From the NCBI GenBank assembly GCA_951406725.2, contig OX597829.1, forward strand, positions 56,482,001 to 56,546,000: DNA of 64,000 bases. Reading direction: 5' to 3'. Under the pieces are notes generated by a model. That model worked only from the letters and a program-made list of their open reading frames with translations, was not told the DNA's origin and ran no database searches. Below are positions 1 to 64,000 of this stretch, in pieces. Source of the DNA: Octopus vulgaris (lineage: Eukaryota). The position numbers were made by a program, and so were the translations under genes. Each line of letters begins with the position of its first letter. Position 1 is the stretch's first letter.

Positions 1-50
1 TACACATGTATATATATATGTGTGTGTATGTATATATATCTATGTATATG

Positions 51-198
51 TAGGAGTGGCTGTGTGGTAGGTAGCTTGCTTACCAATCACATGGTTCCGG
101 GTTCATTCCGTCTGCGTACCACCTTGAGCAAGTGTCTTCTACTATAGCCTCAGGCTGATCAAAGCTTTGTGAGTGGATTTGGTAGGTGGAAACTGAAA
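51..198 (+). mobile_element. SINE family A, 5' half
   Basis: Matches 3378-3527. Confidence 0.8.
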
Positions 199-204
199 TG
201 TATA

Positions 205-238
<34 letters not shown>

Positions 239-474
239 GATGATAATATTAGGGAGTATAACTCCAAACATACAGGGAAAAATTCAATTTAGTATTAAAT
301 CAAATTTCACAGTATAAAAATGTAAAATATAAATTAGAGATAAAACCACTATTATGCAATTCAAATAATGATAGACATAAACTAAAACATAAATAACAAA
401 TAAAATATATTTTTATAAAACATATGACTAGATCACAAAAAGTATAAAAATGAATAATCAATATATAAGTAAAA

Positions 475-568
475 AACTACATACGTTTCATGGCTATAAT
501 TAAATTCGAATTACAATTAAATTTAATTGAAATGAATTCAATTTAAAATTATAGTCAATCTTCAGGTT
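475..568 (-). ncRNA. Minimal type I hammerhead-ribozyme-like motif
   Basis: Minus strand: aac-CUGAAGA-[ugacuauaauu...aauuauagcca]-GAAAC-guau-GUA-guu. Confidence 0.55.
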
Positions 569-1114
569 AACAATAATAGTTAAATAAATAAGCAAATAGA
601 GCTAAACAATATTTATTTTTAAAATAAATAAAATGTTTTTTCTTATAGAAGAAGCACCATTAACTAAATTTGAAACTTGTATCTATATATATATATATAG
701 ATAGATGTGTGTGTATGTATATATATGTATGTGTATATACATATATATATGGAAAAAAAGTCAAGATAGAAAATGCTAAAATACTTTTATAAAAAACATT
801 TCAATACCAGTTTCAGTCAGAGACTTTTTCAACTGTAACAATTAAATAATTAAATTTTGAAAAATTAAAAGAAAAGTTTTTTTAAAAGAATATTTGTATA
901 GTGTTCAAATACATGTGGCATTTTCCTTGTTTCTGTCTCTGTCTCTCTTGTTTACTCTTGTGGGTTTTGAATTCTTGGTAGGGAAGAAGAAGAAGAAGAA
1001 TTTGGGAGTGCCATGATAGTAGTATTTTGCATGGTCAGTGGATGGTAGCAGTTGCTGTTCAATTCATGAAAATATTTCGTTTGAATGTTTTGTTTATAGA
1101 ATTTGCGTTGGTGT

Positions 1115-1147
<33 letters not shown>

Positions 1148-1335
1148 CACCATGATAGATCGTTAGCCACTACACACATTTTTTTCTCTCCTTGTTTTTT
1201 CTGTGTCTCTTTCTGTAGAAAAGCGTAGGCTCGAAACGTAAAAGACTTTTTCTATTCCCGAGCATTATACTAATACATCTGTTTGTTTTGTACATCACCT
1301 GCCTTCGTCTTTTAGTTTTTTTTCATAAACTTTCC

Positions 1336-1336
<1 letters not shown>

Positions 1337-1372
<36 letters not shown>

Positions 1373-1384
1373 CATATATATACA

Positions 1385-1416
<32 letters not shown>

Positions 1417-1423
1417 CTAGATG

Positions 1424-1468
<45 letters not shown>

Positions 1469-1487
1469 GTATTTATATGTATATATA
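1337..1487. repeat. (TA)n microsatellite cluster; others at ~210, 685, 1115, 1820, 9750, 10665
   Basis: Direct inspection. Confidence 0.95.
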
Positions 1488-1489
1488 GT

Positions 1490-1810
1490 GAAGGCACATG
1501 GCTCAGTAGTTAGAGCATCAAGCTTACGATCGTGAGGTTGTGAGTTCGATTCCCAGACCAGGCTGTGTGTTGTTTTCTTGAGCAAGATACTTTATTTCAC
1601 ATTGCTCCAGTTAACTCAACTGTGGAAATGAGTTGCGGCATCACTGGTGTGAAGCCATATCAGCTTTAGCCTTTCCCTTGGAGTGGGGAGGCCAGTATAC
1701 ATGGGTGACTGCTGGCCTTCCATAAACAACCTTGCCCAGACTTGTGCCTCGGAGGGTAACTTTGTAGGTGCAATCTCATGGTCATTCATGACCGATAGGG
1801 GTCTCCTTTA
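1490..1810 (+). mobile_element. tRNA-derived SINE (family B)
   Basis: A box tggctcagtagttag, B box gagttcgattccc, followed by a non-tRNA body and flanked by (TA)n. Confidence 0.75.
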
Positions 1811-2384
1811 TGTCTGTGTATATATATATATATATACTGTGTGTCTATATATATGTATGTATGTATGTATGTATATACATATATATAAAACTTTGATAGG
1901 TTTTGGCCAGTATAGGCTCAGGTCATGTCTAACTCAATAGCGCCACTGATGAAGTCTTTTAGTTATATATAGGGCACCATAGCCCACTCTAACAAAGAGT
2001 TATTACTGTTAGAGACATATCCGGGTGTAGGAGGATGGTCTGGGATTTTTTGCCAAAATTGAGCCTATAAGTTCATTTACCAGAACATGTCCCAGTTCTT
2101 GAAATGTCTAAGCTCTGAAATGCATAAAATTCTCATCTTTCCTGTGAACAGGATGCCATTTTGTCACAGGGTTAACCCCCAGTTGCTTCTGGCATGCATG
2201 AAATGCCCGTGCAGGGGCACAACATGCTATCTAATTTTGACATTAAAACCACAACCTTCAAGTTGTGAGTCCAACACCCTAACCATTGAGCATAAATAGA
2301 TTACGTTAAGTTTTTCTTTGAATATTGCTTTCCAAAAAGTCAGTGTTTTCCTTCTCTCTTGAAAACTGAATAACTTATTAATTT

Positions 2385-2812
2385 TGGTTTCAAATTTTGG
2401 TGCAAGGCCTGAAATTTTGAAGGAGGGAGTAAGTTGATTACATTGTCCCCAGTGCATAATTGGTACTTATTTCATCCACACCAAAAGGATAAAATGCAAA
2501 GCCAACCTCAGAAGAATTTGAACTCAGAATGTGAAGAAGGATGAAATACCATTAAGCATTTTGTCCAGCATGTTAACAAGTCTGCCAGCCCACCAACTTA
2601 TTAATATTCCTTTCTATGAAAGACCTGAAATTTTATGAGAAAGGTCTAGTTGATTACATCGACCCCAATGCTTGACTGGTACTTATTTTATCAACTCCAA
2701 GAGAATGAAAGACAAAGTCTACATCAGCTGTATTTGAACCCAGATTGTGTAAACATGAAAAGCCCCTAAGCATTTTGCCTGGTGTACTAATGGTTCTGCC
2801 AGCTCGCTGCCT
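2385..2812 (-). mobile_element. Two tandem degraded SINE copies (same family as the array SINE)
   Basis: Two repeats of tggtacttattt...aaa..caaag...atttgaac.cag...taagcattttg...tctgccagc. Confidence 0.7.
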
Positions 2813-3375
2813 TATTAATATTGCCATTCCTAAAAGAGGTTTTTGATATTGATTATGTTATGGAAAGAACCTACTTCTTTGATCTGTTCATCTTTTGAGA
2901 TTCAGATATAGTTATCATTAATGCTATTTCAAAGTAATTAGATAACCTTAGATTTGATTTATGATCTCTAATGACAGAAATCTGCAGTGATCAGCATATT
3001 TATGTTCAGGTTTGTGAGAATATGTTAAGAATTGATATATTCATATTTCATTCAGCTTGACTTTTTTCTTCAGTGTTTTCAGTCTATAGACTGACCAAGT
3101 TGATATATTCCTAACTATGTAAATGGAAGAGCAAAATCCAAACCTTGATTTGATTTGATAATTTTTTGTAATTATTTATAAATCTAAATTCAAAATTTTA
3201 TTTTTCAGTGAATCTCAACTGAATCCTTTTGAAATATCTAACTTGTATCACTATCATACAATAACTTTCTGCTCCTCTCCACTTCATACATAAATATACA
3301 CACACTCATACACACATTTTCAGCTAAAAGTAATCTCTTATGCAGTTTAATAAAATGCAATTTAAAATAATATAG

Positions 3376-3758
3376 GTGCAGGAGTGGCTGTGTGGTAAGT
3401 AGCTTGATTACCAACCACATGGTTCCAGGTTCAGTCCCACTGCATGGCACCTTGGGCAAGTGTCTTCTACTATAGCCTCGGGCCGACCAAAGCCTTGTGA
3501 GTGGATTTGATAGACGGAAACTGAAAGAAGCCTGTTGTATATATATGTATGTATGTGTGTGTCTTTGTTTGTCCCCCCAACATCGCTTGACAACCGATGC
3601 TAGTGTGTTTACGTCCCGTAACTTAGTGGTTCGGCAAAAGAGATCAATAGAATAAGTACTAGGCTTACAAAGAATAAGTCCTGGGTTCAATTTCTTCGAC
3701 TAAAGGTAGTGCTCCAGCATGGCTGCAGTCAAATGACTGAAACAAGCAAAAGAGTAAA
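3376..3758 (+). mobile_element. Full-length SINE (family A)
   Basis: ggagtggctgtgtggtaag...ggttcagtccc head, internal (TA/TG) tract, tail gactgaaacaag.aaaagagtaaa. Copies at 51-198, 9877-10292, ~14112-14450, ~61283-61420. Confidence 0.85.
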
Positions 3759-3877
3759 ATTTTATTTTCAATAATTTAACAAGAAACTGAATTAAATTTA
3801 CAAATGTAAGATTTTAAAAAATATTTGATCAAATAAGATTCAATAAAATAATAAAAAACTTATATCTTTTCTTATAG

Positions 3878-4001
3878 AAACCTCCCATTGGCGATCCTCA
3901 TCTCAATGTCTCTCGTCATTACTGTCTATCTCATTGCAAATGTTGCTTATCTCGGAGTTTTGTCGCCTTTTGAAATGCTCAAGTCTACTGCTGTAGCTGT
4001 T
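3878..4001 (+). CDS. SLC7 L-type amino-acid transporter (LAT/y+LAT/b0,+AT family) internal exon, ~TM7
   Basis: ttttcttatag|...|gtaagt, 124 bp. Translates (R)[41 protein letters not shown], matching the family motif RNLPxAI...NVAY...AVAV. Confidence 0.95.
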
Positions 4002-4149
4002 GTAAGTACTTTGAATTGTTTGACTTGTTACAAATTCATTATTTTGTGTGGTAACTTTTTCTAAATTTTGTTGACTTTGCATTTCTGTGTAGTTTACCTA
4101 ATCAACTTTTCTTATGAATTCTAAATTTATAAACATATGAAAAAAAAAT

Positions 4150-4760
4150 CAAAATAGATGAACATCAATTGAATATGTATCTTTGTGGTACCAGTGCCGG
4201 TGGCACACAAGAAAACCATCCGAACGTGGCCGTAGCCAGTACCGCATCGACTGGCCTCCGTGCTGTGGGCACGTAACAAACACCATCCGATTGTGGCCGT
4301 TCGCCAGCCTCATCTGGCACCTGTGTCGGTGGCACATAAAAACACCATCCGATCGTGGCCGTTCGCCAGCCTCATTTGGCACCTGTGTCGGTGGCACATA
4401 AAAAACACCATCCGAGCGTGGCCGTTCGCCAGCCTCGTCTGGCACCTGTGTCGGTGGCACATAAAAACACCATCCGATCGTGGCCGTTCGCCAGCCTCGT
4501 TTGGCACCTGTGTCGGTGGCACATAAAAAACACCATCCGAGCGTGGCCGTTCGCCAGCCTCGTCTGGCACCTGTGTCGGTGGCACATAAAATCACCCACT
4601 ACACTCTCGGAGTGGTTGGCGTTAGGAAGGGCATCCAGCTGTAGAAACACTGCCAGATCTGACTGGCCTGGTGCAGCCTTCGGGCTCCCCAGACCCCAGT
4701 TGAACCGTCCAACCCATGCTAGCATGGAAAACGGATGCTAAATGAATGATGATGATGATG
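4150..4760 (+). mobile_element. RTE-family 3' UTR/tail ending in (GAT)n and containing a 62/63-bp minisatellite
   Basis: gttggcgttaggaagggcatccagc...aacccatgctagcatggaaaacgg...gatgatgatg. The same tail follows RT-coding sequence at 62030-62625. Confidence 0.75.
4278..4590. repeat. GC-rich 62/63-bp minisatellite, 5 copies
   Basis: AAACACCATCCGATCGTGGCCGTTCGCCAGCCTCRTYTGGCACCTGTGTCGGTGGCACATAA. Copies 2-5 alternate as a 125-bp dimer. Confidence 0.93.
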
Positions 4761-5596
4761 AATACTTTTCATTCATTTGTTTAACATCTTTTGTTTGGAC
4801 AGGGAGTCATTTAAAGCAGGATATGGTTAGGCACTCAGTCTGTCACCAGCCCTAAACTGTTTTCAAATAAGGGACTTTAATTCTGGAAGGTTTTGAAAGC
4901 ATTGTAGCATGTATAAACTACACAATATAAACTAGGGGCTCACAAGAAATTTAATAAAATCACAGATAGACTAACAGAAAAAATAAACTTTGTAAATGAC
5001 AGATGCACTGGAGCAATATTTACTATGAGCACATCGGAATTAGATCCTTCTAGAAGCCCAGATGACTCACTATTACTGATTCCCTGATAAAAAGCACCCA
5101 GTATACTTTGTAAAGTGGTTGTTGTTAGAGAGAGCATCCAGCTGTAGAAATTGTGCCAAACACAACACTGGAGTATGGTGCAATGCTCTGACTTGTCAGA
5201 TCCTGTCAAGCCATTTGACCAGCATAGAAGTCAGTTTTTAAATAATGGTGGTAATGATAGAGGTTGCAACAGTGATTGTGTATATATATATAAAGTTAAT
5301 CCAAACAAGAAAAGACACAAAAAAACACAACAACGCAAGGACGTGGAACACATAAAGTATTATTGGACGCTCAGGGAAGAAGGAGGGCTTAACGTTTCGA
5401 GCGGAGCTCTTCGTCGGAAACATAGGAGAAAGAAAGATCCTGAGAAGGGAAGACAGGGAAAAAATCGCCAACGGTACTCACGAGGTGTCATATATATATA
5501 TAAATAGATGGAAATTGGTTCAGTCACTACAGCTGTTTCAAACTAGATTTTTTTTATTGATGAATGGAGTTATTACTTCAGGCGAAAAAGTAATCT

Positions 5597-8258
5597 CTTA
5601 TGCAGGTTCCTTCTACAGTTAGGGAGTGGCACTTCCTCACACAGCTGTCTTCATTCATACATAACACATGGCCATACCAGTGCAGTCACCTCTCTTACAC
5701 AACACATTTGATGCTTCTTATGCTCAACTTTTCTTTCAGGGCACTTACACTCTGCCATGTATGCACACTGTCATTACACATCCAGCGGATGATACCAGCT
5801 TCATTTCTCTCAAGCCTACCCATGTCCTCAGCAGTCATGGCCCATGTTTCATTGCCGTGTAATATGGCAGTTTGCACACATGCATCATACAGTCTACCTT
5901 TCACCCTGAATGAGAGTCCCTTAGTTGCCAGCAAAAGTAGGATCTCCCTGATCTTTGCTCAGGCTAGTTGCTGCATTCTCAGAGCAACCACCCCTACTAC
6001 AGACTTGGCCACCTAGGTAGCAGAAGCTATTAACTACTTCTAGTTTCTTCCCTTAGCATGTGATGGAATCTGTTTTCTGTACATCTTCAGTGTTTTTTGC
6101 TCCAGTGCATCTGCTACACACAAAAACTATTTTCGTGGTCATCAGCATAGAAGAGCTCCCAGGGGCATCCTGTTTTGAATTCCTCTGTTAATGCCTGGAG
6201 GACAATGATGAATAAAAGGGGACTGAGGGCTGAGCCTTGGTGTACACCTACTTCTACCCAGAATTCTTCACTATATTCGTTGCCAATCCTAACCTTGCTG
6301 ACAGCCTCTCTGTATAGAGCATGTACAGCCCTTAGCCATTCGTCAATCTCCAGTTTCCACATAGACCACCAGATAAGGGATCGGGGAACCCTGTCAAAGG
6401 CTTTCTCCAAGTCCACAAAAGCTATGTAGAGGGGTTTATCTTTAGCTAGGTACTTCTCCTGCAGTTGTCGGACCAGGAATATAGCATCAGTGGTGCTTCT
6501 ACCTGGCACAAAACCGAACTGCATCTCATCTAAGCAAATTCTCTCCCTAATGAGATGGGTTATGACCCTCTCTGTGACCTTCATCACCTGATCCAACAGT
6601 TTAATACCCCTGTAGTTATTTCTATCTAGAGCATCACCCTTACCCTTGTAGCAGTTGACATTGCTGCTACGCCAGTCATGACTCCATCATGAACTACCTG
6701 GTTTACAATGCTGGTGACTAGGCCATAGCCCACATAGCCAGCTGTTTTAAGCATCTCAGCAGTGATTCCTGATGGGCCGGGGGCTTTACCTGGTTTCATA
6801 TCCTTAATTGCCTTAACTACAAGGGAGCTGTCTATTCGGGTAGCTGGTCCCTCTACTGGGTCAACATTCGGCAGGCTCTCCTCCTCCCATTCATTCTCCT
6901 CATTCAGCAGTCTTTCATAATGGCTTCTCCAAGCCTCTTTCTTTTCACCAACAGTAAAAGCAAGTGCTCCATCATCCATGCGGACACATTTCTCTCCTGT
7001 CACATCACTATTTTCTCTCACACACTGTCTGGCAATCCGAAATACCTCAGCTCTTTGGTCCTCACGTCGCTGGACATTGGCAAACTTCTTCTTTTCTGCT
7101 ACATCTTTGGCTATGTATACCTGCCGCCCAGCCTCCCTTTTGGCTACCTGGTACGGTTCCCTGCTACCCCCATCCCTCCAGGCTTTCCAGGCCCGTCTCT
7201 TTGCACTAATGACTTTGTCTACTGCACTATTCCACCACCACGTAACTCTAGGTCTGGAAGGGACTTTGCACCATCCACAGACTTGGTCTGTGGCACTCAG
7301 CAAGCTGTCCCGTAGGAATTCCCAGCTACCTTCTATGTCCGACGTCTGAAGCTCCTCCTCCCTCTCATCAAATTTCTTGATGAGGATGTCCCTAAATCTC
7401 TGACCATGTGAAGGGTTCTTTAACTTCCAAATCCTTCTTTTCTGGATTGGTCTGTTTCTTGGAGTCCTTCTGGCCTCAAGCCTAAAGTCACTAATGATTA
7501 GCCTATGCTGAGGGATACATTCTTCACCCGGGAGGGTCTTTGTATTTAAGAGCGACCCTGCATCCCGCTGTCTGGTGAGGATGAAGTCTATTTGGCTAGC
7601 GGAGTCTCCTGACTGATAAGTTATAAGGTGGCAGTCAGGCTTCCTGAAGTTAGTGTTGCAGATTAAAAGGTTACATGCATCACAGAATTCCAGTAGTCTA
7701 GTTCCCTCATCATTTCTGGTGCCAATACCATGGCCATCGTGTACCCCAGTGAAGATACCCGATTCCCGCCCAACATGCCCATTAAAGTCTCCACCCACAA
7801 AGATGAGGTCCTTGCCACTAGTCTTTGAGGTAGCCTGTAGAAGGGTATCATAAAAGTGGTCCTTCTGATCATTTGGTAGTCCCGCTTGTGGGGCATAGGC
7901 GGAGATAATCGTAGCTGTGCCACTCTGTAGGACCAACCTGAGCTTAAGCACTCTATCGCAAACCCTGACAACCTCTATGACCTTATCCACCCATTTCTCC
8001 ACAAGGAGAATGCCTACACCCCATACAACATCCATGTTACCTTGCCTGAAGACTTTGTACCTATGTGCCTTGCCTGTGAGGACCCTAACTGAAGCACCTC
8101 TCCATCTTACCTCTTGTATGCAGCATACATCAACCCGTCTTCTCTCAAGCATCTCTACAATCTCACTAGACCTACCTTTCAATGTACCGACATTGACAGT
8201 GCCAACTCTGAAAACTGGCAAGGAGATGTGGGGAGGAGGGGAGCAATTCAGCGCCTGA
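5597..8258 (-). mobile_element. RTE-clade LINE (APE endonuclease + RT), frameshifted and internally deleted
   Basis: ORF 6626-8221 has GTVNVGTL, CIQEVRW, AYAP, GGDFNGHVG, SQIDFIL, QHRL, KAPGPSGI. ORF 6114-6596 has QFGF..GRSTTDAIF, DLEKAFD, GVHQGSALSPLLF, YADD. ORF 5695-5934 is the C-terminal region. Confidence 0.95.
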
Positions 8259-8259
8259 A

Positions 8260-8850
8260 AAGAAGAGGGTTGTTGTTGTGGTGGGAGTTAAACACAGGGG
8301 TTATTAAAATTCTTTTATTTCCTACATATGTTTCGAAGACAACATTGATATTATTCCAAAGGCATAAAATGGTGTAAAACAATGTAATGTTCACATCAGG
8401 GAAAAGGAGAAAGGAACCAAACTCAATAAGGCATTTTAACAGAATGTGATGGATGTGTATAATGATGAACGGAACGCTATTAATTTTTTTTAAAAAGCCA
8501 TTTGAGGATATAACCTCAAAGGTAGTCTATAGAAAGAGAAGGGGTAAAAGAAAGAAATAAGCGGAAAACTAATAAAGGAGAAATATAGAGTGATATGTGA
8601 ATTAAAATAAAAGCTTAAAAACTTTGAAATAGATATATTCTAGTGGAAGTGAAATGTAAGAAGAAAATCAATGTTCAAATTATATAGAATGGTGTTAAAA
8701 TGTCTTATTGATGAGTTTGGTTTCTTTCTCTCTTTCTCTGATGAGAAGATTTCATGAATGGAAATTAAGATTAATTTGTAGCCGAAATAGTACTGAATCT
8801 TTTGATACCCCATGCATCAAAATCTGTAACTCAGTTTTGGAATGGATAAG
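8260..8850 (-). mobile_element. Probable Penelope-like 3' fragment (GIY-YIG tail-like remnant + hammerhead motif)
   Basis: Degenerate REKETKLINK remnant near 8700-8740, followed downstream on the - strand by a hammerhead-like core at 8318-8404. Confidence 0.45.
8318..8404 (-). ncRNA. Minimal type I hammerhead-ribozyme-like motif (A9 mutated)
   Basis: Minus strand: uuucc-CUGAUGu-[gaa..acauug...caaugu..uuc]-GAAAC-auau-GUA-ggaaa. Confidence 0.55.
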
Positions 8851-9748
8851 GAATATATATATATATATAGGACAGACTTTTTTCAAACTGAAAGTATTAT
8901 CTCACATTGAGACATGATTCTGAAATAGTGTAAGAGATAAGAGATTGCTCTGGGCTCGCATTAGGCAAGAAGTTGGAAATTTTTTCGGATCATGACACTG
9001 CATGGACCTTGGCTTTTGTATTTAATGATTGGTACTTTAAGTATTTTATTTCAATTTGTATGTATGAGCCAATGAGAGAGACCTCTACATGGTAGCTACA
9101 CGTGGTAGAAACAGCAGCCAAATCTCCCTCAAAACACCCTACTGTTTTAATCCGACAATTCTGTCTATTATGTAGTTTGAATGAGAAACTGTAACTAAAG
9201 ATTAAGATTATTAACCCCAAAATTTTACGCGTTTTAGTAGCAATCAATCTCTTTCTCTTTCTTTTTTGCGTCGCTTTTCATGTCAGTTGTAAAGGTGAAG
9301 CAGGTTAACTTGGACGGTGTTAAGTAGTGGAGATGCTTGGTGATTGTATGTGGTGGCTGCTTTTGAATGTTTATTCTCAATAAGGATAATTGATTGATAA
9401 CGAATCTTAGCGCAATATATATACAAGTCGAATTGGACATCATAAGAGTGACAGGATAGCAACGGTTCTGACTGACTGTCGTCCTGTACTCCCCTTGTTA
9501 GCAGAATGGTATGTGCCAGCTGTCTGAGCAACTGGTTGACTTTAATGGTGGAACAAACAGGACAACAAGATTTAAAAAATTAGCAATTCTCACCTTGAAA
9601 CAAACTTTTTTGAACAATGTTTTAGATTATAGAAAGCCCTGCTCTGTCATGTAACCATGTTTAAAATTTCAGTGCGATTGGCTGAACAATACTCGAGTTA
9701 TAAGCGCACAGACAGACAGAACGGATTCTATATATTAAGATATATATT

Positions 9749-9794
<46 letters not shown>

Positions 9795-9876
9795 CACATA
9801 CATACATACATACATATACATACATACACTTGTGTAAACACATTTAAGATAGGGTATTTTACATTGTATCGTATAT

Positions 9877-10292
9877 TTACTCTTTACTCTTTACTCTTTT
9901 ACTTGTTTCAGTCATTTGACTGTGGCCATGCTGGAGCACCACCTTTAATCGAGCAATTCGACCCCAGGACTTATTCTTTGTAAGCCCAGTACTTATTCTG
10001 TCGGTCTCTTTTGCCGAACTGCTAAGTGACGGGGACATAAACACACCAGCATCGGTTGTCAAGCAATGCTAGGGGGACAAACACAGACACACAAACACAC
10101 CCGCACACACATATATATATATATACATATACACGACGGGCTTCTTTCAGTTTCCGTCTACCAAATCCACTCACAAGGCATTGGTCGGCCCGGGGCTATA
10201 GCAGAAGACACTTGCCCAAGGTGCCACGCAGTGGGACTGAACCCGGAACCATGTGGTTGGTTAGCAAGCTACTTACCACACAGCCACTCCTG
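9877..10292 (-). mobile_element. Full-length SINE (family A)
   Basis: Reverse complement of 3376-3758 with a (TACTCTTT)n tail. Confidence 0.85.
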
Positions 10293-10324
10293 TAAGTATA
10301 CATATAGAACACAGTAATTAAGAA

Positions 10325-10660
10325 TGGAGCAGAAAAGTCTTCACATCCGATATAAATCAGCCTGCAAATTCACCCAGTTTGACATTGTTGACTTCTACCC
10401 CTAAGCCTCTCCTCCTGAAGGCCCTGCATTAGTAATCTTGATATCAGAATCATCATGAATACCAGAAAGTCAATTCTGGTCCATGACAATTCCTTCTGGA
10501 TGAAGAAAGAAGGCAATCCATTGTCCAATGACTCTATGGGAAGCTTTGAGGAGAGGCTCAGGGTAAAAGTCAACAATGTCGAACTGGGTGAATTTGCAGG
10601 CTGATTTATTTTCAGTATAATGGAACCAGTCTATCACAGCTTTCTTACTATGGCAACAGT
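10325..10660. mobile_element. Penelope-like RT fragment with an inverted partial duplication
   Basis: + strand KSACKFTQFDIVDFYP...IIMNTRKSILVHDNSFWMKKEGNPLSNDSMGSF. The - strand repeats KSACKFTQFDIVDFYP. Confidence 0.7.
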
Positions 10661-10662
10661 CT

Positions 10663-10701
<39 letters not shown>

Positions 10702-10702
10702 C

Positions 10703-10930
10703 AGTGAGGGAGTGGAGCACTCCGTCAGTTGTGACGAGGGTCCCAGCAGATACGATCAATGGAACAGCCTGCTCGTGAAATTAACGTGTAAGTGACTGAG
10801 CATCCCACAAACACACGTACCCTTAACATAGTTCTCAGGGAGATTCAGTGTGACACAGATTGTGACAAGGCTGGCCCTTTGAAATACAGGTACTACTCAT
10901 TTTTGCCAGCTGAGTGAACTGGAGCAACAT
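10703..10930 (-). mobile_element. SINE 3' fragment
   Basis: Ends in agctgagtgaactggagcaa, the reverse complement of the family-B block at ~1602-1622. Confidence 0.5.
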
Positions 10931-10939
10931 CCAGTGAAG

Positions 10940-11465
10940 CATGCTAACTTCATTCCTTTCAAGCCTTCACATGTCCTTGGTAGTCACAAGCCATGTTTCA
11001 CTTCCATGTAGCATGGCTGTTCACACACATGCATCATACAATCTGCCTTTCACTCTGAGGTAGAGAGGCCCTTTCTTACCTACAAAGGTAGAAGCTCTTT
11101 AAACTTTGCCCAGCCTATTCTTATTCTAGCAGCTAAACTCTCAGAGCATCCACCTTCATTGCTGACTTGGTCACCAAAATAATGGAAACTACCAACTACT
11201 TCTAAGCATCCTCCTTAGCATTTGATGCTAAGTCTATTTTCTGTACATTTCTGTTTCTGTTTATTGTACCTGCACATCTTGCCACACACAAAGACTATTT
11301 TCCCTGTTAACCTTCCTCTGATATTGCTGCATCTCTTACGTGTCTATAGCTTGCACTAGGTACACCTTATGGAGTGTCTACTACATATTGAGCAGGGCCA
11401 TCTACCTGAAGGGATTTGGGATTTGTCTGCTTTCATACCTACAAATTCTTTGGTTTTTTGCTAAA
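10940..11465 (-). mobile_element. Degraded RTE LINE fragment
   Basis: Nucleotide similarity to 17560-18090 (gcagggccatctacctgaagggatttg; tattcttattctagcagct). Confidence 0.85.
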
Positions 11466-11560
11466 TTAACTCTATTAATTCTTTTAATTCTATGTTTATA
11501 ATCTGTTCATGATCTCTTTTTATGTGTTTATAATATATATATATCACATCTCATTTTTAG

Positions 11561-11664
11561 ACATTTGCTGAACAAACACTTGGGCCTGCTTCTTGGGTAA
11601 TGCCAATTCTAATAGCTATATCTGTTATTGGAATGATAAATGGAACTTCGTTGTCAATGTCAAG
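11561..11664 (+). CDS. SLC7 transporter exon, ~TM8
   Basis: tttttag|...|gtaaat, 104 bp, phase-compatible with both neighbours. TFAEQTLGPASWVMPILIAISVIGMINGTSLSMS(R). Confidence 0.95.
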
Positions 11665-11899
11665 GTAAATGATTTGTTTTAAAACCAACACATCTTTCTT
11701 TTCCTCTCTATTCCTAATATTCTGTTGTAAAATCAATCAGCTATTCTAGACAGGTGTTCTGTAGGGGTGGGGGATGTTATTTCATATTTGTTGCTAGTTT
11801 TTGTTATTGTTTAGCTCTGGGTCAGCCTTGAACTGATCAAACTAATAATTAATGATTTTCAGCCTTAGCCATCCAACCTTTATTTGTGTATGTATATAT

Positions 11900-12200
11900 C
11901 ATCATCATCATTTAACATCCATGTTCCATGCTAGCAAGGGTGGGACGGTACCACAAGAGCCAGCCAGGCCAAAGCCTGCACCAGACTTCTGTGATTGTTA
12001 TGGCAGGATTTTTACAGTTGGATACTCTTCTGGACACCAAGTGCTTATTATGTGGTACAAGCACAGGCTACGTCAGTTTTGTCAAGGTTTTTAAAGCTGG
12101 ATGTCGTTCTGAACACCAACCTTTTTACAGTGTGGACTGGGGTGCTTTTAAGTGGCACCTGCACTGACAGGGTCACCAAGTATCTTGCAAGACAAAACCT
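11900..12200 (-). mobile_element. Degraded RTE 3' tail
   Basis: catcatcatttaacatccatgttccatgctagcaagggtgggacgg is the reverse complement of the tail at 4700-4760. Confidence 0.7.
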
Positions 12201-13186
12201 TTTAAGAGGAGAGGAGGCATTGGAGGAGAGGAGGTGATGATGAAATGGTTATTGTGAGACAGATATAAGTATCTTGATGTAGAGAAAGTACAAGGTTACC
12301 TGGCAGGAGAGAGAGAGAAAAATCAGGAATGAAGACAGAAACAGTTGTGCTACCACAAAGAAAATACTACAGGATGGAGATCGTGGCAAAATGCCAGGCA
12401 CACTCACAAGGAATGGGGTTCAGAGTATAAATGAAATGGTTGAGTAAGGGAAGAGAGATATATAGATTGTGGCAAGTGCTAGGGCATACTCTTGAAGTTC
12501 AAATGCCATAATGTAAGTGACAGGATATTGCGAAGGGAGTGTGATTAAAGAGCATGAGTAAGTGGTGGGAGACCTGGGTATATTTAGAGTTGGAGGAGCT
12601 GGCAAAAGATCTGGGTATATATAGAGTTGGAGGGGCTACCGGATAGCAATGATACAGAGGAATAGAGGTGTGAGGACAGGATTGGGGAGTGAGAGCTAGG
12701 CATAGTGAATGAAAGAGGAAATGCGAAAAAGAGAAGAGATGTAGATTGGTTTGTTGGGGTGGGGTGAGGGAAAAGTTTTCTTGTTACATGTGGATGGAAC
12801 ACCCAGGTCGGGGGCTAGCAGATGGCAATAATAGAGTGAGACAAGGCATGTGGGTAGGACGTACAGGTTGGGGGCAAGCAGAGAACAATGATACAGTGAG
12901 ACCAGGCCAAGAGGACAAGACTGGGGAGTGGGATGTAATCATAATACATGAAACGGAAATGTGAGGAAGAGAAGAGACGTAGTTTGGTTTGGTTTGGTAG
13001 AATGTGTGAGAAGTTTTCTTCTTAAGTGTGGGTGGGACACACAGCATTTCTAGAACTTAGTTTCACTGATGTGGGCAGGTCTTCTGAAGAACTTCGTATT
13101 GCCAGATATCTTGGTCCATGGTCATTTCCTCTGTGAGGCCCAACATCCTGAGATCAGTCGTTTACCACTTCATCCCATGTCTTCCT

Positions 13187-14083
13187 AAGGTGGTATCAGA
13201 AAGTTCCCAGACTAATTATGTTTAATAAAAAAATAACTCATTTACCTAAGTTTTAACATTGGTCTCCTTCAAAATAGTCACCTTGAATAGCAATACGTTG
13301 GTCCCAGTGTCCCTGTCCCTTTGGAATCCAGCCTGGAAGTCGTTTCCTCTAAGCAAGTTGAGGATCTTGTGCAATTTGCTCTGGATCTCAACAACAACAT
13401 AAAAATGGCAACTTTTGCACTGTCTTTTTGTCTTTGGGAAGAGAAGGAAGTCCACTGTTGCTAAATCTGGTGAATAGGGCAGGTGAGGAAGCGATACCAT
13501 TTGTTGTTTTTCCTTAGAAACTCATGAGTGAGGAGAGCTCAGTGACAGGGTGCATTGTCATCATGAAGAATCTAATTCTTTGCGCGCCATAGCTCCAGTC
13601 ACTTTTACCAAATGTCCTCCCTCAAACGCTTCAAAAAGACACTGTAGAACTTTCAATTGATAGTCTGGCCCTGGGGGACGAATTCTTGATGCTCAATAAT
13701 CAGATGTCAAAAACAAAGCATGAGCATGCTTTTGATTGAGCTGCAGCTCTATTGTGCCTTTTGAAGTGCCCATGCTACTCAAAACATTGTGCATGACCCA
13801 GTGCCTCATTGCCGTAAGCTTGCCAAAGCATGTTCAATGTCTCTGTAGCAGACTTCCCAAGTTTAATGCAAACTTTCACATTGGCTCTTTCTTCCTGTCC
13901 ATAACAAAATCACAAGACTACAGCATACATGTGATTGCAAAATCACAAATTTCACAACTTGCAGAGTAAACACAGAGATGGCACATGGCACACTGCCTCA
14001 TGAACGTCACTGCTAGCACTCACTGCGCACACAACTGTTGGTGCACTACAGATCCAGTCTGGGAACTTTTTGACACCACCTTG
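13187..14083 (-). mobile_element. Mariner (Tc1/mariner) transposon relic, internally deleted
   Basis: TIRs aggtggtatcagaaagttcccagact / agtctgggaactttttgacaccacct, with TA on the right. Minus strand reads ILHDDNAP and LPHLPYSPDLATVDFLLFPK. Confidence 0.9.
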
Positions 14084-14111
14084 TATACATATCATTGTTC
14101 CAAACATGACT

Positions 14112-14450
14112 TGTGTGGTATGAAGCTTGCCTCCCAACTACATGGCTCTTGGCTCAATCCCAGTCTGTAGCACCTTGAGCAAGTGTCTTCTACTGTAGCC
14201 TCGAGCTGACCAAAGCCTTGTGAGTAGATTTGGTACACGGAAACTGAAAGAAGCCCATCATATGTGTGTGTGTGTATCTTTGTGTGTGTCTTTGTGAATG
14301 TGCTTGTCACCGCCCCCATACCACCACCACTTGGCAATTGGTGTTTATGTCCCTGTGACTTAGCAGTTCAGCAAAAGTTCTGGGGTTTATTCATTCAATT
14401 AAAAATTCTTCAAGATGGTATCTCAGCATGGCTGCAGTCTAATGATTGGA
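14112..14450 (+). mobile_element. Degraded SINE family A
   Basis: caccttgagcaagtgtcttctactgtagcctc...ggaaactgaaagaagccc. Confidence 0.75.
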
Positions 14451-14459
14451 ACAATGTCC

Positions 14460-14775
14460 TGCCTCAAAGCTATCCGTCGCATGCCCTGGTGTAGACATGT
14501 CATCTGTCTCCCACTAGATCGTCCTACCGGAGCTTTAGTGTCATTAAGTGCAGCAGCTGCAGGTTGAAAGATGCTTCATGGCTGGACGTGATTGGGGAAG
14601 ATCTCTGGAGGCTCAATGTCACCTTGGGGGATGCAGAGGGGCTGGCATGGGACTTTCAGTGGTGGAGAACACCGGTGGATATGATCAGCTCTACACATGA
14701 TAACATCTCTGAGACCGCTGACCTGGGATGACCCTTGCCCCATGAAGCATGAGGCAAGTAAACCAGTAAGATTAA
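14460..14775 (+). mobile_element. Short RTE-like LINE 3' end
   Basis: WLDVIGEDLWRLNVTLGDAEGLAWDFQWWR fits the RTE C-terminal WxDxIxxD...AxDRxxWR motif. Confidence 0.5.
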
Positions 14776-16055
14776 GCAATGAAAGCTCACAGCAATTATA
14801 AATTTATTTTTATAAAAAGCTAAGTGTAATTGCATAATTAATTATACCTGACAGTAATGACTATTAAAAACAGATGACTGCTGACACTGAACAGGTTTTG
14901 TTAGTAGGTAACAGCTGCTGCAATATCTACCATATAATATTGACTAGTACACATAATATAGTAAGTTGAAAATCTTTAACTTAACCTAATTTAATCCTTT
15001 GACACTCTCTCAATGAATGTAAAGTTTATTTATTCACATTGTTTTGAATTGACCCTGCATTGGATCTGGTCAGTTTGAACATAGAACAAATAGACTATTT
15101 GGGCCAGTTTTGACTGCTTTGAATGCTATAGGATTAAATTATCCATGCCATTAGTAAACAAAATTTCCCTGTAGAGACGTTTAAATACTAAAAAGTGAAA
15201 AGCAAGGGAGATAAGTCCAATGCTATTAGTGAACGAAAGTTTTGGGGAAATGAAAACAATGCTCCAGAAAGTGGATCTAGTCTTTAAAACCAGCAAATGA
15301 AAACGACAGATATATTTTAAGCTTATTAAATTTCTTTATCGCTGTTTTTATCTGTTAATAGCAAAGATAAGCTCAATTAGTCAAAGTGTTTCAACTCATT
15401 CATATTTGATGTCCTTTAGTTTGTAAATGTAATATGCAGAATGTGCCACAGAGATCCCTTCCCTCAAGTCTGTTGTAAACTGTTCCCACTTTTCTGTCGA
15501 TTCACAAGTTAGCTGTATACCACTTCTACTCCTAAGACCACCAGACACACTCTCTTCCTCTCATGACTCAAATTGTGGATCCAGACACTGCATTAAACAG
15601 TTTTTTTCCTACAATTCTGCCTCTCCAGAATATCACCCATCTAGCACCCTTCTTGAACATATTGTTTCCTTTCCTGGAGGCATTGAGTTTCAGATGTTTA
15701 AAATTAGCACCGACTGGATCAATTGCACCAAAGCCTGGAAAGTTTATGAAAGTAATGGGCTTGGCTCCATTTACTGCATTAAAAATTTAAAAACCAAAAA
15801 ATGTTGTTATTCCTCAATAAAACACATGGTATAACCGAAATGGTAACAGAAATTCAAAAAAAATTACCAAAACATGTGTATAAGGTTCATGAGGTTGTCT
15901 TTATGATCAGTTTTCATTAGTTTAAGGTTAATGAAATTATATTTTGTTTTGTTTTTTTTCTCTAAGATCAAAGTGTAGATCAAAAGATGTCATTACTCTC
16001 TAATTATTATAAATATTGAAATATTTCACTTTATGAAAAATCTCTTTGTTTTCAG

Positions 16056-16152
16056 GTTATTCTTTGTGGGAGCCCAGAATAACCACATGCCAAAAATCAT
16101 TTCCATGATTACAAGGAAAAATTTAACACCAGCACCTTCCCTTCTTATAATT
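16056..16152 (+). CDS. SLC7 transporter exon, loop 8-9/TM9
   Basis: gttttcag|...|gtaagt, 97 bp. (R)LFFVGAQNNHMPKIISMITRKNLTPAPSLLII (family motif RLFFVGxxxGHxP...TPxPSL). Confidence 0.95.
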
Positions 16153-17239
16153 GTAAGTTATATATGTATGTTTTGTCTTCCTTTGTATTTACCATTTCTG
16201 TAAGAATTGGGAAGATTTTTTGTTCTCATCCATTTACTGCTTGTTGGGCTTAGAGTTCTGAGGATCTGTCTTCTATTTAGTTTTCTTTGGAAAATTTTTA
16301 TTTAGTTTTTATTCTCTCTTATTAAATTCTTAAATATCTTTACAGGTACTTGTGAAGTGCTTTAGACACACATTTGTATTCCGTTGATACAAAGAGGTTT
16401 CCAGTAGGTAGTGATTCCTGGGACTTGAATCACAGAGTTGTTATATCTTGTAGACATCTGTTGTTTATGTAATTATTCTTCATGTTTGTACTGTGTTTAT
16501 TATCTTGTTAATAACATCTTAGGTGCCTGAGCTTAGAAAATAATAGTTATGATGCAGTCTCTGTTGAACTGAAGTAAGCATATAGCCTTTGTGCAAATAT
16601 GTAGTTATTTTTTTTTAATAGTGCTTTTTCTGTCCATGCAGAGTAGATGCAGGTATCATTGTGAAGTTTAGAAGTTCACTTCGCAAATACATGCACATGA
16701 GTCTCATTCCACCAAAGCTATGTGGGTGAAATTCAGTAGACAAAACTGTGCAGAAGCCCACCTGTTGACTTTGGGTACCCTTAGCAGAACCCAATGTGTT
16801 GCAAATATTTGATTTCAGGATAACTTACTTCCTTCTTCTCACCAGTATTGGAGCCCTGTAAAAGGTCATGGGCAATGTCTTTCTCTCTTTAACTAATCCA
16901 TATAAAAAAAGGGGGAATGAAAAGCTTTAAAGGTGTATTTTGATGTTATGACAAATGGAACAGTGTAAGAAATTATAAATGAATTAAGAAGCAGATTGTA
17001 AGAACTGAATGGTATACCATATATGTCTTCTGTCATGGTTGAGTCCTGCAGCCGGAAGCTAACTGTGATGGGTTAAACAGCCGAGGGAGGATGCAGGCAA
17101 GAGGAGGATATAAATGATAAGTTCATAATACTACCATATGCTGGAGATCAACAGATGTTAAGTAAATGGCTACTTCTTTTCTGGATATATTATCAGATCT
17201 GCACAAACTTAGGAATTGAATGTTCCACTGGCATAAGCT

Positions 17240-18600
17240 ATGGTCTCACTTGGCTTGTCGGGTCTTCTCAAGCACAGCATATCGCCAAAGGTCTCGGTCG
17301 CTAGACATTGCCTCAGTAAGGCCCAATGTTCGAAAGTTGTGCTTCACCAACTCAATTTTCCTGAGTCTACCTCTTCGACAGGTTCCCTCAACTGCTAGGT
17401 TGTGACACTTTTTCACACAGCTGTCCTCATTCATTTGCAATACATGACCATACCAGTGCAGTCATCTCTCTTGCACGCCACATCTGATGCTTCTTAAATC
17501 CAACTTTTCTCTCAGGACACTTACACTCTGTCATGTATGCTCACTGACATTACACATCCAGCAGAACATACTGGCTTCATTCCCTGCAAGCTTACGCATG
17601 TCCTCAGCAGCCACGGCCCATGTTTCACTGCCATATAGCATGGCTGTTCATACACATGCATCATACAGTCTACTTTTTTACTCTGAGTGAGAGGCCCTTT
17701 GTCACCAACAGAGGTAATAGCTCTCTGAACTTTACCCAGGCTATTCTTATTCTAGCAGCTATACTATCAGAGCATCCACCCCTTGGTCCTAGGTAACAGA
17801 AGCTATCAACTACTTCTAGTTTTTCTCCCTGTAATGTGACGGAAGCTGTTTTCTGCGCATTTTCAGTGTTTATTGCACCTGAGCATCTGCCACATACAAA
17901 AACTATCTTCCCAGTTAGCCTTCCTTTGACATTACTGCACCTCTTATATGTCCATAGATTACACTGGGTACATCTTATGGAGTTTCTACCTATGCCTTTT
18001 CTACAGATCAAGCAGGGCCATCTACCTGAAGGGATTTGTGGTTTGTCTGCCTTCCTACTTATTAAGACTTTGGTTTTAGCTAGGTTGACTCTAAAGCCCT
18101 TCGATTCTAATCCTTGTTTCAACACTGAAACTTTTCCTCTGGTTCTGATAGTGACTCAGCAATTAGAGCAAGGTCATCAGCATAGAAGAGCTCCCAGGGG
18201 CATCCTGTCTTGAATTCCTCTGTTATTGCCTGGAGGACTATGATGAATAAGATGGGGCTGAGGACAGATCCTTGGTGGACCCCTTCCCCTACTCAGAATT
18301 CTTCACTGTACTTGTTGCCAACCCTCACCTTACTGGCAGCATCCCTGTACATGGCTTGCACAGCTCTCACTAACCATTTATCTATCCCTAGTTTCCTCAT
18401 TGACCACCAGATAAGGGATCAGGGGACCCTGTCAAAAGCTTTCTCCATGTTAATGAAAGCCAGGTACAGAGGTTTATCTTTGGCTAGGCATTTCTCCTGC
18501 AGCTGTCTTACCAGAAATATAGCATCAGTGGTGCTTTTCTCTGGCATGAACCCAAACTGCATCTCATCTAAACTGACTCTCTCCCTAATTAGTTGGGCTA
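17240..18600 (-). mobile_element. 5'-truncated RTE LINE of the same family (RT to C-terminus)
   Basis: MQFGFMPEKSTTDAIFLVRQLQEK...KAFD, a Cys-rich insert, then AVEGTCRRGR...DRDLWR. Confidence 0.9.
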
Positions 18601-18743
18601 GGGAGAGCAGTATTTTTGTGTAATATATAGTTTGTTTCACGGCTGTTCTTTTGTGACTATATCTTCCAGCTTTAATGTGTCAATTTCTTAATAAATATTT
18701 TATTTACCTTGTAATTAAAAATTTGTTTCTGTTTTTCTTGTAG

Positions 18744-18893
18744 CTTCTTTTATCTTTGTCATATCAACAATCTGGTGACATTTTCTTCCTAATTGAAATG
18801 GAAGGCTTTGGTTTTGCAACAGTGCTTGTTATGGTATTTGCTGGCCAAGTATATCTCAGAAGAAAAGAACCCAAACTTCTTCGCCCAATTAAG
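18744..18893 (+). CDS. SLC7 transporter exon, TM9-TM10
   Basis: tttcttgtag|...|gtgaga, 150 bp. LLLSLSYQQSGDIFFLIEMEGFGFATVLVMVFAGQVYLRRKEPKLLRPIK (family motif LRxxxPxxxRPIK). Confidence 0.95.
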
Positions 18894-19363
18894 GTGAGAA
18901 TATTTAACATTTAACTGTTGTTTCCATTATCAACATAATTCATTTATATTGTTAATTTTTCAGATTCCCCTTATCTGAAAATACTACACCATTATTTAAA
19001 AGAACTGCCTATTTTATAATAAGTTTCAATCATAAAATTATGAAATAATCAATTTTAAACATGTCTAAGTTTAGTCATTCAGATGTCAATGAATACTTAA
19101 TGAAAAGAAATGCACACAAAATGCATGCAATAAATGCAATTCTTTTGCTCCCACACAGCCTGTACCCATTTTATTTTGCATTCTGTGAATAATTGTGTCG
19201 TTGGTTGCAGGATGTTTACAATGAGCCTATTACTGGCTCATTAAAGGGCACTACCTTTATAGAGTTTCTGTAATGTTTGATCTATAAAACAACTTTCAGC
19301 ATACAGAACATGCATCAATCACAAAAGTTTGGTTCAATAAACATTCCCATTCATTTACATTGT

Positions 19364-19803
19364 TTTATGTCTGCTCTCATGGGTTAGACTGCTCATTATA
19401 GTCTTACTTTATGCCTGCTCTCATGGGTTAGACTGCTCATTATAGTCTTACTTTATGCCTGCTCTCATGGGTTAGACTGCTCATTATAGTCTTACTTTAT
19501 GCCTGCTCTCATGGGTTAGACTGCTCATTATAGTCTTACTTTATGCCTGCTCTCATGGGTTAGACTGCTCATTATAGTCTTACTTTATGCCTGCTCTCAT
19601 GGGTTAGACTGCTCATTATAGTCTTACTTTATGCCTGCTCTCATGGGTTAGACTGCTCATTATAGTCTTACTTTATGCCTGCTCTCATGGGTTAGACTGC
19701 TCATTATAGTCTTACTTTATGCCTGCTCTCATGGGTTAGACTGCTCATTATAGTCTTACTTTATGCCTGCTCTCATGGGTTAGACTGCTCATTATAGTCT
19801 TAT
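19364..19803. repeat. 44-bp minisatellite, 10 copies (unit 1)
   Basis: Unit TTTATGCCTGCTCTCATGGGTTAGACTGCTCATTATAGTCTTAC, head-to-tail, no spacers. Confidence 0.97.
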
Positions 19804-20832
19804 CCAGTCATCATTCACAGATAAACACCCTTTCACACAAGTTGGGGAGTCAAATCTTGTTTCAGTCTTTTGAGACTTAGTTTCTATGGCTGGATGTCTT
19901 TCCTATCACCAACTTTTGCAGTGCATGCATTTATTGAGGTACCAACAATGGGGATCTTTTATATTCACAAGACAAGACTAAAGGATTTTTTCAAACCAAC
20001 ACTGTCTGCTTGTTTGCCGATCTCTTTGCAGGGTTTCTGGGTACATTTTATCATGGCACCAACACTAGTGAGGTTGCCTTGTGATCTGTAAGACAAAAGG
20101 ATTGGCACTGCTCAATGTGGTTTCATTAAAAAATATCTCTTTTCCTTAAAGTTATGAGGGAAAACATTGGATCTTGTGAAAGTTCCAAAAGTCCTCTCTC
20201 CACCCCATGGTTTGTAGGCATAAATTTTTTGTTTTCCTATTCATCTAATACGCATTTTTTTTACACCCATTACACTTGATTTTGTTTTTGTTTTGATACA
20301 TCTCTTATGAATCTGAAAAATTTCAACTTTTCTTCACAAACATCTGATGTCACTCCTCCCCATCTTTTTCCATTCTATATATTGGCTATGTTCATTTATG
20401 TATGTGTAGACTTCTGAAACAGCAGGCAAAAAAAATATCATGCTTTCACTAGAAAACTCGATATACTTGAACTAACAGCTAAATGCCAGAAAAATAAGTT
20501 TTTCCTCATATCACTTTTATTTTACTACTTGATCATAAGATCTATGAGAGATAAATGACATATTCATCTGCTAAAATCTTCAAAGTAATTCGATATGTTT
20601 GAAATAAGCGAGTTTATTTATTTTATCTAAGCTCGGGTTTATAAATCCTCTTATCACAAATTACAAAATAAAAAAAAGTTGATTTCAATTGGTGGAGTTA
20701 TGATTTTGCCCATGTGTACACTTCACCTGACCTAGCTGACAAAAAACCTATCACATCTCACTAAAAAATTAATACGTTTGAAATAACAGCTAAATGTCTG
20801 CTTTTCCTCATATCATTTTCATTTTACGACTC

Positions 20833-21038
20833 ATAAGATTTATGAAAAATGAACGGCATAACTGCCTGCTAAAATCTTAAGAGTTATGAAAGATGAACGA
20901 CGTAATCGCCTTGCCTGCTAAAATCCTAAGATTTATCACAAGATGAATGATGTAATTGCCCGCTAAAATCCTAAGATTTATGAAAGATGAATGATGCAAT
21001 TGCCTGCTTAAATCCTAAGATTTATGAAAGATGAATGA
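20833..21038. repeat. Degenerate ~44-bp tandem repeat, ~4.5 copies, present in every array unit
   Basis: Recurring TAAGATTTATGAAAGATGAATGATGxAATTGCCTGCTAAAATCC. Confidence 0.8.
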
Positions 21039-21114
21039 GTTGTTCCATACATTGATTTCAAGGCAAGAAATTCTTCCTCAATGTTGAATTTTGCAGTTAT
21101 TGCACATATAAATA

Positions 21115-22260
21115 TTCTTTTCTACTCTAGGCACAAGGCCCAAAATTTTTAGTAAGGGGGCCAGTCGATTAGATTGACACCAGTATGCAACTGGTAATTA
21201 ATTTATCGACCCCAAAAGGATGAAAGGCCAAGTTGACCTCGACGGAATATGAACTCAGACAGACAAAATACCTATTTCTTTACTGCCCACAAGGGGCTAC
21301 ACACAGAGGGGAGTAACAAAGACAGACAAACGGATTAAGTCGATTAAATTGACCCCAGTCGATAACTGATACTTATTTAATCGACCCCGAAAGGATGAAA
21401 GGCAAAGTCGACCTTGGCAGAATTTGAACTCAGAACGTAAAAGCAGACAAAATACCTATTTCTATTTCTTTACTATCCACAAAGGGCTAAACATAGAGGG
21501 GACAAACAAGGACAGAGAAACGGATTAAGTTGATTATATCGACCCCAGTGCATAACTGGTACTTATTTAATCAACCCTGAAAGGATGAAAGGCCAAGTTG
21601 ACCTTGGCGGAATTTGAACTCAGAACGTAATGGCAGGCAAAATACCTATTTCGGATCTTTTCGCTTTGAACTTAGAATATGTGTTTATTAATAAAAGTTT
21701 AATAACGATAATCTTTTATTCATACGAACTTCACTGATACGAAATATGTCATAAATAACAGTGACACATTGATATGACACCGCCAGAAAATGTTGACAGA
21801 CTACGGCAGAAATTGTATTCACCTCAATAGACGTCGTTGATTGGTTGAAATTGCCGAAATGCAAGAAATTAAACAACAAATAGCTTACAAACTACAGAAT
21901 TTTCTCAAGAAATCCAAGAGAAAAAGATGTTTTATGTAACACACTAGCAGTATACGAAGTTTAAAAGTGTTTAGTTAAAAAGAAATTATTTTAAAAATCT
22001 GCCGGTCAAAGTGAAAAGATCCCCTATTTCTTTACTACCCACAAGGGGCTAAACACAGAAGGGACAAACAAGGACAGACAGACAAACGGATTAAGCCGAT
22101 TATATCGACCCCAGTCGATAACTGGTACTTATTTAATCGATCCCGAAAGGATGAAAGGCAAAGTCGACCTCGGCGGAATTTGAACTCAGAACGTAGCGGC
22201 AGACGAAATACCGCTGGACATTTCGCTCGTCGTGCTAACGATTCTGCCAAGCTCGCCGCC
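21115..22260 (-). mobile_element. tRNA-like SINE with internally multimerised body (~4 blocks), interrupted by a MITE; present in every array unit
   Basis: Minus-strand head ggcggcgagcttggcagaatcgttagc...gagttcaaattcc (A/B-box-like). Repeated central block gcctttcatcctttcggggtcgat...ataagtaccag. Same family at ~2385-2812 and ~63470-63660. Confidence 0.8.
21653..22022. mobile_element. 370-bp MITE with GG...CC termini and 8-bp TSD (Merlin-like); present in every array unit
   Basis: TIRs GGATCTTTTCGCTTTGA / TCAAAGTGAAAAGATCC (1 mismatch). TSD CCTATTTC at 21645-21652 and 22023-22030. The empty site aatacctatttctttac is visible in a neighbouring SINE block. Confidence 0.85.
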
Positions 22261-22292
22261 TTATTGCCTGTATAAATATTGTCATTTGAGCA

Positions 22293-22352
22293 ATATTTGC
22301 TGACCAAGTATATCTCAGAAGAAAAGAACCCAAACTTCTTCGCCCAATTAAG
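22293..22352 (+). pseudogene. Duplicated 3' part (60 bp) of the 18744-18893 exon with intact donor; first of nine copies
   Basis: atatttgctgaccaagtatatctcagaagaaaagaacccaaacttcttcgcccaattaag|gtgaga. Other copies start at 26062, 29830, 33554, 37323, 41046, 44769, 48536, 52219. The native acceptor is absent. Confidence 0.95.
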
Positions 22353-22822
22353 GTGAGAATATTTAACATTTAACTGTTGTTTCCATTATCAACATAATTC
22401 ATTTATATTGTTAATTTTTCAGATTCCCCTTATCTGAAAATACTACACCATTATTTAAAAGAACTGCCTATTTTATAATAAGTTTCAATCATAAAATTAT
22501 GAAATAATCAATTTTAAACATGTCTAAGTTTAGTCATTCAGATGTCAATGAATACTTAATGAAAAGAAATGCACACAAAATGCATGCAATAAATGCAATT
22601 CTTTTGCTCCCACACAGCCTGTACCCATTTTATTTTGCATTCTGTGAATAATTGTGTCGTTGGTTGCAGGATGTTTACAATGAGCCTATTACTGGCTCAT
22701 TAAAGGGCACTACCTTTATAGAGTTTCTGTAATGTTTGATCTATAAAACAACTTTCAGCATACAGAACATGCATCAATCACAAAAGTTTGGTTCAATAAA
22801 CATTCCCATTCATTTACATTGT

Positions 22823-23570
22823 TTTATGTCTGCTCTCATGGGTTAGACTGCTCATTATAGTCTTACTTTATGCCTGCTCTCATGGGTTAGACTGCTCATT
22901 ATAGTCTTACTTTATGCCTGCTCTCATGGGTTAGACTGCTCATTATAGTCTTACTTTATGCCTGCTCTCATGGGTTAGACTGCTCATTATAGTCTTACTT
23001 TATGCCTGCTCTCATGGGTTAGACTGCTCATTATAGTCTTACTTTATGTCTGCTCTCATGGGTTAGACTGCTCATTATAGTCTTACTTTATGCCTGCTCT
23101 CATGGGTTAGACTGCTCATTATAGTCTTACTTTATGCCTGCTCTCATGGGTTAAACTGCTCATTATAGTCTTACTTTATGCCTGCTCTCATGGGTTAGAC
23201 TGCTCATTATAGTCTTACTTTATGCCTGCTCTCATGGGTTAGACTGCTCATTATAGTCTTACTTTATGCCTGCTCTCATGGGTTAGACTGCTCATTATAG
23301 TCTTACTTTATGCCTGCTCTCATGGGTTAGACTGCTCATTATAGTCTTACTTTATGCCTGCTCTCATGGGTTAGACTGCTCATTATAGTCTTACTTTATG
23401 CCTGCTCTCATGGGTTAGACTGCTCATTATAGTCTTACTTTATGCCTGCTCTCATGGGTTAGACTGCTCATTATAGTCTTACTTTATGCCTGCTCTCATG
23501 GGTTAGACTGCTCATTATAGTCTTACTTTATGCCTGCTCTCATGGGTTAGACTGCTCATTATAGTCTTAT
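22823..23570. repeat. 44-bp minisatellite, 17 copies (unit 2); homologous arrays in units 3-10
   Basis: Other arrays: 26593-27340 (17), 30360-31063 (16), 34083-34830 (17), 37853-38556 (16), 41576-42279 (16), 45299-46046 (17), 49066-49728 (15 +3 bp), 52749-53458 (16 +6 bp). Confidence 0.97.
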
Positions 23571-26500
23571 CCAGTCATCATTCACAGATAAACACCCTTT
23601 CACACAAGTTGGGGAGTCAAATCTTGTTTCAGTCTTTTGAGACTTAGTTTCTATGGCTGGATGTCTTTCCTATCACCAACTTTTGCAGTGCATGCATTTA
23701 TTGAGGTACCAACAATGGGGATCTTTTATATTCACAAGACAAGACTAAAGGATTTTTTCAAACCAACACTGTCTGCTTGTTTGCCGATCTCTTTGCAGGG
23801 TTTCTGGGTACATTTTATCATGGCACCAACACTAGTGAGGTTGCCTTGTGATCTGTAAGACAAAAGGATTGGCACTGCTCAATGTGGTTTCATTAAAAAA
23901 TATCTCTTTTCCTTAAAGTTATGAGGGAAAACATTGGATCTTGTGAAAGTTCCAAAAGTCCTCTCTCCACCCCATGGTTTGTAGGCATAAATTTTTTGTT
24001 TTCCTATTCATCTAATACGCATTTTTTTTTACACCCATTACACTTGATTTTGTTTTTGTTTTGATACATCTCTTATGAATCTGAAAAATTTCAACTATTC
24101 TTCACAAACATCTGATGTCACTCCTCCCCATCTTTTTCCATTCTATATATTGGCTATGTTCATTTATGTATGTGTAGACTTCTGAAACAGCAGGCAAAAA
24201 AAATATCATGCTTTCACTAGAAAACTCGATATACTTGAACTAACAGCTAAATGCCAGAAAAATAAGTTTTTCCTCATATCACTTTTATTTTACTACTTGA
24301 TCATAAGATCTATGAGAGATAAATGACATATTCATCTGCTAAAATCTTCAAAGTAATTCAATATGTTTGAAATAAGCGAGTTTATTTATTTTATCTAAGC
24401 TCGGGTTTATAAATCCTCTTATCACAAATTACAAAATAAAAAAAAGTTGATTTCAATTGGTGGAGTTATGATTTTGCCCATGTGTACACTTCACCTGACC
24501 TAGCTGACAAAAAACCTATCACATCTCACTAAAAAATTAATACGTTTGAAATAACAGCTAAATGTCTGCTTTTCCTCATATCATTTTCATTTTACGACTC
24601 ATAAGATTTATGGAAAATGAACGGCATAACTGCCTGCTAAAATCTTAAGAGTTATGAAAGATGAACGACGTAATCGCCTTGCCTGCTAAAATCCTAAGAT
24701 TTATCACAAGATGAATGATGTAATTGCCCGCTAAAATCCTAAGATTTATGAAAGATGAATGATGCAATTGCCTGCTTAAATCCTAAGATTTATGAAAGAT
24801 GAATGAGTTGTTCCATACATTGATTTCAAGGCAAGAAATTCTTCCTCAATGTTGAATTTTGCAGTTATTGCACATATAAATATTCTTTTCTACTCTAGGC
24901 ACAAGGCCCAAAATTTTTAGTTAAGGGGGCCAGTCGATTAGATTGACACCAGTATGCAACTGGTAATTAATTTATCGACCCCAAAAGGATGAAAGGCCAA
25001 GTTGACCTCGACGGAATATGAACTCAGACAGACAAAATACCTATTTCTTTACTGCCCACAAGGGGCTACACACAGAGGGGAGTAACAAAGACAGACAAAC
25101 GGATTAAGTCGATTAAATTGACCCCAGTCGATAACTGATACTTATTTAATCGACCCCGAAAGGATGAAAGGCAAAGTCGACCTTGGCAGAATTTGAACTC
25201 AGAACGTAAAAGCAGACAAAATACCTATTTCTATTTCTTTACTATCCACAAAGGGCTAAACATAGAGGGGACAAACAAGGACAGAGAAACGGATTAAGTT
25301 GATTATATCGACCCCAGTGCATAACTGGTACTTATTTAATCAACCCTGAAAGGATGAAAGGCCAAGTTGACCTTGGCGGAATTTGAACTCAGAACGTAAT
25401 GGCAGGCAAAATACCTATTTCGGATCTTTTCGCTTTGAACTTAGAATATGTGTTTATTAATAAAAGTTTAATAACGATAATCTTTTATTCATACGAACTT
25501 CACTGATACGAAATATGTCATAAATAACAGTGACACATTGATATGACACCGCCAGAAAATGTTGACAGACTACGGCAGAAATTGTATTCACCTCAATAGA
25601 CGTCGTTGATTGGTTGAAATTGCCGAAATGCAAGAAATTAAACAACAAATAGCTTACAAACTACAGAATTTTCTCAAGAAATCCAAGAGAAAAAGATGTT
25701 TTATGTAACACACTAGCAGTATACGAAGTTTAAAAGTGTTTAGTTAAAAAGAAATTATTTTAAAAATCTGCCGGTCAAAGTGAAAAGATCCCCTATTTCT
25801 TTACTACCCACAAGGGGCTAAACACAGAAGGGACAAACAAGGACAGACAGACAAACGGATTAAGCCGATTATATCGACCCCAGTCGATAACTGGTACTTA
25901 TTTAATCGATCCCGAAAGGATGAAAGGCAAAGTCGACCTCGGCGGAATTTGAACTCAGAACGTAGCGGCAGACGAAATACCGCTGGACATTTCGCTCGTC
26001 GTGCTAACGATTCTGCCAAGCTCGCCGCCTTATTGCCTGTATAAATATTGTCATTTGAGCAATATTTGCTGACCAAGTATATCTCAGAAGAAAAGAACCC
26101 AAACTTCTTCGCCCAATTAAGGTGAGAATATTTAACATTTAACTGTTGTTTCCATTATCAACATAATTCATTTATATTGTTAATTTTTCAGATTCCCCCT
26201 TATCTGAAAATACTACACCATTATTTAAAAGAACTGCCTATTTTATAATAAGTTTCAATCATAAAATTATGAAATAATCAATTTTAAACATGTCTAAGTT
26301 TAGTCATTCAGATGTCAATGAATACTTAATGAAAAGAAATGCACACAAAATGCATGCAATAAATGCAATTCTTTTGCTCCCACACAGCCTGTACCCATTT
26401 TATTTTGCATTCTGTGAATAATTGTGTCGTTGGTTGCAGGATGTTTACAATGAGCCTATTACTGGCTCATTAAAGGGCACTACCTTTATAGAGTTTCTGT

Positions 26501-29500
26501 AATGTTTGATCTATAAAACAACTTTCAGCATACAGAACATGCATCAATCACAAAAGTTTGGTTCAATAAACATTCCCATTCATTTACATTGTTTTATGTC
26601 TGCTCTCATGGGTTAGACTGCTCATTATAGTCTTACTTTATGCCTGCTCTCATGGGTTAGACTGCTCATTATAGTCTTACTTTATGCCTGCTCTCATGGG
26701 TTAGACTGCTCATTATAGTCTTACTTTATGCCTGCTCTCATGGGTTAGACTGCTCATTATAGTCTTACTTTATGCCTGCTCTCATGGGTTAGACTGCTCA
26801 TTATAGTCTTACTTTATGTCTGCTCTCATGGGTTAGACTGCTCATTATAGTCTTACTTTATGCCTGCTCTCATGGGTTAGACTGCTCATTATAGTCTTAC
26901 TTTATGCCTGCTCTCATGGGTTAAACTGCTCATTATAGTCTTACTTTATGCCTGCTCTCATGGGTTAGACTGCTCATTATAGTCTTACTTTATGCCTGCT
27001 CTCATGGGTTAGACTGCTCATTATAGTCTTACTTTATGCCTGCTCTCATGGGTTAGACTGCTCATTATAGTCTTACTTTATGCCTGCTCTCATGGGTTAG
27101 ACTGCTCATTATAGTCTTACTTTATGCCTGCTCTCATGGGTTAGACTGCTCATTATAGTCTTACTTTATGCCTGCTCTCATGGGTTAGACTGCTCATTAT
27201 AGTCTTACTTTATGCCTGCTCTCATGGGTTAGACTGCTCATTATAGTCTTACTTTATGCCTGCTCTCATGGGTTAGACTGCTCATTATAGTCTTACTTTA
27301 TGCCTGCTCTCATGGGTTAGACTGCTCATTATAGTCTTATCCAGTCATCATTCACAGATAAACACCCTTTCACACAAGTTGGGGAGTCAAATCTTGTTTC
27401 AGTCTTTTGAGACTTAGTTTCTATGGCTGGATGTCTTTCCTATCACCAACTTTTGCAGTGCATGCATTTATTGAGGTACCAACAATGGGGATCTTTTATA
27501 TTCACAAGACAAGACTAAAGGATTTTTTCAAACCAACACTGTCTGCTTGTTTGCCGATCTCTTTGCAGGGTTTCTGGGTACATTTTATCATGGCACCAAC
27601 ACTAGTGAGGTTGCCTTGTGATCTGTAAGACAAAAGGATTGGCACTGCTCAATGTGGTTTCATTAAAAAATATCTCTTTTCCTTAAAGTTATGAGGGAAA
27701 ACATTGGATCTTGTGAAAGTTCCAAAGTCCTCTCTCCACCCCATGGTTTGTAGGCATAAATTTTTTGTTTTCCTATTCATCTAATACGCATTTTTTTTTA
27801 CACCCATTACACTTGATTTTGTTTTTGTTTTGATACATCTCTTATGAATCTGAAAAATTTCAACTATTCTTCACAAACATCTGATGTCACTCCTCCCCAT
27901 CTTTTTCCATTCTATATATTGGCTATGTTCATTTATGTATGTGTAGACTTCTGAAACAGCAGGCAAAAAAAATATCATGCTTTCACTAGAAAACTCGATA
28001 TACTTGAACTAACAGCTAAATGCCAGAAAAATAAGTTTTTCCTCATATCACTTTTATTTTACTACTTGATCATAAGATCTATGAGAGATAAATGACATAT
28101 TCATCTGCTAAAATCTTCAAAGTAATTCGATATGTTTGAAATAAGCGAGTTTATTTATTTTATCTAAGCTCGGGTTTATAAATCCTCTTATCACAAATTA
28201 CAAAATAAAAAAAAGTTGATTTCAATTGGTGGAGTTATGATTTTGCCCATGTGTACACTTCACCTGACCTAGCTGACAAAAAACCTATCACATCTCACTA
28301 AAAAATTAATACGTTTGAAATAACAGCTAAATGTCTGCTTTTCCTCATATCATTTTCATTTTACGACTCATAAGATTTATGAAAAATGAACGGCATAACT
28401 GCCTGCTAAAATCTTAAGAGTTATGAAAGATGAACGACGTAATCGCCTTGCCTGCTAAAATCCTAAGATTTATCACAAGATGAATGATGTAATTGCCCGC
28501 TAAAATCCTAAGATTTATGAAAGATGAATGATGCAATTGCCTGCTTAAATCCTAAGATTTATGAAAGATGAATGAGTTGTTCCATACATTGATTTCAAGG
28601 CAAGAAATTCTTCCTCAATGTTGAATTTTGCAGTTATTGCACATATAAATATTCTTTTCTACTCTAGGCACAAGGCCCAAAATTTTTAGTAAGGGGGCCA
28701 GTCGATTAGATTGACACCAGTATGCAACTGGTAATTAATTTATCGACCCCAAAAGGATGAAAGGCCAAGTTGACCTCGACGGAATATGAACTCAGACAGA
28801 CAAAATACCTATTTCTTTACTGCCCACAAGGGGCTACACACAGAGGGGAGTAACAAAGACAGACAAACGGATTAAGTCGATTAAATTGACCCCAGTCGAT
28901 AACTGATACTTATTTAATCGACCCCGAAAGGATGAAAGGCAAAGTCGACCTTGGCAGAATTTGAACTCAGAACGTAAAAGCAGACAAAATACCTATTTCT
29001 ATTTCTTTACTATCCACAAAGGGCTAAACATAGAGGGGACAAACAAGGACAGAGAAACGGATTAAGTTGATTATATCGACCCCAGTGCATAACTGGTACT
29101 TATTTAATCAACCCTGAAAGGATGAAAGGCCAAGTTGACCTTGGCGGAATTTGAACTCAGAACGTAATGGCAGGCAAAATACCTATTTCGGATCTTTTCG
29201 CTTTGAACTTAGAATATGTGTTTATTAATAAAAGTTTAATAACGATAATCTTTTATTCATACGAACTTCACTGATACGAAATATGTCATAAATAACAGTG
29301 ACACATTGATATGACACCGCCAGAAAATGTTGACAGACTACGGCAGAAATTGTATTCACCTCAATAGACGTCGTTGATTGGTTGAAATTGCCGAAATGCA
29401 AGAAATTAAACAACAAATAGCTTACAAACTACAGAATTTTCTCAAGAAATCCAAGAGAAAAAGATGTTTTATGTAACACACTAGCAGTATACGAAGTTTA

Positions 29501-32500
29501 AAAGTGTTTAGTTAAAAAGAAATTATTTTAAAAATCTGCCGGTCAAAGTGAAAAGATCCCCTATTTCTTTACTACCCACAAGGGGCTAAACACAGAAGGG
29601 ACAAACAAGGACAGACAGACAAACGGATTAAGCCGATTATATCGACCCCAGTCGATAACTGGTACTTATTTAATCGATCCCGAAAGGATGAAAGGCAAAG
29701 TCGACCTCGGCGGAATTTGAACTCAGAACGTAGCGGCAGACGAAATACCGCTGGACATTTCGCTCGTCGTGCTAACGATTCTGCCAAGCTCGCCGCCTTA
29801 TTGCCTGTATAAATATTGTCATTTGAGCAATATTTGCTGACCAAGTATATCTCAGAAGAAAAGAACCCAAACTTCTTCGCCCAATTAAGGTGAGAATATT
29901 TAACATTTAACTGTTGTTTCCATTATCAACATAATTCATTTATATTGTTAATTTTTCAGATTCCCCTTATCTGAAAATACTACACCATTATTTAAAAGAA
30001 CTGCCTATTTTATAATAAGTTTCAATCATAAAATTATGAAATAATCAATTTTAAACATGTCTAAGTTTAGTCATTCAGATGTCAATGAATACTTAATGAA
30101 AAGAAATGCACACAAAATGCATGCAATAAATGCAATTCTTTTGCTCCCACACAGCCTGTACCCATTTTATTTTGCATTCTGTGAATAATTGTGTCGTTGG
30201 TTGCAGGATGTTTACAATGAGCCTATTACTGGCTCATTAAAGGGCACTACCTTTATAGAGTTTCTGTAATGTTTGATCTATAAAACAACTTTCAGCATAC
30301 AGAACATGCATCAATCACAAAAGTTTGGTTCAATAAACATTCCCATTCATTTACATTGTTTTATGTCTGCTCTCATGGGTTAGACTGCTCATTATAGTCT
30401 TACTTTATGCCTGCTCTCATGGGTTAGACTGCTCATTATAGTCTTACTTTATGCCTGCTCTCATGGGTTAGACTGCTCATTATAGTCTTACTTTATGCCT
30501 GCTCTCATGGGTTAGACTGCTCATTATAGTCTTACTTTATGCCTGCTCTCATGGGTTAGACTGCTCATTATAGTCTTACTTTATGTCTGCTCTCATGGGT
30601 TAGACTGCTCATTATAGTCTTACTTTATGCCTGCTCTCATGGGTTAGACTGCTCATTATAGTCTTACTTTATGCCTGCTCTCATGGGTTAAACTGCTCAT
30701 TATAGTCTTACTTTATGCCTGCTCTCATGGGTTAGACTGCTCATTATAGTCTTACTTTATGCCTGCTCTCATGGGTTAGACTGCTCATTATAGTCTTACT
30801 TTATGCCTGCTCTCATGGGTTAGACTGCTCATTATAGTCTTACTTTATGCCTGCTCTCATGGGTTAGACTGCTCATTATAGTCTTACTTTATGCCTGCTC
30901 TCATGGGTTAGACTGCTCATTATAGTCTTACTTTATGCCTGCTCTCATGGGTTAGACTGCTCATTATAGTCTTACTTTATGCCTGCTCTCATGGGTTAGA
31001 CTGCTCATTATAGTCTTACTTTATGCCTGCTCTCATGGGTTAGACTGCTCATTATAGTCTTATCCAGTCATCATTCACAGATAAACACCCTTTCACACAA
31101 GTTGGGGAGTCAAATCTTGTTTCAGTCTTTTGAGACTTAGTTTCTATGGCTGGATGTCTTTCCTATCACCAACTTTTGCAGTGCATGCATTTATTGAGGT
31201 ACCAACAATGGGGATCTTTTATATTCACAAGACAAGACTAAAGGATTTTTTCAAACCAACACTGTCTGCTTGTTTGCCGATCTCTTTGCAGGGTTTCTGG
31301 GTACATTTTATCATGGCACCAACACTAGTGAGGTTGCCTTGTGATCTGTAAGACAAAAGGATTGGCACTGCTCAATGTGGTTTCATTAAAAAATATCTCT
31401 TTTCCTTAAAGTTATGAGGGAAAACATTGGATCTTGTGAAAGTTCCAAAAGTCCTCTCTCCACCCCATGGTTTGTAGGCATAAATTTTTTGTTTTCCTAT
31501 TCATCTAATACGCATTTTTTTTTACACCCATTACACTTGATTTTGTTTTTGTTTTGATACATCTCTTATGAATCTGAAAAATTTCAACTATTCTTCACAA
31601 ACATCTGATGTCACTCCTCCCCATCTTTTTCCATTCTATATATTGGCTATGTTCATTTATGTATGTGTAGACTTCTGAAACAGCAGGCAAAAAAAATATC
31701 ATGCTTTCACTAGAAAACTCGATATACTTGAACTAACAGCTAAATGCCAGAAAAATAAGTTTTTCCTCATATCACTTTTATTTTACTACTTGATCATAAG
31801 ATCTATGAGAGATAAATGACATATTCATCTGCTAAAATCTTCAAAGTAATTCGATATGTTTGAAATAAGCGAGTTTATTTATTTTATCTAAGCTCGGGTT
31901 TATAAATCCTCTTATCACAAATTACAAAATAAAAAAAAGTTGATTTCAATTGGTGGAGTTATGATTTTGCCCATGTGTACACTTCACCTGACCTAGCTGA
32001 CAAAAAACCTATCACATCTCACTAAAAAATTAATACGTTTGAAATAACAGCTAAATGTCTGCTTTTCCTCATATCATTTTCATTTTACGACTCATAAGAT
32101 TTATGAAAAATGAACGGCATAACTGCCTGCTAAAATCTTAAGAGTTATGAAAGATGAACGACGTAATCGCCTTGCCTGCTAAAATCCTAAGATTTATCAC
32201 AAGATGAATGATGTAATTGCCCGCTAAAATCCTAAGATTTATGAAAGATGAATGATGCAATTGCCTGCTTAAATCCTAAGATTTATGAAAGATGAATGAG
32301 TTGTTCCATACATTGATTTCAAGGCAAGAAATTCTTCCTCAATGTTGAATTTTGCAGTTATTGCACATATAAATATTCTTTTCTACTCTAGGCACAAGGC
32401 CCAAAATTTTTAGTAAGGGGGCCAGTCGATTAGATTGACACCAGTATGCAACTGGTAATTAATTTATCGACCCCAAAAGGATGAAAGGCCAAGTTGACCT

Positions 32501-35500
32501 CGACGGAATATGAACTCAGACAGACAAAATACCTATTTCTTTACTGCCCACAAGGGGCTACACACAGAGGGGAGTAACAAAGACAGACAAACGGATTAAG
32601 TCGATTAAATTGACCCCAGTCGATAACTGATACTTATTTAATCGACCCCGAAAGGATGAAAGGCAAAGTCGACCTTGGCAGAATTTGAACTCAGAACGTA
32701 AAAGCAGACAAAATACCTATTTCTATTTCTTTACTATCCACAAAGGGCTAAACATAGAGGGGACAAACAAGGACAGAGAAACGGATTAAGTTGATTATAT
32801 CGACCCCAGTGCATAACTGGTACTTATTTAATCAACCCTGAAAGGATGAAAGGCCAAGTTGACCTTGGCGGAATTTGAACTCAGAACGTAATGGCAGGCA
32901 AAATACCTATTTCGGATCTTTTCGCTTTGAACTTAGAATATGTGTTTATTAATAAAAGTTTAATAACGATAATCTTTTATTCATACGAACTTCACTGATA
33001 CGAAATATGTCATAAATAACAGTGACACATTGATATGACACCGCCAGAAAATGTTGACAGACTACGGCAGAAATTGTATTCACCTCAATAGACGTCGTTG
33101 ATTGGTTGAAATTGCCGAAATGCAAGAAATTAAACAACAAATAGCTTACAAACTACAGAATTTTCTCAAGAAATCCAAGAGAAAAAGATGTTTTATGTAA
33201 CACACTAGCAGTATACGAAGTTTAAAAGTGTTTAGTTAAAAAGAAATTATTTTAAAAATCTGCCGGTCAAAGTGAAAAGATCCCCTATTTCTTTACTACC
33301 CACAAGGGGCTAAACACAGAAGGGACAAACAAGGACAGACAGACAAACGGATTAAGCCGATTATATCGACCCCAGTCGATAACTGGTACTTATTTAATCG
33401 ATCCCGAAAGGATGAAAGGCAAAGTCGACCTCGGCGGAATTTGAACTCAGAACGTAGCGGCAGACGAAATACCGCTGGACATTTCGCTCGTCGTGCTAAC
33501 GATTCTGCCAAGCTCGCCGCCTTATTGCCTGTATAAATATTGTCATTTGAGCAATATTTGCTGACCAAGTATATCTCAGAAGAAAAGAACCCAAACTTCT
33601 TCGCCCAATTAAGGTGAGAATATTTAACATTTAACTGTTGTTTCCATTATCAACATAATTCATTTATATTGTTAATTTTTCAGATTCCCTTATCTGAAAA
33701 TACTACACCATTATTTAAAAGAACTGCCTATTTTATAATAAGTTTCAATCATAAAATTATGAAATAATCAATTTTAAACATGTCTAAGTTTAGTCATTCA
33801 GATGTCAATGAATACTTAATGAAAAGAAATGCACACAAAATGCATGCAATAAATGCAATTCTTTTGCTCCCACACAGCCTGTACCCATTTTATTTTGCAT
33901 TCTGTGAATAATTGTGTCGTTGGTTGCAGGATGTTTACAATGAGCCTATTACTGGCTCATTAAAGGGCACTACCTTTATAGAGTTTCTGTAATGTTTGAT
34001 CTATAAAACAACTTTCAGCATACAGAACATGCATCAATCACAAAAGTTTGGTTCAATAAACATTCCCATTCATTTACATTGTTTTATGTCTGCTCTCATG
34101 GGTTAGACTGCTCATTATAGTCTTACTTTATGCCTGCTCTCATGGGTTAGACTGCTCATTATAGTCTTACTTTATGCCTGCTCTCATGGGTTAGACTGCT
34201 CATTATAGTCTTACTTTATGCCTGCTCTCATGGGTTAGACTGCTCATTATAGTCTTACTTTATGCCTGCTCTCATGGGTTAGACTGCTCATTATAGTCTT
34301 ACTTTATGTCTGCTCTCATGGGTTAGACTGCTCATTATAGTCTTACTTTATGCCTGCTCTCATGGGTTAGACTGCTCATTATAGTCTTACTTTATGCCTG
34401 CTCTCATGGGTTAAACTGCTCATTATAGTCTTACTTTATGCCTGCTCTCATGGGTTAGACTGCTCATTATAGTCTTACTTTATGCCTGCTCTCATGGGTT
34501 AGACTGCTCATTATAGTCTTACTTTATGCCTGCTCTCATGGGTTAGACTGCTCATTATAGTCTTACTTTATGCCTGCTCTCATGGGTTAGACTGCTCATT
34601 ATAGTCTTACTTTATGCCTGCTCTCATGGGTTAGACTGCTCATTATAGTCTTACTTTATGCCTGCTCTCATGGGTTAGACTGCTCATTATAGTCTTACTT
34701 TATGCCTGCTCTCATGGGTTAGACTGCTCATTATAGTCTTACTTTATGCCTGCTCTCATGGGTTAGACTGCTCATTATAGTCTTACTTTATGCCTGCTCT
34801 CATGGGTTAGACTGCTCATTATAGTCTTATCCAGTCATCATTCACAGATAAACACCCTTTCACACAAGTTGGGGAGTCAAATCTTGTTTCAGTCTTTTGA
34901 GACTTAGTTTCTATGGCTGGATGTCTTTCCTATCACCAACTTTTGCAGTGCATGCATTTATTGAGGTACCAACAATGGGGATCTTTTATATTCACAAGAC
35001 AAGACTAAAGGATTTTTTCAAACCAACACTGTCTGCTTGTTTGCCGATCTCTTTGCAGGGTTTCTGGGTACATTTTATCATGGCACCAACACTAGTGAGG
35101 TTGCCTTGTGATCTGTAAGACAAAAGGATTGGCACTGCTCAATGTGGTTTCATTAAAAAATATCTCTTTTCCTTAAAGTTATGAGGGAAAACATTGGATC
35201 TTGTGAAAGTTCCAAAAGTCCTCTCTCCACCCCATGGTTTGTAGGCATAAATTTTTTGTTTTCCTATTCATCTAATACGCATTTTTTTTTACACCCATTA
35301 CACTTGATTTTGTTTTTGTTTTGATACATCTCTTATGAATCTGAAAAATTTCAACTATTCTTCACAAACATCTGATGTCACTCCTCCCCATCTTTTTCCA
35401 TTCTATATATTGGCTATGTTCATTTATGTATGTGTAGACTTCTGAAACAGCAGGCAAAAAAAATATCATGCTTTCACTAGAAAACTCGATATACTTGAAC

Positions 35501-38500
35501 TAACAGCTAAATGCCAGAAAAATAAGTTTTTCCTCATATCACTTTTATTTTACTACTTGATCATAAGATCTATGAGAGATAAATGACATATTCATCTGCT
35601 AAAATCTTCAAAGTAATTCGATATGTTTGAAATAAGCGAGTTTATTTATTTTATCTAAGCTCGGGTTTATAAATCCTCTTATCACAAATTACAAAATAAA
35701 AAAAAGTTGATTTCAATTGGTGGAGTTATGATTTTGCCCATGTGTACACTTCACCTGACCTAGCTGACAAAAAACCTATCACATCTCACTAAAAAATTAA
35801 TACGTTTGAAATAACAGCTAAATGTCTGCTTTTCCTCATATCATTTTCATTTTACGACTCATAAGATTTATGAAAAATGAACGGCATAACTGCCTGCTAA
35901 AATCTTAAGAGTTATGAAAGATGAACGACGTAATCGCCTTGCCTGCTAAAATCCTAAGATTTATCACAAGATGAATGATGTAATTGCCCGCTAAAATCCT
36001 AAGATTTATGAAAGATGAATGATGCAATTGCCTGCTTAAATCCTAAGATTTATGAAAGATGAATGAGTTGTTCCATACATTGATTTCAAGGCAAGAAATT
36101 CTTCCTCAATGTTGAATTTTGCAGTTATTGCACATATAAATATTCTTTTCTACTCTAGGCACAAGGCCCAAAATTTTTAGTAAGGGGGCCAGTCGATTAG
36201 ATTGACACCAGTATGCAACTGGTAATTAATTTATCGACCCCAAAAGGATGAAAGGCCAAGTTGACCTCGACGGAATATGAACTCAGACAGACAAAATACC
36301 TATTTCTTTACTGCCCACAAGGGGCTACACACAGAGGGGAGTAACAAAGACAGACAAACGGATTAAGTCGATTAAATTGACCCCAGTCGATAACTGATAC
36401 TTATTTAATCGACCCCGAAAGGATGAAAGGCAAAGTCGACCTTGGCAGAATTTGAACTCAGAACGTAAAAGCAGACAAAATACCTATTTCTATTTCTTTA
36501 CTATCCACAAAGGGCTAAACATAGAGGGGACAAACAAGGACAGAAGAAACGGATTAAGTTGATTATATCGACCCCAGTGCATAACTGGTACTTATTTAAT
36601 CAACCCTGAAAGGATGAAAGGCCAAGTTGACCTTGGCGGAATTTGAACTCAGAACGTAATGGCAGGCAAAATACCTATTTCGGATCTTTTCGCTTTGAAC
36701 TTAGAATATGTGTTTATTAATAAAAGTTTAATAACGATAATCTTTTATTCATACGAACTTCACTGATACGAAATATGTCATAAATAACAGTGACACATTG
36801 ATATGACACCGCCAGAAAATGTTGACAGACTACGGCAGAAATTGTATTCACCTCAATAGACGTCGTTGATTGGTTGAAATTGCCGAAATGCAAGAAATTA
36901 AACAACAAATAGCTTACAAACTACAGAATTTTCTCAAGAAATCCAAGAGAAAAAGATGTTTTATGTAACACACTAGCAGTATACGAAGTTTAAAAGTGTT
37001 TAGTTAAAAAGAAATTATTTTAAAAATCTGCCGGTCAAAGTGAAAAGATCCCCTATTTCTTTACTACCCACAAGGGGCTAAACACAGAAGGGACAAACAA
37101 GGACAGACAGACAAACGGATTAAGCCGATTATATCGACCCCAGTCGATAACTGGTACTTATTTAATCGATCCCGAAAGGATGAAAGGCAAAGTCGACCTC
37201 GGCGGAATTTGAACTCAGAACGTAGCGGCAGACAGAAATACCGCTGGACATTTCGCTCGTCGTGCTAACGATTCTGCCAAGCTCGCCGCCTTATTGCCTG
37301 TATAAATATTGTCATTTGAGCAATATTTGCTGACCAAGTATATCTCAGAAGAAAAGAACCCAAACTTCTTCGCCCAATTAAGGTGAGAATATTTAACATT
37401 TAACTGTTGTTTCCATTATCAACATAATTCATTTATATTGTTAATTTTTCAGATTCCCCTTATCTGAAAATACTACACCATTATTTAAAAGAACTGCCTA
37501 TTTTATAATAAGTTTCAATCATAAAATTATGAAATAATCAATTTTAAACATGTCTAAGTTTAGTCATTCAGATGTCAATGAATACTTAATGAAAAGAAAT
37601 GCACACAAAATGCATGCAATAAATGCAATTCTTTTGCTCCCACACAGCCTGTACCCATTTTATTTTGCATTCTGTGAATAATTGTGTCGTTGGTTGCAGG
37701 ATGTTTACAATGAGCCTATTACTGGCTCATTAAAGGGCACTACCTTTATAGAGTTTCTGTAATGTTTGATCTATAAAACAACTTTCAGCATACAGAACAT
37801 GCATCAATCACAAAAGTTTGGTTCAATAAACATTCCCATTCATTTACATTGTTTTATGTCTGCTCTCATGGGTTAGACTGCTCATTATAGTCTTACTTTA
37901 TGCCTGCTCTCATGGGTTAGACTGCTCATTATAGTCTTACTTTATGCCTGCTCTCATGGGTTAGACTGCTCATTATAGTCTTACTTTATGCCTGCTCTCA
38001 TGGGTTAGACTGCTCATTATAGTCTTACTTTATGCCTGCTCTCATGGGTTAGACTGCTCATTATAGTCTTACTTTATGTCTGCTCTCATGGGTTAGACTG
38101 CTCATTATAGTCTTACTTTATGCCTGCTCTCATGGGTTAGACTGCTCATTATAGTCTTACTTTATGCCTGCTCTCATGGGTTAAACTGCTCATTATAGTC
38201 TTACTTTATGCCTGCTCTCATGGGTTAGACTGCTCATTATAGTCTTACTTTATGCCTGCTCTCATGGGTTAGACTGCTCATTATAGTCTTACTTTATGCC
38301 TGCTCTCATGGGTTAGACTGCTCATTATAGTCTTACTTTATGCCTGCTCTCATGGGTTAGACTGCTCATTATAGTCTTACTTTATGCCTGCTCTCATGGG
38401 TTAGACTGCTCATTATAGTCTTACTTTATGCCTGCTCTCATGGGTTAGACTGCTCATTATAGTCTTACTTTATGCCTGCTCTCATGGGTTAGACTGCTCA

Positions 38501-41500
38501 TTATAGTCTTACTTTATGCCTGCTCTCATGGGTTAGACTGCTCATTATAGTCTTATCCAGTCATCATTCACAGATAAACACCCTTTCACACAAGTTGGGG
38601 AGTCAAATCTTGTTTCAGTCTTTTGAGACTTAGTTTCTATGGCTGGATGTCTTTCCTATCACCAACTTTTGCAGTGCATGCATTTATTGAGGTACCAACA
38701 ATGGGGATCTTTTATATTCACAAGACAAGACTAAAGGATTTTTTCAAACCAACACTGTCTGCTTGTTTGCCGATCTCTTTGCAGGGTTTCTGGGTACATT
38801 TTATCATGGCACCAACACTAGTGAGGTTGCCTTGTGATCTGTAAGACAAAAGGATTGGCACTGCTCAATGTGGTTTCATTAAAAAATATCTCTTTTCCTT
38901 AAAGTTATGAGGGAAAACATTGGATCTTGTGAAAGTTCCAAAAGTCCTCTCTCCACCCCATGGTTTGTAGGCATAAATTTTTTGTTTTCCTATTCATCTA
39001 ATACGCATTTTTTTTTACACCCATTACACTTGATTTTGTTTTTGTTTTGATACATCTCTTATGAATCTGAAAAATTTCAACTATTCTTCACAAACATCTG
39101 ATGTCACTCCTCCCCATCTTTTTCCATTCTATATATTGGCTATGTTCATTTATGTATGTGTAGACTTCTGAAACAGCAGGCAAAAAAAATATCATGCTTT
39201 CACTAGAAAACTCGATATACTTGAACTAACAGCTAAATGCCAGAAAAATAAGTTTTTCCTCATATCACTTTTATTTTACTACTTGATCATAAGATCTATG
39301 AGAGATAAATGACATATTCATCTGCTAAAATCTTCAAAGTAATTCGATATGTTTGAAATAAGCGAGTTTATTTATTTTATCTAAGCTCGGGTTTATAAAT
39401 CCTCTTATCACAAATTACAAAATAAAAAAAGTTGATTTCAATTGGTGGAGTTATGATTTTGCCCATGTGTACACTTCACCTGACCTAGCTGACAAAAAAC
39501 CTATCACATCTCACTAAAAAATTAATACGTTTGAAATAACAGCTAAATGTCTGCTTTTCCTCATATCATTTTCATTTTACGACTCATAAGATTTATGAAA
39601 AATGAACGGCATAACTGCCTGCTAAAATCTTAAGAGTTATGAAAGATGAACGACGTAATCGCTTTGCCTGCTAAAATCCTAAGATTTATCACAAGATGAA
39701 TGATGTAATTGCCCGCTAAAATCCTAAGATTTATGAAAGATGAATGATGCAATTGCCTGCTTAAATCCTAAGATTTATGAAAGATGAATGAGTTGTTCCA
39801 TACATTGATTTCAAGGCAAGAAATTCTTCCTCAATGTTGAATTTTGCAGTTATTGCACATATAAATATTCTTTTCTACTCTAGGCACAAGGCCCAAAATT
39901 TTTAGTAAGGGGGCCAGTCGATTAGATTGACACCAGTATGCAACTGGTAATTAATTTATCGACCCCAAAAGGATGAAAGGCCAAGTTGACCTCGACGGAA
40001 TATGAACTCAGACAGACAAAATACCTATTTCTTTACTGCCCACAAGGGGCTACACACAGAGGGGAGTAACAAAGACAGACAAACGGATTAAGTCGATTAA
40101 ATTGACCCCAGTCGATAACTGATACTTATTTAATCGACCCCGAAAGGATGAAAGGCAAAGTCGACCTTGGCAGAATTTGAACTCAGAACGTAAAAGCAGA
40201 CAAAATACCTATTTCTATTTCTTTACTATCCACAAAGGGCTAAACATAGAGGGGACAAACAAGGACAGAGAAACGGATTAAGTTGATTATATCGACCCCA
40301 GTGCATAACTGGTACTTATTTAATCAACCCTGAAAGGATGAAAGGCCAAGTTGACCTTGGCGGAATTTGAACTCAGAACGTAATGGCAGGCAAAATACCT
40401 ATTTCGGATCTTTTCGCTTTGAACTTAGAATATGTGTTTATTAATAAAAGTTTAATAACGATAATCTTTTATTCATACGAACTTCACTGATACGAAATAT
40501 GTCATAAATAACAGTGACACATTGATATGACACCGCCAGAAAATGTTGACAGACTACGGCAGAAATTGTATTCACCTCAATAGACGTCGTTGATTGGTTG
40601 AAATTGCCGAAATGCAAGAAATTAAACAACAAATAGCTTACAAACTACAGAATTTTCTCAAGAAATCCAAGAGAAAAAGATGTTTTATGTAACACACTAG
40701 CAGTATACGAAGTTTAAAAGTGTTTAGTTAAAAAGAAATTATTTTAAAAATCTGCCGGTCAAAGTGAAAAGATCCCCTATTTCTTTACTACCCACAAGGG
40801 GCTAAACACAGAAGGGACAAACAAGGACAGACAGACAAACGGATTAAGCCGATTATATCGACCCCAGTCGATAACTGGTACTTATTTAATCGATCCCGAA
40901 AGGATGAAAGGCAAAGTCGACCTCGGCGGAATTTGAACTCAGAACGTAGCGGCAGACGAAATACCGCTGGACATTTCGCTCGTCGTGCTAACGATTCTGC
41001 CAAGCTCGCCGCCTTATTGCCTGTATAAATATTGTCATTTGAGCAATATTTGCTGACCAAGTATATCTCAGAAGAAAAGAACCCAAACTTCTTCGCCCAA
41101 TTAAGGTGAGAATATTTAACATTTAACTGTTGTTTCCATTATCAACATAATTCATTTATATTGTTAATTTTTCAGATTCCCCTTATCTGAAAATACTACA
41201 CCATTATTTAAAAGAACTGCCTATTTTATAATAAGTTTCAATCATAAAATTATGAAATAATCAATTTTAAACATGTCTAAGTTTAGTCATTCAGATGTCA
41301 ATGAATACTTAATGAAAAGAAATGCACACAAAATGCATGCAATAAATGCAATTCTTTTGCTCCCACACAGCCTGTACCCATTTTATTTTGCATTCTGTGA
41401 ATAATTGTGTCGTTGGTTGCAGGATGTTTACAATGAGCCTATTACTGGCTCATTAAAGGGCACTACCTTTATAGAGTTTCTGTAATGTTTGATCTATAAA

Positions 41501-44500
41501 ACAACTTTCAGCATACAGAACATGCATCAATCACAAAAGTTTGGTTCAATAAACATTCCCATTCATTTACATTGTTTTATGTCTGCTCTCATGGGTTAGA
41601 CTGCTCATTATAGTCTTACTTTATGCCTGCTCTCATGGGTTAGACTGCTCATTATAGTCTTACTTTATGCCTGCTCTCATGGGTTAGACTGCTCATTATA
41701 GTCTTACTTTATGCCTGCTCTCATGGGTTAGACTGCTCATTATAGTCTTACTTTATGCCTGCTCTCATGGGTTAGACTGCTCATTATAGTCTTACTTTAT
41801 GTCTGCTCTCATGGGTTAGACTGCTCATTATAGTCTTACTTTATGCCTGCTCTCATGGGTTAGACTGCTCATTATAGTCTTACTTTATGCCTGCTCTCAT
41901 GGGTTAAACTGCTCATTATAGTCTTACTTTATGCCTGCTCTCATGGGTTAGACTGCTCATTATAGTCTTACTTTATGCCTGCTCTCATGGGTTAGACTGC
42001 TCATTATAGTCTTACTTTATGCCTGCTCTCATGGGTTAGACTGCTCATTATAGTCTTACTTTATGCCTGCTCTCATGGGTTAGACTGCTCATTATAGTCT
42101 TACTTTATGCCTGCTCTCATGGGTTAGACTGCTCATTATAGTCTTACTTTATGCCTGCTCTCATGGGTTAGACTGCTCATTATAGTCTTACTTTATGCCT
42201 GCTCTCATGGGTTAGACTGCTCATTATAGTCTTACTTTATGCCTGCTCTCATGGGTTAGACTGCTCATTATAGTCTTATCCAGTCATCATTCACAGATAA
42301 ACACCCTTTCACACAAGTTGGGGAGTCAAATCTTGTTTCAGTCTTTTGAGACTTAGTTTCTATGGCTGGATGTCTTTCCTATCACCAACTTTTGCAGTGC
42401 ATGCATTTATTGAGGTACCAACAATGGGGATCTTTTATATTCACAAGACAAGACTAAAGGATTTTTCAAACCAACACTGTCTGCTTGTTTGCCGATCTCT
42501 TTGCAGGGTTTCTGGGTACATTTTATCATGGCACCAACACTAGTGAGGTTGCCTTGTGATCTGTAAGACAAAAGGATTGGCACTGCTCAATGTGGTTTCA
42601 TTAAAAAATATCTCTTTTCCTTAAAGTTATGAGGGAAAACATTGGATCTTGTGAAAGTTCCAAAAGTCCTCTCTCCACCCCATGGTTTGTAGGCATAAAT
42701 TTTTTGTTTTCCTATTCATCTAATACGCATTTTTTTTTACACCCATTACACTTGATTTTGTTTTTGTTTTGATACATCTCTTATGAATCTGAAAAATTTC
42801 AACTATTCTTCACAAACATCTGATGTCACTCCTCCCCATCTTTTTCCATTCTATATATTGGCTATGTTCATTTATGTATGTGTAGACTTCTGAAACAGCA
42901 GGCAAAAAAAATATCATGCTTTCACTAGAAAACTCGATATACTTGAACTAACAGCTAAATGCCAGAAAAATAAGTTTTTCCTCATATCACTTTTATTTTA
43001 CTACTTGATCATAAGATCTATGAGAGATAAATGACATATTCATCTGCTAAAATCTTCAAAGTAATTCGATATGTTTGAAATAAGCGAGTTTATTTATTTT
43101 ATCTAAGCTCGGGTTTATAAATCCTCTTATCACAAATTACAAAATAAAAAAAAGTTGATTTCAATTGGTGGAGTTATGATTTTGCCCATGTGTACACTTC
43201 ACCTGACCTAGCTGACAAAAAACCTATCACATCTCACTAAAAAATTAATACGTTTGAAATAACAGCTAAATGTCTGCTTTTCCTCATATCATTTTCATTT
43301 TACGACTCATAAGATTTATGAAAAATGAACGGCATAACTGCCTGCTAAAATCTTAAGAGTTATGAAAGATGAACGACGTAATCGCCTTGCCTGCTAAAAT
43401 CCTAAGATTTATCACAAGATGAATGATGTAATTGCCCGCTAAAATCCTAAGATTTATGAAAGATGAATGATGCAATTGCCTGCTTAAATCCTAAGATTTA
43501 TGAAAGATGAATGAGTTGTTCCATACATTGATTTCAAGGCAAGAAATTCTTCCTCAATGTTGAATTTTGCAGTTATTGCACATATAAATATTCTTTTCTA
43601 CTCTAGGCACAAGGCCCAAAATTTTTAGTAAGGGGGCCAGTCGATTAGATTGACACCAGTATGCAACTGGTAATTAATTTATCGACCCCAAAAGGATGAA
43701 AGGCCAAGTTGACCTCGACGGAATATGAACTCAGACAGACAAAATACCTATTTCTTTACTGCCCACAAGGGGCTACACACAGAGGGGAGTAACAAAGACA
43801 GACAAACGGATTAAGTCGATTAAATTGACCCCAGTCGATAACTGATACTTATTTAATCGACCCCGAAAGGATGAAAGGCAAAGTCGACCTTGGCAGAATT
43901 TGAACTCAGAACGTAAAAGCAGACAAAATACCTATTTCTATTTCTTTACTATCCACAAAGGGCTAAACATAGAGGGGACAAACAAGGACAGAGAAACGGA
44001 TTAAGTTGATTATATCGACCCCAGTGCATAACTGGTACTTATTTAATCAACCCTGAAAGGATGAAAGGCCAAGTTGACCTTGGCGGAATTTGAACTCAGA
44101 ACGTAATGGCAGGCAAAATACCTATTTCGGATCTTTTCGCTTTGAACTTAGAATATGTGTTTATTAATAAAAGTTTAATAACGATAATCTTTTATTCATA
44201 CGAACTTCACTGATACGAAATATGTCATAAATAACAGTGACACATTGATATGACACCGCCAGAAAATGTTGACAGACTACGGCAGAAATTGTATTCACCT
44301 CAATAGACGTCGTTGATTGGTTGAAATTGCCGAAATGCAAGAAATTAAACAACAAATAGCTTACAAACTACAGAATTTTCTCAAGAAATCCAAGAGAAAA
44401 AGATGTTTTATGTAACACACTAGCAGTATACGAAGTTTAAAAGTGTTTAGTTAAAAAGAAATTATTTTAAAAATCTGCCGGTCAAAGTGAAAAGATCCCC

Positions 44501-47500
44501 TATTTCTTTACTACCCACAAGGGGCTAAACACAGAAGGGACAAACAAGGACAGACAGACAAACGGATTAAGCCGATTATATCGACCCCAGTCGATAACTG
44601 GTACTTATTTAATCGATCCCGAAAGGATGAAAGGCAAAGTCGACCTCGGCGGAATTTGAACTCAGAACGTAGCGGCAGACGAAATACCGCTGGACATTTC
44701 GCTCGTCGTGCTAACGATTCTGCCAAGCTCGCCGCCTTATTGCCTGTATAAATATTGTCATTTGAGCAATATTTGCTGACCAAGTATATCTCAGAAGAAA
44801 AGAACCCAAACTTCTTCGCCCAATTAAGGTGAGAATATTTAACATTTAACTGTTGTTTCCATTATCAACATAATTCATTTATATTGTTAATTTTTCAGAT
44901 TCCCCTTATCTGAAAATACTACACCATTATTTAAAAGAACTGCCTATTTTATAATAAGTTTCAATCATAAAATTATGAAATAATCAATTTTAAACATGTC
45001 TAAGTTTAGTCATTCAGATGTCAATGAATACTTAATGAAAAGAAATGCACACAAAATGCATGCAATAAATGCAATTCTTTTGCTCCCACACAGCCTGTAC
45101 CCATTTTATTTTGCATTCTGTGAATAATTGTGTCGTTGGTTGCAGGATGTTTACAATGAGCCTATTACTGGCTCATTAAAGGGCACTACCTTTATAGAGT
45201 TTCTGTAATGTTTGATCTATAAAACAACTTTCAGCATACAGAACATGCATCAATCACAAAAGTTTGGTTCAATAAACATTCCCATTCATTTACATTGTTT
45301 TATGTCTGCTCTCATGGGTTAGACTGCTCATTATAGTCTTACTTTATGCCTGCTCTCATGGGTTAGACTGCTCATTATAGTCTTACTTTATGCCTGCTCT
45401 CATGGGTTAGACTGCTCATTATAGTCTTACTTTATGCCTGCTCTCATGGGTTAGACTGCTCATTATAGTCTTACTTTATGCCTGCTCTCATGGGTTAGAC
45501 TGCTCATTATAGTCTTACTTTATGTCTGCTCTCATGGGTTAGACTGCTCATTATAGTCTTACTTTATGCCTGCTCTCATGGGTTAGACTGCTCATTATAG
45601 TCTTACTTTATGCCTGCTCTCATGGGTTAAACTGCTCATTATAGTCTTACTTTATGCCTGCTCTCATGGGTTAGACTGCTCATTATAGTCTTACTTTATG
45701 CCTGCTCTCATGGGTTAGACTGCTCATTATAGTCTTACTTTATGCCTGCTCTCATGGGTTAGACTGCTCATTATAGTCTTACTTTATGCCTGCTCTCATG
45801 GGTTAGACTGCTCATTATAGTCTTACTTTATGCCTGCTCTCATGGGTTAGACTGCTCATTATAGTCTTACTTTATGCCTGCTCTCATGGGTTAGACTGCT
45901 CATTATAGTCTTACTTTATGCCTGCTCTCATGGGTTAGACTGCTCATTATAGTCTTACTTTATGCCTGCTCTCATGGGTTAGACTGCTCATTATAGTCTT
46001 ACTTTATGCCTGCTCTCATGGGTTAGACTGCTCATTATAGTCTTATCCAGTCATCATTCACAGATAAACACCCTTTCACACAAGTTGGGGAGTCAAATCT
46101 TGTTTCAGTCTTTTGAGACTTAGTTTCTATGGCTGGATGTCTTTCCTATCACCAACTTTTGCAGTGCATGCATTTATTGAGGTACCAACAATGGGGATCT
46201 TTTATATTCACAAGACAAGACTAAAGGATTTTTCAAACCAACACTGTCTGCTTGTTTGCCGATCTCTTTGCAGGGTTTCTGGGTACATTTTATCATGGCA
46301 CCAACACTAGTGAGGTTGCCTTGTGATCTGTAAGACAAAAGGATTGGCACTGCTCAATGTGGTTTCATTAAAAAATATCTCTTTTCCTTAAAGTTATGAG
46401 GGAAAACATTGGATCTTGTGAAAGTTCCAAAAGTCCTCTCTCCACCCCATGGTTTGTAGGCATAAATTTTTTGTTTTCCTATTCATCTAATACGCATTTT
46501 TTTTTACACCCATTACACTTGATTTTGTTTTTGTTTTGATACATCTCTTATGAATCTGAAAAATTTCAACTATTCTTCACAAACATCTGATGTCACTCCT
46601 CCCCATCTTTTTCCATTCTATATATTGGCTATGTTCATTTATGTATGTGTAGACTTCTGAAACAGCAGGCAAAAAAAATATCATGCTTTCACTAGAAAAC
46701 TCGATATACTTGAACTAACAGCTAAATGCCAGAAAAATAAGTTTTTCCTCATATCACTTTTATTTTACTACTTGATCATAAGATCTATGAGAGATAAATG
46801 ACATATTCATCTGCTAAAATCTTCAAAGTAATTCGATATGTTTGAAATAAGCGAGTTTATTTATTTTATCTAAGCTCGGGTTTATAAATCCTCTTATCAC
46901 AAATTACAAAATAAAAAAAAGTTGATTTCAATTGGTGGAGTTATGATTTTGCCCATGTGTACACTTCACCTGACCTAGCTGACAAAAAACCTATCACATC
47001 TCACTAAAAAATTAATACGTTTGAAATAACAGCTAAATGTCTGCTTTTCCTCATATCATTTTCATTTTACGACTCATAAGATTTATGAAAAATGAACGGC
47101 ATAACTGCCTGCTAAAATCTTAAGAGTTATGAAAGATGAACGACGTAATCGCCTTGCCTGCTAAAATCCTAAGATTTATCACAAGATGAATGATGTAATT
47201 GCCCGCTAAAATCCTAAGATTTATGAAAGATGAATGATGCAATTGCCTGCTTAAATCCTAAGATTTATGAAAGATGAATGAGTTGTTCCATACATTGATT
47301 TCAAGGCAAGAAATTCTTCCTCAATGTTGAATTTTGCAGTTATTGCACATATAAATATTCTTTTCTACTCTAGGCACAAGGCCCAAAATTTTTAGTAAGG
47401 GGGCCAGTCGATTAGATTGACACCAGTATGCAACTGGTAATTAATTTATCGACCCCAAAAGGATGAAAGGCCAAGTTGACCTCGACGGAATATGAACTCA

Positions 47501-50500
47501 GACAGACAAAATACCTATTTCTTTACTGCCCACAAGGGGCTACACACAGAGGGGAGTAACAAAGACAGACAAACGGATTAAGTCGATTAAATTGACCCCA
47601 GTCGATAACTGATACTTATTTAATCGACCCCGAAAGGATGAAAGGCAAAGTCGACCTTGGCAGAATTTGAACTCAGAACGTAAAAGCAGACAAAATACCT
47701 ATTTCTATTTCTTTACTATCCACAAAGGGCTAAACATAGAGGGGACAAACAAGGACAGAGAAACGGATTAAGTTGATTATATCGACCCCAGTGCATAACT
47801 GGTACTTATTTAATCAACCCTGAAAGGATGAAAGGCCAAGTTGACCTTGGCGGAATTTGAACTCAGAACGTAATGGCAGGCAAAATACCTATTTCGGATC
47901 TTTTCGCTTTGAACTTAGAATATGTGTTTATTAATAAAAGTTTAATAACGATAATCTTTTATTCATACGAACTTCACTGATACGAAATATGTCATAAATA
48001 ACAGTGACACATTGATATGACACCGCCAGAAAATGTTGACAGACTACGGCAGAAATTGTATTCACCTCAATAGACGTCGTTGATTGGTTGAAATTGCCGA
48101 AATGCAAGAAATTAAACAACAAATAGCTTACAAACTACAGAATTTTCTCAAGAAATCCAAGAGAAAAAGATGTTTTATGTAACACACTAGCAGTATACGA
48201 AGTTTAAAAGTGTTTAGTTAAAAAGAAATTATTTTAAAAATCTGCCGGTCAAAGTGAAAAGATCCCCTATTTCTTTACTACCCACAAGGGGCTAAACACA
48301 GAAGGGACAAACAAGGACAGACAGACAAACGGATTAAGCCGATTATATCGACCCCAGTCGATAACTGGTACTTATTTAATCGATCCCGAAAGGATGAAAG
48401 GCAAAGTCGACCTCGGCGGAATTTGAACTCAGAACGTAGCGGCAGACGAAATACCGCTGGACATTTCGCTCGTCGTGCTAACGATTCTGCCAAGCTCGCC
48501 GCCTTATTGCCTGTATAAATATTGTCATTTGAGCAATATTTGCTGACCAAGTATATCTCAGAAGAAAAGAACCCAAACTTCTTCGCCCAATTAAGGTGAG
48601 AATATTTAACATTTAACTGTTGTTTCCATTATCAACATAATTCATTTATATTGTTAATTTTTCAGATTCCCCTTATCTGAAAATACTACACCATTATTTA
48701 AAAGAACTGCCTATTTTATAATAAGTTTCAATCATAAAATTATGAAATAATCAATTTTAAACATGTCTAAGTTTAGTCATTCAGATGTCAATGAATACTT
48801 AATGAAAAGAAATGCACACAAAATGCATGCAATAAATGCAATTCTTTTGCTCCCACACAGCCTGTACCCATTTTATTTTGCATTCTGTGAATAATTGTGT
48901 CGTTGGTTGCAGGATGTTTACAATGAGCCTATTACTGGCTCATTAAAGGGCACTACCTTTATAGAGTTTCTGTAATGTTTGATCTATAAAACAACTTTCA
49001 GCATACAGAACATGCATCAATCACAAAAGTTTGGTTCAATAAACATTCCCATTCATTTACATTGTTTTATGTCTGCTCTCATGGGTTAGACTGCTCATTA
49101 TAGTCTTACTTTATGCCTGCTCTCATGGGTTAGACTGCTCATTATAGTCTTACTTTATGCCTGCTCTCATGGGTTAGACTGCTCATTATAGTCTTACTTT
49201 ATGCCTGCTCTCATGGGTTAGACTGCTCATTATAGTCTTACTTTATGCCTGCTCTCATGGGTTAGACTGCTCATTATAGTCTTACTTTATGTCTGCTCTC
49301 ATGGGTTAGACTGCTCATTATAGTCTTACTTTATGCCTGCTCTCATGGGTTAGACTGCTCATTATAGTCTTACTTTATGCCTGCTCTCATGGGTTAAACT
49401 GCTCATTATAGTCTTACTTTATGCCTGCTCTCATGGGTTAGACTGCTCATTATAGTCTTACTTTATGCCTGCTCTCATGGGTTAGACTGCTCATTATAGT
49501 CTTACTTTATGCCTGCTCTCATGGGTTAGACTGCTCATTATAGTCTTACTTTATGCCTGCTCTCATGGGTTAGACTGCTCATTATAGTCTTACTTTATGC
49601 CTGCTCTCATGGGTTAGACTGCTCATTATAGTCTTACTTTATGCCTGCTCTCATGGGTTAGACTGCTCATTATAGTCTTACTTTATGCCTGCTCTCATGG
49701 GTTAGACTGCTCATTATTATAGTCTTATCCAGTCATCATTCACAGATAAACACCCTTTCACACAAGTTGGGGAGTCAAATCTTGTTTCAGTCTTTTGAGA
49801 CTTAGTTTCTATGGCTGGATGTCTTTCCTATCACCAACTTTTGCAGTGCATGCATTTATTGAGGTACCAACAATGGGGATCTTTTATATTCACAAGACAA
49901 GACTAAAGGATTTTTTCAAACCAACACTGTCTGCTTGTTTGCCGATCTCTTTGCAGGGTTTCTGGGTACATTTTATCATGGCACCAACACTAGTGAGGTT
50001 GCCTTGTGATCTGTAAGACAAAAGGATTGGCACTGCTCAATGTGGTTTCATTAAAAAATATCTCTTTTCCTTAAAGTTATGAGGGAAAACATTGGATCTT
50101 GTGAAAGTTCCAAAAGTCCTCTCTCCACCCCATGGTTTGTAGGCATAAATTTTTTGTTTTCCTATTCATCTAATACGCATTTTTTTTTACACCCATTACA
50201 CTTGATTTTGTTTTTGTTTTGATACATCTCTTATGAATCTGAAAAATTTCAACTATTCTTCACAAACATCTGATGTCACTCCTCCCCATCTTTTTCCATT
50301 CTATATATTGGCTATGTTCATTTATGTATGTGTAGACTTCTGAAACAGCAGGCAAAAAAAATATCATGCTTTCACTAGAAAACTCGATATACTTGAACTA
50401 ACAGCTAAATGCCAGAAAAATAAGTTTTTCCTCATATCACTTTTATTTTACTACTTGATCATAAGATCTATGAGAGATAAATGACATATTCATCTGCTAA

Positions 50501-53500
50501 AATCTTCAAAGTAATTCGATATGTTTGAAATAAGCGAGTTTATTTATTTTATCTAAGCTCGGGTTTATAAATCCTCTTATCACAAATTACAAAATAAAAA
50601 AAAGTTGATTTCAATTGGTGGAGTTATGATTTTGCCCATGTGTACACTTCACCTGACCTAGCTGACAAAAAACCTATCACATCTCACTAAAAAATTAATA
50701 CGTTTGAAATAACAGCTAAATGTCTGCTTTTCCTCATATCATTTTCATTTTACGACTCATAAGATTTATGGAAAATGAACGGCATAACTGCCTGCTAAAA
50801 TCTTAAGAGTTATGAAAGATGAACGACGTAATCGCCTTGCCTGCTAAAATCCTAAGATTTATCACAAGATGAATGATGTAATTGCCCGCTAAAATCCTAA
50901 GATTTATGAAAGATGAATGATGCAATTGCCTGCTTAAATCCTAAGATTTATGAAAGATGAATGAGTTGTTCCATACATTGATTTCAAGGCAAGAAATTCT
51001 TCCTCAATGTTGAATTTTGCAGTTATTGCACATATAAATATTCTTTTCTACTCTAGGCACAAGGCCCAAAATTTTTAGTAAGGGGGCCAGTCGATTAGAT
51101 TGACACCAGTATGCAACTGGTAATTAATTTATCGACCCCAAAAGGATGAAAGGCCAAGTTGACCTCGACGGAATATGAACTCAGACAGACAAAATACCTA
51201 TTTCTTTACTGCCCACAAGGGGCTACACACAGAGGGGAGTAACAAAGACAGACAAACGGATTAAGTCGATTAAATTGACCCCAGTCGATAACTGATACTT
51301 ATTTAATCGACCCCGAAAGGATGAAAGGCAAAGTCGACCTTGGCAGAATTTGAACTCAGAACGTAAAAGCAGACAAAATACCTATTTCTATTTCTTTACT
51401 ATCCACAAAGGGCTAAACATAGAGGGGACAAACAAGGACAGAGAAACGGATTAAGTTGATTATATCGACCCCAGTGCATAACTGGTACTTATTTAATCAA
51501 CCCTGAAAGGATGAAAGGCCAAGTTGACCTTGGCGGAATTTGAACTCAGAACGTAATGGCAGGCAAAATACCTATTTCGGATCTTTTCGCTTTGAACTTA
51601 GAATATGTGTTTATTAATAAAAGTTTAATAACGATAATCTTTTATTCATACGAACTTCACTGATACGAAATATGTCATAAATAACAGTGACACATTGATA
51701 TGACACCGCCAGAAAATGTTGACAGACTACGGCAGAAATTGTATTCACCTCAATAGACGTCGTTGATTGGTTGAAATTGCCGAAATGCAAGAAATTAAAC
51801 AACAAATAGCTTACAAACTACAGAATTTTCTCAAGAAATCCAAGAGAAAAAGATGTTTTATGTAACACACTAGCAGTATACGAAGTTTAAAAGTGTTTAG
51901 TTAAAAAGAAATTATTTTAAAAATCTGCCGGTCAAAGTGAAAAGATCCCCTATTTCTTTACTACCCACAAGGGGCTAAACACAGAAGGGACAAACAAGGA
52001 CAGACAGACAAACGGATTAAGCCGATTATATCGACCCCAGTCGATAACTGGTACTTATTTAATCGATCCCGAAAGGATGAAAGGCAAAGTCGACCACGGC
52101 GGAATTTGAACTCAGAACGTAGCGGCAGACGAAATACCGCTGGACATTTCGCTCGTCGTGCTAACGATTCTGCCAAGCTCGCCGCCTTATTGCCTGTATA
52201 AATATTGTCATTTGAGCAATATTTGCTGACCAAGTATATCTCAGAAGAAAAGAACCCAAACTTCTTCGCCCAATTAAGGTGAGAATATTTAACATTTAAC
52301 TGTTGTTTCCATTATCAACATAATTCATTTATATTGTTAATTTTTCAGATTCCCCTTATCTGAAAATACTACACCATTATTTAAAAGAACTGCCTATTTT
52401 ATAATAAGTTTCAATCATAAAATTATGAAATAATCAATTTTAAACATGTCTAAGTTTAGTCATTCAGATGTCAATGAATACTTAATGAAAAGAAATGCAC
52501 ACAAAATGCATGCAATAAATGCAATTCTTTTGCTCCCACACAGCCTGTACCCATTTTATTTTGCATTCTGTGAATAATTGTGTCGTTGGTTGCAGGATGT
52601 TTACAATGAGCCTATTACTGGCTCATTAAAGGGCACTACCTTTATAGAGTTTCTGTAATGTTTGATCTATAAAACAACTTTCAGCATACAGAACATGCAT
52701 CAATCACAAAAGTTTGGTTCAATAAACATTCCCATTCATTTACATTGTTTTATGTCTGCTCTCATGGGTTAGACTGCTCATTATAGTCTTACTTTATGCC
52801 TGCTCTCATGGGTTAGACTGCTCATTATAGTCTTACTTTATGCCTGCTCTCATGGGTTAGACTGCTCATTATAGTCTTACTTTATGCCTGCTCTCATGGG
52901 TTAGACTGCTCATTATAGTCTTACTTTATCTTTATGCCTGCTCTCATGGGTTAGACTGCTCATTATAGTCTTACTTTATGCCTGCTCTCATGGGTTAGAC
53001 TGCTCATTATAGTCTTACTTTATGCCTGCTCTCATGGGTTAAACTGCTCATTATAGTCTTACTTTATGCCTGCTCTCATGGGTTAGACTGCTCATTATAG
53101 TCTTACTTTATGCCTGCTCTCATGGGTTAGACTGCTCATTATAGTCTTACTTTATGCCTGCTCTCATGGGTTAGACTGCTCATTATAGTCTTACTTTATG
53201 CCTGCTCTCATGGGTTAGACTGCTCATTATAGTCTTACTTTATGCCTGCTCTCATGGGTTAGACTGCTCATTATAGTCTTACTTTATGCCTGCTCTCATG
53301 GGTTAGACTGCTCATTATAGTCTTACTTTATGCCTGCTCTCATGGGTTAGACTGCTCATTATAGTCTTACTTTATGCCTGCTCTCATGGGTTAGACTGCT
53401 CATTATAGTCTTACTTTATGCCTGCTCTCATGGGTTAGACTGCTCATTATAGTCTTATCCAGTCATCATTCACAGATAAACACCCTTTCACACAAGTTGG

Positions 53501-55917
53501 GGAGTCAAATCTTGTTTCAGTCTTTTGAGACTTAGTTTCTATGGCTGGATGTCTTTCCTATCACCAACTTTTGCAGTGCATGCATTTATTGAGGTACCAA
53601 CAATGGGGATCTTTTATATTCACAAGACAAGACTAAAGGATTTTTTCAAACCAACACTGTCTGCTTGTTTGCCGATCTCTTTGCAGGGTTTCTGGGTACA
53701 TTTTATCATGGCACCAACACTAGTGAGGTTGCCTTGTGATCTGTAAGACAAAAGGATTGGCACTGCTCAATGTGGTTTCATTAAAAAATATCTCTTTTCC
53801 TTAAAGTTATGAGGGAAAACATTGGATCTTGTGAAAGTTCCAAAAGTCCTCTCTCCACCCCATGGTTTGTAGGCATAAATTTTTTGTTTTCCTATTCATC
53901 TAATACGCATTTTTTTTTACACCCATTACACTTGATTTTGTTTTTGTTTTGATACATCTCTTATGAATCTGAAAAATTTCAACTTTTCTTCACAAACATC
54001 TGATGTCACTCCTCCCCATCTTTTTCCATTCTATATATTGGCTATGTTCATTTATGTATGTGTAGACTTCTGAAACAGCAGGCAAAAAAAATATCATGCT
54101 TTCACTAGAAAACTCGATATACTTGAACTAACAGCTAAATGCCAGAAAAATAAGTTTTTCCTCATATCACTTTTATTTTACTACTTGATCATAAGATCTA
54201 TGAGAGATAAATGACATATTCATCTGCTAAAATCTTCAAAGTAATTCGATATGTTTGAAATAAGCGAGTTTATTTATTTTATCTAAGCTCGGGTTTATAA
54301 ATCCTCTTATCACAAATTACAAAATAAAAAAAAGTTGATTTCAATTGGTGGAGTTATGATTTTGCCCATGTGTACACTTCACCTGACCTAGCTGACAAAA
54401 AACCTATCACATCTCACTAAAAAATTAATACGTTTGAAATAACAGCTAAATGTCTGCTTTTCCTCATATCATTTTCATTTTACGACTCATAAGATTTATG
54501 AAAAATGAACGGCATAACTGCCTGCTAAAATCTTAAGAGTTATGAAAGATGAACGACGTAATCGCCTTGCCTGCTAAAATCCTAAGATTTATCACAAGAT
54601 GAATGATGTAATTGCCCGCTAAAATCCTAAGATTTATGAAAGATGAATGATGCAATTGCCTGCTTAAATCCTAAGATTTATGAAAGATGAATGAGTTGTT
54701 CCATACATTGATTTCAAGGCAAGAAATTCTTCCTCAATGTTGAATTTTGCAGTTATTGCACATATAAATATTCTTTTCTACTCTAGGCACAAGGCCCAAA
54801 ATTTTTAGTAAGGGGGCCAGTCGATTAGATTGACACCAGTATGCAACTGGTAATTAATTTATCAACCCCAAAAGGATGAAAGGCCAAGTTGACCTCGACG
54901 GAATATGAACTCAGACAGACAAAATACCTATTTCTTTACTGCCCACAAGGGGCTACACACAGAGGGGAGTAACAAAGACAGACAAACGGATTAAGTCGAT
55001 TAAATTGACCCCAGTCGATAACTGATACTTATTTAATCGACCCCGAAAGGATGAAAGGCAAAGTCGACCTTGGCAGAATTTGAACTCAGAACGTAAAAGC
55101 AGACAAAATACCTATTTCTATTTCTTTACTATCCACAAAGGGCTAAACATAGAGGGGACAAACAAGGACAGAGAAACGGATTAAGTCGATTATATCGACC
55201 CCAGTGCATAACTGGTACTTATTTAATCAACCCCGAAAGGATGAAAGGCCAAGTTGACCTTGGCGGAATTTGAACTCAGAATGTAATGGCAGGCAAAATA
55301 CCTATTTCGGATCTTTTCGCTTTGAACTTAGAATATGTGTTTATTAATAAAAGTTTAATAACGATAATCTTTTATTCATACGAACGTAACTGATATGAAA
55401 TATGTCATAAATAACATTGACACATTGATATGACACCGCCAGAAAATGTTGACAGACTACGGCAGAAATTGTATTCACCTCAATAGACGTCGTTGATTGG
55501 TTGAAATTGCCGAAATGCAAGAAATTAAACAACAAATAGCTTACAAACTACAGAATTTTCTCAAGAAATCCAAGAGAAAAAGATGTTTTATGTAACACAC
55601 TAGCAGTATACGAAGTTTAAAAGTGTTTAGTTAAAAAGAAATTATTTTAAAAATCTGCCGGTCAAAGTGAAAAGATCCCCTATTTCTTTACTACCCACAA
55701 GGGGCTAAACACAGAAGGGACAAACAAGGACAGACAGACAAACGGATTAAGCCGATTATATCGACCCCAGTCGATAACTGGTACTTATTTAATCGATCCC
55801 GAAAGGATGAAAGGCAAAGTCGACCTCGGCGGAATTTGAACTCAGAACGTAGCGGCAGACGAAATACCGCTGGACATTTCGCTCGTCGTGCTAACGATTC
55901 TGCCAAGCTCGCCGCCT

Positions 55918-56170
55918 TATTGCCTGTATAAATATTGTCATTTGAGCAGTATTAGACAGATCAGTTGTCTCATGAATAGCTAAGGAATACAATACAAATT
56001 CTGCTGAAACAGATTTTAGAGAATTTTTAATGTCATCAACGATATCTTTAATACGATCAGAAACAGTTGCTTTTGACAAGCTAATATTGCCAAACAAATT
56101 TTTTCTGATCATATAATATAATGATACATTCTTTCACGAATTCACCATCGCTATGTGGTTTGATTTTTCG
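55918..56170 (-). pseudogene. hAT (Charlie/SPIN/GTF2IRD2-like) transposase fragment
   Basis: KPHSDGEFVKECI, then a frameshift, then FGNISLSKATVSDRIKDIVDDI...YSLAIHETTDLSNTAQMTIFI. This resembles the hAT motifs SLSxxTVxxRI and FSLALDESTDxSxTAQLxIF. Confidence 0.85.
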
Positions 56171-56360
56171 TCGGTCTCCCTTCTCCACACAAGTATTGAC
56201 AAGCGAGTGGGTAGGGAAGGGCGATGGGAGACGAAAGAAATTCCGGTTGACCTTCTTGACACCGACTGATAGCAAAAATGTGACACCCCTTTCGAAAAAC
56301 GCTATTTTTTTGTGTAATATTTTTGGTTGTTTTGTTATACCTCGCAAAGTTGTCAACGAA

Positions 56361-56628
56361 CTGTCATCTGGATCTGCTTTGTTCGTTAATTTCCGTAAAA
56401 AAATTTTATTCATTTACTTTTGTTTTATAATGAAAGAGAGGAGAAAGTGAAAGATGTATGAAAGTGTGTGTGTAAAAGAGAGAGAAAGAGAGAGAGAGTG
56501 TGTCACTTTACAGGAAAACACATACGTTCTCTCTCTCTCTCTCACTCTCTCTCCCTCTCTCTCTCTCACGCACATGTACATACAAAAAAGATGTATGCAT
56601 ATGTATACATGACAACCCCCCTCCCTTC

Positions 56629-56667
<39 letters not shown>

Positions 56668-56784
56668 GCCCATTTCATTTTCACGTACATACATCTTTCA
56701 CTTTCTCCTCTCTTTGACTATAAAACAAAAGTAAAGTAAATAAATTTTTTAATTTTTACGGAAATTAACGAACATTGATGACAG
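56361..56784. repeat. Long inverted repeat (~100-bp arms) around GA/CT microsatellites; foldback/MITE-like
   Basis: 56361-56460 is the reverse complement of ~56688-56784 (gttcgttaatttccgtaaaaa / tttttacggaaattaacgaac; aaagagaggagaaagtgaaagatgtatg / catacatctttcactttctcctctcttt). Confidence 0.8.
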
Positions 56785-57889
56785 ATCTGCAAGTCAAAGC
56801 GAAAGATCGCAATATTGTTTTGTAATGCTATTGACAAAGCACCGAATTGGTAGTTTCTGTTTCTCTATTCTGGATATGAATAATTTTTATACTGTATCTT
56901 CTAACAACCCTTCAGCTTTCGTTTCATATTTAAAAAAAAATTATTTCTATACATTGCAATATATTTTTAGTTTTCTCAGCTAGAGTGTAGCTGGGTCTCA
57001 AGGGAAGGACACAAACCAAGCAATGTGTGTTTTAGAGTGGAAACAAAATTTCCAAGCAAATGGCAATTAGCGGAGGATTTCAGTTCGAGTTTGACCGTTT
57101 TAAGTCGTAGTGGAAACCGGACCTATGTCGCAAATAAGTATACGAGTATTGTATAGATTTTATAATTGAAAAATTTACTTTATTTTGTACATACGAGTAT
57201 ATTAACCTTGCTAAGGCAGAAGTAACAATAGATGAAGATATAGACATCTGATTTTGTATTGAGTGCGAAAATGCGGCTATTGTCAAATGACGTTGTTAGA
57301 TGGATACTGTCTTTACATAATATAAAACGACGCGTCTTAATCTTTGGACACCGGTGAGAAACGGATGAGACGGCGAGCAATAATAAAGTTCGAATAAAAA
57401 GCCTTATTTGAACCGGTTTGTGACATTTAGTTTTGATACCAAGTGACGAATTATTTTCGTTTAGCAAATAATTTGTACTGAAACTTTACCCAGTCACAGT
57501 TGTATTGAACTATTTTGATCCACAACAAACCCGTCTTGAGTACGCATGCACTCGTCTAACATCCACAGAAAAAAAAAATAGACATTGTCGCCGTGGAAAC
57601 GTAGAGAGAAATTTTGTATCGAAATAAGTTATCTTTTGCATACCTTGCTTTTAGTTTATTGCATTAATCCCAGCAAAGTACTCCAAGTTTAGTCATTGGC
57701 CATGTTCGTCCCAGCACGATTCCACACACACTTTGTTAACGTGCAGTTTAGATTCATAAAATAGTGAAAATAAAGTGTTTTAAGAAAACGAAAGTCTTTG
57801 CAATACAAACCGGAAATTACTACGGACACTGCGTAATTTCAGATAAACACTTTGTGGCGTCGACGTTGTCGGATGTCCATTGTAGGTCA

Positions 57890-58560
57890 ATGTTGACTGT
57901 TCTATTCAGAAACCATCTCTGACAAGTTCACATGAAGGCTACAAGGCCTGCTCTTGATCTGCTGTAGACGAAGTTGTTTTACACAATGGAGAAAAGACGC
58001 GTTTCATGTGCTCTTTCGTATTCTCTGTTGTTCAATAGCTTGAATTAAGAGCCTCAGCAGTTGTTGAAGTGCCTTCCCTCAGGTGTCTGCAGAGACGTCG
58101 GGGTTCTTCATATGTCTCTTTAGCACATCGCAACCTTTGGCCCCCATGGCCCTTCCTGACCTGACGCAATTTAACGTAGAAAATTGCTTTTGGGAGCCAG
58201 CTGCCCTCCATCTTGCAAACATGTCCCTCACAGCACAGCTGCGATGAGGCAATGATAGCCTCCACACTAACTGTGCCAGTGTGGTGCACAACTTCTATAT
58301 CAGGAATGTGATCCTACCACCATCAGATATGCAAGATGGAGCACAGATGACGTTGGGTTCACGTCAGCAATACAGGATCATGCACTCTGTGATGCAGAGG
58401 AGGCAAAACAGCACTGTGGCACTCTACACCTTTATCTTCATATTGTGGGTAATATCTCGGAAGTTCTGCAGACACTTCTCTGGAGAGCCAAGAACCTTTG
58501 CAGCCAAATGTATTCGCCTCTCAAAGTCACTGTGCTGCCAAGATAAGTAAAGGCTTCCAT
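57890..58560 (-). mobile_element. RTE/BovB-like LINE 3' fragment
   Basis: KIKVYRATVL, and QLCCEGHVCKMEGSWLPKAIFYVKLRQVRKGHGGQ resembling QLRWAGHVxRMxxxRLPKxxFYGEL...GGQ. Confidence 0.7.
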
Positions 58561-59714
58561 GTACTGCCACTAGCTCAGCTTCACTCAATCAACAAAGATG
58601 TCTTGATGATGATGATGATGATGGCAGGTAGAGCAGTTCAGTCTTTGAAATGTTGCTCTTGAGATGAAAAATGTCTGGAGCACAACAAAACAGATCCACA
58701 ATGTGTTGCATGTCCTCAAAGCTATTGGACGTCACAAATGCTGAGTTGTCTATGTTGAGCAAATCCCTGACATATTCTTCCTTGATTTTGGTGTCCTTGA
58801 AAAAATGAAAGTGTTCTGCAATAGAAACTGGAAGTAACGACAGTGATTACCAATTTTCTATGAATCGCATTTGATGTCCGATATTATGCTTCTTTTGTGA
58901 ATCTCTGCAACTTCTATACTCATGAAATTGTCAACCATTCACTCAATTTTGTAGATCCAAATGATGACAGCATCCATACACATATTATAGAAGGGTGATG
59001 GATGCTCACTGAGTGACAATGTGGCAATAGTGATAATTTATTTAACATGTCTTTTTAGGAGCATGTGTGGAGAGACAAATTTAGAGATCGTGAAAAGCTA
59101 TTCATGCATCTTATTTTCTGCATCACTACTAAAAAGCTCAATATGCTTGAAATAAAAGCTAAATGCCAGGAAAATATGTTTTTCCTCAGATCACTTTCAT
59201 TTTACGACTCAGTCATAAGATTCATGAGAGATAAATGTCATATTCAACCACTAAAATCCTCAAAAATCAGTGGAATCGTTCGATCTCCATACACGAATTA
59301 TTTTCCTCCTGACTTGTAAATAAGTACACATATTAGGCACACCTTTCTATAATCCACGCACTAAATTTTCCAGGTAAAAAATAGCAGCTTATACACCAGA
59401 AATTACGGTAATTGTAGTAACAGTGACAAGTTCACTCTCTGGTTGGTAGTTGATAGTGTAGAGGTGGCTATCTGCCAGTCAAGAGGGAAAGAGTAAGGAA
59501 TACACGATGCTGACTAGAAAGGATAAAGGTGTCATTGTCTTTCTTGCAGTGGAAAGCTTCTCTTTTGTGTCAGCTATGACCAAGGAGCAACACTTTCCCT
59601 TCACTCTTTGTCTAACATATGAATAGAAAAGAGTGGTGACATTTAGTAGAGATGACCCGGAAATTGTTCCTCTTCAATTACTATCGCAAAGAGCAGTAGC
59701 TTTCTTCAAGTGAA

Positions 59715-59908
59715 TACATGTCGTTGATTGGTTAAAATTACCCAAATATGACAACTTTAATACAAAATAACTTCTAAAATACGAAATTTTGTCAAATATG
59801 TTCAAAGAAAACTATGTTCAGCATGAGAAATTACACCAGTATACAAAGTTTCAAACTGTTTAGTAAAAAAAAAAATTAATTAAAACGTGAGTGAAACTGA
59901 ACAGATCC
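59715..59908 (+). mobile_element. Diverged right half of the GATCC-ended MITE family
   Basis: gtcgttgattggtt.aaatt...cagtatac.aagttt.aa..tgtttagt...agatcc aligns with 21833-22022. Confidence 0.6.
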
Positions 59909-60129
59909 ATAACTTCTGTTACATTAGGAAGTAATTAACTGATCAACATTTATTGAAGTTAACTTTCTGTTAAACGATTTACAAAGTTAACTTTTCGATT
60001 TATGGTGCCCACATTTGGATATATATATATTTACATTTACATTATGTAAGTGTAAATATGTAGTTTACAGTACTGCAAATTAAAGTCTTATTCACATTAT
60101 CTATATTATTGTTTATTTCTGGATGGTGA

Positions 60130-60910
60130 GCATTTGTGAGCCCCTTTTGTGATGTATGTTTTCCACAACATGTCTCCTTGACAAAGCTGCAGTCTTGGAT
60201 GAAGGAACAACCTGGACACCTGGCTCCAAGAGAGTCATCAGGTACTGGCAACCCCTCTACCACTTAGGCAATGAGATAAGTGGTGGGGAAGTGCAATAAC
60301 ATTCTCAGGGAGACTCTAGGCATTGACGAAAATGAATTGGCTAATTTGTTCCAGAGGACTTTTTGGTTAAGGATTACCATGGATAATTTCCAGATGTCCT
60401 TGACCTCAAAGTGCTATCAATGGGCACTACCTTTTCAAGACATCCTCTGCAGGCACAGATGTGCTGTCAGACAATGTGTGCACAGAACCATAAAACCATT
60501 CTACATGCACCTGAACAGCTGCTGTCATGTGTGAGATGAATCTGTCTATCAGCCAAGTCCATAGTGATGCTTGCCCTGCTGGTTGGGCAGGTAAGGCAGT
60601 TTTCCTTTGCTTGATGGCTATGATAAAAGAACTTGGCTGGTGGATGAGGTTGAAAGGCATGAGGACAGAGACATCCCTCTTTGTCTTTTTCAAGTTTCAC
60701 TTCAAAAGGAAAATGGGGATAAAGGGGGAGGTGCTGTCCTTGAGCGAATTTATTGAAAGTTGCAAAAATGGCAAGAGAGGATGGTACCACTCTAAATATA
60801 GACCTGTGAGTTAGAGATGAGGAATTCTAGAGGGCACATGACCTCGGTGTCCAGGGAGATCTTGGGATAATGGGGTTCCACAATTATCCCTACAGGTCCT
60901 CCTGTATCAG
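60130..60910 (+). mobile_element. Degraded LINE 3' fragment, possibly L1/Tx1 clade
   Basis: MDNFQMSLTSKCYQWALPFQDILCRH and WWMRLKG...FFKFHFKRKM...LSEF remnants. Confidence 0.45.
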
Positions 60911-62029
60911 AAGGATCAGATCATCTTCATCATTTTCTTGTAACTGATGTATAGTTGTGAATTGGACAGTGCTGCTCTTCTTTGGGTTTCCTGCTGCATT
61001 ATGGGTTCATATGATATCACAGGTAAGAATGTGTCCAAATGTTCTCTGAACACATCTACACTTTGCAAATCTCCAAAATTGTTTAGCAGTGTTGAAAAAT
61101 CATGGGCCTTTGAAACTGTAAACTGTTACAGTACTGGGTTTGCTCTAGATGGAAGGGACAAGACGATGATCAATCTATTTTCAGCAATTTCTAACTTTGT
61201 AAGGTATGATAATGTGCATTATCACCAAAAGCTGAAACCTAGTTTTGATAAATGATGTTTTGAGGATACGGAGAACAATATTGAATTAAAAAGTTTGTTT
61301 CCCAACCACATGATTTCAGGTTCAGTCCCACTCCATGGCACATTGTGCAAGTATCTTCTACTATAGCCCTGAGGCTGACCAAAGCCTTATGGATGGATTT
61401 GGTGAAAGAAGCCCATTCTACACATATGTATGTGTATAGGCATGTGCTTGTGAGTGTGTATGTGCTTGCATCTCCCTATCTTGACATTTTTTGATCATTG
61501 TAAATGAATTGGATTCATTTTCAATATTCAGCAAAATCCTATTTGGCCAAAGGGAAATATAATTTGTCTTGGAAACAGGTAATAATTGGTGACAGGAAAA
61601 GTATCTGGCCAGAGAAAATCTACCTCAAATAAACTCCATCCCAGCTTTGTAGGCATTGATGATGATGATGATGACAGTGATGTTGTCACAAATTGTGAAT
61701 GATGGTAATGTTGTTGGTTACAAGTTTCCAATTGTCTCCAACTGCTGGTTCACTTCATTTCTATGCCAAGAGTGATAAGGAAGTACATGTAACTTGATGC
61801 AGAACATCTCAAGAGTTTGAACCATAAAGCACCATATTTTCAAGTGATGGTGGGCATCTCATTGACATTTATATCACTTTAGAATGTTTATTAGTCAAGT
61901 ACAGATAAAGTTTGTGTGTGTGCGTGTTTTTTTTTTCAGGCCCCTTTCTTCATTGTTAATGTCAAGAATTAAGTACAGCATTTAAAATTCAAGTAGCTGT
62001 TTTCAAGATTCCATTTAGAGCCTGGTGTG

Positions 62030-62625
62030 TAGTCATAAATTTGTGAGGAGAGATCGCATGATGCCTGTGTATGTACATCTATGCTAAATGACAGTGAAAC
62101 TTTGACTACAGAGGACTTGTGTGGACTTGAAAGAAATGAAGCCAGCATTCCCCACTGAATGGGTAATATCAGTGTGCACACACACACAACTGAGTGTAAA
62201 TGATTTAAGAGGCATCAGATGATGTGTGCAAGAGGTAAGACTGTGCTGGTTTGGTCATGTGATGCCAAGCTCTAATTGTGGAGAGTACCTATGGAAGGGG
62301 TAAACCCACGAAGACATGGGGTGGAGTGGTGAGAAAGGATCTTTGGATGCTGGGCTTCACTGACAAAATGAGAAGCAACCAGTAAAATCTCTGTCATCCA
62401 TACATAAAGCCTTGTCCTTTACAGATGCTGGTACCATAAAATACACTCGTGCCGGTGCTGTATAAATGCGTCCATGCCAGTGGTTGGTGTTGGGAAGAGC
62501 ATCCAGCCATAGAAACCATGCTACAACTGACAATTGGAGCCTGGAGTGTTCCCCAGCTTGACCAGTTCCATGTCAAACCATCCAACTCATGCCAGCATGG
62601 AAAACAGGCGTTAAATGATGATGAA
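62030..62625 (+). mobile_element. Degraded RTE 3' end (RT C-terminus + 3' UTR)
   Basis: gaaagaaatgaagccagcatt (ERNEAS), ggtttggtcatgtgatg, then the tail gccagcatggaaaacaggcgttaaatgatgatg. Confidence 0.8.
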
Positions 62626-62939
62626 AATGGGAATGTAAGATTTGAAATGATCATATGAAGAATAGGAGAGCAAGTGATAACCCACTGTCCCCATCCCTTA
62701 TATTTTGTGTTTATTATATGCCAGACATTGGTAGTTTCTTGTGTAAACACAATCGTCATGCCAGGTTGTTTTTTTGTTTGTTTTTGTAGAAGGTGGTTGC
62801 ATTTATTGTTGCAGTGATGGAACCTTCACAAGTTATTTCTTAATTTAAATGAGCCATCTTCAACTAGCCAGAAACAACTATTTTCACTAATTCATTATCT
62901 AAATCAGAAGTTCGTCATTATTTTTTACTTAATGATCCT

Positions 62940-63154
62940 TTCACTTTTATTTTACCCTACTGGACCTCCATAGCCATTTGATGTTTACTAAAAAATATCC
63001 CACAATTTTTTTTTTATTAGGAATTGTATATAAAAAGAATTAAAATATTTTGTATACTGTAAAAGTATAACCGATTTATTGTACATAAATTTCAATAGCA
63101 AAATCTGTTATGGACCCCTACTAAGGGCCATGTGGGCTCTAGTTGAGAACCACT
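62940..63154. mobile_element. hAT-type MITE end
   Basis: Terminates in gttgagaaccactg (Charlie-type TIR CAGTGGTTCTCAAC). Confidence 0.5.
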
Positions 63155-63469
63155 GATCTAAATTATACCTCAGTACAACTCATCATGAAACCTGATAGAA
63201 ATGACAGGAAAGGCATCCCACCAAGGGAAATCTTTCTAAATAAACCAATTGATATACACTCATGAATTGTATATCACATACAACCCACCCCCTTTTTTTT
63301 TTCTTCCACTTGTTTAAAACAATAATGGTCTTTTGAATATTTTCAGTCTTTCTTAACCATTTTTTTCATTTTCTAAACAAAACACACATTGACATTTTTG
63401 TTTTCTTTCTCAAACTCAACGGCAAATATAAATTCCTCAAGAAATATTTTGCATATTCTGCGTCTGAAT

Positions 63470-63660
63470 GCAGCTAGCAGAATCATCAACATGCCAGGTA
63501 AAATGCTTAGTGGCATTTCTTCTGGCTCTTTATGTTCAAATTCTGCCAATGTTGTCTTTGCCTTTCATCCTTTCAGGATCGATAAAATAAGTACCAGTCA
63601 TGTACTGAGGTTGATGTAAATCCTCCTCATCTGAAACTACTGTTCTTGTGCCAAAATTTT
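63470..63660 (+). mobile_element. Degraded SINE just upstream of the TM11-12 exon
   Basis: gcctttcatcctttcaggatcgataaaataagtaccagt central block. Confidence 0.7.
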
Positions 63661-63721
63661 ATAATCAATGTCATTCAGTGTGTCACCACTCATATTATTG
63701 TTATTTATTTATTTATTTCAG

Positions 63722-63899
63722 GTGCCTGTGGCCTTACCCATAATTTTGTTCTTTGTGAGTCTGATAATTGTAGCATTAACATTTTATGAAAAACCATATG
63801 AGAGCCTTTTCGCCACTGGAGTTGTTGCTGTTGGTTGTCTCATATATTTATTCTGTGTGAGATGGAAGAATAAACCTTTGAAAATGAGGACTATATTAT
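63722..63899 (+). CDS. SLC7 transporter exon, TM11-TM12
   Basis: tatttcag|...|gtaagt, 178 bp, phase 0 after RPIK. VPVALPIILFFVSLIIVALTFYEKPYESLFATGVVAVGCLIYLFCVRWKNKPLKMRTIL. The exon-size series 124/104/97/150/178 matches my recollection of vertebrate LAT1-type gene structure. Confidence 0.95.
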
Positions 63900-64000
63900 G
63901 TAAGTATTTATAAACAGGATTTTATTACATATTACACAAATTCATTCAATATTTCAACATTAACCCTTTAGTGTTTAAACTAGCCCCCATATCTAGGGCC

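Follow-up and report, generated by a model that had tools for sequence, protein, structure and literature searches.

Several systems described in other genomes resemble the octopus locus reported here, and the comparisons below follow the available parts of the cited reports. In the chicken Pea-comb variant, a ~3.2-kb stretch of SOX5 intron 1 that contains transposon fragments is repeated in tandem, with ~30 copies rather than 2, a variable copy number, and an intact coding sequence (PMC2685452). The available part of that report notes no exon piece or donor site in the repeat, which is GC-rich with a CpG island and lies near conserved enhancers, and the phenotype is proven (PMC2685452). In contrast, the octopus array has a GC content of 36% and a CpG observed/expected ratio of 0.49, a relative is single-copy, and the effect is putative. 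Human macrosatellites and large intragenic arrays (D4Z4, DXZ4, RNU2; LPA, NBPF, DMBT; the intronic arrays in Table 2C of Warburton et al.) also consist of several-kb head-to-tail units at one locus, and a smaller variable repeat is nested in each RNU2 unit, as in the octopus array (PMC5687341; PMC2588610). In the parts of these sources available, the human units contain entire genes, entire exons, or no exon at all (PMC5687341; PMC2588610), whereas the exonic part of the octopus unit is limited to the last 60 nt of one exon, with the donor that follows. The octopus array is also 37 kb long, AT-rich, and species-restricted.

Other systems share the duplicated splice sites. Among human intragenic tandem duplications, BRCA2 EX19dup, which starts in exon 18, has an exonic 5′ breakpoint that duplicates a donor-only half-exon, and microhomology routes are discussed for it; according to the same excerpt, it differs in having two copies, whole exons, and a frameshift, whereas the octopus unit lacks a whole exon and was amplified further (PMC6752314). 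The decoy exons of SF3B1 and OGT likewise place several extra donors in a long intron and introduce a premature stop on inclusion; as described in the available text, they have both splice sites and U2AF binding and are deeply conserved in SF3B1, whereas the octopus array is a young one with weak acceptors (PMC6097662). Finally, in intron birth by AGGT duplication (PMC3265369) and at Drosophila ratchet points (PMC8605326), as in the octopus, a duplicated AG/GT could be spliced out with the protein unchanged. As far as those excerpts go, the octopus differs in that the copies are taken up by an existing intron, which makes a new one unnecessary, and in that the acceptor half has AAG and a tract rich in C. 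Neither the locus nor the design turned up among the matches listed in the literature searched, which consisted mostly of papers outside subscription journals.

Host gene and array structure

In this work, we analyzed a window of 64,000 nt from Octopus vulgaris (assembly GCA_951406725.2, contig OX597829.1, positions 56,482,001 to 56,546,000 of the forward strand); coordinates below are those of the window, and the features are on its plus strand unless noted. Five exons within the window join in one open frame and match P0003, a full-length Octopus protein of 475 aa on record that is identical for O. vulgaris and O. sinensis. These are two upstream coding exons (3878..4001 and 11561..11664), the coding exon immediately 5′ of the split exon (16056..16152, also found in RNA contigs), the native 150-nt exon (18744..18893), and the next coding exon (63722..63899). 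The native exon is phase 0-0, encodes P0003 residues 342-391, and has a strong T-rich TAG acceptor and an AAG/GTGAGA donor; in RNA contigs it is spliced to both neighbors, with 18893 joined to 63722. The following exon has a strong acceptor and is the penultimate one or earlier, with 25 P0003 residues beyond it. In a Pfam search with P0003 and two exon peptides, an APC-type permease domain was recognized (PF13520, 201 bits); P0003 is a member of the SLC7 heteromeric light chains, which also include its nearest solved relatives (consensus xCT, 6.7e-128; LAT1, 1.2e-124). Its scores to the human subtypes LAT1, xCT, and y+LAT are close together, and "LAT1-like" is an automatic record name.

Self-BLAST and unit splitting delimited a head-to-tail array of 10 units at 18834..55953, each of ~3.0 kb plus a nested VNTR. 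The units start at 18834, 22293, 26062, 29830, 33554, 37323, 41046, 44769, 48536, and 52219, and the last one ends at 55953. Unit length is 3459-3769 bp, with the variation almost entirely due to the nested 44-bp VNTR, and identity between units (98.5-99.7% by self-BLAST) is far above chance. With ten units of 3.5-3.8 kb, the array falls under the definition of macrosatellites as several-kb head-to-tail units (PMC5687341), but it lacks the traits of the human set, which spans hundreds of kb and is CpG-rich.

The first base of the unit lies 60 nt before the end of exon 18744-18893. Nine decoy half-exons are thus found at 22293..22352 (donor at 22353), 26062..26121, 29830..29889, 33554..33613, 37323..37382, 41046..41105, 44769..44828, 48536..48595, and 52219..52278, the second number of each pair being the last exonic-copy base. 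All nine end in AAG/GTGAGA and are identical to one another over 60+6 nt. They can be told from the native exon by a marker base, A at unit position 11, 49 nt 5′ of the donor, where the native exon has G (18844). The split intron measures 44,828 nt, compared with 11,167-11,443 nt without the extra units. The first-pass annotation had described a unit beginning 60 bp inside the exon end, nine donor copies every ~3.7 kb, growth of the intron from ~11 to 44.8 kb, intact in-frame flanking exons, and an in-frame TGA two codons upstream of the unit start, and each of these descriptions was borne out.

The VNTR has 10 copies in unit 1 (19364..19802) and 17 in unit 2 (22823..23569); units 2-10 have 15-17 copies and common marker variants that unit 1 lacks. 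In the 3′ third of the unit is a dispersed-repeat cluster (24870..26035, no strand assigned), which we take to be SINE-like and which is 70-84% like copies at 2373-2816, 59705-59908, and 63477-63619. A search for structured RNA in the unit gave no Rfam match near threshold (best E=0.97), and the longest stop-free stretch in the unit is 116 codons, which speaks against an added gene or RNA. A retrozyme or other structured RNA was rejected on the Rfam result. No Helitron-like ends were seen by eye at the unit borders. The unit start consists of host exon and intron and is single-copy in run X13, so the unit is not foreign to the locus, and the array does not fit a mobile element or retrozyme array.

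Origin and copy number

The sequence GTATT occurs at both outer breakpoints, within the exon on the left (18834..18838) and at the array end on the right (55949..55953), and the internal junctions read ATATT in 9/9 cases. All nine junctions are identical. The first (22263..22315) differs from the exon by G>A changes at 22293 and 22303, the two falling within 11 nt and the latter creating a branch-point-like CTGAC. The identical junctions, the 5-nt microhomology, and the two G>A changes support a single origin. The array was likely seeded by one microhomology-mediated duplication of the exon end and intron, and unequal crossing-over then likely expanded an inner unit; both the repair and the expansion route are our suggestions from the sequence. 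Outside the VNTR, units 3, 4, 5, 7, and 8 have no substitutions among them, whereas unit 10 differs from units 2-9 by 9-11 and unit 1 by 3-5. The identical inner units, the diverged edge units, and the unit 1 VNTR support a recent expansion of an inner unit.

The array is real and not a pure assembly artifact. The public data available are assembled contigs of runs; eight of 24 listed runs were compared with the window, and in one set of four (X1, X2, X3, and X10; at most four samples, three studies) all four bear out the array. The junction letters are present at a loose contig end in run X1, whose contigs do not cover the upstream exons, a gap that carries no weight. A contig of run X10 has 64 unaligned letters before 18835, a matching loose end at the junction. 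In the deep DNA runs X2 and X3, contigs break at 18874 and 18845, which would have to happen if an alternative path differed at 18844. The near identity of the units, and the nature of the data as contigs without reads spanning the whole array, would favor an artifact; however, the X1 junction letters, the X10 loose end, and the branch and raised depth in X2 and X3 make this explanation negligible, and it is refuted in that more than one sample has contigs containing the junction. This evidence from several samples also shows that the array allele is not private, a state that either drift or selection could produce.

How many copies each chromosome carries is a separate matter. The first-pass annotation had called the array tenfold and expected ~10x read depth. 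Ten units are indeed present in the assembly and the depth is raised, but contig depth, by the tool's own caveat not true copy number, is 81.8 in the unit versus 18 and 14.1 in the flanks in X2 (ratio 4.5-5.8) and 328.3 versus 57.7 and 57.9 in X3 (ratio 5.7). Such ratios correspond to about 9-11.6 copies per diploid, meaning either 10+1 or ~5-6 per chromosome. Word share in the runs separates carriers poorly, since a single-copy allele still has ~0.93 of the words and X10 has 0.83 despite its junction loose end.

It is quite conceivable, although somewhat short of probable, that the array is real but its assembled form inexact, with ~5-6 copies per chromosome or with a 10+1 heterozygote whose single-copy allele was mixed into both edge units; this would be compatible with the other readings discussed here. 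This fits a depth of 4.5-5.8x rather than 10x. At alignment column 1060, moreover, units 1 and 10 have the same base and differ from units 2-9, and the VNTR allele of unit 1 is a different one. Two 1-nt flank deletions common to X2 and X3 hint at consensus errors in the window. Unit 10 has 8 private substitutions (54864..55417) clustered in 555 of 3026 columns (P~5e-5), i.e., 1.4%, which is near the 1.22% heterozygosity given for O. vulgaris in the available part of a published report (PMC10700109). On the other hand, the 11.3-11.4 copies per diploid in X3 suit 10+1 well, and five of the eight private changes, judged by eye, are CpG transitions in both directions, which marks them as real variants rather than read errors. 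Diverged edge units are also left by unequal crossing-over.

In run X13, which belongs to organism B (another species label), 18605-19360 lies in one contig with flat depth and 1 difference, and no junction branch was found in this one run. Run X12 gave no aligned contigs, which may be a filter effect, so the single-copy state was not seen within organism A. The single copy under another species label, the only label under which this state was seen, indicates that the array is young.

Splicing of the host gene and the copied donors

We consider it probable that the locus is a young tandem amplification of 3.7-kb units of host exon end and intron, with decoy donors that are likely skipped and a transporter made normally or at a slightly lower dose. 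The best reading is a near-neutral intronic copy-number variant of the Pea-comb/SOX5 kind, with the donor half-exons as a new twist. The spare donors are likely ignored for want of good acceptors, and the array is likely a tolerated variant. Exon definition would leave donor-only copies unused; in the available account of tests on human decoy exons, both splice sites were needed (PMC6097662).

The native donor is used in RNA, and the decoy 5′ splice sites are identical to it. Runs X6 and X19 were taken as RNA because their contigs join exons, and in both of these spliced-RNA runs (two studies; animals that may or may not carry the array) the native join between exons predominates among the assembled forms, at a depth of ~325-330. 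Contigs drop rare isoforms and NMD was not blocked in those animals, and we did not count it as absence that a decoy-spliced contig or A at 18844 was unseen in X6 and X19. If carriers are heterozygous (10+1), all of the spliced mRNA seen could come from the single-copy allele. Acceptors at the decoys look poor: by a crude T-count calibrated on five real sites of the host gene, none of the seven AGs 5′ of a decoy combines YAG with at least 9 T of 20, compared with 5/5 real acceptors. The only YAG before the decoy has 7 T of 20, a value equaled or exceeded by 39% of 1383 background AGs. Even without amplification, the intron has three AG/GTRAG sites, which are absent from the mRNA on record.

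These acceptors bear on the proposal in the first-pass annotation that a single inclusion would act as a poison exon and that array copy number could tune transporter output through competing donors, NMD, or transcription delay. The predicted exons of 62, 44, 34, 31, and 26 nt were found as listed; all would shift the frame and bring in a stop that lies 156-179 nt upstream of the penultimate exon's 3′ end. The 50-55-nt NMD rule, if it holds in octopus, would target such stops. The list had left out a 0-nt option, in which the AG of the decoy's own AAG/GT serves as acceptor and the frame is kept. Poison exons of 26-62 nt made from weak AGs and a copied donor, or decoy complexes causing intron retention, could act in proportion to copy number, but we regard this as quite improbable. 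Nine exact donors come with 59 nt of native, purine-rich exon context, all five short exons stop well before the last junction, and the junction G>A puts a CTGAC 15 nt upstream of the sole YAG, the one that would give the 34-nt exon; according to the available text, introns >1 kb are a setting in which decoy exons act (PMC6097662). However, CTRAY is expected by chance once per ~295 nt, X6 and X19 are dominated by the native join in their assembled forms, the AGs fail the comparison above, and the main tested decoys (SF3B1) are, in that text, deeply conserved (PMC6097662), whereas the array is absent in organism B. Early stops on inclusion stand as predicted, while donor use and dose tuning are not supported so far, though not refuted.

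The 0-nt option raises the very improbable alternative that the decoys are accidental ratchet points, with the native donor spliced to the AAG/GT AG of a decoy, the donor regenerated, and the array removed stepwise and silently, much as AGGT duplication is held to give rise to introns. AG/GT is juxtaposed at all nine decoys with the frame kept, and 14 of the 20 upstream bases are pyrimidines, which ranks within the top 10% among background AGs. In human cells, 6-16% splicing was measured at duplicated AGGT sites, according to the available part of the report (PMC3265369). Against this, position -3 holds an A, and the tract is rich in C with 5 T of 20, unlike all five real acceptors. Fly ratchet points, as presented in the excerpt available, show ultraconservation and depend on a cryptic exon that has a donor downstream of it (PMC8605326), whereas this young array has its next GTRAG ~1.5 kb further on, and no strong acceptor, conservation, or short RS-exon was found.

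If neutral, the array shows cleanly that a gene can put up with an intron four times as long and with nine exact copies of its own donor, and CNV and RNA mapping in octopus should handle the locus with care. The marker base and the single-copy state make neglect of the donor-only half-exons in a mollusc unusually easy to test by allele-specific RNA.

Acceptor-like sites and AATAAA hexamers in the units

Each unit carries an acceptor-like T-rich tract with CAG 70 nt after the donor (18940..18964; site at 22423 in unit 2), and a splice to this site would append IPLI followed by a stop. Two AATAAA hexamers follow (19129 and 19336; 19129..19341), at +236 and +443 from the donor. In total there are four AATAAA per unit, and 47 in the intron compared with 11 without the extra units. 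The four AATAAA and the good acceptor-like site that come with every unit stand against the best explanation given above. Each copied donor may shield the two AATAAA within 450 nt through U1 binding. The reach of U1 protection is ~500-1000 nt in the available part of the source (PMC5499120); two of the four AATAAA per unit are >2 kb from the copied donor, outside that range.

A serial trap is rather unlikely: in it, every unit would terminate a minor fraction of transcripts, through the acceptor at donor+70 followed by AATAAA at +236 and +443, and full-length output would fall with copy number. With 13 T of 20 and CAG, the site is as good as the real acceptors. An X6 contig running from exon into intron (18867-19342) ends 1 nt past the AATAAA at 19336-19341, with a depth of 7.6 versus 324.7 for the spliced form, and AATAAA close to donors is counter-selected in 17 eukaryotes according to the available text (PMC5499120). 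As an illustration only, stopping of ~2% per unit would let nine extra units remove ~19% of the output. The native donor is only 70 nt from its site, but the sites of units 2-10 are at a normal intron distance. Conversely, the X6 contig crosses the 70-nt stretch unspliced, with 0 gaps, and could represent pre-mRNA or DNA; depth, by the tool's caveat, gauges level poorly, and the copied U1 site just 5′ of each cassette would tend to suppress the cassette. No octopus-named protein besides P0003 was present among the best 120 of 1326 matches, many of them nameless. The predicted tails are IPLI-stop or VRIFNI-stop, with the last two predicted helices lost.

More broadly, it is unlikely, but worth considering, that the unit of donor, acceptor, and AATAAA cassette acts as a copy-number dial, giving graded transporter amounts by array length via early termination or poison splicing. 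If copy number does set the dose, this would be a new route for macrosatellite action, via RNA processing rather than chromatin, and the dial would amount to an allelic series, occurring naturally in a mollusc, on which exon definition and U1 protection could be tested. The acceptor and AATAAA cassette, present in every unit and overlooked in the earlier reading, is a better candidate for a dose effect.

Array anatomy and host gene

The host protein, P0003 (475 aa), is recorded for both Octopus vulgaris and O. sinensis and is kept across molluscs at 60-88%. It carries PF13520, and among solved proteins the SLC7 light chains (consensus xCT, LAT1, y+LAT, and LAT2) are nearest to it, so its assignment to the SLC7 light chains is secure at the family level; helices are numbered as in LAT1. 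Five coding exons with AG/GT borders map to P0003 (3878-4001, 11561-11664, 16056-16152, 18744-18893, and, after the array and last in the window, 63722-63899, a 100% match) and form a single open frame when joined, so the exons flanking the array are intact and in frame, as the first-pass annotation had claimed.

Self-alignment identified a head-to-tail array at 18834-55953, with units 98.5-99.7% identical. The unit starts 60 nt inside the 3' end of the 150-nt exon 18744-18893. This exon anchor occurs ten times in the array at a spacing of 3459-3769 nt, a spread explained by a nested 44-bp VNTR, whose copy number is 10 in unit 1 and 15-17 in units 2-10. The native donor AAG/GTGAGA is reproduced exactly at all nine internal copies, and the array-bearing intron measures 44,828 nt compared to 11,167-11,443 nt if reduced to one unit; both the exonic start of the unit and the growth from about 11 kb that had been proposed were thus recovered.

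Each unit is made up of nested repeats of three ages, including an older, diverged 44-bp repeat (4.5 copies; 20834-21035 in unit 1, repeated per unit) and a 190-bp doublet of a SINE-like repeat (21272-21652 in unit 1, likewise repeated). Within the 44-bp VNTR (19364-19802 and its repeats) is a short inverted pair, AGACT...AGTCT, and the minus strand of the VNTR has eight letters in common with the right-breakpoint sequence, probably by chance. Fragments of dispersed repeats lie inside the unit. We found no long ORF and no Rfam family in the unit, which rules it out as an element; it is host sequence.

GTATT is present at both outer ends of the array and ATATT at all nine junctions, each of which has a second G>A change 10 nt further on; this second change creates CTGAC (CTRAY is expected by chance once per ~295 nt). 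The simplest account is a single microhomology duplication, after which the junction-bearing unit was amplified. Chicken Pea-comb offers the closest known case, described as tandem amplification of an intronic unit of a few kb (~3.2 kb, about 30-fold, with a phenotype; PMC2685452). Large human arrays in genes or introns are already catalogued (PMC2588610, PMC5687341), and tandem duplications with exonic breakpoints are known (PMC6752314). Among the papers listed from an open-access library, none was seen to describe this locus or any multi-kb array built from donor half-exons.

Copy number and divergence of the units

Contigs from eight of the 24 listed sequencing runs were compared with the window, and junctions and depth were compared in X1, X2, X3, and X10 (at most four samples from three studies). 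The loose end of an X1 contig before 18835 is junction sequence, and an X10 contig has 64 unaligned letters before the same position. Contigs of X2 and X3 break here, the one from the flank stopping at 18874 and the one from the unit beginning at 18845; with 31-letter words, such a break is forced by a second path that differs at 18844. The array therefore exists in more than one sample, although this is to be read with caution, as one run may be the source of the window. The unit/flank depth ratio (4.5-5.8 in X2 and 5.7 in X3) corresponds to 9-11.6 copies per diploid, contig depth being distinct from true copy number, and fits both a 10+1 heterozygote and ~5-6 copies per chromosome. The tenfold array first described is thus real, but its count of ten is uncertain.

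Outside the VNTR, units 3, 4, 5, 7, and 8 have zero substitutions among them. Two VNTR marker variants are common to units 2-10 and absent from unit 1, one of them garbled in unit 10, which also has eight private changes within a 555-nt patch (1.4%). Unequal crossing-over leaves diverged edges around a uniform core, and the pattern fits this process. It also fits edge units into which a second haplotype has been mixed, and the patch divergence is close to the heterozygosity reported for O. vulgaris (1.22%; PMC10700109). An inexact assembled copy count or inexact edge units is accordingly a serious possibility, if somewhat short of an even one, and is separate from the question of mechanism.

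In organism B (X13, flagged as near-identical and a possible window source), the locus is single-copy, since one contig of flat depth with one difference covers 18605-19360. X13 has no junction branch, and at 18975 it departs from the window, which organism A runs with coverage match at that site. No X12 contig aligned to the window, which can be a filter effect.

The X1 junction contig (18835-19360) has a depth of 4.6, and the adjoining dispersed repeat is ~20-170 deep in X1 and thousands to tens of thousands deep in X10, with unit depth similar in both. Such depths are unlike those of plain genomic DNA, so that the array junction may be transcribed, the library type of X1 being a guess. One-base deletions relative to the window at 16195 and 16608, common to X2 and X3, are likely consensus errors in the window, as single-base indels between units may also be.

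Splicing and possible effects of the array

We consider it probable that the array is a tolerated, likely near-neutral copy number variant, with any cost a modest loss of dose. Donor-only half-exons would not be defined as exons, and the strong acceptor at 63722 would remain the partner of the native donor. In two studies (X6 and X19, spliced-RNA runs), contigs join 16152-18744 and 18893-63722 at a depth of ~325-330, compared to 7.6 and 3.3 for intronic contigs. These joins show expression and native splicing of the host gene in organism A, a result at the level of the gene and not of the array allele, from contigs that drop rare forms.

The first-pass annotation had proposed that the copied donors produce poison exons. 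Its TGA and five short AG-defined exons are present; if they were included, the resulting stops would lie 156-179 nt short of the next exon's end, so the reasoning on NMD holds in principle. However, decoy exons are described as requiring both splice sites (PMC6097662). All five real acceptors combine YAG with 9-15 T at -24 to -5, a pairing found in none of the seven nearest AGs before a decoy donor (0, 26, 31, 34, 44, 62, and 101 nt); the lone CAG among them has 7 T, a value that 39% of 1383 background AGs equal or better. Three AG/GTRAG sites are present even in the unamplified intron, so that the array lifts the total from 3 to 12. We regard poison or decoy exons as improbable, and the earlier interpretation as a whole is partly supported.

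Two further routes were absent from that interpretation. The decoy's own AG would permit a 0-nt, frame-neutral recursive step, and splicing-out of a duplicated AGGT is possible (PMC3265369). Its tract is pyrimidine-rich yet C-rich, with A at -3, and, unlike fly ratchet points as described (PMC8605326), the decoy AG/GT is neither conserved nor accompanied by a short cryptic exon; silent recursive removal of the array is therefore the least probable route, and very unlikely.

Serial early termination within the units is unlikely, if less so than either splicing route. Every unit has a good acceptor-like site at donor +70 nt followed by AATAAA at +236 and +443, such that amplification has placed nine of these cassettes at normal intron distance from the native donor, and the intronic AATAAA count has risen from 11 to 47. 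An exon-into-intron contig in X6 stops 1 nt past the second AATAAA, which weakly hints at an early 3' end. Against this, U1 at real or cryptic donors is reported to suppress AATAAA signals across ~500-1000 nt (PMC5499120), so the effect of the copied donors may be to protect instead of to poison. A 151-nt intronic contig in X19 (18963-19113), starting at the G of the acceptor-like CAG 70 nt past the donor, may reflect use of that site or one duplicated read.

Neighboring repeats

Decayed copies labeled LINE-like by eye are found at ~5595-8250 (minus strand), ~17270-18600, and 10927-11474; they are 75-78% alike within the window, and 17270-18600 is very deep in all DNA runs. A 63-bp tandem repeat (6.4 copies, 4186-4596) lies within a GC-rich dispersed repeat. 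Directly after the array, 55954-58100 is AT-rich and CpG-undepleted (CpG o/e 1.02); this stretch may be a young insertion or may lack methylation.
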